From Octopus sinensis (Eukaryota): a stretch of 64,000 nucleotides of DNA. The notes under the pieces were generated by a model. That model had not been told where the DNA came from. It saw only the letters and a list, made by a program, of their open reading frames with translations, and searched no databases. Within the stretch, counting starts at the first letter, position 1, and the number at the start of each line of letters is the position of its first letter. Positions 1 through 64,000 of this stretch are shown one piece after another. Location: assembly GCF_006345805.1 (NCBI RefSeq), contig NC_043005.1, positions 70,928,001 to 70,992,000 on the forward strand. The letters are read 5' to 3'. The position numbers and the translations under genes were made by a program.

Positions 1-8
1 GCTTTTGG

Positions 9-200
9 TTGTGGTGGTGGTTTTGGTGGTGGTGGAGGACAGTGGTATCAACAATTGTGGTAATGATAGTGGTGGATAGTGACAATGGTGCTGGTATTGG
101 TGGTGCTGCTACTGGTAGCAGTGGTTCAGGTGATAGTAGAGCTGCTGCTGCTGCTGCTGGTGTTGATATGACGCTGGTGTTAACAATAGTTATATCTACC
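9..200. repeat. (GGT)n/(GCT)n low-complexity trinucleotide repeat
   Basis: Degenerate GGT/GAT/GCT runs. Confidence 0.85.
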
Positions 201-224
201 ATAAGATGACAAGATGGCAGCATC

Positions 225-1335
225 ATTAGCCCGCCAAGCAAAATGCTTAGCAGCTGGTCATCCATCTTTATGCTTCAAGTTCAAATTCCATCAAGGTCAA
301 AATTGCTTTTCATCTTTTTGAGATCAATAAAATAAGTACCATTTGATTATTGGGGTCGGCATCATCGATTTATTTCCTCAATGAAAATTACAGACCTTGT
401 GCTAAAATTTGAAACATCATCATCATCATCGTTTAACGAAGCTAGCATGGGTTGGACGATTTGACTAAGGACTGGCAAACCAGATGGCTGCACCAGGCTC
501 CAATCTTCATCTGGCAGAATTTCTACAGCTGGATGCCCTTTAACGCCAACCACTCTGAGAGTGTAGTGGGTGCTTTTAAGTGCCACCGGCTTGAGGGCCA
601 GTCAGGCAGTACTGATAATGGCCATGCTCAAATCGTGTGTTTTTTACATGCCACCTGCACAGGAGCCAATCCAGCAGCACTGGCAGCCAATATTCATATC
701 TATTTTAAGATGGCGAGCAGGCAAAATCTTTTGCCCGCCAGGTAAATTACCTGACAGCATTTCATCTGTTTTATGTTCTGAGTTCAAATTCCACCAAGGT
801 TGAATTTGCTGTTCATCCTTTTGGGGTTGATTTAAATAAGAACCAGTTTGAACAGTCGGGTCAACGTAATCAACTTACCCCTTTCTCAGAAGTATTTATG
901 GTCATGAAAGGCAATGAGCTGGCAGAATTGTTAGCATACTGGACAAAAGCTTAGTGGCATTTCATCCAAATTTCACCAAGGTAGACTTTGCCATTTCATC
1001 TTTTCACAGTCAGACCAATAAGTACCAGTTTGAACAGTGGGATCAATGTAATTGACTTACTTCTCCCTCGAAATTGCTGGCCTTGTGTCAAAAATATGAA
1101 ACCAATTTTACAATATGGCCCAAGGTGGCAAGCTAGCAGAATCATTAGCATACCAGACAGAATACTTTGTGACATTTCATCTCTGTTTACATTCTGAGTT
1201 CAAATGCCACCTAGGTCAACTTTAACTTTCATCCTTTCAGGGACAATAAAGTAAGTGCCAGTTGATAACTGGGGTTGATATAATTGATTTATCTCCTGCC
1301 ACGAAATTGCTGGCCTTGTGCCAAAGTTTGAAGCT
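225..1335 (+). mobile_element. Four degraded copies of tRNA-headed SINE family 1 (~225-365, 700-890, 915-1110, 1125-1335)
   Basis: Each has a B-box-like GAGTTCAAATTCC and the body GCYTTTCATCCTTT..GGGG(TC)GATAAAATAAGTACCAGTT, matching the clean copy at 38444-38677. Confidence 0.75.
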
Positions 1336-1547
1336 GATATTTATATTTATTGTTGGTAGTAACAGTTGTAAGTGTTGTGATGAAGAACGGCTGTGTTGTC
1401 ACAAAGGTGGTGAAGGTTGTATTATTTGCGATCGCCATACCATCATAAACCATGGCTGCACAGGGGGCTATTGCCTAAAGCAGGGGTTTCCAGACATTTT
1501 AGACCATCGATCTCCTTTCATGGGCTCTTTGACCCTTCCTAACCCAG

Positions 1548-1935
1548 GCATACTCTTTTACTTGTTTCAGTCATTTGACTGCAGCCATGCTGGAGCACTG
1601 CCTTTTAGTCAAGCAAATCGACCCCAGGACTTATTTTTGTACTTATTCTCTCGGTCTCTTATGCCGAACTGCTAAGTTACGCGGACATAAACACACCAAC
1701 ATCGGTTGTCAATTGATGTTTGGGGGGACAAACACAGACATACAAACATATACACACACATACATATCTATATATATACATATATATACGATGGGCTTCT
1801 TTCAGTTTCCATCTATCAAATCCACTCACAAGGCTTTGGTTGGCCCGAGGCTATAGTAGAAGACACTTGCCCAAGGTGCCACAGTGGGACTGAACCCAGA
1901 ACCATGTAGCTGGTAAGCAAGCTACTTACCACACG
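1548..1935 (-). mobile_element. SINE family 2 copy
   Basis: Reverse complement of the element at 2140 and 4671 (GGTTCAGTCCCACTG, CTTGGGCAAGTGTCTTC, internal (TA/CA)n, tail CAAATGACTGAAACAAGTAAAAGA). Confidence 0.8.
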
Positions 1936-2139
1936 AAAATAAAAGATAATAATAAATAATAATAATTAAGTAAATGTGCATTTACCCACTTCTTGAATAG
2001 TTCCATTGACCCTCCACTCACCCACTAGTGGTCGATGTCGACCACTTTGGAGACCCCTAGCCTAAAGGTTTCTTCCTCCCCCAATGAGATAGCATCCCAA
2101 TGGTAAATTATGTGTGCCACAGTTTGCAATCAATTAATA

Positions 2140-2252
2140 GGTGCAGGCGTGGCTGTGTGGTAAGTAGGTTCAGTCCCACTTCTCCTACAACCTCAAGCTG
2201 ACCAAGGGCTTGTGAGTGGATTTGAAAGATGGAAACTGAAAGAAGCCATCAC

Positions 2253-2283
<31 letters not shown>

Positions 2284-2505
2284 AGTGAGTGTGTGTGTTT
2301 GTGTGTCTGTATTCCCCCCACCCCCACAATCACTTGACAACCGATGTTAGTGTGTTCATGTCCCCATAACTTTGCGGTTCAGCAAAAGTGACTGACTGAT
2401 TAAGTACTAGGCTTACAAAGAATAAGTCCTGGGGTCGATTTGTTCCAGTAAAGGCAGTGCTCCAGCATGGCCTGCTCTCAAACGACTGAAACAAATAAAT
2501 AGAGG
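2140..2505 (+). mobile_element. SINE family 2 copy with internal (GT)n
   Basis: Head GGCGTGGCTGTGTGGTAAG, GGTTCAGTCCCAC, (GT)n at ~2255-2305, same tail as the other copies. Confidence 0.8.
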
Positions 2506-2739
2506 TGAAGTACCATACATTGATTTACTTAGAAAATCATTTATGTTGTTAAGATGACTCTCAGTGGTAGCAGCTATTGAGATACTGATGGTTGTGATGT
2601 CATCATTAATGGTGGGGGTCATCAGTGATAGTGAGCAAGGGTTTCTGATGGTTGTTGTTGTTGTTATTTAAAACCCAGGCCTTCACTGATCGAAAAGATG
2701 TTGTTTCTCATTAAAATAGCAGAGTTTGATAGAAAAGTA

Positions 2740-3800
2740 TTTGGTTACTGTTTCTAGCTTATCAAGCAACTGTGTTGTTGTTGTTGTTGCCCTATTGATT
2801 TATGTAATGTTTGTGTTGGCATCGTTGGTGGTAGTGGGGGCAATGGTGACAGAGATAATGATGATTGTAGGGGATCTGCTGCTGCTGCTGATGATGATGA
2901 TGATAATTAGACTGGTTATGATTAGGATGGCAACAGTTTTAATGCTGATGATTTGGTGGTGATGGTGGTGGTGAAAGTGGTGGTGAAGGTAGTGGAGATG
3001 GTGGTGGTGAACAAAGACAATGATGATGGTGGTGGTGGTGGTCTTGATGGTGGTGATGATGATGATGATGAAGATAGTTGTGGTGGTGGTGGTGATGGAG
3101 ATAATTATGATGATGAGGAGGAGGAAGAGGAGAATGGGAAAAGGAGGGGAGGAGAAGGAGGAAGAGGGGAGAAGGAGGAAGAGGGGAGGAGGAAGAGGGG
3201 AGAGGAAGAGGGGAGAAGGAGGAAGAGGGGAGAAGGAGGAAGAGGGGAGAGAGGAGGAAGAGGAGGAGGAGATTGATAGTAATAAACGTGATGCAGATGT
3301 TGCTGCTTCTGTTGGTGCCATTGCTATTGCTGCTGCTGCTACTGATGATGATGATGACGATGATGATTACAAGAATCTAATAAATTCATTAATCATCAAA
3401 CGAGCAATAAATGAACAAAGCAAATAAAAGCGAATTAAACAACTTTCAATAATTAACAAACCTAAATTCAGAAATGCTTTTCAAATTATTTTTCCAGAAG
3501 TAACATCATCATCACCATCATCATCATCATCCTCATCATCATCATCATTGACATCATCGTTCTTCTCATTCTCTTCCTCCTCTTCCATATCATCATTATT
3601 GTCATCATCATCATCAACGTTCTTATTATCCTTAGCATCCTTACCACCATAATCCTTATCAGCAGCAGCATCACCACCATCCATCATTGTCTCCACCGTC
3701 ACCACAACCACCATCACCACAACCACCATCATTATAATCGTTACAGTACATCATCATCACCATCATCATCAGTATTAATCTCATTATCAACAACAACAAA
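2740..3800. repeat. Compound microsatellite (GAT/GGT/GAG, then CAT/CAC)
   Basis: Direct inspection; explains the poly-M/V/I/D/E ORFs in the track. Confidence 0.9.
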
Positions 3801-4670
3801 GACAAATATCAAATGGTCAAATATTTTCTCTTAATGGTTTTCATCTTTTCTAATTACACATATGGTTGTTTGTCTGTGTTTTTAAAATGTTATATTTATT
3901 GTCCTTGTTGCTGTTTTGTAGCTCCAAGGTTAGCTCTGATCAAACAGAGTTAAAACCAAATGCATTCCAACCATGACCACCCCTGTTTTTCTCATACGCA
4001 GTGTAATTCTGCAAAAAAAAACATTGTCCATATTTTTATCTGTTACCATGAACTTGTGTGTATGTGTGCGTATTTACCTTATCTGTGTGTGTCCGTGTGC
4101 ATTTCTATCTATGTTTGTATTTGCGTGTACATTTGTCTCTGTATGTGTGTGCGTGTGCATGCTAAAAGGAGAATGTCTTGCCATAAAACCAGTTCAAGAT
4201 GAAACAAAAAATATGATTGTGATTTTCTCTGCTTCAGTGTATGCTAGTGCTACTCAAAGCGGTCCACAGACCAGTGCTGATCCATGAGCCATCAGCTGCC
4301 AGCACACAGTGAGTTTCCAGAAAGAAACATTATAACATGCTTATATAATATTATATTATTTGTTTACAAAATAAATATAAGATAAAAAAAACTTGACAAC
4401 TTTAATTATATTCATTATATATATATATACATATATATATACATATATATATATATATATTATTTCTGGTATAAATTAATATTACTAAGAATATTACAGT
4501 TCCTTGGCACACTGGAAAAAAATGCTGGTATGCCACATCAGATAGTTTGAGAAACACTGGTGTACCATACAGCAGTAGGCTACAAGTGGTGAGGCACATT
4601 GAGACCCATAAGAAGTCTTGACAATAGGTGAATGCTACGTGATACATTGCTATCCAAACATATATGGAAA

Positions 4671-5055
4671 AAGGCATGGCTGTGTGGTAAGCTTGCATCC
4701 CAACCACATTGTTCTGGGTTCAGTCCCACTGCATAACATCTTGGGCAAGTGTCTTCAACTATAACCTTAGGCTGACCAAAGCCTTGTGAGTAGATTTGGT
4801 AGACGGAAACTGAATGGAGCCCGTCGCATATGTATGTGTATTTGTGTCTGCGTTTGTCCTCCCCACCATTGTCTGACAACCGATTTTGGTGTGTTTATGT
4901 CCTTATAAGTTAGCAGTTCGGCAAAGAAACCCGATAAAATAAGTATTAGGCCTACAAGGAATATATCCTAAGTTTGATTTGTTCCACTAAAGAAGGTGCT
5001 CCGGCATTGCAACGGCCAAATGACTAAAACAAGTAAAAGAAAAAAGAATAAAAAT
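4671..5055 (+). mobile_element. SINE family 2 copy
   Basis: Near full-length match to 2140-2505. Confidence 0.8.
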
Positions 5056-5070
5056 GCTGATGCTGCAAAC

Positions 5071-7565
5071 TGTTGTGACGAGAGTCATTGACACCCCTAG
5101 GGAATTGGATGAATGGACAAGCCGAACACTTATAAAGAGTGGCGTATGCTTGAGACAAGAGGTTTGGTAGGAGTCGTTGAGAGAGCATTTTGGAGTCTCG
5201 CAAAGTACGTCATGTGAACACATTGATTTTACATTCGCTCTGTTAGATTATATATCCAACGTCTGTCTAGCATATAAAAGTGGCAACGAAATATTCGAAG
5301 CTTGCGTCGGACGTAAAAATTGGGTTTTCGTACGAAATCGAAGAAAAAAATCATTAACATGGAAGACTTAGTGGCTTGCATGATGTACTTACAACAACTA
5401 CAAGTTACTGGAAGTAATGTTGAAGAAATCTGAAAATACTTTAGGTTCTCGTCAGACGGCGTAGCAAACCCAACTGGAGAATTTATTTATAATCCAGAAA
5501 CTACTGTTTTTTGAGCATATTTTAGAAGATGCGAAGAAATCTTCAAAGAAGAATATGAAAATTGGAATGACGAGAAGGTGCGACTACTTTTAAAAAAGTT
5601 ATAACCTGCCGAACACGAAAAATACTGTAATTATATTCTGCCGAAGAAAAAGAGTTTAAAAAATTTCTCCTGAAGTTTTTTTTTTTTTTTTCTGGTGAAT
5701 TAGGTCTTTGCACCAAAGCAGGCGAAATTTCAACCGAAAGAAAACGCTATACCGGTATTTAAACCAAAACGAAGGGTATCTTTCGCAGTGTTGAAACAAG
5801 TCAACGAAGAATTGGATAGACTTGAAATTTGATTACTCAAAATAGATATCCACAACAGTTTATGCCAAGAAAAAAAAAAAGTAAAATCCGAGTATGCGCT
5901 GATTTTTCAACAAGATTAAAAGAATGTTTGATACCGTGTAATTTTCCGTTACCAAGTCCGGAGGAAATTTTCGCCAAGTTGAATGGAGGAAAATTTTTTC
6001 AAAATCTTATCTGAAGCATATTTGCTGGTGAAAGTCGATGAGGAGTGTTCAAAATTATTGACTATAAATACCCATAAAGGGCTGCATAAATTTAAACGCC
6101 TCCCCTTTGGTATAAAGGTAGCGTCTGGCATTTTCCAACAAATTATGGACATTATGCTCGCAAGTTCGGATTTTTCTGTAGCTTACATTGACGAGATACT
6201 CATAAAAAGTGAATCTCGGGGTCAGCATGCTGAGCATGTTAAAAAGGTCTTCGAAATAAAAGATTATGGGTTCAAGCTCAGCGAGGAAAAGTTTGAATTT
6301 TTTATGCCAAGAATAAAATATCTAGGGCAGAATGTTGATGAAAATGGACGCAAACCAGACCCATCTAGGGCGTATGCAATAAAAAAATATGCCTCTCCCG
6401 ACAAACATTACAGCGTTACAAGCATTTTTGAGGCTGGCAAATTACTACAAGGTATACATGCCGAATATGCACGATTTAAGAACACTCCTGAATAACTTGC
6501 TAAAAAAGCACGTTAACTGGAACTGGTAGGACAAATGCCAAACAGCTTTTGAAGAAATTAAAACGTCTTAACATCGGAATTGTTGCTATTCCGTTTTGAC
6601 CACAATTTAGAAATAGTAGTGGCAGCAGATGCTAGTGAAATTTACACAAATATGAAGATGGTAGCCTGAAAGCAGTAGCTCATGCTTCGCATTAATTATT
6701 GTTGGCTGAGAAAGGTTAGTCAAATAGAAAAAGAGGCATTAGCCATCATATCTGCGGTAAAAAAAATTCTATAAATTTATACATAGAAGAAGTATCCATT
6801 TGCAGGCAGACCACCCATTATTGTCGATCTATGGATCAAAAACCGAGTATCCTTACACATACAGCCAACAGATTGCAGAGCCGGGGAACGACCCTACTGG
6901 ATTACGACTCCAAAAGAGAATATTTGCCATCGAAAAAATTGGGACATGCAGATGTTTTGTCAAGGTTAATACCAAAATGCAGTGAACCACTAGAAAATAG
7001 TGATAAAGGCGTTAAAACCGAAAATGAAATAAAAAATATATTGTGCCTGTGACATTCGAGGAAATAAAAATTAAGGCAGAGGCGGACGAGTTTACCGTAA
7101 AAATGAAAAAAAAAATAGTGAGATCAGAAGAAACATAAAAAATACGTGTGGCTGGTAACATACTTTCGAATTTGTATTCGATATGTGATAATGTGCTTAT
7201 GTATGCAGAGAGGGTAGTAATGCCCACATTACTACAAGGTCGAATGTTAAAGGAATTCAATACCGGACATCCAGAAATTTCTAGAATGAAGTCGCTTGTG
7301 AGGAGTTATGTTTACTGGCCAAAAATGGATACAGATATTGAGAGGTTAGTAAAATCCTGCAGAGGTTGTGCTCTTGCAGCGAAATCACCAACTATAAAAT
7401 TTCAGCCTTGACCCAAGACCGATACTCCAAGGTCCAGGCTACACATATACTTTGCAGGACCGTTAAACCGATCTTATTATCTGATAGTGGTAGATAGCTT
7501 TACAAAATATCCAGAAATATGTAAATGTGGAAAACTGACAACCACGGTAACAGCGGAATTTCTGT
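5071..7565 (+). mobile_element. Degenerate Ty3/gypsy LTR retrotransposon (putative 5' LTR 5071-~5272, gag remnant, RT, RNase H, truncated integrase)
   Basis: RT fragments (LSEAYL, TINTHKGL..FKRLPFGIK, AYIDEILI, KYLG), RNase H remnant (VAADAS), integrase H2C2 (GHPEISRMKSLVRSYVYWP..CRGC); PBS-like TGGCAACGA at ~5280; many stops and frameshifts. Confidence 0.85.
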
Positions 7566-9590
7566 GTCCACTTCAACAACTTTCTCATCCATCTTTTTCC
7601 TTTCTTTTATTACTTTCTCTGTAAAAACACTTGGCTTGGTGGTTTGGGTATTCAGTTCACAATCGTAAGGTCATGAGTTCGATATTTGCAAAGTATCGTA
7701 TTACTCTTGAATATTGTCTTGATGTCATATGGGCCGCATATCTTTTGTATCTTTTCGGAGAGGCATTTCACATAGGGTAGACAGACTGGACAGTTGTCTA
7801 TTTAATAGAAATATCTAAATCCACTTTTAGTCACATGGGGATGTTTGGAATCCTTCCACACCATCTTTTTTGTATCATTTTAAATTTTAATTTTATGTCT
7901 TTTTAAAGTAATTGGCAGTTCATGTACGACATCACTCAAAACATTTTAAATATCATTTTACATTTACAGTATGTTCAAATGGTTCTGCATTTTTTGAAAT
8001 CAGTCTTGATAAACTATCCACATGACCTAATTTCTTCGTTGGTATAGACTCCATCTTGAAATCATAGTTTAATAATATCGTAGCTAAACGTTGTGACATT
8101 CTAGTAGTATAGGGTTGAAGTCCTTTTTTCGACCCAAATATTGATAATAATGGACGATGATCAGTCTACAGACGAAAACTTCTAACATGTAAAAATCTGT
8201 CAAATCTTTCATGACAAAAATAATCGCTAATTCCTCTTTTTCGATTAGACTATAATTTTTATCTGCTGAGATCAGAGAATGTGAGGCATGAACCATCACC
8301 TCCATAGAGTCATCTTTATATTTATGCAACATCACTGCTCCTACACTGCACTCGGAAGCATCTGAAGCTACAATAATCTTTGCTGCAGGATCGAAGTATG
8401 TTAACGATAAATCAGATGTTAGTATTTTTTTAATATTTTGTAAAACGCCTTTTGACAATTTCCCGACCAATTCCATTTCATATCTTTTTTGGTATATTAT
8501 TCAGTACAACCTTCATCTTGTGCTTATTTGGAATATAATTTTGGTAATACTTTGCCACTCCTAAAAATGGTTGTCGGAAGGGGCATATTTCTAATTGGGT
8601 TGGTCGACATCCATTTCTGTCAGCGATTTGCCCTTAATATCTTGTTTTCGGTTAGAAAAATCCACACTTTTCTTCGCTCAAGGTAAAGACGTAATCCCTA
8701 ATTTTTCAAACACATATTTTACATGCTTTGCGTGTTGATCCCTGGATTCGCTTTAATGAGTAGTTCATCCAGATATGGAATTACGAATTCACTGTCTGCT
8801 AACATTGCATCTATAATCTGTTGAAAAATCACTGGTCCGACTTTTAAGCCAAATGGTAACCTGTTGCATTTATACAGTCCTTTATGTGTGTTGATTGTTA
8901 GGTAATTATAGCATTCATCACCTGCTTTAATTTGTAGGTACGCGTCAGACAGATCCAATTTAGAAAATATCTTGTCACCGTTTAATTTCGCAAACATATC
9001 CTCCGGAGTAGGGAGCAGATAGTAATTTCTTTATTACGATTATACAATCGTTTACATAGAATTACAAATACATAACATACATGCAAAACAAATAATTAAG
9101 AGGTTCGATTAAAAAATTTTCCATAACATTTGGATTAAAAAATTCGTCTATAAATTGTCCTTTACGTGACCAATAGAATCTTATCACAGTTCATAACCTT
9201 TCGATCTTACCGAAGTTTCAAACCCCGGCAATTTATAAGGCCCCGCAGCTTTTGTTTCCTCTCCTCCCTCCATAGTTAAGCTGGGTTTCTGACACCCACC
9301 TTTTTTTCCACTTCCTTCCATCTTTTCTCATACACACCCCGTGGTAAGTTCCTCTTTTCCAGCCCCATTTTGCTCTTCAGATGATATCTGAAGTAAGTGA
9401 GCAAGCCGCCGCCCGAGACAAAGGATCCTATCGCGACTCCTTCCATTCTTGTTCTCCACATGCATTCTTTTACTACTGCAACCGTGCAGTGAAAACATGC
9501 CTCACCTTCCTTCGAGAGTCCAGTTGGCGGTATCATCTTAATCATAGACTCAGCCGACAGCTGTACTCGTCCCAGAAGCGATAACACGTG

Positions 9591-10407
9591 ATTTTATTAT
9601 TACCCACAAGTAGCGAACATAGAGGGGACAATACAATCGGGGAACTTAAAATAAGAAAGCGAATGACAAGAAAAGGAAAAAAATAAAAGGAAAAAATGAC
9701 ATATGAAAGAATATTTACAATGAGATGTAAATGCCCACTCGATCCCCGGAATCGAGAGGTTACATTTTCGTCACATATATTTCACAATATTTTCTTTTTC
9801 CTCTTCTTTCTTCTCTCTCTTCTCACAATTCTATACATATTCCATGATAGCTTTCAATTTTCTAAAGTCCATCACTGAGCCCTCAGGCAGCCGCTCTCTC
9901 ACTCGAACACTCGTGTAAAACGTTACACTCTGCAATTTCTTCCGTTGCACATCTCACCTCCACCGTACCAAATTTCTTGCCTCTACTCACGTAAGTTGAT
10001 TTCCCCATTATGTCTCCCAGACATTTTTCGATTTCTGCTATCTCCACTCTTGCCAGTTTCTTCGTATTTTTGTCTTGGGTTCTATATGTCACTGTCTTGT
10101 TTTCTTTGTCCTCTTTTGCTTTCGCGGGGGGGATTAGCTTCACGCTATCACCCTCCCTTTTGAAGAGCTTTTCATATTCTTTGAGTTTACTCTTCTCAAA
10201 GAAAACATCCTTCACGATTATCGACGAATCATTATTTTTTTTTCCCGTGACCCCCGCGTAAGTCGCCATGACTAGAGGGTCAATTCACCTTCTTCAGAAC
10301 GTTTCCACACGTGGAGGCAAACGCCTCGCGCGATAATAATCAATTTACACAGAACAAAGTTTCACTGTCTAGTCACAGATAACAACACGTATAGCTTGGA
10401 GCCACGT
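9591..10407 (-). mobile_element. Short ORF1-only unit with truncated ORF1 (128 aa, 9883-10269)
   Basis: MATYAGV..KKFGTVEVRC N-terminus homologous to the ORF at 11001-12179; conserved 3' tail at 9591-9645; no ORF2. Confidence 0.8.
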
Positions 10408-12313
10408 TGTTTTATTATTACCCACTAGTTGCTACATAGATGGGACAATACAATCGGGAAAATGAATAATGAATTATGAAGTTTGTACAATGTGGTGCAA
10501 TGCCCACTCGATCCCCGAAATCGAGCGGTTACATTTCGTCAATTAATTTTGTTCGTCAACAATATTTTCAAATAAAACATTTTATACATTTTCAACATAC
10601 ATTTCAAAAAGTTTTACAAAGTTCAACATTTCTTTTTTTTTTTTTCAGAATTTAAAGTTCTTTTTATCATTTCCAAATTAAGTTTTCACAATACCTTTTC
10701 TTTTATATATACTCCATTATGTCTACCAAATCTGAGTAAACTTCCATTGTTCGAGGCCACCTTGTAAGTCGGCATTTCATATGTTTTGACACGTTCTCGC
10801 CAGCTGCCTCGATGAACGCCTCGGCGTCGTTCTCGTGGACGAGTGCACCTGTTTCTTTCCATTCGGTGCCCATCCTGACCCACGTATATCCTTTTGTTGC
10901 GCTTATTAAATCTTCCATCTCCTCACAGTGCCTGTGATGGATCAACGTTCCATAGTATTTGAATTTTCTATTCGTACATACGTTTTCTCTAGTTTTTCTC
11001 TTAGGACTTACTTCCTCTTTTTCTCCTCCCTCGGTTTCTCTCTTTCTCTCTTTTGCTTTCTCTTTCTTTTTCCTTCTCTTGTCTTTTTGGCTCTTTGTCT
11101 GCCGTCTCTCTACCCTGTGCCTTAAGTTCCTTTCCTGTTGTTTCTTTTCCTTTTTGTATACCATCTTTTCCTTTCTCTTGGTTCTGTTCCTTCTTTTGTT
11201 CTTTTCCTGCTTTTTCTCTTCCCTTTAATGTACTTTCCTTTTCTTTCTCTTTCTTCTGCCTTGGCTCCTTCTCCACTACTTCTGCACCCTGTGAATTTTG
11301 CTCCTTTTCTACTATCTTCTTCCCTTTGTTTTCATTTTCCTTCAGTGCGCTGTTACTTCCCTTCTCTTGTTGTTTCTCCGTTATTTCCTTTTCCTTGTTT
11401 TCGCTGTTCTTTCCTTCGTGTTCGTTTTCCTTCTCTCCACTTTGTGTCTCTTTTTGCTCCGCTGTGAATTCATACAGCGGACATTCCTTTTTTATGTGCC
11501 CTCTTGAACCGCACAGGTAGCAATTCGGTTTTCTGCCTTCCACTATTACACTAATTGTCTTCTCGTTTTCTATTTCTATTTGGAAGGGAAATCTTTCGAT
11601 GTCTTCCATTGTGGCCATTAGCCATAACTCTACTCCGTATCCCTTCCAATTTACAACGTTCGACTCCTTAATTGACCCTATTTCTACTTCCTCTTTTGCT
11701 GCCCCAATAATGGCTGTTACCAGCATTTCTGTTTTAATATTTGGGGGCACCTTTGGGACTCTTACCCGTACCCCTCGTCTTCCTTTATACGTCGGCCACA
11801 TGGTGAAATTTTCCGCTTTCAGGACAGTGGAAGCCAATGAGGCCGCCACTTCCTTTGTTGCGCATCTCACCTCCACCGTACCATATTTCTTTCCTCTGTC
11901 TACAAAAGTCGCTTTTTTCATGATGTCCCCCAGACATTTCTCTATTTCTTCAATCGTCACTCTCACCAGTTTTCTCGTGTTTCTATCTTGCGTTCTATAC
12001 GTTATCGTCTTGTTAATTTTTTCTTCTATTGTTTCCACAGGCGGGACCAGCTTCACGCTGTCACCCTCCCTTTTGACGAACTTCTCGTATTCCTTCAATT
12101 GTTCTTTTCTAAAGAACACTTCTCTTATTCTAAGAGACTCGTCACTTTTTGTTGTGGCGACCCCCGCGTAAGTCTCCATGACTTGAGGGTCGACACACCT
12201 TCTATAAAAGGTTCAAACACGCAGCGGCAAAACGCCTCGCGCGATTCAATTTTTGACAACTTTTAACCGTCTTTTTTCAATTTTCACATATAAAATAACT
12301 CACAACACACGTA
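10408..12313 (-). mobile_element. ORF1-only (HAL1-like) element; ORF1 12179 to ~10686 with frameshifts
   Basis: 392-aa ORF with TYAGV, KKYGTVEVRC and CYLCGSRGHIKKEC knuckle, continuing in other frames; then U-rich UTR and conserved tail; no ORF2. Confidence 0.85.
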
Positions 12314-15300
12314 TATAGCTTGGAGCCACGTGTTCCCAGATGCGATAACACGTGTTCTGCGTAACTTATCAAGTCTGACAACTTCCGACAGTGTACAAAA
12401 GCGTGCTGGACGGTTTCATCGTCCAACTCGCACCTTGGACACGTCGGTGGCACTGGAATTCCGTGCCGCGATAACTTCTTGCGAACAGGTAGAGCATTCC
12501 TATAGCACTGCCAGGCCAGGGATCTTTGGAAATTATCCAAGTACCCCGTCCTGAAAGTCTTTTTAAACAGGTTGGTAAGCTGGTCTTCGTCAAACCCCAG
12601 AGCCCCTCCTAGGACGTCGTCGTTCTTTGCCTCTACCAGCCTTCTATAAAATACCGAGGTGGTATTTCCGCAGCCGGCCTTGCCCGCCTTGTGGATCAGC
12701 GTGAATGCCTGTCGGCACTCCCTTTGCCATAAAGTCAGTTTCCATCTTTTGATGCGACCGGGTTTAAAATCCGTTAAGGAGGCCAGTCTCGGGAAAAATT
12801 TCCCTGCCAGCGGACTCCACACCTTATCACCCTCCAGGTGGTGCCAGAGATGCTTCAGCCTCAACGCATGTCTGCGCATCATCAACCAAGGCATTCCTAA
12901 CCCACCCTTTAACGGTTCCTGGCAGCAAACGGAGCGCCTCACAAGTGGCTTTCTTCCCTTCCACAAAAAGCGGAAAAGGATTCGCTCCAACTTGTTAAGC
13001 CATGAACCGGGGCAAGGGACAACGGTCAGGCGGTAAGTGATTACAGATGCAATGAACATCTGTACCACCTCCGCCCTTCCTTTCAAGGACAGAGACCTTC
13101 CGGACCAGGTCCGTACTATGGCCTCCACCTTGCTCGTCACCTCACTCCAGTTCCTCTCCGTTTGGGAGTCTGGCCCAAACCAGACTCCTAGCAACTTAAC
13201 AGGGCCATCCGTCCAGTGTCCCACGACGCTGGACGATATCGACTTGCTCCTCCAGGTGCCGAGGCGCAAGCCAACCGACTTGTCCTTGTTAACCTTTGCT
13301 CCTGCCACCGCCTCGTATCCTCTGATAGCCTCTTCCACACAAGGTAGCTGGGCCTCATTGGACACGATGAGGGTGACGTCATCCGCATAAGCAGTAACCG
13401 TCCTCCCACCTCCGATCTCATCCGAGTTGCTTCCCAGCCTCTCCAACTTTCGCAGCAATGGCTCAAGAGCCAACACGTACAAAAGTGGTGACAAGGGGCA
13501 CCCTTGACGAACTGAACATTCAATCGAAAACGGTTCCGTTAGGTAACCGTTTATCTGGACGGTGGACTTGATGCCGCTATACATAGCGGAGATCCACCCG
13601 CGAAATTCAGGGCCCAGTCCAGCCGCTTCGAGGACCGTCGCCAGGTACTCATGGTCTACCCTATCGAACGCTTTACTTTGGTCTAAATGGACCATTACCC
13701 CGCCCTTGCCGGTTAATTTACCCACCCTGTCTAAGGTGTAGCGTATTAGGTGAAGATTGTCCTGGATCGACCTGCCTGGAATTGCACATGTCTGTGCTCT
13801 CCCTACAAGTTTCTCTACGACAACCGTCAACCTTTTTGCCAACACCTTGGCCAAAATCTTTAACTCTACATTAAGTAGGGTTATGGGCCTGTAGTTACTA
13901 ATGTTATCCCCCTTGCTCGGGTCTTTCTGGATTAGCGTCACCACTCCCCGGCTTACAGAGCTGGGAATTCTCCCATTCTGCTGCCAGTTCGTGTAGACGC
14001 CTGCCAATATTCCCCCGAACAAGTCCGGCATACTTTGGTAAAACTCGTAGGGCAGACCATCCAACCCCGGCGCATCCGGCCAGTATCCCCTCTATCTCCG
14101 CGGGAGTGATCGCTTCTTCACAGCACTCCACCTCACGCCCCGAGAGCCGCGGTCCGCCGGCCAGGAAGTCCTTTAAGGTCCTCCCCCGCTCCGGCGTCAC
14201 ACCACCCCCGAACACGGGCGAAATGCTGGTGAAGAAACTTTTGCATCTCCTCCTGTCCATAGATCTTTTGTCCCTGTTCGTCAGTTAAAGATTTGATTGA
14301 GGCTTTGTTGCCTCTCTGACTCTCCACTCGACGGGCCCATCCGGCAACGTTAATACCTTCTCGTTTCCCAGCGCGTAGCTTAGCTCTGACTCTGCAACCT
14401 TCGTGTTTGGAGTTAAGGTGACGGTACAATACCGTCCTTGCCGCCAACACTCCGGATGCAGAGCCAGCTTCCATTGCCTCGTTTAGATTCTTAACTAGAT
14501 CGTCCTCTATCCTAGACCTATCTAACCTTAGCTGATTGCTAAATCTGATGGACTCTGAACGAATGGCTCTTTTGAGGGAGTGCCACCATCTATTGTTAAT
14601 GATGGTGCCACACAATGCCCTCTGTACTAACACCTTAATCCGGGTACGGAAGTCTTCACAATTCAAAATAGCCTTGTTCAGCTTCCAGTACCCGGGTCCC
14701 TGTCTATGACACTTGTCCAATTGCATCCCACACGTCACAAATTTGTGATCCGTGTAAGGCACAATGTGGAACTGTGGACAACTAAACGTGTCCTTATCTC
14801 TTTTCTTAATAAATATCCTATCTAAATACGATCTGCGTGAGCCGTCGTTGTTACTCCACGTCCACTGTGGAACGCTCGGCTCATCCAGTCGGTAACGGTC
14901 TACTAGATCAAAGCTCTCTAGTAGACCCTTGAGGCTAGGGTTCCCCTTCCTATTGGTTGAGCCAACACTGTCGACCCGCGCTTCAAGGACAGTGTTAAAG
15001 TCCCCTACTAGGATTACCGTTTTCGACGTCGCTAAAAAGGGCTCCAGGTTCCGAAAAAAACCCGCCTGTCTACTCTCGTTCGGAGCGTAGACAGCTACCA
15101 ACCTGAAGGACTGTTTACTTACGTGGGTCACATCCAGAACAACCAGCCTGCCTTCTGGGTCCAGAAAGACAGTACTTACCTGCAAGTCCAAGCTCTTCCT
15201 GATAAGGACTGCCACGCCTCTGCCTCTTCCTCGGCTAGGAGAAATAAATTTCTCGAACCCATTTAGAAGAGGCGAGAACGCTTGGGCCCCGTTCATCTTG

Positions 15301-16075
15301 GACTCGGTTGCAATAGCTATGTCTACTCCATGTGTCGTGAGGTCGTGCAGGAAGCAAATTTGCTTCCATTTCGACCCCATTCCACGTACATTTATACAAC
15401 CCAGCTTAGCCATTGTAGGTGAGAGAGAAAAATAAATGAACTCACGGTTGGGAAAGGGAGCATGACAGTTTAAATCTGCCCGCTTCCCCTTCTTCCTCCC
15501 TTGTAGTCGTAGCTGCAGGGCTCTTGACCGGCGTTGCCACCGGGCTCTGGGTGGGTGTGGTTGCCGGGGTTATCACAAGTTTGCCCTCCATTACTTCTTT
15601 AGTCACATCTCTAATCAGTCTGTTCTTTAGATGCTCTTGAAGAACTTCTTCCTTCCACTCGTCTTCCTTTATTTTCGCGAAGCGAGTGGTTGCTTTTATG
15701 TCTGTAGCCTTACTATATAACTTAAATTTTGAAAATTTATAGTATTTATATACTCTTTCGTTTTTTTCATCGAAAGCAATGATCTTATCATTTTTTTTTA
15801 AGGACTTTTTCACATCTTGTTTTATGGGGAGGGGCTTGGCAAACTGTTTCCCAATGAAAACAGTGCCATGGGGGTAGGGCTGGGGGATTTGCTTGGTGTG
15901 TATGTCTGCTGTGCTTGCTGATTTTTTTTGTTTGGGGAGGGGAGTCCGGGGTGTTGTCTTTTTTTCTTTTATGTGTGACTTGAGTGTAGTCCATTTGTTC
16001 GGTACAATCCGTTTCTGTTTCAATACTTGTCTTCGTCTTGTTATTATCCTTTTCTGTCTTCTCCCCTTCAGTGTT

Positions 16076-19000
16076 TATCTCTTTATTACGATTATAGAAA
16101 ATCAATACATAGAAGGGACGAATACAGGACATACATACAAAAACATTTAAGAGATTCGATTAAAAGTTTCGTTTGGATTCGTTATAAAGTAATAGTTTTT
16201 GCATAACTAGTATAACAAACACTTGTAGATGACTTTTGTGGTTTTACTGGAGCTTTTACACCCCGGCAATTGATGAGGCCCTGCAGCTTCCACTTCCTCT
16301 CTCTCCTCCATGGTCAAGCTGGGTTTCTCACACCCACCTTTCTTTCCACTTCCTTCCATCTTTTCTCATACACTCCCCGCGGCAAGGTCCTCCTCTCCAG
16401 TCCCATCTTGCTTCTCAGATGATATCTGAAGTAGGTGAGCAAGCCGGGCCCGTAGATAAAGGACCCTGTCGCGGCTCCTTCCATTCTCGTTCTCCACATG
16501 CATTCCTTTACCACTGCAACCGTGCAGTGAAAACATGCCTCACCTTCCTTCGAGAGTCCAGTTGGCGGTATCATCTTAATCATAGACTCAGCCGACAGCT
16601 GTACTCGTCCCAGATGCGATAACACGTGTTCTGCGTAACTTATCAAGTCGTTCAACTTCCGACAGTGAACAAAAGCGTGCTGAACGGTTTCATCGTCCGA
16701 CCCGCATCTTGGACATGTCGGTGGCACTGGAACTCCGTGCCGCGATAACTTCTCGCGAACAGGTAAAGCATTCCTGTAGCACTGCCAGGCCAGGGATCTT
16801 TGGAAATTATCCAAATACCCCGACCTGAACGTTTTCTTAAACAGATTGGCAAGCTGGTCTTCATCAAACCCCAGAGCCCCTCCTAGGACGTCATCGTTTT
16901 TACCTTCTACCAGCCCTCTATAAAATACCGAGGTGGTATTTCCGCAGCCGGCCTTGCCCGTCCTGTGGATCAGCGTGAGTGCCTGTCGGCACTCCTTTTG
17001 CCATGGAGTTAGATTCCATCTTCTGATGTAACCGGGTTTAAAATTAACTAAGGAGGCCGGTCTCGGGAAAAATCCCTCTGCCAGCGGACTCCACACCTTA
17101 TCACCTTCCAGGTGGTGCCAGAGATGTCTTAGTCTCAACGCATGTCTGCGCATCATCAACCAAGGCATCCCTAACCCACCCTTTAACGGTTCCTGACAGC
17201 AAACGGAGCGCCTCACAAGTGGCTTTCTTCCCTTCCACAAAAAGCGGAAAAGGATTCGCTCCAACTTGTTAAGCCATGAACCGGGGCAAGGGACAACGGT
17301 CAGGCGGTAAGTGATTACAGATGCAATGAACATCTGTACCACCTCCGCCCTTCCTTTCAAGGACAGAGACCTTCCGGACCAGGTCCGTACTATGGCCTCC
17401 ACCTTGCTCGTCACCTCACTCCAGTTCCTCTCCGTTTGGGAGTCTGGCCCAAACCAGACTCCTAGCAACTTAACAGGGCCATCCGTCCAGTGTCCCACGA
17501 CGCTGGACGATATCGACTTGCTCCTCCAGGTGCCGAGGCGCAAGCCAACCGACTTGTCCTTGTTAACCTTTGCTCCTGCCACCGCCTCGTATCCTCTGAT
17601 AGCCTCTTCCACACAAGGTAGCTGGGCCTCATTGGACACGATGAGGGTGACGTCATCCGCATAAGCAGTAACCGTCCTCCCACCTCCGATCTCATCCGAG
17701 TTGCTTCCCAGCCTCTCCAACTTTCGCAGCAATGGCTCAAGAGCCAACACGTACAAAGTGGTGACAAGGGGCACCCTTGACGAACTGAACATTCAATCGA
17801 AAACGGTTCCGTTAGGTAACCGTTTATCTGGACGGTGGACTTGATGCCGCTATACATAGCGGAGATCCACCCGCGAAATTCAGGGCCCAGTCCAGCCGCT
17901 TCGAGGACCGTCGCCAGGTACTCATGGTCTACCCTATCGAACGCTTTACTTTGGTCTAAATGGACCATTACCCCGCCCTTGCCGGTTAATTTACCCACCC
18001 TGTCTAAGGTGTAGCGTATTAGGTGAAGATTGTCCTGGATCGACCTGCCTGGAATTGCACATGTCTGTGCTCTCCCTACAAGTTTCTCTACGACAACCGT
18101 CAACCTTTTTGCCAACACCTTGGCCAAAATCTTTAACTCTACATTAAGTAGGGTTATGGGCCTGTAGTTACTAATGTTATCCCCCTTGCTCGGGTCTTTC
18201 TGGATTAGCGTCACCACTCCCCGGCTTACAGAGCTGGGAATTCTCCCATTCTGCTGCCAGTTCGTGTAGACGCCTGCCAATATTCCCCCGAACAAGTCCG
18301 GCATACTTTGGTAAAACTCGTAGGGCAGACCATCCAACCCCGGCGCATCCGGCCAGTATCCCCTCTATCTCCGCGGGAGTGATCGCTTCTTCACAGCACT
18401 CCACCTCACGCCCCGAGAGCCGCGGTCCGCCGGCCAGGAAGTCCTTTAAGGTCCTCCCCCGCTCCGGCGTCACACCACCCCCGAACACGGGCGAAATGCT
18501 GGTGAAGAAACTTTTGCATCTCCTCCTGTCCATAGATCTTTTGTCCCTGTTCGTCAGTTAAAGATTTGATTGAGGCTTTGTTGCCTCTCTGACTCTCCAC
18601 TCGACGGGCCCATCCGGCAACGTTAATACCTTCTCGTTTCCCAGCGCGTAGCTTAGCTCTGACTCTGCAACCTTCGTGTTTGGAGTTAAGGTGACGGTAC
18701 AATACCGTCCTTGCCGCCAACACTCCGGATGCAGAGCCAGCTTCCATTGCCTCGTTTAGATTCTTAACTAGATCGTCCTCTATCCTAGACCTATCTAACC
18801 TTAGCTGATTGCTAAATCTGATGGACTCTGAACGAATGGCTCTTTTGAGGGAGTGCCACCATCTATTGTTAATGATGGTGCCACACAATGCCCTCTGTAC
18901 TAACACCTTAATCCGGGTACGGAAGTCTTCACAATTCAAAATAGCCTTGTTCAGCTTCCAGTACCCGGGTCCCTGTCTATGACACTTGTCCAATTGCATC

Positions 19001-21354
19001 CCACACGTCACAAATTTGTGATCCGTGTAAGGCACAATGTGGAACTGTGGACAACTAAACGTGTCCTTATCTCTTTTCTTAATAAATATCCTATCTAAAT
19101 ACGATCTGCGTGAGCCGTCGTTGTTACTCCACGTCCACTGTGGAACGCTCGGCTCATCCAGTCGGTAACGGTCTACTAGATCAAAGCTCTCTAGTAGACC
19201 CTTGAGGCTAGGGTTCCCCTTCCTATTGGTTGAGCCAACACTGTCGACCCGCGCTTCAAGGACAGTGTTAAAGTCCCCTACTAGGATTACCGTTTTCGAC
19301 GTCGCTAAAAAGGGCTCCAGGTTCCGAAAAAAACCCGCCTGTCTACTCTCGTTCGGAGCGTAGACAGCTACCAACCTGAAGGACTGTTTACTTACGTGGG
19401 TCACATCCAGAACAACCAGCCTGCCTTCTGGGTCCAGAAAGACAGTACTTACCTGCAAGTCCAAGCTCTTCCTGATAAGGACTGCCACGCCTCTGCCTCT
19501 TCCTCGGCTAGGAGAAATAAATTTCTCGAACCCATTTAGAAGAGGCGAGAACGCTTGGGCCCCGTTCATCTTGGACTCGGTTGCAATAGCTATGTCTACT
19601 CCATGTGTCGTGAGGTCGTGCAGGAAGCAAATTTGCTTCCATTTCGACCCCATTCCACGTACATTTATACAACCCAGCTTAGCCATTGTAGGTGAGAGAG
19701 AAAAATAAATGAACTCACGGTTGGGAAAGGGAGCATGACAGTTTAAATCTGCCCGCTTCCCCTTCTTCCTCCCTTGTAGTCGTAGCTGCAGGGCTCTTGA
19801 CCGGCGTTGCCACCGGGCTCTGGGTGGGTGTGGTTGCCGGGGTTATCACAAGTTTGCCCTCCATTACTTCTTTAGTCACATCTCTAATCAGTCTGTTCTT
19901 TAGATGCTCTTGAAGAACTTCTTCCTTCCACTCGTCTTCCTTTATTTTCGCGAAGCGAGTGGTTGCTTTTATGTCTGTAGCCTTACTATATAACTTAAAT
20001 TTTGAAAATTTATAGTATTTATATACTCTTTCGTTTTTTTCATCGAAAGCAATGATCTTATCATTTTTTTTTAAGGACTTTTTCACATCTTGTTTTATGG
20101 GGAGGGGCTTGGCAAACTGTTTCCCAATGAAAACAGTGCCATGGGGGTAGGGCTGGGGGATTTGCTTGGTGTGTATGTCTGCTGTGCTTGCTGATTTTTT
20201 TTGTTTGGGGAGGGGAGTCCGGGGTGTTGTCTTTTTTTCTTTTATGTGTGACTTGAGTGTAGTCCATTTGTTCGGTACAATCCGTTTCTGTTTCAATACT
20301 TGTCTTCGTCTTGTTATTATCCTTTTCTGTCTTCTCCCCTTCAGTGTTGGGAACACTTTGAGGAGGAGCTTCATTTGTTTTCTTCTTTTTTATGCAGTTC
20401 GAGCGGACGTGACCCTTCTCTCCACACTTAAAACATCTGGGTCTACGTCCCTCCACTGATACTCTCATTGATGTTCCGTCTTCGTTGAATATCCTATCGG
20501 GTAGGTTCTCCAATATTTTGTTTTCCGCCTGCACGAGGAGTTCCAGCGTCTGTCCCTTCCAGCGTACCTCCTCTTTCTTTCTCATCTGCAGAATCGAGAT
20601 TTCCCGCTCAATATTGTGCAGGACCGCCGCTGCTACCCACATTATCTCATACCCTCTCGGTATGTCCTCAACCAGCAGTTTCGCTGTTCGTTTTCCCATG
20701 TACGAGGGTAGCAGCATGATGTCATCGTTTTTCAGGGTCAACGATGATACCTCTCTAGCTACCTCAGCTGAGTCAAAATGTGCCTCAACAGTAGCACTAC
20801 GCGCACCTCGGACGACATGGCGAATTTTGTCCCACACCGGGGACAGGCACTTTTCGACCATTTCATTTCTTACGTCCATGATTTTCTTGTCTTTGTAGCT
20901 ATACACTTCATATATGACTGTTTTCTCCTTTATTTCTTGTACCTTTGCCTGCGGCGGTACAAGCCTGATTTCGCCTCCTTCCACCTTCACCAGGTTCCTA
21001 AATTCGAACTGTTGTTCGATCTTGAACTCAACGTCCATCATGGCACCGCCCACCGCGGCCGAAAAAGACTGTTTTGGTACTTCTGTTTCCTTTATTTCAC
21101 TTGTTCCCATCACGGGAAAATCATCCTTCGACGTCAAGTCGAAATCCATTTCAAAAATTACCTCGAAGGTAATAACAATACAGGTAATAACAATACAGAA
21201 TTTTCTGCCCCGTAGGGCGAAAATTACCGTTATACAACGGGCACTGTTCAATAACAATCAACACAAACAACAATAAGCAAAAATACGAACTCTCTCAACT
21301 AAAGGCAGCTAATTCCTCAGAACGCAGATGAAAAGTAGCTAGAGAATAGAATCG
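16076..21354 (-). mobile_element. Tx1/L1-clade element A2, full length, frameshifted
   Basis: ORF1 21257 to 19715 (CFKCGEKGHVRSNC), ORF2 19686 to 16314 in three frames, 3' UTR ending TAATAAAGA. Confidence 0.95.
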
Positions 21355-23365
21355 AGATAGTGGCACATTTTAAGACATTCGTTTAAACCCTTGGAAAAAA
21401 TCAGCACACACTCTGATTTTATTATTCTTTTCTTAGTGTACACGGTTGGTGATACCCATTGACTATATTCCACTTTTTCTAGTTTCTCTAATTCTAAGTT
21501 CACCTGTTTTAATGCTGCGAACGATACAGTTTGTTTTTGTTTAGATACTGTTATGGTATTTTCTTTTATTTGAAAGTGCGCTTTCGTTTTGGTACACAGA
21601 CCTAATTTATCAGACATATTTAGGTAAAATATTTAAAATTGTTTTTTTTTTTCAATTCGTAAGATGACTTATTTGTAGTGGATGGAAAACTATTCACATT
21701 CCTACAGAAAAGATTTATGAGGTCCCATAAGTTAAATAATTCCATCCAGTCAGTTCCAAATAAATTTGTAATATTGTTGAACACAACAACTTTGATATTC
21801 TAGATTTTTCCACGAAATGTAACATCACTTATTTTTCACGAAATGTATTGTTACTTATCAATTCGCCCTTAAAATATAATTCTTTTCCTGAAACACCATG
21901 AGCAATTTTCGAAGTTTCCTTTTTTCCATGTATCTGTATTAATTATTGAGTTGTCGCTGCCTGTATCCAATGGTAACTTTGCATTTGTGTTATTAATTTT
22001 TACATGCACAAATTTTCTTTAGGGCTCGTTTGTATTTTTTGTCACCAATAATCCGTTTACATGACTTTTTTTCTGTTAAACCATCTTTTAGGTTTTGTCC
22101 TACAGTACGACTTTTTATGGCCCATTTCACCACACATGAAATATTTTATATTTTTAAGCGGACAGTGACTTTCAAAATGTAGACCACCACACTCATAACA
22201 TGGATTCGGTCTTGACGTCTTTTTCTCTTTTGTCTTATTCGATATTGGTTGACAAACTTCAACATGAAAGCAATAATTTTCTTCAGTTTCTTTTGCATCG
22301 TGTCTTAGATTAATAATCCTCTGGCATTCTTCTGCTACTGTTTGCAGAGATAAATTTTGATCCTGTTCTAATTCTGTTAATATCAAGGAAATTATGACTG
22401 CATCTTTGCCGTAAGACCTTGAACAAAAATTAAATACTTGAACATGTCCGGGGTCAGCTCATTCAATTTGAATTTCTCACACTCTTTGTTAACCACTCCA
22501 GTATAGATGACGAAATCTTCATTATGTTTTTGACCAAATTCAAACATTGCCAACGAGTATTGAACAGGGAACTTCTTTCACTGAAAATTTTCTGACATAT
22601 TGTTTCATCGAAACAAATCTCTCCTGGCTTCTTCGGTAGAATATAGTTACTATATTTTTCGTGTTCGGCAGGGGATTACTTTCTTAAAAGTAGTCGTACT
22701 TTTTCTCGTAGCACCAACTTTTACTCTCTTGTTTGAAGATTTTTCGTATCTACAAAAATAGGCAACGAAGGTAATCCCTTCTGGATTATAACTGATTCAT
22801 TTCTTCTGGATTATAGCTGAATTCTTCAACTGAGTTTGCTATGCTGTCTGGTGAGTACAAACCTCATTAATACAAGCAACAGCTGGTTTTGTTGTTGTTG
22901 CTGTTGTAGTTGTTACTGTAACTGCTGTTGTTATTTTTAAGCAACAAGACGGGTGATTAGGTGATGGTCTAGGGATTAGGGCGGGAGGCCCCAGACCTTG
23001 GGGGGGAAAAACTTTGGTCGTTTTGTTGTAGTCGAGGACTCTTCGTTGACACCCGACACCACTGTGAGGTGGCCCTCGAAGTCACTGGAAATGGAGATCT
23101 CCAGGTCCAAATTCTTGAACGGCTGCTGTTGCAACAGCACCACGGAGACCAAAAGTCACCATGCTAAATGAGTTTTTCTTTGGTCTCGTTCCAAAAAGAA
23201 AAATTATACGTCCAACACAAGCTTCGAACAACTCACCACCACTTTCATATCCTTGCATGTTGGATGTATAATATAGTGAAGGTGGGGGGAAAGAAAGTAT
23301 TTACACGACGCACTACTATTAATATTACACAAAACTCAATGCTCTGACACGGCTCACAGTGAATT

Positions 23366-26300
23366 AATTCTTTATTACCCACTAGGGGCGACACAGTAAA
23401 CATACAATCACGAATGATGAAACAATTATGAACTTTTGGGGTCAGTTAAAAATCGGAATGAACAATAAAAATCGAATGATTACACAAAGACAAATTTACA
23501 AAATTACAAAATGCAGTGGGGCGGGTCCGCGACCCCATGCTCCCCGCCACGACACTTAGCCTTGTGATTTCTTTTGCGTCCTATCTCGCATTTGTGAGGG
23601 ACCTTTTACTCGCCACATTTTTCCATCTTTCATCAAACACTTTCTTACTCGGGCTCCTTCTCTCCAGTTCTATATGTCTTTTCAGGTGAAATTTAAAATA
23701 TTCCACCAGACCTGAACCAGAGATGAAGTCGCCTGTTATTATCCCTTTCATCTTTGTCTTCCATACTGCCTGTTTCGCAGTTGAAACCACAGAGAGAAAA
23801 CAGTTCTTACCTTCTTTCGTTAAGAAATCAGGTGAGCTGATTTTTACAATGGATTCGGCTGATAGCTGTACTCTTCCTCCACTTGACATCAGTTGTTCGG
23901 CAAAAACCCACATGTCTGCCACCCCCGGGCACTGTACGATCGCGTGCGAGACGGTTTCCCTATCTCGCCCACATCTCGCACAGGTCGGGCTGACTGAGGC
24001 TCCTTCCCTTGCAAGTTTGTCTCGAACAGGTAAGGCTCCTCGGTAACATGCCAAGCCAAAGACTTCTGGAAATTATCCAGTGCCTTCGGCCCCGAATGTA
24101 CGTCGGAACAGACTGGCCAGCTGATTATCGTCGAAACCTAGGGTTTCCCCTAGCGTATCATCGTTGCCGGCCTCTACCAACCCTCTATAAAACACAGCGG
24201 TAGTAGACACACTGCCGCAGGCATTGCCCGAGCGACGGAATAGTCGGAGTGCCTTACGACACTCCGTGTACCATGTACACAACTTCGATCTACGATTGTA
24301 CCAGTCTTCCCGTTCACCGAAACTGGTGAACCTGGGAAACATCTGCTTCGCCAGCGGAGACCACACCCGTTCACTACCCAGATGGAGTCACAGGTGCCTT
24401 AGCCTCAGCGCATCTCTGCGCTTCATTAGCCACGGCATCCCTAGTCCACCCTTTAACGGTTTTTGACAACAAACAGAGCGTCTCACAAGTGGTTTCGAGC
24501 CCTTCCACAAGAAGCGAAAGAGCTGTCTTTCCAACCTGGTCAACCACGAATCGGGCAAGGCAAGACGGTAAGTGATCACCGATGCGATAAACACATTGGC
24601 TACCTCCGCCCTACCTTTCAGGGATAGCCACCGCCAGGACCAGGTCCTGACTTCTGCGGCCACCCTGCTCGATACCTCGCTCCAGTTCTTCTCTAAAAAC
24701 CAGACCCCGAGTAACTTAATCGGGCCCTCCGTCCAACGTCCCACGACGCTGTCTGGAGGCATCGACTTGCCTCTCCAGGTGTCGAGTTGCAAGCCGATGA
24801 CTTTTCGCGATTAACTTTTGCTTCTGTCACCGTCTCGTACACCTCTATGGCCTTGCCTACTTTACGTAGGAGATCCATTTCGGTCACGATGATAGTGATG
24901 TCATCCGCGTACGCCGAAAACCGACATTCCACGACCTGGCTGCCTCGGGATGCCACTCAGTTTTCGCAGCAGCGGCTCCAGAGCCACTACATACAAAAGC
25001 GGGGAGAGCGGACATCCCTGACGGACCAAGCGTTTGACCTTGAACGGCTTAGAAAGAAAGCCGTTCACCCAAACTACCGAGTCGACGTTGTCGTACATTT
25101 CTATGATCCACCTGAGGAAGCCAAGACCAGGCCGAGCTGCGCCAGAACGGACACCAGGTAATGATGGTCGACCCTATCGAAGGCTTTTGACTGGTCTAAA
25201 TGGACCACTGCCCTCCCTTGCCGGGATCTTTATCCATTCCCTCTATCGTGTATCTGATCAGATGGAGATTATCCTGAATGGTTCTGCCCGGTACGGCGCA
25301 CGTCTGCGCTTTCCGATCAGTCCATTCGCGACACGCGCCAATCTGTTCGGTAACACTTTGGCCAGAATCTTCAACTCTGCGTTATGCAGAGATATGGGCC
25401 TAAAATGATCAATGACGTCCCCCTTGCTCTGGTCTTTCCTGATTAGTGTCACAACTCCCCGGCGCACAGATTTGGGTATAAACCCATTCTGCTGCCAGTT
25501 TGCGTAGACGTTCGTCAGTAAGTCCCCGAACAAGTCCGGCATACTTTTATAAAGCTCGTAGGGCAGACCATCCAGTCCGGTACCTTACCCGCACCGCAGT
25601 CTGCCATGGCCTCTATTACCTCCTCAGGCGTGATCGGCTTCTCACTACACTCCGCGTCCCGCCCGAGAGGCGCGGCAGACCGTCGAGGAGGTCCGTGAGG
25701 TCCCTCCTACTATCCCCCCCCTCAAAGAGCTGGGCGAAGTGGTCCTGAAAAGCTTGACACATCTCCTCGGGCTCGTCTGTCAACTTACCCTATTGGTTCG
25801 TCAGAGGTCGAATTGTGGCATTGTTGCCACGTTGGGTTTCCACCACTCAGGCCCATCTCGCGGCATTAATTCCTTCGCTCCCCGTTGTACGTTGTCTCGC
25901 CCTGACAATGCAACCCATGTGTTTGGCTTCGAGGTGCTGGTTTAAAACCAGTCTCTTGGCCTTCACCTGAGCCGCGTTGCCAGTTCGCATTGCTTCCTCT
26001 AAGTCCTTAATTAAAGTAGTTTCTTTTCTAGCCTCTCTAGCTACAAGATCTGTACTATACCTAATGGACTCATATTTTATGGCTCGCTTGAGGGCATACC
26101 ACCACTTTGTTTATAATGGAGCCGGTCATGGCCTTCTGAATCATTAACCTAATCCTTTCACTGTACTCCTTAATCGCCAAAAGGGACGTATTAAGTTTCC
26201 AGTAACCAGGACCTCTATTTATCTTATCTACGTCTAGCCTACAGGTGACCATCTTGTGGTCACTGTAGCTGACTATGTGGAGTTGTGGACTCTTAACTAG

Positions 26301-28711
26301 ATTCTTATTTACCTTCCTAATTAATATCCTGTCTAGTATGACCTTGACGATCCGTCGCTGTTTGACCATGTCCACGATGGAGCGTCCGGATATTCCAGTC
26401 TATATGGATCTACCAGCTCAAAACGTCTTAGTAGATCCAGGAAGCCAGCGTTTCCTTTCCTATTTGTTTGCGAGCCTTCACAGTCTACCCGCACATCGCA
26501 GATTGTGTTGAAGTCCCCTAACATTACTAAAGGGCACGATGTACGCAGGAACCTCTCCAGATTCCGAAAATAATCACTTGTCCCCTTCTTGCTGGAGCGT
26601 AAACCGCAACCAGTCTGATTGTCTTACAACTACTGAACGTCAAATCGACGACGACCAGCATACCTTCTGGATCTGCAAAAAATCAACTTTTTCCCAGAAA
26701 CCCGGTTCTTTTTAACCAGGACCAACACCCCGCTTCCGCCGCCCGCCGGGTTCGGAGAGATAATTCCCTCGTAGCCGTCGAACAACGGGAGCAGATCTCT
26801 TGGCCCCTTTAACCGGGTTTCTGTGGCAACAACAACATCTAAATCCCGTGACCTGATGTCATTTAGGAGGCGCCCTTGCTTCCAGCTCATCATCAGGCCA
26901 CGCACATTTAAACACCCTACACAAATGCGAGACATTACTTACCTTATCAGTTTTTTCCTGCTCTGGTGGTCGTGAGGATGAAGTCCGCTTTAAATAATGA
27001 CTCGTGTAAGTCGAGTCGCGGACCCTTAATATCCCCCGGGAGTACCCTATGTGTGTTGATCTCGTGTGCCGTTGGGACATTGTCCAGTTATTTAGTTAGT
27101 CTGTCGTTTGCATTGTTTATAGAAATGTATACTGTCTCGAACTATATTATTTTTTCCCCTTTTTGGGGGCTTTGTGGTGGTGATGGGCAGGAGATCGGGG
27201 AGTATGATATGGGGGAAACTGGGGAGGAGTTTGGGAGGGGAGGGAGTTGCTCGGGACTGGGGGTGGCTTGGGTTGGGCTGGGGGGGGTCTTCTCTTTTTT
27301 CTCTTTTGTGGGGGTGGGGTAGATTTTCCCCCCCTGTATGTTTGATTTCTTTTGTGTGTGTCTGGCTTGGGTGGGTTAGTATCAATGTTTTTCCTCTTTG
27401 GGTTTTTCTTTGGCCTCACCGTTGTGTAGGCATTTTCGTCCTCCTTTGGCTTTTCTTCCTCCATTTTCTCTTCTTCTGTCGTTTTTTCTTCTTCACTTTT
27501 CCCCACATTCGTAGCATCGAGGCTTTCGCCCTTCCACTACCACCCGCAAGTTGATTTCCTCGTCGAATGGATGTTTTCTGGGACTTCTTCCATCGTTTCT
27601 GGGGTTGCCTGTATTATTACATGCAGAGTCTGGCCTCTCCAATTTTCTCTTTTATCTTCGTGATATTAACCACTCTTATCTTCTCCAGCCCCATTATTAA
27701 TGCTGGGAGCAACCACTTCACCTCAATTTCTGGTGGTATGTCCTCGACCCTTATTTTGGCTGTTCTCCTCCCCAAATAAGAGGGTAGTAGAATTACCTCG
27801 CTTGTTTTGATTGGGGTCAAGGAATGTTTCTTTGCCATTTCCTCGTCTCTAAAGTACACCTCGATAGTGGCGTACTTTTTCCCCAAGTTACATAATCTAC
27901 GTCGTTCCATACCGACTGCAGACACTTCTCTGCTTAGTCCTTTGATATTTTCTAGATTTTTTTTCTCTTTTGTTAAGTAAGACTTGTAAATTACGACTCT
28001 TTTTAGCGTTTCTTCTCTTATTATTTGTGGGAGGGTTGCTTTCACATTGTTCCCCTCCTTTGTGAACATTTTCTTACAGTTCTCATAATCTACTTCCTCC
28101 ATCTTGATCTCTTCCATTTTCCTTCCTGCAGCAGCTGCGAAATTGTATGTCTTCTTTTCCTTTGGAAGACGAACCTTCAATTCCTTTGGTTGCTCCATCA
28201 GAAAATGAACTTTCAGCAACTTTACCTGTTTTTATACTTTTTTCCGCTTCAGCAACATTAGCTGTTTTTCCAGCAGGCGAACATTCGTCAGCTTCAGCTT
28301 TTCCCGCAGGCAAAACTTCGGCATCTTTAGTTTTTTCATCAGGCGAGCCTTCGACAATTTTCAATTTGGTAGACGAATCTACTACATTTTTTTTGAGGGT
28401 AAACCTCCGTTGGACATTTTTCCATCGAAATTTTTTCAGCTGAAAAAATGTTTTTGTTCATTTTCCAGAATTGTGTTTTTTTTTTTTTTTTTTAAATTGT
28501 GTTACAAACACGCAGTATTTCCCCTCCTTATAGGAGGGGAATAACAAAATTTTCTGGTTCAAAACTAATTAGTTTCAGTATATCGACAAACAATTCTTAA
28601 ACAAAACGATATTAACAAAATTTAAAACAGTACTTTGACTCACGTACCATTCAAAAGTACAAAGAACGTAAACAAGCGGCGGTTCACAAAAAAACACGAT
28701 GTATCCAGGTT
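23366..28711 (-). mobile_element. Tx1 element B1, full length, heavily degenerate
   Basis: ORF1 fragments 27092-28364; ORF2 fragments 23581-26935 (CLNVRG, QGCPLSP, CARC..HAIVQC); tail at 23366. Confidence 0.9.
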
Positions 28712-31700
28712 TTATTTCTTATTACCCACAAGGGCTAACGAAGAGGGGGACAACACATCATGATTTGGGGTCATGAAGCACGGATGAAATTTACATATAA
28801 ATGATCTTTAAAAATATTACATGAAATCGAAGACAAAATCGAGGAAATTCGAATGATAACAAAATTTTTACAGCACAACATAAAAACGACACATGAAGGG
28901 GGAACACCAGAATTGCCGACCCACGAGTCCTGTTTTTCCCACCGAAACTCGGCAGCCAACTTACAGCGTGTTCATGTGGGCCCCTTTCACTCGCAGCAAT
29001 CGTGCCACACTTTCCATCTTTTGTCAAACTCACATGCAGACAGACACCTCTTCTCCAACTCCACCTTTCTTTTTAGGTGGAACCTGAAAAAGGTCACCAA
29101 GGCGGAGCCAGAGATCACGGTGCCTGTCTTTACCGCTTTCATTCTAGTCTTCCATGTACACTCTTTTGCTACTGCTACTGTACTGAGAAAGCAATGCTTA
29201 CCTTCACTTGTCAAAAAGCTAGGCGAGTCAATTTTTATAATTGTCTCAGCCGATAGCTGTACTCTTCTTCCGTCTGACAACAGGTGTTCGGCATATACCC
29301 ACACGTCCGAAACTTCCGGACACTGAACAATACGTGCGAGACTGTTTCCAGATCCCGCTCGCATCTTGGACAGTTCGATGGTCCACTCAACCATGCCTTG
29401 TGAGTTTATCCCGAACGGGTAAAGCTCCTCTGAAAACATTGCCAGGTCAAAGACTTCTGGAAGTTATCCAATGTCTTCGGCCCGAACGTCCTTCGGAACA
29501 GGCTGTCCAACTGATTCGATCGAGGCCCAAGGTCCTTCCTAAGGCATCGTCATTTTGGCCTCTACCAACCTGCTATAGAAAGCTGCGGTGGTACAAAGCC
29601 GCCGGCATTGCCCGACTTGCGGAAGTGACAGAGTGCCTTATGGCACTCCGAATACCACATGCTCCATCTAAGTCTACGACGATACCAGGTTCTCTGCCAC
29701 CGAAACTGGCAAAGCTGGGGAACATCTGCCTCGCAAGCGGGGACCATCCAGGTAGAGCCAAAGATGCCTTAACCTCAGCGCATGTCTGCGCATCAACAGC
29801 CAAGGCATCCCTAAGCCACCCTTTAACGGTTTCTGACAGCAAATAGAACGTCTTACAAGAGGAGTGGTTCCCTTCAACAAAAGTGGAAGATCTGCCTCTC
29901 CAACTTGCTTAACCACGAATCCGGACAAGGGACGACGGTCAGGCGGTAGGTGATGACCGATGCTAAAAACACATTGGCCACCTCCGCCCTCCCTTTCAAG
30001 GATAGCACCGTCCGGACCAAGTCCCGACCGCGTGAGCCACCTTGCTCGTCACCTCAGACCAGTTCTTTTCTATCTGGAGATCTGGACCAAACCAGATCCC
30101 TAGCAGCTTAACCGGGCCCTCCGTCCAGCATCCCACGATGCTATTCGAAGGCATCGACTTGCCCCTCCAGGTGCCGAGTTGCAAGCCGACCGATTTTTCC
30201 GGTTAATCTTTGTTCCTGTCGTCGTCTCGTAAGCCTTGATGGCATCTCCCACATTACGTAGGAGTTCTACCTCGGTCACGATGATGGTGATGTCGTCCGC
30301 ATACGATGTTACAGATCCTCCCACCTCTTGGATTCATCGGGATGGCGCTCAGCTTTCGCAGCAATGACTCGAGAGCCATCACATACAAAATCGGGGAGAG
30401 CGGACACTCTTGACGAACAGACCGTTGATGCGGAACGGCTTCGAAAAGAAGCCATTCACCCGAACGATCGAGTCGATGTTATTGTACAATTGTATGATCC
30501 ACATGAGGAAGCCAACACCCAGACAGAACTGCGCCAGCACGGACACCAGGTACCGATGGTTCACCCTATCAAACGCTTACTCTGGCTAAATGGACCAGTG
30601 CCCCACCTTTGCCAGAGTCATTCCCAAACCCTCTATGGTGTAGCGTACTAGGTTAGGTGAGATTGTCCTGGATGGTTCTTCCGGGGACCGCACAAGTTTG
30701 TGCCTCCCCGATCAGACCACCCGCGACACGCGTAAAACCTTTTCGCTAGCACCTTGGCCAAAATCTTCACCTCTGTGTTTTAGCAGTGTGAGGGCCGAAA
30801 ATTGTCTGTGTATCCCCCTGCTCGGGTCCTTTTTGATCAGCGTCACCACTCCCCGACGTACAGATCTGGGAATGAACCCATTCTGCCGCCAGTTCGCGAA
30901 AACGCCGGCCAGCACGTTCCCGAACAAGTCTGGCAGTCTTTTATATAGCTCGTAAGGTAAGCCATCAATTCCCGGCGCCTTACATTCACCGCAGTCGACC
31001 AAGGCCCAGCTAACTCTTCAGGCGAGATCGACGCTTCACAGCTCTCCGCGTCCTGCCCCGAGAGGCGCGGCAACCGGCGAGGATGTCCGTAAGGTCCAGC
31101 CTCTCCTCCGGCCCGCCGTCGCCCCGAAAAGCCGAGCGAAGTGCTCCTGAAACGTCCGACACATCTCCTCTGGTTCGGTAATCACATCGCCTTGCCGTTC
31201 GTCACAGACTTAATGTGGAATCGTTTCCACGTCGAGCCTCCACACTCGTGCCCATCCGGCAGCCCTAATACCCTCGCACCCCATTGCGCGGATTCTAGCT
31301 CTGATGATACAAAAACCCATATGTTTGGTTCGAGGTGCTGGTTTAACTCCAGTCTCTTCAGCCTAACTTGGGCTCCATCGCCAGATCTCATGGTTCCTCT
31401 AAGGCCTTAACTAGCCCATCTCTTCCTACGCCCACTAGGTATAGACCTATGCTGTATCTAACGGACTCGTACTTGATGGCTCTTTTGAGGGCGTACCACC
31501 ATTGTTATTAATAATGAAACCGGTAACGCCTCTGCACTAATAACTCGATCCGCTTTCTGTACTCCTCAATAGCAGAAGGAACTTATTGAGTTTCCAATAG
31601 CCGAATCCCTTACTACATAACTTATCTAGGTTCAGTTCGCCAGTGACCATCTTGTGGTCGCTATAACTGACCAGGTGAAACTGTGGACACTTAACTAGTC

Positions 31701-33879
31701 CTTTATCTATTTTTCTAAAAAATTCTGTCTATGTAGGACCTGACAGACCCGTCGCATTTAACCACGTCCATGTGGAGCGTTCGGGACTTCAAGTCTGTAG
31801 GGATCTACCAGCTGAAAGCGACTCAGTAGATCCCGGAAGCCAGGGTTTGGTTTTCTATCTTTTGAGACAACGCCATCGACGCGCGCATCGACTATGGCGT
31901 TAAAGTCCCTAGCATGACTATGGATTTTGACGTGCCAAGAAACTTCTCCGGTCTCGATAAAAATCAGTCTGACTCGAATTAGGTGCGTATACTGCTACCA
32001 GCCTGATTCTTTACCACAACTGAACGTCAGATCTAAGACGACAGCCTACCTTCTGAATCAGAAAAAATCAACTTTTTCTCTGAGACTATCTTTTTTAAGC
32101 AGGACCAACACCCCACTCCGCCGGCCAGGAGAAATAAATTACTTGTAGCCATCCAGGAGCGGGAGTAGATCTCTTGGCCCTTCGATTCGTGTCTCAGTAG
32201 CTACACAATTACATCTAAATTCTGCGACCTGACATCATTTAGTAAACGGCCTTGTTCCAGTTCGATGTCAGGCCGCGCACATTTATACAGCCAACGTGAA
32301 CAGCCATAGTTCGCTTACCTTGTTTCGTCTGGGTCCGGCAGACGGGGGGAACCCGTCTCTTCTGCCTCTGGGTCCGTGGAATCGGCGTGCTTGATGCTCC
32401 TCCTTTCCACATCTTTCAGGGCATCTTCTTTGCTCATTCGGATGGGCACACATCTTTTCGGAAGTCGTTCGCCAGCGTGGGAACACTCTCTGTCCCATCA
32501 CGTAGCACTTCCATTCTCCTTGTTTTTCTTCGGTTTCTGTCTCTTAATGTGTTGGGTCTCTACTCTGCGATCACTTCTCGTTTGAAGTGTTCATTGCCGC
32601 GTAGATTTATTCTCTTTATCGGGTTCTGGCTTTTTTTCACCTCCCTTTTCTCTCTACTTTTGTTTTTCTCCGGGGAGGGGTTGTATGTTTACGTTTTGTA
32701 GCTGCAACTTGTGACGAACCCTCCCCTTTCTGGTGCAGGTGTTGTCTTCGTTACCGCTACTTGAGAGCTTGGTTTTATGGGCTCATCTTTTTTCTCCTTC
32801 TCTGCCGGCCTACAGTCTTTTTTGATGTGTTCTTTTTTGCCACAGGTGAAACACCTGGGCTTCCGGCCCTCCACCATTACGGCCATCCGGCTGTCTCCAA
32901 TTTCAATTACTTCACCTATTTCTTCTAAGACGTCCGGCTCAGCTTGTATTGTTATCCTCACCTTCTGCCCCTGCCACTTTTGGCATCTCTCGACAGTGGC
33001 GTCTCGTATTTCCAATTTCTCCTCTAGTCTGCGGTGACTCCTGTCACTATTTGCTCGGGTTCGACTTCTGGCGGAATGTTTGTTATCGTTATTCTGGAGA
33101 CGCGTCTCCCTCTATAGATAGGGAGAAGGTTATCGCCTCTGTTCTTAGGGGAATCATAGACTGCTCCCTTGCCTCCTCCTCTGTTCCAAATCTGGTTTTA
33201 CAGTTCCATATCTTTTTCCCCTGGTTAAGAATTTAATCTTTTCCCAGGTGGGTTTCATACACAGCTCTATTCCTTTCCGAAGAAAAGTCTATCTTTCTCT
33301 CTTTGTTTCGGTACGTTTTATACACGATTGTCTTCTTTCTATCTCTTCCCGAGATTCTTGGTCCTGGTGAATTTATTTCGTAACCCGCTTCTAGATATGG
33401 TTTTCTTACCTCTTCCAGTTTGGACAAATCTATCTTCCTTCCTTTGGGACTTGCCGCTTCGGCGAAGTTCAACATCTTCTTTGCCACGCTTGGCACACAT
33501 CTATATTCCTGCGTACTTTTAATGCTTTTTTGGTTCCTACTTTCTTCTTCGTCGGCATCCGAGGAGGAAAAAACGGGTATACCCACTTTTTCGGGCTAGA
33601 CATCCTGCTAACTGGTATTCCTTCTGGGCTGGACATCTCGTCAGCTGGACTCTTGTTCAGGACCTGGGTCGGTCCTCAGTTCTGTCCGCCTTCGGGCTGG
33701 CCCTATTGGCCTACCCCTCCTTAGCGGCTTCAATAAATATCAGTCAAATATACTTCGACTAACAATTGAAAAAAAAATTTTTTCTTTTTTTTCCTTTTCA
33801 ACAACCAACAGGTGGTAACAAAACACACCGACAAAAATATTTCGATCAATAAGTAAACGGCACTACATGGATTCAGTTG
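28712..33879 (-). mobile_element. Tx1 element C1, full length, degenerate
   Basis: ORF1 fragments 32320-33740 (EGRKPRCFTCGKKEHIKKDC); ORF2 fragments 28987-32307; close paralogue of C2. Confidence 0.9.
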
Positions 33880-33917
33880 ATTTTATTACTACCCACAAGG
33901 GGCGAACATAGAGGGGA

Positions 33918-35691
33918 TTTTTTTATTACCCACAAAGGGGCCACGAAGAGGGGACATTACAAGACGGGACATGGGGTACATAAAGTAAAAATAAAATGAA
34001 GTAAAAGATGAATTATATGTAATGAGATGGAACGCTTACGAACCCCCAACTCGCAGTTCCGTTTAAAATACAATTGTACATTTCATATATTCCAGTTCAA
34101 AATACAATTTTACAGTTACATATATTCCAGTTCAAAGTACAATAATTTTACAATTTACATGTTAACATTACATATATTCCTGTTCAAAATACAACTTTAC
34201 ATCATACAATTTTACAATTAACAATTCTAATTCTTTTATATTGGACGTTCGTCCGTCATATAATCTAATGTCCATTTGTCTATTACATCTGGTAATTTGT
34301 CATACCGTACATAATGCGTTATATGAATAGCATTAAATATCTTTTTTAATTTTGTGTATGTTTCTTTTTCTATAATGACGCCTTTTAATCGTCACTATAC
34401 AGTTTTGGGTTCACCTTCACCCTGATCAACCCTTTCCTACCTGCCAGTCTCTTTCCACTTCTGTATTCTTGATATACATCACAACCGCTTTCAGGTTTTT
34501 TCCTGTAGGCCTTCTTCCATATTTACACGATTCCAGCTGTTCGTTCACTCTTGTCTCCCATTCTTGTTCAAACTCTGTCCTTGGCCGCTCTCTCGCCTTC
34601 TCTTTTACTCCTGTTCTTTGCATGTTCTCTCTTCTCTCTCTTCTGCTATCTTGCTTTTGATTTTTTTTCTTTTTTAGATCTTTCGGTGGGCGATTCCACC
34701 CTTGATCTCTTCCTATCTTCTGTTTTTTCCTCTTCTGCACTTGCTCGTTCTTCTCCCGTATCCTCATTTAACTGCTCCTCCATTCGTGCTTCCTCCGCTT
34801 TCGCTTCCTCCACACACGCATCTTTACACTCCTCTGTCACAACCTCCGGTGCTTTTTTTTTTCCCGCGGGCACACATCCTTCATGTGGCCCTCGATTTAC
34901 AATTATAGCAGATTGGGGGTCTTCCCTCTACCACAACTCGGAGCCGTGTCTCGTCAGGGTAGACCAACTCCTCCGGGATGTTGTACAGGTCTCGCACGGT
35001 TATGTGTGCCAGAACCTGCACCGTATATCCCCACCACTTAACCTCTGCTGACTTCTCCACCTTCAATACCTCCACGTTATCCTTGCAGTTGAACAGCACT
35101 GCCGCCAGCAAACCTCCCATATTAAATTCGGGTGAGATTCTATTGATTCTCATCCTCACTGCCCTCCTTCCGCAGTAACTTGGTAGCAAAGTCCACTTAT
35201 CCGATTTCAAAATTCGTGTTGCATTCTTTTTGCCTCATTTTCTGTTTCAAAATATACCACCCACCGTGGCATATTTCCTCCCTCTTTTAAAAATGTGGGT
35301 TCACCCTCAATTTCCTTCAGACACTTTTCTACTTCTTCCATTCCGCTACTTCAATTTTTTCGACTCCACACAACACGTCCTGTACGTTATCGTACGCCTC
35401 TCCGCACTGCCTTTCCTCCTCCTCGGACGGTGTGACTCTCACGCAGTCACCCTCCCTCTTTAAACTGTCGAAATACTTTTGTAAAGTCTTCTGCTCGACC
35501 ACCACCTCCTCCATCTCCAGCTCACCGGCAACCAGGCCTCTGCCTGCCGCTCGCGCGTAAGTCTGCTCTTGGCATTTTCAAGAAAAAAATTATTCCACGT
35601 CCTCCAACGAACTCGAACTCACAACCTCCTCACTCGAAAAACACACCAGAACAACACCAAATAACTTACTCAAAGACTGGAAGCCTAAGAC
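33918..35691 (-). mobile_element. ORF1-only (HAL1-like) element, frameshifted
   Basis: ORF1 fragments 34426-35514 (LLPSYCGRR, VEGRPPICYNC); own tail at 33918-33960; flanked by GGGCGAACATAGAGGG(G)A. Confidence 0.8.
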
Positions 35692-38443
35692 GGGCGAACA
35701 TAGAGGGACAATACAATCTGATGTGTGGGTCAGACATGCGGATGGTTTTTACAAAAAATCGGATTTAAAAATAACATGAAATTACAAGAATATACACAAA
35801 ATCGAATGATGGAATAGACCGGAAGACATTACAGGTGGAGTGGGTGCGGGTTTAGCTCGGACCCCACGAGCCCCGCCTCCCCACTGATACTTTTGGTTGC
35901 GCTTGGTATTACATTTGTTGTATCTTTCACTCGCAACTTTCTTGCTACATCTTTCCATCGTTCTTCATACACTTTCCTAGTCAGGCATATTCTCTCCAGC
36001 CCTATCTTCCTTTTCAGGTGAAAGATGAAATAATTCATCAAACCAGGGCCAGAGATGAACTTGCCTGACTGTAAACCTTTCACTCTCGTCTTCCATATCA
36101 CCTCTTTCGCAATTGCTACTACAACGAGAAAACGAAACTTACCTTCATTCACTAGGAATCCGGTGGGTCAATTTTTGTAATCGACTCAGTCGACAGCTGT
36201 ACTCTTCGTGTACCTGACAACAGCTGTTCGGCATAAACCCACACCTCAGACACGTCCGGACAATGAACAATAGCGTGCGGGACGGTTTCCCTATCCCGCC
36301 CGCATCTTGGACATATCGGACTGTCTTGGCCACCGTGCCTTGCGAGTTTATCCCGAACAGGTAGAGCTCCTCTGTAGCATTGCCATGCCAGAGACTTCTG
36401 GAAGTTGTCCAGTGTCCTCGGCTTGAACGTACGTCGGAACAGACTGGCCAGCTGATTATCGTCGAGACCTAGGGTTTCCCCAAGGTATCTTCACATTCCG
36501 CCTCTAACCAACCCTCTATAGAAGAATGTGGTGGAACCCCCACCGCAGGCGTTGCCCGAGCGACGGAATAGCAGGAGAGCCCTACGACACTCCGTGTACC
36601 AAGTACCGAGCTTCGATCTACGATTCAGCCAGGTTCCCCGTCCACCGAAACTAGTGAACTTGGAAAACATCAGTTTTGCTAACGGAGACCACACCCGTTC
36701 ACCATCCAGGAGAGCCACAGATGTCTTAAACCTCAGCGTATGTCTGCGCATCATCAGCCAAGGCATCCCTAGCCCACCCTTTAAACGGTTGTTGACAGCA
36801 AGTAGAGCGTTTCACAAGTGGTTTCCTACCCTTCCACAAGAAGTAGAAGAGCTGTCTTTCCAACTTGGTCAACCAAGAATCGGGGCAAGGAACGACGGAA
36901 AGGCGGTAGGTGATCACCGATGCGATAAACACATTGGCCACCTCCGCCCTCCCTTTCAAGGATAGCCACCGCCAAGACCAGGTCATGGCTACTGCAGCCC
37001 ACCTTGCTCGTTACCTCGCCCAATTCTTCTCTATTTGGAGGTCTTGACCGAACCAGATCCCTAGCAGTTTAATCGGACCCTCCGTCCAACGTCCCACGAC
37101 GCTGTCAGGAGGCATCGACTTGCCTCTCTAGGTGCCGAGTTGCAAGCCGACGAAACTTTTCGCGATTAACTTTTGCTCCTGTCACCGTCTCGTAAGCCTC
37201 TATGGCCTTGCCTACTTTACATATGTGGTCCATTTCGGTTACGATGATGGTGATGTCATCCGCGTACGCTGACACTGATTTTCCATTACCTGGCTGTCTC
37301 GGGATGCCGCTCAGTTTTCGCAGTAATGGCTCAAGAGCCATCACGTACAAAAGCTAGGAGAGCGGACACCCTTGACGAACCGAGCGTTTGATTTTGAACG
37401 GCTTCGACAAGAAGCCGTTCACCCGAACTACCGAGTCGATGTTATCATAAATTTGGATAATCCACCTGAGGAAGCCAAGGCTCAGCCCGAACTGTGCCAG
37501 GGCAGATACCAGGTAACGATGTCGACCCTATCAAAAGCTTCGATTGGTCTAAATGGACCATGCCCACCCTTGCCATAGAATATTATTAAACCCCTCTATA
37601 GTGTACCGCATTAGATGGAGATTATCCTGAATGGATCTGCCCGGAACGGCACGTGACTGTCTTGCCTCCCCGATCAGACCATCCGCGACACGCACCAATC
37701 TTTTCGATAACACTTTGCCAAAATCTCAACTCTGTGTTTAGCGAGGATGGGCCTGAAATTATCAATACACCCCCCTTGCTCGGGTCCTTTCTGACGAGGG
37801 TCACCACTCCCCGGCGCACAGATCTGGGTATAAGCCCGTTCTGCTGCCAGTTTGCATAGACCTCCGCCAGTAGGTGCCCGAACAAGTCTGGCACATACTC
37901 TTATGTACTCATAGGGTAGACCATCAAACCCGGCGCCTTGCCCGCGCCGCAGTCTGCCATTGCCTCAACCACCTCCTCAGGCGTGATTGGCCCTCACAGC
38001 CCTCCGCATCTCGCCCCGATAAGCGCGGCAGCCGTCGAGTAGGTCCGTAAAGGCCCTCCTCCTATCCAGTCCGCCGCACTCCCCGAAAAGCTGAGCGAAG
38101 TGCTCCTGAAAGGCCTCACACATCTCCTCGGGTTCTTTTATCACCTTTTGTTTCGTCAAATATCTAATCTTTTCACCTACCAAAGTCTTCACCATCTGGA
38201 TGCTGCTTCCACCAACTCGGGCCCATCTCACGGCGTTGATTCCTTCACATCCCATATGGCGGATTCTAGCCCTGACAATGCAGCCCATGTGTTTGGCCTC
38301 GAGGTGCTGGTTTAACAACCATTCTCTTGGACGCCCCCTGAGCCGCAGAGCCAGTTTTCATGGCTTCCTCTAATTCCTTAACTAGATTATTATCCCCTCT
38401 AGCCTCTCTAGCCACTACTCCTATGCTATATCTAATAGACTCA

Positions 38444-38677
38444 GGGCGGCGAGCTGGCAGAAACGTTAACACGCCGGGCGAAATGCTTAGCCGTATTTCG
38501 TCTGCCGTTAAGTGTTCTGGGTTCAAAATCCGCCGAGGTCGACTTTGCCTTTCATCCTTTCGGGGTCGATAAATTAAGTACCAGTTACGCACTGGGGTCG
38601 ATGTAATCGACTTAATCCCTTTGTCTGTCCTTGTTCGTCCCTTCTATGTTTAGCCCCTTGTGGGCAGTAAAGAAATA
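38444..38677 (+). mobile_element. Young full-length SINE family 1 copy with Tx1-type tail
   Basis: A-box-like GGCGAGCTGGCAGAA, B-box-like GGTTCAAAATCC; 17-bp TSD TATATCTAATAGACTCA at 38427-38443 and 38678-38694. Confidence 0.92.
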
Positions 38678-41088
38678 TATATCTAATAGACTCAAACTTG
38701 ATGGCTCGTTTGAGGGCGTACCACCATTTGTTATTAATGATGGTACCGGATAGTGCCCTCTGAATTATGTTCCTAATCCGGTCTTTGTACTCCTTAATCG
38801 CCAAAAGGGACGTATTAAGTTTCCAGTAACGGATCCTCTATTCTAACCTTAATCTATGTCAAGCTTACAGTGACCATTTTATGATCACTGTAGGCTGATC
38901 GGGTAAAACTGTGGACACTTAGCTATTTACTGTCTACTTTTCTAATAGAATTCTATCTATATATGACCTGGAAGATCCGTCGCTGTTTGACCATGTCCAC
39001 AATGGAGCGTTCGGAAATTCCAGCCTATACGGATCTGCTAGCTCAAAGCGGCTTAGCAGTTCCATGAAGACCACTGTTACCTCTCCTATCTGGACACGAG
39101 CCAACACAATCTACATCCGCTTTGCAAATTGTGTTTAAGTCTTCCTAGCACCACCAATGAATGCGAAGCACCAAGAAGTTTTTGTAGATCACGAAAATAA
39201 TCACTTTGCCCTTTTTTACTGTTGGGTGCGCAAATTGCAACCAGTCTGATAACTTTACCATTACTGAACGTCAAATCCCTGACGACCAGCCTACCTTCTG
39301 GATCTGCAAAAATTAACCTTTTCTCAGAAACCCGGTTTCTTTTTAATAGGACCAACACCCCTCTCCCGCCTGTAGGACTGCCAGGAGAGAAAAAAACTCT
39401 CGTAGCCGTCAAACAGCGGGAGCAGACCTCTTGGCCCCTCTAACCAGGTCTCTGTAGCAACAATAACATCTAAATTACGCGACCTGATATCATGCAGGAA
39501 GCGACCTTGCTTCCAGCCTGCTCCTACGCCGCGCACATTCAAACAACCAACACAAATGCAATCCATTACTTACCTTATATCAGTGGTTCGGCTCTTTCTC
39601 TTTCTTCCTTGCTTGTCTCTTCTTCTGGGCCTCGTGGGGGAGTCTGACGCAGGCCCTCGAATATATACGGAGATGTTATATCCATTCTGAGCGGGCCTAC
39701 GTCATGAAAAATTTCGGACTCTATCCGTCCGTAATCCTTCCGGCCCATTCTGTACAATACATAGTCATTTTTCCTCCCCATTTTTTCTACTTTGGCCATC
39801 GCTGCCAACACATTACCGAGTCTATTGTTCGTGGCCTCAACGGCCATAAATGAGTTCAACGACTCTCTTTTCTTCCTTTGGTTTATTTTGGGAGGGGTGG
39901 CTTCAGTTTTTCTTCCTTTTCTAGTGATTTTTGACCACCCCTCCTCCCTTTACGCTTCCTCGCTCCTTCCCTCCTCCGCTGCTGGCTCAGCTGCCTCTGT
40001 CACCTCCACACCTTCAGCCGTCCCTCCTGGGCCGCCCAGCGCTGCTTCTGATGACACCTCTTCTGCTTTACCACTTGGCTGAGCTGCTTCCTGCGGTTTG
40101 GGTTGGCATTCTGCCCTTACATGCCCTTTCTTACCGCAGCCGAAGCACCTCGGCTTTCTGCCCTCTACGAAGACTGTGACTCTATCTTCCTCGCTTATTC
40201 TTAGAGTCTCTGGAATCTCCTCCAGGGTTTGTATTTCTGCCTGGATGGCTATTATTATCCGCTGCCCCTTCCAGAATTCCTCCTCCTCTACAGTGGCCTG
40301 GAGGATGTTTATTTTTTCCTCCAGGCCTACCATAACTGCTGCCACCAGAACTTCGGCATCCGCTTCCGGCGGAATACTGTTCATAGTGATCTTTGATGTT
40401 CCTTTGCCCTTATACAGGGGTAGGAGAACAATATCCTCCGCTTCTATTGGTTCCATGGATAGCTTTTTAGCTACCTCCTCTGTTGTAAATCTCACCTCCA
40501 CTGTGCCGTACTTCTTCCCTCGATTGATGTATGTGATCTTATCCATTATCGGCCTTAAGCAATTTTCGATTCTTTTCTCTTCCATTTTATGTATTGATCT
40601 GCTTGTTGTATTGAAGGTCTTATAAATTATTCTTCTATTTGTAATTCCTTCCTGTTTTGGGCGTTTGAAGCCACGGTTGCTTCCGTGCCCTCTTTTGACA
40701 CACAGTCCGCATGTTTCTTTAGGTTTTCGACATTAATTTTTTAATTTTTTTTCCAGCTACTTCCGAAAATATTTTCGCTGGTGCTGGAATATCTTTTTTC
40801 TTTGGCGACACCGCCGGTGATCCTGCATCACTAGTCACAGGTGAATATGAGATGGGGGATTCCATCTCCGATAACTGGCTTTAACAAGCCCTTGGCACAA
40901 CCAAGATAATGAGAGTTTTTCCCCCACGGAGGGGGGAACACCAACACGAAGCCCTCGCACGAAGGCCGACTTCAATAGTTGTACAACAATACAGAAAGAC
41001 AGCTAGACACACAGTAGGTCACAACGGAGAAAATATACACAAGGCAAAAATATAATAACTCACTATACACTATGACGAGTATTCGGTT

Positions 41089-44000
41089 TTATTATTACCC
41101 ACAAGGGGCAAACAAAGAGGGGACGATATAACCTGATGTGGGGTCAGATTCTCGGATGGGGTTACAAAAAAGATGAGATTAAAAATTCAAAAATTCACAA
41201 AATTGCAAAAATTATAAAATCGAATGAATAACAGACCGGAAGACATTACAGGTGGAGTGGGGGCGGGTTCAGCTCGGACCCCACGAGCCCCGCCTCACCA
41301 CTGATACTTTGGATTCGTCCTGATTTACATTTATGTGGTGTCATCCATTAACAACTTCCGTGCTACATCCTTCCATCGTTCTTCATACACTCTTTTAGTC
41401 AGGCATTTTCTCTCCAGCCCTATCTTCCTTTTCAGGTGGAAGATGAAGTAATTCATCAACCCTGGGCCGGATATGAACTTGCCTGACCGTATACCTTTCA
41501 TTCTCGTCTTCCATATCACCTCTTTCGCAATTGCTACCACAACGAGAAAACAATTCTTACCTTCTTTCGCGAGGAAATCTGGTGGGTCAATTTTTTTAAT
41601 ACACTCAGTCGACAGCTGTACTCTTCGTGTGCTTGACAACAGCTGTTCGGCATAAACCCACACCTCAGACACGACCGAACAATGAACAATAGCGTGCGGG
41701 ACGGTTTCCCTATCCCGCCCGCATCTTGGACACATCGGACTGTCTTGGCCACCGTGCCTTGCGAGTTTATCCCGAACAGGTCGAGCTCCTCTGTAGCATT
41801 GCCATGCCAGAGACTTCTGGCAGTTGTCCAGTGTCTTCGGCTTGAACGTACGTCGGAACAGACTGGCCAGCTGATTATCGTCGAGACCTAGGGTTTCCCC
41901 CAAGGTGTCTTCACATTTCGCCTCTACCAACCTTCTATAGAAGAATGTGGTGGAACCCCCACCGCAGGCGTTGCCCGAGCGACGGAATAGCAGGAGAGCC
42001 TTGCGACACTCCGTATACCATGTGCCCAGTTTCGATTTACGATTCAACCAGGTTTCCCATCCACCGAAACTAGTGAACTTGGGAAACATCAGTTTTGCTA
42101 GCGAAGACGACACCCGTTCACCATCCAGGTAGAGCCACAGATGTCTTAACCTCAGCGCATGTTTGCGCATCATCAGCCAAGGCATCCCTAGCCCACCCTT
42201 TAACGGTTGTTGACAGCAAGTAGAGCGTTTCACAAATGGTTTCCCGTCCTTCCACAAGAAGTAGAAGAGCTGTCTTTCCAACTTGATCAACCACGAATCG
42301 GGGCAAGGAACGACGGAAAGGCGGTAGGTGATAACCGATGCGATAAACACATTGGCCACCTCCGCCCTCCCTTTCAGGGATAGCCACTGCCAAGACCAGG
42401 TCTTGGCTACTGCAGCCACCTTGCTCGTTACCTCGCCCCAATTCTTCTCTATTTGGAGGTCTGGACCGAACCAGACCCCTAGCAGTTTAATCGGACCCTC
42501 CGTCCAACGTCCCACGACGCTGTCAGGAGGCATCGACTTGCCTCTTCAGGTGCCGAGTTGCAAGCCGACTAACTTTTCGCGATTAACTTTTGCTCCTGTC
42601 ACCGTCTCGTAATCCTCTATGGCCTTGCCTACTTTACATAGGTGGTCCATTTCTGTTACGATGATGGTGATGTCGTCCGCGTACGCTGACACTGATTTTC
42701 CATTATCTAGCTATCTCGGGATGCCGCTCAGTTTTCGCAGTAATGGCTCAAGAGCCATCACGTACAAAAGCGGGGAGAGCGGACACCCTTGACGAACCGA
42801 GCGTTTGATTTTGAACGGCTTCGACAAGAAGCCGTTCACCCGAACTTCCGAGTCGATGTTGTCATAAATTTGGATAATCCACCTGAGGATGCCAAGGCTC
42901 AGCCCGAACTGTGCCAGGGCAGATACCAGGTAACGATGGTCGACCCTATCAAAAACCTTGGATTGGTCTAAATGGACCAGTGCCCCACCCTTGCCAGAAT
43001 CACTATTAAACCCCTCTATAGTGTACCGCATTAGATGGAGATTATCCTGAATGGTTCTGCCCGGAACGGCACATGTCTGTGCCTCCCCGATCAGACCATC
43101 CGCGACACGCGCCAATCTTTTCGATAACACTTTGGCCAAAATCTTCAACTCAGTGTTTAGCAGAGTGATGGGCCTGAAATTATCAATGCACTCCCCCTTG
43201 CTCGGGTCCTTTCTGACGAGAGTCACCACTCCCCGGCGCACAGATCTGGGTATAAGCCCGTTCTGCTGCCAGTTCGCATAGACCTCCGCCAGTAGGTGCC
43301 CGAACAAGTCTGGCATACTCTTATATAACTCATAGGGTAGACCATCCAAACCCGGCGCCTTGCCCGCGCCGCAGTCCGCCATTGCCTCAACCACCTCCTC
43401 AGGCGTGATTGGCCCTTCACAGCCCTCCGCATCTCGCCCCGATAAGCGCGGCAGCCCGTCGAGTAGGTCCGTAAAGGCCCCCCTCCTATCCAGCCCGCCG
43501 CACTCACCGAAAAGCTGAGCGAAGTGCTCCTGAAAGGCCTCACACATCTCCTCGGGTTCGTTTATCAACTCACCTTGTTGGTTCTTCAAAGATCGAATTA
43601 TGGCATCGTTGCCATTCCGAGCTTCCACCACTCGGGCCCATCTCACGGCGTTGATTCCTCACATCCCATATGACGGATTCTAGCCCTGACAATGCAGCCC
43701 ATGTGTTTGGCCTCGAGGTGCTGGTTTAACACCAGTCTCTTGGACGCCACCTGAGCCGCAGAGCCAGTTTTCATGGCTTCCTCTAATTCCTTAACTAGAG
43801 TAGTTTCCCTTCTAGCCTCTCTAGTCACTACTCCTATGCTATATCTAATAGACTCAAACTTAATGGCTCGTTTGAGGGCGTACCACCATTTGTTATTAAT
43901 GATGGCACCAGACAGCGCCCTCTGAATTATAGTCCTAATCCGGTCTCTGTACTCCTTAATCGCCAAAAGGGACGTATTAAGTTTCCAGTAACCGGATCCT

Positions 44001-46341
44001 CTATTTCTAACCTTATCTATGTCAAGCTTACAAGTGACCATTTTATGATCACTGTAGCTGATCGGGTAAAACTGTGGACACTTAGCTATTTTACTGTCTA
44101 CCTTTCTAATTAGAATTCTATCTATGTATGACCTGGAAGATCCGTCGCTGTTTGACCACGTCCACAATGGAGCGTTCGGAAATTCCAACCTATAAGGATC
44201 TGCTAGCTCAAAGCGGTTTAGCAGTTCCAGGAAGCAATAGTTACCTTTTCTATCTGCATTCGAGCCAACACAATCTACATCCGCTTTGCAAATTGTGTTA
44301 AAGTCTCCTAGCACAACTAATGAATGCGAAGTACCGAGAAAGTTTTCTAGTTCACGAAAATAATCACTTTGCCCTGTATTGGGTGCGTAAATTGCAACCA
44401 GTCTGATAACTTTACCGTTACTGAACGTCAAATCCATGACGACCAGCCTACCTTCTGGGTCTGAAAAAATTAACTTTTTCTCAAAAACCCGGTTTCTTTT
44501 TAATAGGACCAACACCCCACCCCCGCCTGTAGGACTGGCTGAGAGAAAAAACTCTCGTAGCCGTCAAACAGCGGGAGTAGACCTCTTGGCCCCTTTAACC
44601 GGGTTTCTGTAGCAACAATAACATCCAAATTACGCGACCTGATATCATTAAGGAAGCGACCTTGCTTCCCGCTTGATCCCAGGCCGCGCACATTTAAACA
44701 ACCAACATAAATGTAGTCCATAACTTACCTTATATCAGTGGTTCGACTTGTTCGACTGGTTTACCTTGTTTTTCGTCGTCTTCTTCGTTTTTATTTTTTT
44801 CCTTGGCTCGTGGGGGAGTCCGACGCAGGCCCTCGTATAGATATGGAGACATGTCTAGTCTCAGAGGGCCCACGTCGTGGAAGAATTCGGATTTTATCCG
44901 CCTGTAGTCCTTCCGGCCTATTTTGTACACAATACAGTCTTTCGTTTTCCTTACTCTCTCCACTTTGGCCATGGCTGCCAACACATTGACTAGTCTATTG
45001 TTGGTAGCCTTAATGGCCATAAATGAATTGGTTACTTCTTTTCTCTTCTTCTGGTTTTCTTCTTCTTGAGGGGTGGTTTCTGTTTTCCGTTTTTTTTTGG
45101 TAACTTTTGACCACCCCTCCTCTTTTTCTTTTTCTGCACCACTCGATGATTTTTCTACCTCTTTGGTTTCCTCTGTTTTCTTTTCTGTTTCAGTTTCTTC
45201 CTTTTCCGACGGTGCTTCTACCTGCGGTTTAGGTTGACACTCTGCTCTTACGTGTCCCTTTTTTCCGCAGCCGAAGCACCTCGGCTTTCTTCCTTCTACG
45301 AAAACCAACACTCTCTCCTCCTCATTGAGCCTCAGCACCTCTGGTATTTCCTCCAGTGTCTGGACCTCCGCTTGGATTGCCATTGTGATGCTCTGGCCCT
45401 GCCAAAACCCCTCCTCCTCCACTGTAGCTTGGAGGATATTGATTTTGTCCTTCAGGCCTAGCATCACTGCCGCCACCAGGCATGTGGCGTCCGCCTCTGG
45501 GGGAATATTCCTCATAACTATTTTTGAGGTCCTTCTGCCTCTGTACAAGGGTAGAAGGACTATGTTCCCTGCTTTTTGTGGTTCGGTAGATAGCCTCTTT
45601 GCTATTTCCTCGGTCCTAAACCTCACCTCTACCGTTCCGAACCTTCTTCCTCTGTTTATATAAGTTATGTCCTTTCTAATTGCCTTCAGGCACTCCTCTA
45701 TTTTATTTTCTTCCACTTTCTGGATACTTTTTGTTGTTGTACTGTATGTTTTATAAATTATCCTTTTCTTTTCTATCTCTTCTTTTTTTTCCACATCTGC
45801 TTTTACTGCTATCTCATTTCCTTCTTTTTTCAGTAAGACTTCGTATTTTTCCAGATTATCTGTATTTATACTTTTTTGTTTACGCCCTGCAACTTCCGCG
45901 AACTTCTTCGCTGGGGCCTTTTTTTCTGGCGTTACCGCCGTTTCTTTTTCCGGCGTCACCGCCGGTGAGCTTTCTTCACCTGAGGCTTGTGAGCTTCCAT
46001 CACCTGAGATTGGTGAATAAGAGATGGGGAATTCCATTTCGAGCTTTTTCAGTTGGCATTCACCGCCTTCCGAAGACATTTAGGCTTTGCAAGCCGTTTG
46101 TAGAAAAATTTTTTTTTTTTTAAATTGTTCCACACACAATAATTCCCCTGCGAGGGGGGAACTAAGTACGCAGCCTTCGCACGAAGGCCACTAACAGTCT
46201 TATAGAAAAGACACCAAAACAACAGTGATTAAGTTAACAAAGTAGCAGTAATTTACTAACCAAGCAGGCACTCGTATTCAGTCGGTCAAAGTTCAGCCCT
46301 TGAGCATCGATGAAAAAGTAACATCTAACAAAAAAAGTAAC
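41089..46341 (-). mobile_element. Tx1 element E1, full length
   Basis: Intact ORF1 at 44730-46079; ORF2 in four segments 41331-44721; tail at 41089. Confidence 0.95.
44730..46079 (-). CDS. Tx1 ORF1 protein (449 aa, gag-like, one CCHC knuckle)
   Basis: Open frame with RRFGTVEVRF and CFGCGKKGHVRAEC; stop 8 nt before the ORF2 ATG. Confidence 0.9.
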   Translation of the reverse strand: MSSEGGECQLKKLEMEFPISYSPISGDGSSQASGEESSPAVTPEKETAVTPEKKAPAKKFAEVAGRKQKSINTDNLEKYEVLLKKEGNEIAVKADVEKKEEIEKKRIIYKTYSTTTKSIQKVEENKIEECLKAIRKDITYINRGRRFGTVEVRFRTEEIAKRLSTEPQKAGNIVLLPLYRGRRTSKIVMRNIPPEADATCLVAAVMLGLKDKINILQATVEEEGFWQGQSITMAIQAEVQTLEEIPEVLRLNEEERVLVFVEGRKPRCFGCGKKGHVRAECQPKPQVEAPSEKEETETEKKTEETKEVEKSSSGAEKEKEEGWSKVTKKKRKTETTPQEEENQKKRKEVTNSFMAIKATNNRLVNVLAAMAKVERVRKTKDCIVYKIGRKDYRRIKSEFFHDVGPLRLDMSPYLYEGLRRTPPRAKEKNKNEEDDEKQGKPVEQVEPLI

Positions 46342-46359
46342 ATGACGAGTATTCAGTTG

Positions 46360-49300
46360 ATTTTATTACTACCCACAAGGGGCGAACATAGAGGGGACAA
46401 TACAATCTGATGTGGGGTCAGACATACGGATGGTTTTTACAAAAAATCGGATTTAAAAATATCATGAAATTACAAAAATACAAACAAAATCGAATGATGG
46501 AATAGACCGGAAGACATTACAGATGGAGTGGGTGCGGGTTTAGCTCGGACCCCACGAGCCCCGCCTCCCCACTGATACTTTTGGTTGCGCTTGGTATTAC
46601 ATTTATGTTGTATCTTTCACTCTCAACTTCCGTGCCACATCTTTCCATCGTTCTTCATACACTCTCCTAGTCAGGCATATTCTCTCCAGCCCTATCTTCC
46701 TTTTCAGGTGGAAGATGAATAATTCATCAAACCAGGGCCAGAGATGAACTTGCCTGACTGTAAACCTTTCACTCTCGTCTTCCATATCACCTCTTTCGCA
46801 ATTGCTACTACTACGAGAAAACGAAACTTACCTTCATTCACGAGGAAATCCGGTGGGTCAATTTTTGTAATCGACTCAGTCGACAGCTGTACTCTTCGTG
46901 TACCTGACAACAGCTGTTCGGCATAAACCCACACCTCAGACACGTCCGGACAATGAACAATAGCGTGCGGGACGGTTTCCCTATCCCGCCCGCATCTTGG
47001 ACATATCGGACTGTCTCGGCCACCGTGCCTTGCGAGTTTATCCCGAACAGGTAGAGCTCCTCTGTAGCATTGCCATGCCAGAGACTTCTGGAAGTTGTCC
47101 AGTGTCCTCGGCTTGAACGTACGTCGGAACAGACTGGCCAGCTGATTATCGTCGAGACCTAGGGTTTCCCCCAAGGTATCTTCACATTCCGCCTCTACCA
47201 ACCCTCTATAGAAGAATGTGGTGGAACCCCCACCGCAGGCGTTGCCCGAGCGACGGAATAGCAGGAGAGCCTTGCGACACTCCGTGTACCAAGTACCGAG
47301 TTTCGATCTACGATCCAGCCAGGTTTCCCGTCCACCGAAACTAGTGAATTTGGGAAACATCAGTTTTGCTAACGGAGACCACACCCGTTCACCATCCAGG
47401 TAGAGCCACAGATGTCTTAACCTCAGCGCATGTCTGCGCATCATCAGCCAAGGCATCCCTAGCCCACCCTTTAACGGTTGTTGACAGCAAGTAGAGCGTT
47501 TCACAAGTGGTTTCCTACCCTTCCACAAGAAGTAGAAGAGCTGTCTTTCCAACTTCGTCAACCACGAATCGGGGCAAGGAACGACGGAAAGGCGGTAGGT
47601 GATAACCGATGCGATAAACACATTGGCCACCTCCGCCCTCCCTTTCAAGGATAGCCACCGCCAAGACCAGGTCTTGGCTACTGCAGCCACCTTGCTCGTT
47701 ACCTCGCCCCAATTCTTCTCTATTTGGAGGTCTGGACCGAACCAGACCCCTAGCAGTTTAATCGGACCCTCCGTCCAACGTCCCACGACGCTGTCAGGAG
47801 GCATCGACTTGCCTCTCCAGGTACCGAGTTGCAAGCCGACTGACTTTTCGCGATTAACTTTTGCTCCTGTCACCGTCTCGTAAGCCTCTATGGCCTTGCC
47901 TACTTTACATAGGTGGTCCATTTCGGTTACGATGATGGTGATGTCATCCGCGTACGCTGACACTGATTTTCCATTACCCGGCTGTCTCGGGATGCCGCTC
48001 AGTTTTCGCAGTGATGGCTCTAGAGCCATCACGTACAAAAGCGGGGAGAGCGGACACCCTTGACGAACCGAGCGTTTGATTTTGAACGGCTTCGACAAGA
48101 AGCCGTTCACCCGAACTACCGAGTCGATGTTATCATAAATTTGGATAATCCACCTGAGGAAGCCAAGGCTCAGCCCGAACTGTGCCAGGGCAGATACCAG
48201 GTAACGATGGTCGACCCTATCAAAGGCTTTAGATTGGTCTAAATGGACCAGTACCCCACCCTTGCCAGAATCATTATTAAACCCCTCTATAGTGTACCGC
48301 ATTAGATGGAGATTATCCTGAATGGTTCTGCCCGGAACGGCACATGTCTGTGCCTCTCCGATCAGACCATCCGCGACACGCGCCAATCTTTTCGATAACA
48401 CTTTGGCCAAAATCTTCAACTCTGTGTTTAGCAGAGTGATGGGCCTGAAATTATCAATGCACTCTCCCTTGCTCGGGTCCTTTCTGACGAGAGTCACTAC
48501 TCCCCGGCGCACAGATCTGGGTATAAGCCCGTTCTGCTGCCAGTTCGCATAGACCTCCGCCAGTAGGTGCCCGAACAAGTCTGGCATACTCTTATATAAC
48601 TCATAGGGTAGACCATCCAAACCCGGCGCCTTGCCTGCGCCGCAGTCCGCCATTGCCTCAAACACCTCCTCAGGCGTGATTGGCCCTTCACAGCCCTCCG
48701 CATCTCGCCCGATAAGCGCGGCAGCCCGTCGAGTAGGTCCGTAAAGGCCCTCCTCCTATCCAGTCTGCCGCACTCACCGAAAAGCTGAGCGAAGTGCTCC
48801 TGAAAGGCCTCACACATATCCTCGGGTTCATTTATCAACTCACCTTGTTGGTTCGTCAAAGATCGAATCGTGGCACCGTTACCATGCTGAGCTTCCACCA
48901 CTCGGGCCCATCTCACGGCGTTGATTCCTTCACATCCCATATGGCGGATTCTAGCCCTGACAATGCAGCCCATGTGTTTGGCCTCGAGGTGCTGGTTTAA
49001 CACCAGTCTCTTGGACGCCACCTGAGCCGCAGAGCCAGTTTTCATGGCTTCCTCTAATTCCTTAACTAGAGTATTATCCCCTCTAGCCTCTCTAGCCACT
49101 ACTCCTATGCTATATCTAATAGACTCAAACTTGATGGCTCGTTTGAGGGCGTACCACCATTTGTTATTAATGATGGCACCAGACAGCGCCCTCTGAATTA
49201 TGGTCCTAATCCGGTCTTTGTACTCCTTAATCGCCAAAAGGGACGTATTAAGTTTCCAGTAACCGGATCCTCTATTTCTAACCTTATCTATGTCAAGCTT

Positions 49301-51655
49301 ACAAGTGACCATTTTATGATCACTGTAGCTGATCGGGTAAAACTGTGGACACTTAGCTATTTTACTGTCTACTTTTCTAATTAGAATTCTATCTATATAT
49401 GACCTGGAAGATCCGTCGCTGTTTGACCATGTCCACAATGGAGCGTTCGGAAATTCCAGCCTATACGGATCTGCTAGCTCAAAGCGGCTTAGCAGTTCCA
49501 TGAAGCCACTGTTACCTCTCCTATCTGGACACGAGCCAACACAATCTACATCCGCTTTGCAAATTGTGTTAAAGTCTCCTAGCACAACTAATGAATGCGA
49601 AGTACCGAGAAAGTTTTCTAGTTCACGAAAATAATCACTTTGCCCTTTTTTACTGTTGGGTGCGTAAATTGCAACCACTCTGATAACTTTACCATTACTG
49701 AACGTCAAATCCATGACGACCAGCCTACCTTCTGGATCTGCAAAAATTAACTTTTTCTCAGAAACCCGGTTTCTTTTTAATAGGACCAACACCCCTCTCC
49801 CGCCTGTAGGACTGCCAGGAGAGAAAAAACTCTCGTAGCCGTCAAACAGCGGGAGAAGACCTCTTGGCCCCTCTAACCAGGTTTCTGTAGCAACAATAAC
49901 ATCTAAATTACGCGACCTGATATCATGCAGGAAGCGACCTTGCTTCCAGCCTGCTCCCAGGCCGCGCACATTCAAACAACCGACATAAATGTAATCCATT
50001 ACTTACCTTATATCAGTGGTTCGGTTTTTTCGTTTTCTTCCTTGCTTGTCTCTTCTTCTGGGCCTCGTGGGGGAGTCTGACGCAGGCCCTCGAATATATA
50101 TATGGAGATGTTATATCCATTCTGAGCGGGCCTACGTCATGGAAAAATTCGGACTTTATCCGTCCGTAATCCTTCCGGCCTATTCTGTACAAAACATAGT
50201 CGTTTTTCTTCCCTATTTTTTCTACTTTGGCCATCGCTGCCAACACATTTCCTAGTCTATTGTTCGTGGCCTTACCGGCCATAAATGAGTTCAATGACTC
50301 CCTTTTTTTTTTTGGTTTACTTTGGGAGGGGTGGTTTCAGTTTTTCTTTTTTTCCTGGTGATTTTTGACCACCCCTCCTCCTTTTTCGTTTCCTCGCTCT
50401 TTTTTTCCTCTTCCGTTGGTTCCGCTGCCTCTGTCACCTCCACACCTTCAGTCGTCCCTCCTGGGCCGACCAGCGCTGTTTCTGACGACACGGCTTCTTC
50501 TTTTCCACTTGGCTGAGCTGCTTCCTGCGGTTTGGGTTGGGGCTGGCATTCTGCCCTTACATGCCCTTTCTTACCGCAGCCGAAGCACCTCGGCTTTCTG
50601 CCCTCTACGAAGACTGTGACTCTTTCATCTTCGCTTATCTTTAGAGTCTCTGGGATCTCTTCCAGGGTTTGTACTTCTGCTTGTATGGCTATTATTATTT
50701 TTTGCCCTTTCCAGAATTCTTCTTCTTCTACGGTGGCCTGGAGGATGTTTATTTTTTCCTCCAGGCCTACCATAACTGCTGCCACCAGGACTTCGGCATC
50801 CGCTTCTGGCGGAATGTTATTCATTGTGATCTTGGAAGTTCTCTTGCCTTTATACAGGGGTAGGAGAACAATATCCTCCGCTTTTATGGGTTCCATGGAT
50901 AGCTTCTTCGCTACCTCCTCTGACGTGAATCTCACCTCCACTGTGCCGTATTTCTTCCCTCGATTGATATATGTTATTTTATCCATAATCGGCTTTAAGC
51001 AGTTTTCGATCTTTTTCTCCTCTATTTTTTGTATTGCTCTGCTTGTTATACTGAATGTCTTATAGATTATTCTCCTATTCGAAATTTCCTCCTGTATTTG
51101 GGCGTTTGAAGCCACGGTTACTTCCGTGCCCTCTTTTGACACACAGTCTGCATGTTTTCCCAGGTTGTCCACGTTAATTTTTTTAATTTTCTTCCCAGCT
51201 ACTTCAGAAAATTTTCTCGCTGGTGCTGGAATGTCTTTTTCCTTTGGCGACCCCGCCTCTTTTTTCTTTGGCGACCCCGCCTCTTTTTTCTTTGGCGACC
51301 CCGCCTCTTTTTTCTTTGGCGACCCCGCCTCTTTTTTCTTTGGCGACACCGCCTCTTTTTTCTTTGGCGACACCGCCTCTTTTTTCTTTGGCGACACCGC
51401 CGGTGATCCTGCATCACTTGAATTCGAGATGGGGGATTCCATCTCTGATATCTGGCTTTAACAAGCCCTTGGCACAACCAAGATAATGATAGCCCTCGCA
51501 CGAAGGCCGACTTCAACAGTTTTACAACAACACAGAAAGACAGCTAGACACACAGTAGATCACAACGGAGAAAATATACACAAAAAAATATACTAACTCA
51601 CTATACACTATGACGAGTATTCAGTTGGTGAAAGTTCAGTTTTTCAGTGTCTATG
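46360..51655 (-). mobile_element. Tx1 element D2, full length, three frameshifts
   Basis: ORF1 51442 to ~50008; ORF2 49999 to ~46600 (500-aa and 653-aa segments plus a C-terminal piece). Confidence 0.95.
51236..51401 (-). repeat. 7 x 24-bp coding tandem repeat in D2 ORF1
   Basis: TTTGGCGAC recurs at 51243, 51267, 51291, 51315, 51339, 51363, 51387; encodes (V/G)SPKKKEA. Confidence 0.95.
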
Positions 51656-54600
51656 ATTTCTTTATTACCCACAAGGGGCCAACGAAGAATGGGACAATAC
51701 ATCATGATTTGGGGTCATGAGACACAGATGGTATTTACAGAAAAAATGAACTTTTTTTTTTTTTTTTAAATTACAAAAAATCGGATAAATCGAATGATAT
51801 ACAACAACAACACAACATAAAGGTAACACATGAAGCGGGAACACCAGGATTGCCGACCCCACGAGCCCTGCTATTCCCACCGAAACTCGGCAGCCAACCT
51901 ACAGCATGTTTACGTGGCTCCTCTCACTCGCAGCAACCGTGCCACACGCTTCCATATTTTATCGAACTCACACGCAGACAGACACCTCTTCTCCAAATCC
52001 ACCTTTCTTTTTAGGTGGAACCTGAAATAGGTCACCAAGGCGGAGCCAGAGATCACGGTGCCTGCCGTTACCGCTTTCATTCTGGTCTTCCATATACACT
52101 CTTTCGCTACTGCTACTGTACTGAGAAAGCAATGCTTACCTTCACTTGTCAAAAAGCTAGGCGAGTCAATTTTTACAATTGTCTCAGCCGATAGCTGTAC
52201 TCTTCTTCCGTCCGACAACAGGTGTTCGGCATATACCCACACGTCCGAGACTTTCGGACACTGAACAATAGCGTGCGAGACTGTTTCCAGATCCCGCTCG
52301 CATCTTGGGCAGTTCGATGGTCCACTCCAACCATGCCTTGTGAGTAACGGTAAAGCTCCTCTGAAACATTGCCAGGTCAAAGACTTCTGGAAGTTATCCA
52401 ATGTCTTCGGCCCGAACGTCCTTCGGAACAGGCTGTCCAACTGATTTCTATCGAGGCCCAAGGTCCTTCCTAAGGCATCGTCATTTCCGGCCTCTACCAA
52501 CCTGCTATAAAAAGCTGCGGTGGTACCAAAGCCGCCGGCATTGCCCGAGTTGCGGAAGTGGCAGAGTGCCTTATGGCACTCCGAATACCACATGCTCGAT
52601 CTAAGTCTGCGACGAAACCAGGTTTCTCTGCCACCGAAACTGACAAAGCTGGGGAACATCAGCTTCGCAAGCGGGGACCACACCCGTTCACCATCCAGGT
52701 AGAGCCAAAATGCCTTAACCTCAGCGCATCTCTGCGCATCATCAGCCAAGGCATCCCCAAGCCACCCTTTAACGGTTTCTGACAGCAGATAGAACGTCTT
52801 ACAAGAGGAGCACTTCCCTTCCACAAAAAGTGGAAGATCTGTCTCTCCAACTTGCTCAACCACGAATCCGGACAAGGGACGACGGTCAGGCGGTAGGTGA
52901 TGACCGATGCTAAAAACACATTGGCCACCTCCGCCCTCCCTTTCAAGGACAGCCACCGTCCGGACCAAGTCCCGACCGCGTGAGCCACCTTGCCCGACAC
53001 CTCAGACCAGTTCTTTTCTATCTGGAGACCTGAACCAAACCAGATCCCTAGCAGCTTAACCGGGCCCTCCGTCCAGCATCCCACGATGCTATTCGAAGGC
53101 ATCGACTTGCCCCTCCAGGTGCCGAGTTGCAAGCCGACCGATTTTTCCCGGTTAATCTTTGCTCCTGTCACCGTCTCGTAAGCCTTGATGGCATCTCCCA
53201 CATTACGTAGGAGTTCCACCTCGGTCACGATGATGGTGATGTCGTCCGCATACGATGTCACAGATCCTCCACCTCCTGGATTCATCGGGATGGCGCTCAG
53301 CTTTCGCAGCAATGGCTCAAGAGCCATCACATACAAAATCGGGGAGAGCGGACACCCTTGACGAACAGACTGTTTGATGCGGAACGGCCTCGAGAGGAAG
53401 CCATTCACCCGAACGATCGAGTCGATGTTATCGTACAATTGTATGATCCACCTGAGGAAGCCAATGCCCAGACCGAACTGCGCCAGCACGGACACCAGGT
53501 ACCGATGGTTCACCCTATCAAACGCTTTACTCTGGTCTAAATGGACCAATGCCCCACCCTTGCCAGAGTCATTCCCAAACCTCTCTATTGTGTAGCGTAC
53601 TAGGTGAAGATTGTCCTGGATGGTTCTTCCTGGGACCGCACAAGTTTGTGCCTTCCCGATCAGACCACCCGCGACACGCGTCAACCTTTTCGCTAACACC
53701 TTGGCCAAAATCTTCACCTCTGTGTTTAGCAGTGTGATGGGCCGAAAATTGTCTGTGTTATCCCCCTTGCTCGGGTCCTTTCTGATCAGCGTCACCACTC
53801 CCCGACGTACAGATCTTGGAATGAACCCATTCTTCCGCCAGTTCGTGAAAACGCCGGCCAGCACGTTCCCGAACAAGTCTGGCATTCTTTTATATATTTC
53901 GTAAGGTAAACCATCGATCCCCGGCGCCCTGCCTTCACCGCAGTCGGCCAGGACCTCAGCTATCTCCTCAGATCGACGCTTCACAGCTCTCCGCGTCCTG
54001 CCCCGAGAGGCGCGGCAGCCCGGCGAGGATGTCCGTTAGGTCCACCCTCTCCTCCGGTCCGCCGTCGCCCCCAAAGAGCCGAGCGAAGTGCTCCTGAAAC
54101 GTCCGACACATCTCCTCTGGTTCGGTGATCACATCACCTCGCCCATTCGTCACAGACTTAATTGTGGAATCGTTTCCACGTCGAGCCTCCACAACTCGTG
54201 CCCATCCGGCAGCCTTGATACCCTCGCACCCCATTGCGCGAATTCTAGCTCTGACGATACAACCCATATGTTGGGCTTCGAGGTGCTGCTTCAACTCCAG
54301 TCTCTTCAGCCTAACCTGGGCCCCATCGCCAGCTCTCATGGCTTCCTCTAAGGCCTTAACTAGCCCCATCTCTTTCTTACGCCCGCTAGTTGCTAGACCT
54401 ATGCTGTATCTAACGGACTCGTATTTTATGGCTCTTTTGAGGGCGTACCACCATTTGTTGTTAATAATGGAACCGGTTAACGCCCTCTTCACTACTAACT
54501 CGATCCGCTTTCTGTACTCCTCAATAGCCAGGAGGGACTTATTGAGTTTCCAGTAGCCGGATCCCCTACTACCTAACTTATCTAGGTTCAGTTCGCCAGT

Positions 54601-56801
54601 GACCATCCTGTGATCGCTGTAACTGACCGTGTGAAACTGTGGACACTTAACTAATCCTTTATCTATTTTTCTAATAAAAATTCTGTCTATGTAAGACCCG
54701 ATAGACCCGTCGCCACTTAACCACGTCCACTGTGGAGCGTTCGGGAATTCAAGTCTGTGGGGATCTACCAGCTGAAAGTGACTCAGTAGATCCCGGAAGC
54801 CAGCGTTTGGTTTCCTATCTTTCGAGCCAATGCCATCGACGCGCGCGTCGACTATGGCATTAAAGTCCCCTAACATGACTATGGATTTTGACGTGCCAAG
54901 AAACTTCTCCAAGCCTCGATAAAAATCAGTCTGACCCGTATTAGGTGCATACACCGCCACCAGCCTGATTTCTTTACCACAACTGAACGTCAGATCTAAG
55001 ACGACCAGCCTACCTTCTGAATCAGAAAAAATCAACTTTTTCTCTGCGACACTATCTTTTTTAAGCAGAACCAACACCCCACTCCCGCCCACATGCCGTC
55101 CAGGAGAAATAAATTTCTCGTAGCCTTCCATGAGCGGGAGTAGATCTCTTGGCCCTTCGATTCGTGTCTCAGTAGCGACAATTACATTTAAGTTCCGCGC
55201 CCTGATATCGTTTAGAAAACGACCTTGTTTCCAGTTCGCTACCAGGACGCGCACATTTATGCAACCAACGTAAACAGCCATAGTTTGCCTACCTTATTTC
55301 CTCTGGGTCCGGCCGGCGGGGTGGACCCGTCTCTTCTGCCTCAGATGAACGTGGACTCGGCGCGTTGTTGTTCTTTCTTTCTGCATCCTTCAGGGCATCC
55401 TCCCTGCTCATTCTGGGTGTGCCTACGTATTTTCTAAAGTCGTTTGCATACGTGTTGAACCCTTTCAGTCCCATCACGTAGCATCTCCAGCCTCCACCTT
55501 TCGCTTCCATCTCCACCTCCTCGACGTGTTGAGTCTCCACTCTGCGTACCACTTCTCTGTTTGCGGTATTCATCGCCTGTTCTCCCTCTCCGGCTTCTTC
55601 GCCTTCTTTACTTCTCTCTTCTCTTTGCTTATAATTTTCTCCGGGGAGGGGTTGTTGTGCTTTCGTTTTGTCGCAGCAACCTGTGACCACCCCTCCCCTA
55701 CTTCTGTTGCGGCTGTCGTTTCTGTAGCCGCCACTTGAGCACTTGGTTTTGTGGGTACGCTCTTTTCCTTCTCCGCCGGCTTACAGTCCTTTTTGATGTG
55801 GCCCTTCTTGCCACAGGTGAAACACCTGGGCTTCCGGCCCTCCACCATTACTGCCATCCGGCTCTCTCCTATTTCGATGACCTCGCCTATCTCTTCCAAG
55901 GCGACCTGCTCTGCCTGTACAATAATTTGTACTTTCTGTCCATGCCACTTTTTGGCTTCTACCACCGTGGCATCACGCACTTCCATTTGGTCTTCCAGTC
56001 CTGCAGTGACCCCAGCCACTATCAGTTCGGGCTCGATCTCCGGCGGTATGTTGGCAACCGTAATTTTTGAAATACGCCTTCCTCTATAGATAGGTAGAAG
56101 GGTTATTGTGCCTGTTTTTAGGGGCTTCATTGAATGTTCCCTCGCTTCTTCTTCTGTCTTGAACCTAGTTTCCACAGTTCCGTACCTCTTACCCCTGGTT
56201 AAAAATGTGATTTTATCCCAGATGGGTAGTAGGCACGCCTCCACTTCCTTTTCCCACGAAAAGTCTATTTTCCTTTCTATGTTACGGTATGTTTTGAATA
56301 TTACCGTTCTCTTCTCTATCTCTTCGAGAGATTCTTTCATCTGGTTTAGTTTAATCTTGTACCCGTCTCGAGACACTATCTTCTTCGCTTCTTCCACCCT
56401 GGTTAGGTTAATCCTTCTTTCCTTCGGACTAGCTGCCTCGGCGAAGTTTAGCACCTTCCTTGCCATGCTTGGCACATCTATACTCTTTCTGACTCTCCCA
56501 CTTTCCTCCTCGTCCGAGAAAATGTCGGGTATAGCCATTATTCCTTCCAGGTTGGACATCTCTGGACTAAGGACCTGGGTTTGGACTTCCGCTCTGTCCG
56601 CCTTCGGGCTGGCCATTATTGGCCTACCCCTCCTCAGCGTCTTCACTGAAATTGGTCAAATAAATTTGACTAACGAAAAAAACCAACTTACTTTTTTTTT
56701 TTTTTTTTTTTTTTAGTAGCAACAGTGACTTTATATAGGTGCCGACCAGGCGGGACAAAACATTCGCGTCAAAAATGAATAAGTGTCATTATATCACATC
56801 C

Positions 56802-58492
56802 TATTTCTTTATTACCCACTAGGGGCCACGAAGAGGGAACATTACAAAACATGGGGGACATAAAACAATGCGATTAAAATTATGATTAAATGAATGTTAA
56901 AATGAAAAAATGATAACATGAAAGCGATGCTAACGGCCCCCTCCGCCAGCATCACTTACCTTTCCGTTTCCTATCACGATTCCAAAGTGTTTCACCTCAC
57001 CTTTCATTTCTCTCTCATATCTCTCTATCATATCATCCTTCATAAATGCTGATATACAATTTATACGTAGTTCATTGCACTTGCTCATCAAAGAGCCCAT
57101 GAGTTCAAAATCGAATACCGCATAACTTCCGTCCTCATACTCCTGCCATACATTGTCTTCAAAAAGCCTTCTTGCGTTCTCAGTATCCCCCTTCCTCACA
57201 ACACATAAAAAGTAGGACTGGGGCTTTTGTATGTTCTGTGTGTCTGTTTTCGTTTTTCTTGTAGGCGGGGAGTGGGTGGGATTGCTGTTTGCGGGGGCAG
57301 GATGGGTCTCCAAGGGTGTGGGTGGTGTTGGGGTGGGTTGGGGCTTCACACAGTTTTTCCTTTTCTTTCCTTTTCTCTTCTTTCTGCCCTCCTCACACTC
57401 TTTTTGCATCTCCTCCTCCTCTGTCGTTTCCCTTTCCGTCTGCTTCTCTTTAATTTCTTCTTCTTTTGGGGCCTCCTCTTTTGGAGTTTCCTCAACGATT
57501 TCCTTTTCTCTTGGTGGGGGAGGGCAGAAGGCTCTTATGTGGCCCCTCAGGCCACACTTGTAACAACGTGGAGCTCTGCCCTCCACCCACACTCTCATAA
57601 TCACGTCTCCCAATTTAATGCTCTCCGCCAGGTCCGCCAGTACCTCGCTCTCCGCCTGCACGTTCAGCTCTACTGTTACGCCTCTCCAGCCCTCGGTCTT
57701 GACCGAGGCATGGAGAATATCTACTTTCTCCTCGTGGCCGCTGATCACAGCCGCCACAATCCATTCAGCCTCCACGTTTGGTGGCACTCCCTCCACCCTT
57801 ACTCGTGTAATCCTTCTATTCATGTACATAGGTAAAAGTGTTACCTTTTCTGATTTCACCGCCTTCACCGCCATCTTCCTCGCTGCAGTCTCACTTTTAA
57901 AATGTACCACTACAGTACCGTATTTCGATCCTCGAGTCAGAAAAATGATTTCCTCCTCCGATTTTCTCAGGGCCTCCTCTATCCATTCCATGTTTACGAT
58001 CTCTATTTTCTTTCTTTCGTTCAGGAACACCCTGTAAATTATGGTCCTCTTATTGTACCATTCCTTTCTCTTTGGTGGTGGTTCCAGTTCCACCTCGCCG
58101 CTGTCCTTCCTCATATACCTCTGGAAACCTGGCAATTTTTCTAGGTTTATTTCTTTTTCCTGTTCCGTCTTCTTTTTTGCAACTCCTGCGTACGTTTTCC
58201 TGTTTTTTGTCTCCACATTATTTACATCACCGATTTGCTCGTCTTCAGAGTTTGATGTCTCCGACAAGCTCTCAAATATCCATTCTTCCTCCGACTCCTC
58301 CACTAGGGAGTGGTCATCCATCTCCTCCCGCCTGACAGGCCGAAAACGGCCGTCAAAACAGAAAAAGTGTAACGCGCAGAACCAGTGGAACGCGAAACCG
58401 CTTTAACGCCGTTCAAAATTTCCACAACAACAACAATTCTTTTTGATCTTTTTTTACCGAACTTCACGCGCGTAAAAATAACACGACCGAAC
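56802..58492 (-). mobile_element. ORF1-only (HAL1-like) element with intact ORF
   Basis: 16-bp TSD TCATTATATCACATCC at 56786-56801 and 58493-58508; conserved tail at 56802-56850. Confidence 0.92.
56930..58321 (-). CDS. Tx1-type ORF1 protein (463 aa) of the ORF1-only element
   Basis: Uninterrupted ORF: TYAGVA, SKYGTVVVHF, LLPMYMNRR, VEGRAPRCYKCGLRGHIRAFC, charged linker, C-terminal domain. Confidence 0.9.
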   Translation of the reverse strand: MDDHSLVEESEEEWIFESLSETSNSEDEQIGDVNNVETKNRKTYAGVAKKKTEQEKEINLEKLPGFQRYMRKDSGEVELEPPPKRKEWYNKRTIIYRVFLNERKKIEIVNMEWIEEALRKSEEEIIFLTRGSKYGTVVVHFKSETAARKMAVKAVKSEKVTLLPMYMNRRITRVRVEGVPPNVEAEWIVAAVISGHEEKVDILHASVKTEGWRGVTVELNVQAESEVLADLAESIKLGDVIMRVWVEGRAPRCYKCGLRGHIRAFCPPPPREKEIVEETPKEEAPKEEEIKEKQTERETTEEEEMQKECEEGRKKRKGKKRKNCVKPQPTPTPPTPLETHPAPANSNPTHSPPTRKTKTDTQNIQKPQSYFLCVVRKGDTENARRLFEDNVWQEYEDGSYAVFDFELMGSLMSKCNELRINCISAFMKDDMIERYEREMKGEVKHFGIVIGNGKVSDAGGGGR

Positions 58493-58514
58493 TCATTATA
58501 TCACATCCATATAT

Positions 58515-59040
58515 CGCAGTTGTCTATTCAATACAAATGTCTCAGTCCATTTTAGTCACATGGGGGTGGTTGGAATCTATACATTTTTTTCACTATTTAT
58601 GCTATTTTATCATCAGTGTTTTTTCTTAAATGCTACATTCCTCTTATCTTTCCTCTCAGTTCAAACTCATTCCTGCTTCATCCTCCTCTTCTCCATGGTT
58701 CCTTTCACAATGAAATTACACCAGCACACCAACCTCCTTCACTATCTCACACTACTACACGACCATACTTGCGCACCTAAACATACACAAAAATCAACAC
58801 ACATACACACACCTCCAGCTTTTCTCGTCTCAAAGCGTTAATACCATCCTATACCTGCACCACTCTGCCTTCTTTTACCTTCCTAACGGTCCCACCCTAT
58901 AGAACCACATATCTAACTGGTCCCTGATGGTTTTTTTTTTATTTTTGTCACCATCTTTTGCTATTCTTTTATTTCTTCTGGTGAAGGACTAACATCTCAA
59001 ACGTCAGGTCACTTTTCTTTCTTTTTAAGCACTAAACTAA
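58515..59040 (-). mobile_element. Ancient repeat remnant, possibly a LINE 3' end; related copy at ~7785-7860
   Basis: CAGTTGTCTATT..AATA..AAT..TCT..TCCA.TTTAGTCACATGGGG..TG.TTGGAATC is shared by both loci. Confidence 0.45.
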
Positions 59041-59180
59041 TACATTTGTTAAAACTTATCCCTCCACTGTTGTCTTCTTTTTTTGTTCATTGCCTAATAT
59101 GCTCCCTACACACACACGTACATACATATACACACTTATGGATATTTACATATATGTTCATTCTACTATTCATTTCAGTA

Positions 59181-59510
59181 AAGGCTCATGGCTCAGTGGT
59201 TAATATCGAGCTTATGATTGCGAGGTTGTGAGTTCGAATCCCGGACCGGGCTGCGTGTTGTGTTCTTGAGCAAGACACTTTATTTCACGTTGCTCCAGTT
59301 CACTCAGCTGTAGAAATAAGTTGCAACGTCACAAGTACCAAGCTGTATCGGCCTTTCCCTTATACAACACTGATGACGTGGAGAGGGGAGGCCGGTATGC
59401 ATGGGCGACAGCTGGTCTTCCATAAACAACCTTGCCCAGACTTGTGCCTGGGAGGGTTACTTCCTAGGTTCAATCCCATGGTCAGTCATGGCCGAAGGGG
59501 GTTTCAATCA
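59181..59510 (+). mobile_element. tRNA-headed SINE family 3
   Basis: A box GGCTCAGTGG, B box GAGTTCGAATCC, then TTGAGCAAGACACTT body; degraded head of similar type at ~7625-7690. Confidence 0.75.
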
Positions 59511-59845
59511 ACTATTCATTTCACAATGTCTTTTTTTTATTAGTGTCAGAAAAGATATCTTGGAGCATCGTTGCAGTTCTTTATTTTTGGCTTTGCATTT
59601 CATCATTGCAGGATTTAATAAAATAAATTTCCAACTGAATATTAGGGAGTGATTGTATTGCTATATGAAATCTTAGATATAAATAGAATTATATAAGAAT
59701 TTTAGCAGTTGTCATATGAAGTTGTGGAATTCAGTATTTTATTTGGAAGCATGTACTGGCATCAGGGATTGATTGCAGCTGCAGAATAATGCCTGAAGAA
59801 GTGTTGGCCAATCCTTGCCAGAGTAGGAAAAATAAAAATTCTAAT

Positions 59846-60130
59846 TTACATAGAGATACAGATGCCTTGTAAGTAAATTTGGTAAATGGAAACTGTGTGG
59901 AAATTTGTCCTATATTTGTGTGTATGTTTCTTTGTGTTTGTCTCTCACTACCACTTGTCTGGTATTGGTTTGTTTATGTCTTCATAACTTAGAGGCTCAG
60001 CTAAAGAGGATACTGGGATAAGGATAAAATTTTTAAAAACGGAGTACTAGAGTAGCTCAGTCTGACTAAAACCCTTCAAGGCAGTGCTCTATTATGGCCA
60101 CTTTCCAAACACTGAAACAATCAATGATTT
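59846..60130 (+). mobile_element. 5'-truncated, degraded SINE family 2 copy
   Basis: GTAAATGGAAACTG..TTGGTTTGTTTATGTC..GGCAGTGCTC..ACTGAAACAA. Confidence 0.65.
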
Positions 60131-60169
60131 ATAATATAAAAGACAAACTCTTTTCATTTACATTCTTAT

Positions 60170-60570
60170 ATTCTTTTCTACTCTCGGCACAAGGTACGAA
60201 ATTTTGGGTGAAGGGGCCAGTCGATTAGATTGACTCCAGTATGCAACTGGTACTTGATTTATCGGCCCTGAAAGGATAAAAGGCGAAGTCGACCTTGGCA
60301 GAATTTGAACTCAGAATGCAAAGACAGATGAAATACCTATTTCTTTACTAACCACAAGGGGCTAAACACAGAGAGGATAAACAAGGACAGACTAATGGAT
60401 TAAATCAATTATATCGACCCCAGTGCATAACTGGTACTTATTTAATTGACCTCAAAAGGATGAAAGGCAAAGTCGACCTCGGAGGAATTTGAACTGAGAA
60501 CGTAGCGGCAGATGAAAAACTGCTAAGCATTTCGCCTGGCATGCTAACATTTCCGCCAGCTCACCACCTT
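60170..60570 (-). mobile_element. Two abutting SINE family 1 copies (60170-60337 with alternative tail; 60338-60570 with Tx1-type tail)
   Basis: Both carry the reverse-complement body ..GAAAGGATGAAAGGCAAAGTCGACCT..; the second begins TATTTCTTTACTAACCACAAGGGGCTAAACACAGAG. Confidence 0.85.
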
Positions 60571-61214
60571 TTTTTTTTTCGTTCTTATATTAAATTAAAA
60601 GTTTTGATTAAATTAATAAAAATAAAATTCATTGTTTGAATTTCACACATTTTCTTCAGAGTATTCAACCTGTTTCTCCATTATCCTTTTTTAAGGTGAT
60701 GTTTTCAATGTTTTCTTATTAATCTTGTAAAAAGAGAGAAAAGGTAGAATTTCTAACATGACAGCAGATAAACACGAAACGTACGGCTAAAGAAAACTTG
60801 ATGGAATGATACCTTACAATGAAGAAAGCTGAATATACCAGTTTGCTAGTCATTCATCTTCAGATGCAGACAATACTAATATAGGTACACTATATGTTAG
60901 AAATAGCACAGGAAAAGGAAAATAGATGGTGATATTGTTGAAGTGGTGAATTATAAAAATGCTATATCTCCATATATGTCAAGAATATAAGCAAGTAATT
61001 TCAGACAGCTTTGAACATTGTTCAATTGCAATACTGTGTTGTTATTGAAGAAGTGATGGCGAATGAGATGAGAACTAATGAAAAGAAATGATAAAAATTG
61101 AGTATATGTCTGAGATGAACTTGTTTCTTGAAAACCATTCAAACCCATATCAATACAAATTGATATTTAAGGAAGAAATGAATGATGTTGTAGACATAGA
61201 ATAGGAAATAAATC

Positions 61215-61425
61215 ATTATCAGAATGGTAACCGTGGTGATGATAGAATTTCTGTTGTTAGTAGTGTTATTGATTTTGATGTTGTTATTGTTGTTGTTGAT
61301 AATGATGTTGAAGAGGAAAGTGATAATGATGATGTTGAAGGGGGAAATGATAATGATGATGTTGATAATAATAATAATAATAATAATAATAATTGTGATG
61401 ATGACAATCATTGCGATGATCTAAT
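61215..61425. repeat. (GAT/TTG/ATA)n microsatellite
   Basis: Direct inspection. Confidence 0.9.
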
Positions 61426-61919
61426 TTCGCTTTCTCTGCCAAAATCATATATAAATCTTGTTAGCAATATCTAAAATGATAAAATTTATTGACAATATGT
61501 TGAGCAAATATTTACTTGATGTTGGCCACTGTCTGATGTCAAGTGAAAACAAGTACATTGGAAGCAGCTGCCAAAAACTGTTGACTCCACAAACACAAGT
61601 TGTGTAAAATAGCTACAAGCTAGAAAAATACATTTTTCTAATTGCTATCTAATAACAAAATTATAATCTGCACCACCGGTATTAAGAAATAAGAATTGCA
61701 GAAAGGATGGGAAAGAATCCAGTGTTAGTTATTGCTCAATAGCTGTACAAAAGTGGCAGTGAAGGAGCAAAATACACTGTTAGCAAATGATACTTATCTA
61801 GTATTGCTTCAAGAAATAACTAGGATATTAGAATGGTTGGAAAAACATGGGAAATATATTACACATATGTCTGAAAAATTCTTATCTATGTAGAATGGTG
61901 AAGATAAAGTAGAAATTCA

Positions 61920-61982
61920 GTATATGTGTATATATATATATAAAGATCTTATCCTTATTTATATAAATTCATATATATACAT

Positions 61983-62030
<48 letters not shown>

Positions 62031-62054
62031 ATGTATATTATATGTGTATATATA

Positions 62055-62091
<37 letters not shown>

Positions 62092-62092
62092 T
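61920..62092. repeat. (AT)n/(GT)n microsatellite
   Basis: Direct inspection. Confidence 0.9.
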
Positions 62093-62194
62093 GGTATAAA
62101 CGGTAAGATAACAAAAGAAAGAAAGAGACCTGAATATTATGTAAATAGAGGAAATTTATCTATAAAATAATATGTTACATTTACTCAATAGTCA

Positions 62195-62257
62195 AGATAA
62201 AACTCTGAGTTTCAGATGCCGAAGTGGAAATCCACAACACCATCTCTTCGGTTATCT
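62195..62257 (-). ncRNA. Candidate degenerate type I hammerhead ribozyme
   Basis: Minus strand: AGATAA-CCGAAGA-GATG..CATC-T-GAAAC-TCAGA-GTT-TTATCT; stems I and II pair, core has deviations. Confidence 0.5.
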
Positions 62258-62916
62258 GGCCATCTGAAAAACGCTATGAAAAAATACCGTTACATAAAGG
62301 GAAATTACTGTATTATAATTCTGCTCGCGAACCCACGTGTCTACTTATACGTCCCTATGAAAACGTACAAATATATATGCATATATATACAAACTCATAC
62401 ACACACACATGCGTACCGTAAAAGTTCATACGTCTATATACGCACAAGCACAAGAAAAACCATGGTTAAAGGTTACAGAAAAAACATAAGGAAGTATACA
62501 AAGCATAAAAACCACATTCATATACGGACATGCCCCTATGCACTCATACACACACACGCCCATATATGTACATACCCGCACATATTTATATACACATACA
62601 CACACACGCATATGCAAAAAATGAATATACATATGTCCCACCCCCACAAAAAAATGGAAAAATACTAAATAAAAACGTCTATATATATGTGCATTCTTAT
62701 GCCCGCACACACTCACACATCTAAAACTGCCCACTCATACATATTCACACACGTGTACAAATGAATCTATATACACGTCTATATAGGCACAGGAAAAATG
62801 CAGGATAGAAAAGTACAGAAAAAATTAATATGTGTGAAAATATAAATATATATATGAAATAATAAAAGGTATAATGAGATAAAAAACTTTTTGGGACATA
62901 ATATAGAAAGCAAGTT

Positions 62917-64000
62917 CTATCTGTTTTCTTTAGGGGACCAAAAACGTAACAGAAACTTAGTCACATGTGGGCATGATCCGAAAAGCTCTGTCCTTGTATT
63001 TAGACATGTAGTAGGGTCTAAGCTGCTTTTCCAGATAAGCCATCTCTCCTTGTCGCATAGACCGCACCTACCGCTGCCGTTGGTGTAGGGCTTACATTTG
63101 GCCAAAATCTTCCAATTGATGTTATAATCGACACCTTTATCTTTTAAAGACCAAATATGATTAGATAATTTTGTCACTTTTCTTTTGTTCCAGTGCCTAA
63201 AACTCAAGGTGTGGTTATTGAACCTGGCCTTGAAATTACCCTCTGTAAGGCCCATGTATTTCTTCGTCGAAACGGTGTCTTTAGTGGTTATAGAGTCCAC
63301 GGTAGCTTCATAGATGATGGTCTTGGACATGCAAGCTCCATTTAGCGGGCACAATTTTTTATTCCTGCATGAACAGCTGTTTTCTTGTTGTGGTTTTTGT
63401 GTGTTATGTGTGATTATATTTTTAAAATTGGTAGTAGAACTAAAACTAATTTTTAAATTGTGTTTATTGAAGAGTTTCCTATAAGTATGGTTAATTGGAA
63501 AATGTCTATCTATCAGTGTTAAGAAATATTTACCTATATTGAAGGTCACTTCAGGTGAGTAAGGGGGTGTAAACCAGATGATCTTCCTATTTCTATTTTT
63601 CCTCTTCTTTACTGTTGGGCTAGTAACAGGTGTATATTTTATTTTTTCGCTAAAACCACTATCTTTGAAAGCCTTATTATAAACTGGGGCAATGCTATTA
63701 AAAATGTCCTTATCAGAGGAGAGGCTAGAAATTCTCTTACTAATATTTTTAACTAAATTTTTGAATACTATAGGGGGATGGCATGAACCTACATTAATAT
63801 AACTAAGTCTATCATTGGGCTTCCTATAAGGCTTATAAATATTCTTATTTAGATCTAAGGAAACGTCTAGGAAATTGACAACCATCAGGTTAGTATCTAC
63901 AGTTATACTAAGTCCAAAGTATTTCATTAATTGGATAATACCCTTCCTAAAACGATCCTGTGCTGGTCCATTTGTATTAGCGGTTAAAGCGAGGGCATCA
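62917..64000 (-). CDS. Penelope-like element RT C-terminus plus GIY-YIG endonuclease (frame runs off the window)
   Basis: The frame stays open upstream of the track start (DALALTANTNG..QLMKYFGL); VNFLDVSLDL, IIWFTPPYS, CPLNGAC, KKYMGLTEGNFKARFNNH, CGLCDKER. Confidence 0.9.
   Translation of the reverse strand, partial: DALALTANTNGPAQDRFRKGIIQLMKYFGLSITVDTNLMVVNFLDVSLDLNKNIYKPYRKPNDRLSYINVGSCHPPIVFKNLVKNISKRISSLSSDKDIFNSIAPVYNKAFKDSGFSEKIKYTPVTSPTVKKRKNRNRKIIWFTPPYSPEVTFNIGKYFLTLIDRHFPINHTYRKLFNKHNLKISFSSTTNFKNIITHNTQKPQQENSCSCRNKKLCPLNGACMSKTIIYEATVDSITTKDTVSTKKYMGLTEGNFKARFNNHTLSFRHWNKRKVTKLSNHIWSLKDKGVDYNINWKILAKCKPYTNGSGRCGLCDKERWLIWKSSLDPTTCLNTRTELFGSCPHVTKFLLRFWSPKENR

Follow-up and report, generated by a model that had tools for sequence, protein, structure and literature searches.

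A 46-nucleotide LINE-type 3' tail shared by autonomous L1-superfamily elements, ORF1-only elements, and a SINE with a tRNA-like head at an octopus locus

Stringent and relaxed recognition of RNA 3' ends are distinguished among LINEs, and SINEs with tails of the L1 clade are rare, at 3 of 58 pairs (PMC3747384). The stringent SINE/LINE pairs with which we compared the present locus are UnaL2/UnaSINE1 of eel, those of CR1, L2, and RTE, the Chlamydomonas pair L1-1_CR/SINEX-3_CR, and the maize/sorghum L1 lineage. ORF1-only derivatives of LINEs have been described (PMC5786205). Those compared here are HAL1 (L1), HeT-A (Jockey clade, with TART), and Ag-Sponge (CR1), and the Tx1 clade is represented by Tx1L (Xenopus), Keno, Kibi, Koshi, and Tx1-Mar with SINEU (crocodilians). 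Template-switch chimeras are known from mammalian U6/L1 and from the end-to-end template jumping of the R2 reverse transcriptase (RT), and LINEs that stack on themselves are known from Zepp (Chlorella) and the HeT-A/TART arrays. SINEs account for ~12% of the Octopus vulgaris genome and for ~40% of the transposon content of octopuses (PMC13282606, PMC8967140), and no paper naming the LINE that moves them was found in the literature. Here, we report an octopus locus whose system is of known kinds, a stringent SINE/LINE pair plus HAL1/HeT-A-like elements. With a probability of about 0.7, it would represent a group of LINEs with a stringently recognised 3' module of ~46 nt that is exploited in trans by ORF1-only elements and a SINE.

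The stretch analysed (the window; 64,000 nt) carries 12 L1-superfamily LINE units at 9.0 to 58.5 kb, all on the minus strand (Table 1). Pfam identified Exo_endo_phos, RVT_1, and zf-RVT domains in ORF2, and the nearest solved structure to the ORF2 protein (PDB) is that of human L1 ORF2p (E = 9e-40), a better match than R2. By these matches the autonomous elements are assigned to the L1 superfamily, and they are probably Tx1-type. Among the recently active LINEs reported for O. vulgaris, L1-Tx1 is the sole L1-type class, with a mean insertion of ~5.4 kb (PMC13282606).

Table 1. LINE, ORF1-only, and SINE features, with positions counted from the first letter of the window
Feature	Positions	Strand	Parts and condition	TSD (copies; match)
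Family A cluster	9023..21354	-	A2 full-length, 16076-21354; A1 5'-truncated, 12334-16075, resuming at 9023-9590 beyond the O2/O1 insertion	CTATCT, 6 bp, around the whole cluster (21355-21360 and 9017-9022)
O1, shortened ORF1-only	9591..10407	-	first 112 ORF1 codons alone; tail 9591-9636	
O2, ORF1-only	10408..12313	-	ORF1 intact, 392 aa (11001-12179); tail 10408-10453	around the O2-O1 pair, 21 nt, CACGTGTTATCGC(A/T)TCTGGGA (12334-12354 and 9570-9590; 20/21)
B1, degraded autonomous LINE	23367..28711	-	tail 23367-23412	
B2, heavily degraded autonomous LINE	28712..33879	-	87% identical to E; tail 28712-28757	
Displaced end of C tail	33880..33917	-	tail end 33880-33899; 3' copy of O3 TSD 33900-33917	
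O3, ORF1-only	33918..35691	-	within C's tail; ORF1 degenerate, homology at 34887-35438; own tail 33918-33963	TCCC(C)TCTATGTTCGCCC (33900-33917 and 35692-35708; 17/18)
C, degraded autonomous LINE	35692..41088	-	95% identical to D2; SINE1 within ORF2	
SINE1	38444..38678	+	tRNA-like head, conserved body, 46-nt LINE-type tail 38633-38678	ATATCTAATAGACTCA (38428-38443 and 38679-38694; 16/16)
D1, autonomous-type LINE	41089..46341	-	ORF1 44730-46079 (449 aa); tail 41089-41134	
D1 flanks			18-nt CAACTGAATACTCGTCAT at 46342-46359; 17-nt AACCGAATACTCGTCAT at 41072-41088 (window coordinates 41071-41088)	flanking repeat, 17/18
D2, most intact autonomous LINE	46360..51655	-	ORF1 50291-51442; ORF2 in two frames, 48497-49999 (APE) and 46704-48665 (RT and zf-RVT); tail 46360-46405	
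E, autonomous LINE	51656..56785	-	ORF1 55570-56646; EN 53968-55281; RT 51910-53984; tail 51656-51701; first ~30 nt at 58509-~58530, on the far side of the O4 insertion	
O4, ORF1-only, 1.69 kb	56802..58492	-	ORF1 intact, 463 aa (56930-58321); E-type tail 56802-56847	GGATGTGATATAATGA (56786-56801 and 58493-58508; 16/16)
SINE2	60338..60568	-	tail 60338-60383; head-to-tail on a 5'-truncated SINE (SINE3, 60172-60337)	A-rich, common to the SINE2-SINE3 pair (60569-60590 and 60150-60171; 18/22)

Stops in the ORF2 alignments number 74 in B2, 28 in B1, 27 in C, 8 in D1, 2 in E, and 0 in D2, whose ORF2 has one frame break, a G-run 1 nt shorter than that of D1. D1 and D2 are 92.6% identical in nucleotides, and a copy in O. 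sinensis matches D1 at 94% identity. The 5' end of D2 adjoins E's tail; 28 nt considered as a separate spacer between them are homologous to the internal 5' UTR of D1 and to the 5' end in locus L005, and are therefore D2's own 5' end. What had passed for TSDs in the autonomous copies is in most cases the next downstream element's conserved 5' terminus, (C)AAC(C)TGAAT..., and B2's flanks are only about 70% alike. The sole convincing TSD among these copies is the flanking repeat of D1, probably a true TSD derived from C's 5' end, because D1's internal homolog of it has diverged. Of the 16- to 21-bp TSDs that the sequence-only reading had attributed to all three classes of element, those of the ORF1-only units and the SINE stand, and D1's is the exception among the autonomous copies. 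Family A is a fourth autonomous family with a distinct tail (GTCCCTTCTATGT, an AU-rich hairpin, then GTAATAAAGA), and joining the flanks of its cluster restores the pol frame of the host LTR element.

The window contained 10 matches to ACATAGAGGGGAC (two or fewer mismatches; 1.4 expected) and 13 to TACCCACWAGGGGC (0.7 expected), and no shuffle equalled either count. Good tail-motif matches in the window scan all lie at the 3' ends of elements, on the minus strand for every element except SINE1 (plus); stray matches with 2 mismatches fall within the RT of an LTR retrotransposon (6069) and within A copies (14085 and 18358), and a match at 16107 is family A's divergent tail. A tail of ~46 nt is common to six autonomous-type copies (B1, B2, C, D1, D2, and E), O1 to O4, and two SINE copies. 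The earlier claim that three classes (autonomous LINE, ORF1-only, and SINE with a tRNA-like head) have one LINE-type tail is borne out by sequence, and every coordinate then listed does bear the motif, each at an element 3' end. B1's tail was rightly called partial, the first half of the motif being absent and the second half, with the hairpin, kept; position 33880, listed as a copy of its own, proved to be the end of C's tail, the last 20 nt of which lie there because the O3 insertion splits that tail. On the RNA, the module runs UUGUAUUGUCCCCUCUAUGUU, then the hairpin GCCC-CUUGU-GGGU, then (A/G)UAAUAAA(A/G)AAU, with AAUAAA near its end; a long poly(A) terminus is absent from all copies.

Pairwise identity of the 46-nt tails is 65 to 98%, versus 30 to 38% for the ORF1 proteins, with dS saturated. 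The neighbouring 3' UTR is unalignable, and mean pairwise identity over seven lineages is 0.56 to 0.75 in the last 20 to 40 columns against 0.07 to 0.44 upstream. The description of the remaining sequence as unrelated or highly diverged calls for qualification: the ORF1 proteins are homologous and keep all invariant residues. Judged by these identities, the tail is under selective conservation relative to its surroundings, although polyadenylation could account for part of this in the Pol II elements, because the tail holds AAUAAA. Tail subtypes pair across classes, O1/O2 with C/D2 (O1 versus D2, 93% identity) and O3/O4 with E/B2 (O3 and O4 versus E, 87%).

Within the tail is a conserved hairpin with a 4-bp stem and a CUUGU pentaloop, in which three of the four stem pairs have compensatory changes. 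Paired cells in the hairpin alignment amount to 87.5%, versus 66% in shuffles (0 of 500 as high) and 14 to 47% in slid-control helices; this covariation test is inflated, because the distant hairpins in its set (L005, L008, and other SINE tails) were selected by eye. RNAalifold recovered the same helix independently, and single-sequence folding energies of the tails were no better than those of shuffles (z = -0.2 to -2.3). Two further pairings were rejected: an extended helix between the 5' box and the AAUAAAGAA end, seen in some single folds and absent from the consensus, and a long-range CCCACA/UGUGGG pairing of D-type tails, not kept in E, the O elements, or the SINE. Hairpins with the CUUGU loop also occur in the window's other common SINE tail (GGC-CUUGU-GCC) and in LINE relatives of just 43 to 44% identity.

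The ORF1-only sample comprises four copies from one window. A tblastn search of O1 to O4 found ORF1 and neither EN nor RT, and O4 holds no ORF2 remnant. The ORF1s of O2 and O4 keep all 30 invariant columns; the structural model of O4 ORF1 has a tandem-RRM fold, and a CCHC knuckle was found by Pfam in O2 ORF1, with the knuckle Cys/His of O4 among the invariant columns. With TSDs of their own of 16 to 21 bp, these elements moved as short units; ACGTGGCTCCAAGCTATA (12314-12331) precedes O2 and also starts O1. At the nucleotide level their 5' regions resemble none of the autonomous 5' UTRs, which means that the O elements did not arise from the resident families by simple "bipartite" deletion. O. 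sinensis locus L011 does hold such a deletion derivative (5' UTR, ORF1, half of RT, and tail), and the single ORF1 homolog detected with a profile built from six ORF1s, also in O. sinensis, lies at a locus that is a deletion derivative. Exact-protein look-up and homology search with the O4 protein gave no match outside the window, and look-up, homology, and profile searches found no ORF1-only element beyond it. Like HAL1, HeT-A, and Ag-Sponge, the O elements lack ORF2 but code for a homolog of ORF1p, with tandem RRMs and a CCHC knuckle; each class has TSDs of its own and a 3' end in common with autonomous relatives. The O elements differ in that their tail subtypes follow particular autonomous lineages and their 5' ends are unlike autonomous 5' UTRs; unlike HAL1, they have a specific tail in common instead of poly(A), and unlike HeT-A, they are not telomeric.

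The tails of SINE1 and SINE2 are 72 to 80% identical to LINE tails over 46 nt, and BLAST with the SINE matched the LINE tails at 33880, 46360, and 51656. By eye, the SINE head contains a B-box-like GGTTCAAAATCC, and its 5' part resembles a tRNA; Rfam and ARAGORN, run over the window, returned no matches. Copy D2 contains an empty site matching the SINE1 insertion. The tail of SINE3 differs from that of SINE2. Further SINE copies in the window have the same body and a different tail, and no LINE partner of this second tail type was found in the window. As in described stringent pairs, the last ~46 nt of the LINE also form the end of the octopus SINE, the tail includes a small compensating stem-loop, and the LINE lacks long poly(A). 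Unlike most such pairs, the partner is of the L1 superfamily (probably Tx1-type), and unlike them it has no terminal microsatellite, ending instead in AAUAAA(A/G)AAU, with tail dependence a prediction. In crocodilians the link between SINE and LINE is a shared target, SINEU ending in poly(A), whereas the octopus link is a shared tail.

An Argonauta LINE tail and at least five Argonauta SINE copies have a common variant, GGCCCTTGTGGCTA, in place of the GCCCCTTGTGGGTA present in all Octopus copies; from Octopus to Argonauta, the two kinds of tail change in step. A relative of 43% identity (L008) has a perfect 16-bp TSD, and the tail of L010 is degenerate. The tail comparison is limited to contigs that reach the LINE 3' end, before which external contigs L002, L004, L007, and L009 stop.

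In the mechanism proposed, the LINE ORF2 protein (endonuclease plus reverse transcriptase) would recognise the tail module on the RNA that it copies, and the 1.7- to 1.9-kb ORF1-only elements and the ~235-bp SINE with its tRNA-like head would be copied in trans, since they carry that module. The tail and hairpin are common to all, so the short elements most likely use the long ones' copying enzyme. We infer that ORF2p binds the tail and that the ORF1-only elements contribute ORF1p. The shared tail, private TSDs, subtype pairing, cross-species change, and covarying stem would all fit stringent 3'-end recognition, which would not be uniform across the group, because family A transposes with another tail.

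An AAUAAA close to the tail end, the movement of family A with a different tail, and single-sequence folds that are not significantly stable would suit a tail that was inherited or recombined with no role in recognition (e.g., a polyadenylation/termination module) and an RT as relaxed as that of mammalian L1. We consider this improbable: a SINE of presumed Pol III type needs no polyadenylation signal, yet this one keeps all 46 nt and with them the hairpin, which lies upstream of AAUAAA, its tail changes together with that of the LINE between Octopus and Argonauta, the stem changes are compensatory, and no copy has a long poly(A) end. The tail can hardly be a repeated genomic target of site-specific Tx1 elements instead of element sequence, even though classical Tx1-clade elements are target-specific, TSD-sandwiching tandem insertions are known (PMC4494074), and the tails here adjoin the next element's 5' end. 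That reading is rejected because the TSDs fall outside the tail, as in O4, SINE1, the O2-O1 pair, and L008; SINE1 brought the tail into the middle of C's ORF2, the empty site in D2 is tail-less, and the TSD-defined sites have no common sequence. Local segmental or tandem duplication of one ancestor, which would reduce both array and tail sharing to trivial paralogy, is very improbable and largely refuted. A1 and A2 are indeed 98.6% identical over 3.7 kb, and array units in O. sinensis are 99.3 to 99.7% identical, so DNA-level amplification does occur. Families nevertheless differ by 5 to 28% in nucleotides and by 37 to 70% in their ORF1 modules, and dN/dS of 0.2 to 0.3 marks them as active lineages, not local duplicates; that ratio and the private TSDs, carried by ORF1-only units and the SINE at unrelated sites, rule out an array formed by in situ duplication, and Argonauta and unrelated contigs have the tail as well.

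Elements of this system stack head-to-tail on the same strand in the window and in O. sinensis, with the same junction type at L011 of O. sinensis and at L005 of another assembly. With 12 of 12 LINE units on one strand within 49 kb, and uni-strand piRNA clusters of transposons known in animals, the arrays might be ordinary insertions kept in such a transposon graveyard with no preference for termini. This seems quite improbable, given the recurrence of the junction, three element pairs each with a single surrounding TSD, and 9 of 11 insertion points at or within ~21 nt of a resident-element terminus, a zone of ~1.6% of a 5.3-kb element. In A2-A1 and SINE2-SINE3, the downstream member is 5'-truncated, with one TSD round both and none between (O2-O1 is ambiguous as a template-switch pair), which suggests RT template switching onto the tail of a second RNA; the sandwiched TSD of D1, the O4 site, and the age gradient point to resident 5' ends as places of repeated insertion. 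New copies tend to be placed at the termini of residents or joined to them, which generates same-strand head-to-tail arrays, probably followed by DNA-level amplification. A2-A1 and SINE2-SINE3 resemble template-switch chimeras in being head-to-tail, with a complete upstream member, a 5'-truncated downstream member, and one TSD. The six-element array is unlike them: its junctions run from tail to conserved 5' terminus, not poly(A) to poly(A), and its age gradient (0 to 74 stops) rules out a single template-jump event.

The octopus elements resemble the Tx1 clade in an ORF2 with APE, RT, and a C-terminal zinc motif, in TSDs of 16 to 18 bp, and in insertion into other transposons, and D1 parallels the TSD-sandwiching tandem insertion of SINEU-3 (PMC4494074). 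Unlike that clade, their TSD-defined sites have no single target, and the preference is for the termini of relatives. No shared target sequence was found among the sites of O1/O2, O3, O4, SINE1, the A cluster, and L008, and no endonuclease motif common to the sites was convincing, CANNTG occurring at the nick in O1, O2, and D1 only.

The locus offers a testable candidate for the driver of octopus SINEs, an L1/Tx1-type family whose 46-nt tail contains a 4-bp/CUUGU hairpin. In a further reading, which we consider less likely than not, the CUUGU hairpin would be the recognition element of an octopod L1/Tx1-type RT, much of the SINE expansion specific to octopus would be owed to this LINE group, and RT affinity for the tail would make the enzyme jump onto resident copies or home to them, building the stacked LINE/ORF1-only/SINE arrays; if CUUGU recognition and homing to resident copies are true, such self-stacking has not been described for L1/Tx1 elements. 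A stringent L1-superfamily lineage would bear on whether specific 3'-end recognition is ancestral to L1, and in the autonomous, ORF1-only, and SINE tiers, with their partner-matched tail subtypes, competition for one enzyme could be followed as a natural experiment. Head-to-tail stacking is also of practical concern when repeats are annotated: in O. sinensis, an array unit has been annotated as a gene, LOC115215450.

A sequence-only reading had proposed a three-tier system in which autonomous LINEs, ORF1-only elements, and a SINE have one 3' tail in common. Its motif was recovered in the window above expectation, with 10 matches to the first half (ACATAGAGGGGAC, ≤2 mismatches; 1.4 expected) and 13 to the second (TACCCACWAGGGGC; 0.7 expected), counts attained by no shuffle. 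With each site read on the minus strand, all good matches formed the final ~46 nt of a retroelement. The match at 16107 is the divergent tail of family A, and the leftover matches, each with 2 mismatches, fall within coding sequence (6069, 14085, and 18358).

Elements were mapped by self-comparison of the window and by tblastn using its own open reading frames. From 9.0 to 58.5 kb runs a series of 12 L1-superfamily LINE units, comprising autonomous-type copies (A to E) and ORF1-only units (O1 to O4), all on the minus strand; this head-to-tail stacking had been overlooked. Read 5' to 3' on that strand, the order is E, D2, D1, C, B2, B1, LTR gag, A2, A1, and LTR pol. The LTR-type retrotransposon (gag zinc knuckles, protease, and RT start) is split in two by the entire family A cluster, and an RT fragment akin to it lies in the opposite orientation. 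A 336-aa ORF of transposon-like appearance (...FLDVSLDL...YRKPNDRLSYINVGSCHPP...) had no match in Pfam.

Features mapped in the window (window positions)
Feature	Position	Strand	Remark
E	51656-56785; first ~30 nt at 58509-58530	minus	broken up by O4
O4	56802-58492	minus	ORF1-only, inserted in E
D2	46360-51655	minus	
D1	41089-46341	minus	
C	35692-41088	minus	hosts SINE1 in ORF2 and O3 in tail
SINE1	38444-38678	plus	inserted in ORF2 of C
O3	33918-35691	minus	inserted in tail of C
B2	28712-33879	minus	
B1	23367-28711	minus	
LTR element, gag region	21361-23300	minus	~2 kb, between B1 and A2 in minus-strand order
A2	16076-21354	minus	full-length
A1	12334-16075; resumes 9023-9590	minus	5'-truncated; broken up by O2-O1 pair
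O2	10408-12313	minus	ORF1-only, within A1
O1	9591-10407	minus	ORF1-only, within A1
LTR element, pol region	8850-9016	minus	same element as gag; after A1 in minus-strand order
SINE2	60338-60568		second SINE copy
Five SINE copies, other tail	190-1400; 60172-60337	plus; minus	
RT fragment	5983-6495	plus	akin to split LTR element
336-aa ORF	62917-63927	minus	
Repeated ACTGAA units	51628-51655; 46260-46300		D-type 5' ends
Extra ORF1 C-terminal domain	D1 44730-45100; O4 56930-57230; C 39629-39900; D2 50052-50387		
ORF2 frame breaks	D2 ~48600-48665; E ~53985-54000; A1 ~14064-14133; A2 ~18337-18406		

The tail is much better conserved than the sequence around it. The LINE families are 5 to 28% apart in nucleotides with dN/dS of 0.2 to 0.3, and thus accumulated their differences as active lineages rather than as local duplicates; the sole exception is the A1/A2 pair (98.6%). 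The O elements encode ORF1 proteins only 30 to 38% identical to any autonomous ORF1, with saturated dS. Across all classes, the final 46 nt are 65 to 98% identical, and an alignment of seven lineages gives mean pairwise identities of 0.07 to 0.44 across the 3' UTR and 0.56 to 0.75 in the last 40 columns. O1 and O2 carry the C/D2-type tail (...CTCTATGTTCGC...AATAAAAT; O1 versus D2, 93%), and O3 and O4 carry the E/B2-type tail (...CTCTTCGTGGCC...AATAAAGAAAT; 87% versus E). A LINE relative from Argonauta hians (59% protein identity) has the 3' end ...CTGTGTCGGCCCTTGTGGCTAATAAAGAAATC; its variant GGCCC...GGCTA (GCCCC...GGGTA in Octopus) ends the LINE and at least five SINE copies within the same 22 kb. 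A metagenome-derived relative (L003; 60% protein identity) ends in ...GGGCCCTTGTGGCCAATAAAAGAAATC(ATT)n. Identity between A1 and A2 is uneven, 98.6% over 3.7 kb (12334-16075 versus 16608-20348) and only 89.7% for the part of A1 beyond the O2/O1 insertion (9207-9590 versus 16244-16628), a pattern suggestive of gene conversion or of recombinant origin.

Target site duplications (TSDs) of 16 to 21 bp had been assigned to all three classes. Those of the non-autonomous classes were borne out: O4 is flanked by the direct repeat GGATGTGATATAATGA (16/16), O3 by TCCC(C)TCTATGTTCGCCC (17/18) within the tail of C, and the O2-O1 pair by a 21-nt repeat (20/21) in the RT of A1. The "tail-only" piece at 33880-33917 exists because O3 inserted inside the tail of C. 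SINE1 (~235 bp; tRNA-like head, body, and tail) is bounded by a perfect 16-bp TSD, and the site is uninterrupted in D2, the paralogous copy. For autonomous copies, the claim probably holds for D1 (17/18) and mostly failed elsewhere (the B2 repeats are only ~70% alike). The 5' termini of B1, B2, C, D1, D2, and E are related, (C)AAC(C)TGAAT..., and tails adjoin the 5' terminus of the next element; the apparent repeat is therefore an element's own 5' end compared with its neighbor's. In D1, the 18-mer at the 5' boundary matches the 5' end of C at 17/18 positions and its own homolog is internal and diverged, consistent with a genuine TSD. L008, a relative that stands alone in a different assembly (43% protein identity), is flanked by a perfect 16-bp TSD, so this length class is typical of the lineage.

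By tblastn, O1 to O4 have ORF1 homology without any trace of EN or RT. The O2 and O4 ORFs are intact (392 and 463 aa) and retain all residues that are invariant among autonomous ORF1s. The tail-sharing system is real and well supported, and the account given by the sequence-only reading is the best supported: the ORF2 protein of these LINEs would recognize a specific 3' module and copy in trans the ORF1-only elements and the SINE that bear it. The sequence relationships themselves are shown; binding by ORF2p, dependence on the tail, and any contribution of ORF1p by O elements are inferred from them.

The system is of known kinds. Tail sharing between SINE and LINE is the classical "stringent" relationship. 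L1-clade tails on SINEs are rare (3 of 58 pairs; PMC3747384), and ORF1-only non-autonomous LINEs are known as HAL1, HeT-A, and Ag-Sponge (PMC5786205). The O elements differ from simple bipartite derivatives in having no 5' sequence in common with autonomous copies and in following the tail subtypes. In the literature searched, no LINE was named as the partner of octopus SINEs; entries for these families may already exist in Repbase/Dfam. Two leads emerge: the self-stacking arrays, and a CUUGU hairpin that octopus SINEs may share as a handle.

Tail variants point to a putative 4-bp stem closing a CUUGU pentaloop. Among 18 tails, a C·G to G·C pair change is compensatory in six sequences. The set was enlarged with four tail kinds, namely, the second SINE type (GGC-CUUGU-GCC), L003 (GGCC-CUUGU-GGCC), a tandem LINE relative (L005; GGC-CAUGU-GCC), and L008 (AAGGC-CUCGU-GCCUU). 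In this larger set, whose distant examples were picked by eye, compensatory changes occur in 3/4 stem pairs, 87.5% of cells are paired (66% in shuffles), and 0/500 shuffles attained the observed pairing or covariation score. Pairing fell to 14 to 47% when partner columns were slid, and RNAalifold independently recovered the same helix. The helix is short, and folding energies of single tail sequences were unremarkable. In family A, the corresponding position of the tail is occupied by an AU-rich hairpin (GAUU...AAUC) and GCCCCUUGUGGG is absent; the family is probably a separate specificity group. Five further SINE copies combine the SINE1 tRNA-like head and body with a different tail (...AAATTGCTGGCCTTGTGCCAAAGTTTGAAAC), clear in 4/5 (the copy at 715-887 has a different end); the better-preserved ones form the second-type hairpin, with the same loop as the main tail. 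No LINE in the window carries this second tail type.

Stacking is concentrated at element ends, with 9/11 insertion points within ~21 nt of the resident's terminus, a zone of ~1.6% of a 5.3-kb element. Stops in ORF2 alignments (B2, 74; B1, 28; C, 27; D1, 8; E, 2; D2, 0) form a gradient that places younger copies upstream and rules out a single event for the six-element array. The TSD sandwiched at D1 and the O4 site, 14 nt into the E 5' UTR, point to recurrent insertion at the 5' ends of resident elements; tandem insertions sandwiching a 16-bp TSD are described for Tx1-mobilized SINEU-3 (PMC4494074). Single TSDs enclose three pairs: A2 with 5'-truncated A1 (CTATCT; joining the flanks restores the host LTR pol frame, CHYLLPTPEDMF...FSKLDLSDAYLQI), SINE2 with a 5'-truncated SINE of the other tail (A-rich repeat, 18/22), and O2 with O1. 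The first two are built like template-switch chimeras, in which RT would quit one RNA and carry on at the 3' end of another. Template switching or terminus homing could each have been the first step. Amplification at the DNA level clearly plays a part, as seen in the A1/A2 pair and at an O. sinensis locus. At that locus (L011; CM016867.1, 76.60-76.62 Mb; 4544-21353), a full-length D1-like LINE precedes a head-to-tail series of at least four 3.57-kb units, 99.3 to 99.7% identical and internally deleted (5' UTR, ORF1, C-terminal RT half, and tail), with the tail joined directly to the same 5' start at every junction. In ENA ERZ25071366 (contig ctg14421c), the L005/L006 LINE relative (44% protein identity) is tandem head-to-tail with a period of ~6.48 kb and identical junctions (tail ...GAATAAATTG, then at once TCAGTATACTGAAAAG). 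Seen at both loci, stacking is not peculiar to the window. The final "c" of the contig name may denote a circular call by the assembler, and one L011 unit's ORF1 is annotated as LOC115215450. D-type 5' ends contain repeated ACTGAA units (ACACTGAAAAACTGAACTTTCACCAACTGAAT), the start ACTGAAAA is common to D-type elements and L005, and the 5'-most 60 to 100 nt differ between D1 and its O. sinensis counterpart.

ORF2 contains Exo_endo_phos, RVT_1, and zf-RVT (Pfam), and its nearest solved structure is human L1 ORF2p (E = 9e-40), with R2 far behind. ORF1 has a CCHC knuckle and a core whose AlphaFold model resembles tandem RRMs. Top named protein matches were from Argonauta hians (59%) and a cuttlefish (49%); an ORF1 profile search matched O. 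sinensis LOC115215450 (89% identical to D1 ORF1), whose locus is 94% identical to D1 across 5.2 kb. These matches place the origin of the window in an Octopus near O. sinensis. The APE-RT-zf architecture, RRM and CCHC ORF1, and 16- to 18-bp TSDs fit probable membership in the Tx1 clade. A specific target sequence is the hallmark of that clade, and the TSD-defined sites of these elements did not show one. Among recently active LINEs of O. vulgaris, L1-Tx1 is the sole L1-type class reported (PMC13282606).

In D1, C, and O4, the ORF1 zinc knuckle and a low-complexity stretch after it are followed by an additional C-terminal domain (~70 to 100 aa), predicted as a small alpha/beta fold (pLDDT, ~60); in D2, a premature stop precedes this domain. 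Frame breaks in ORF2 of D2, E, and the A copies all lie within the short EN-RT linker. That of D2, its sole ORF2 defect, is at a G-run of three bases (GGG) where D1 has four (GGGG), and that of family A is likewise at a G-run. These breaks could be homopolymer assembly errors, in which case the D2 and A1 ORF2s would be intact.
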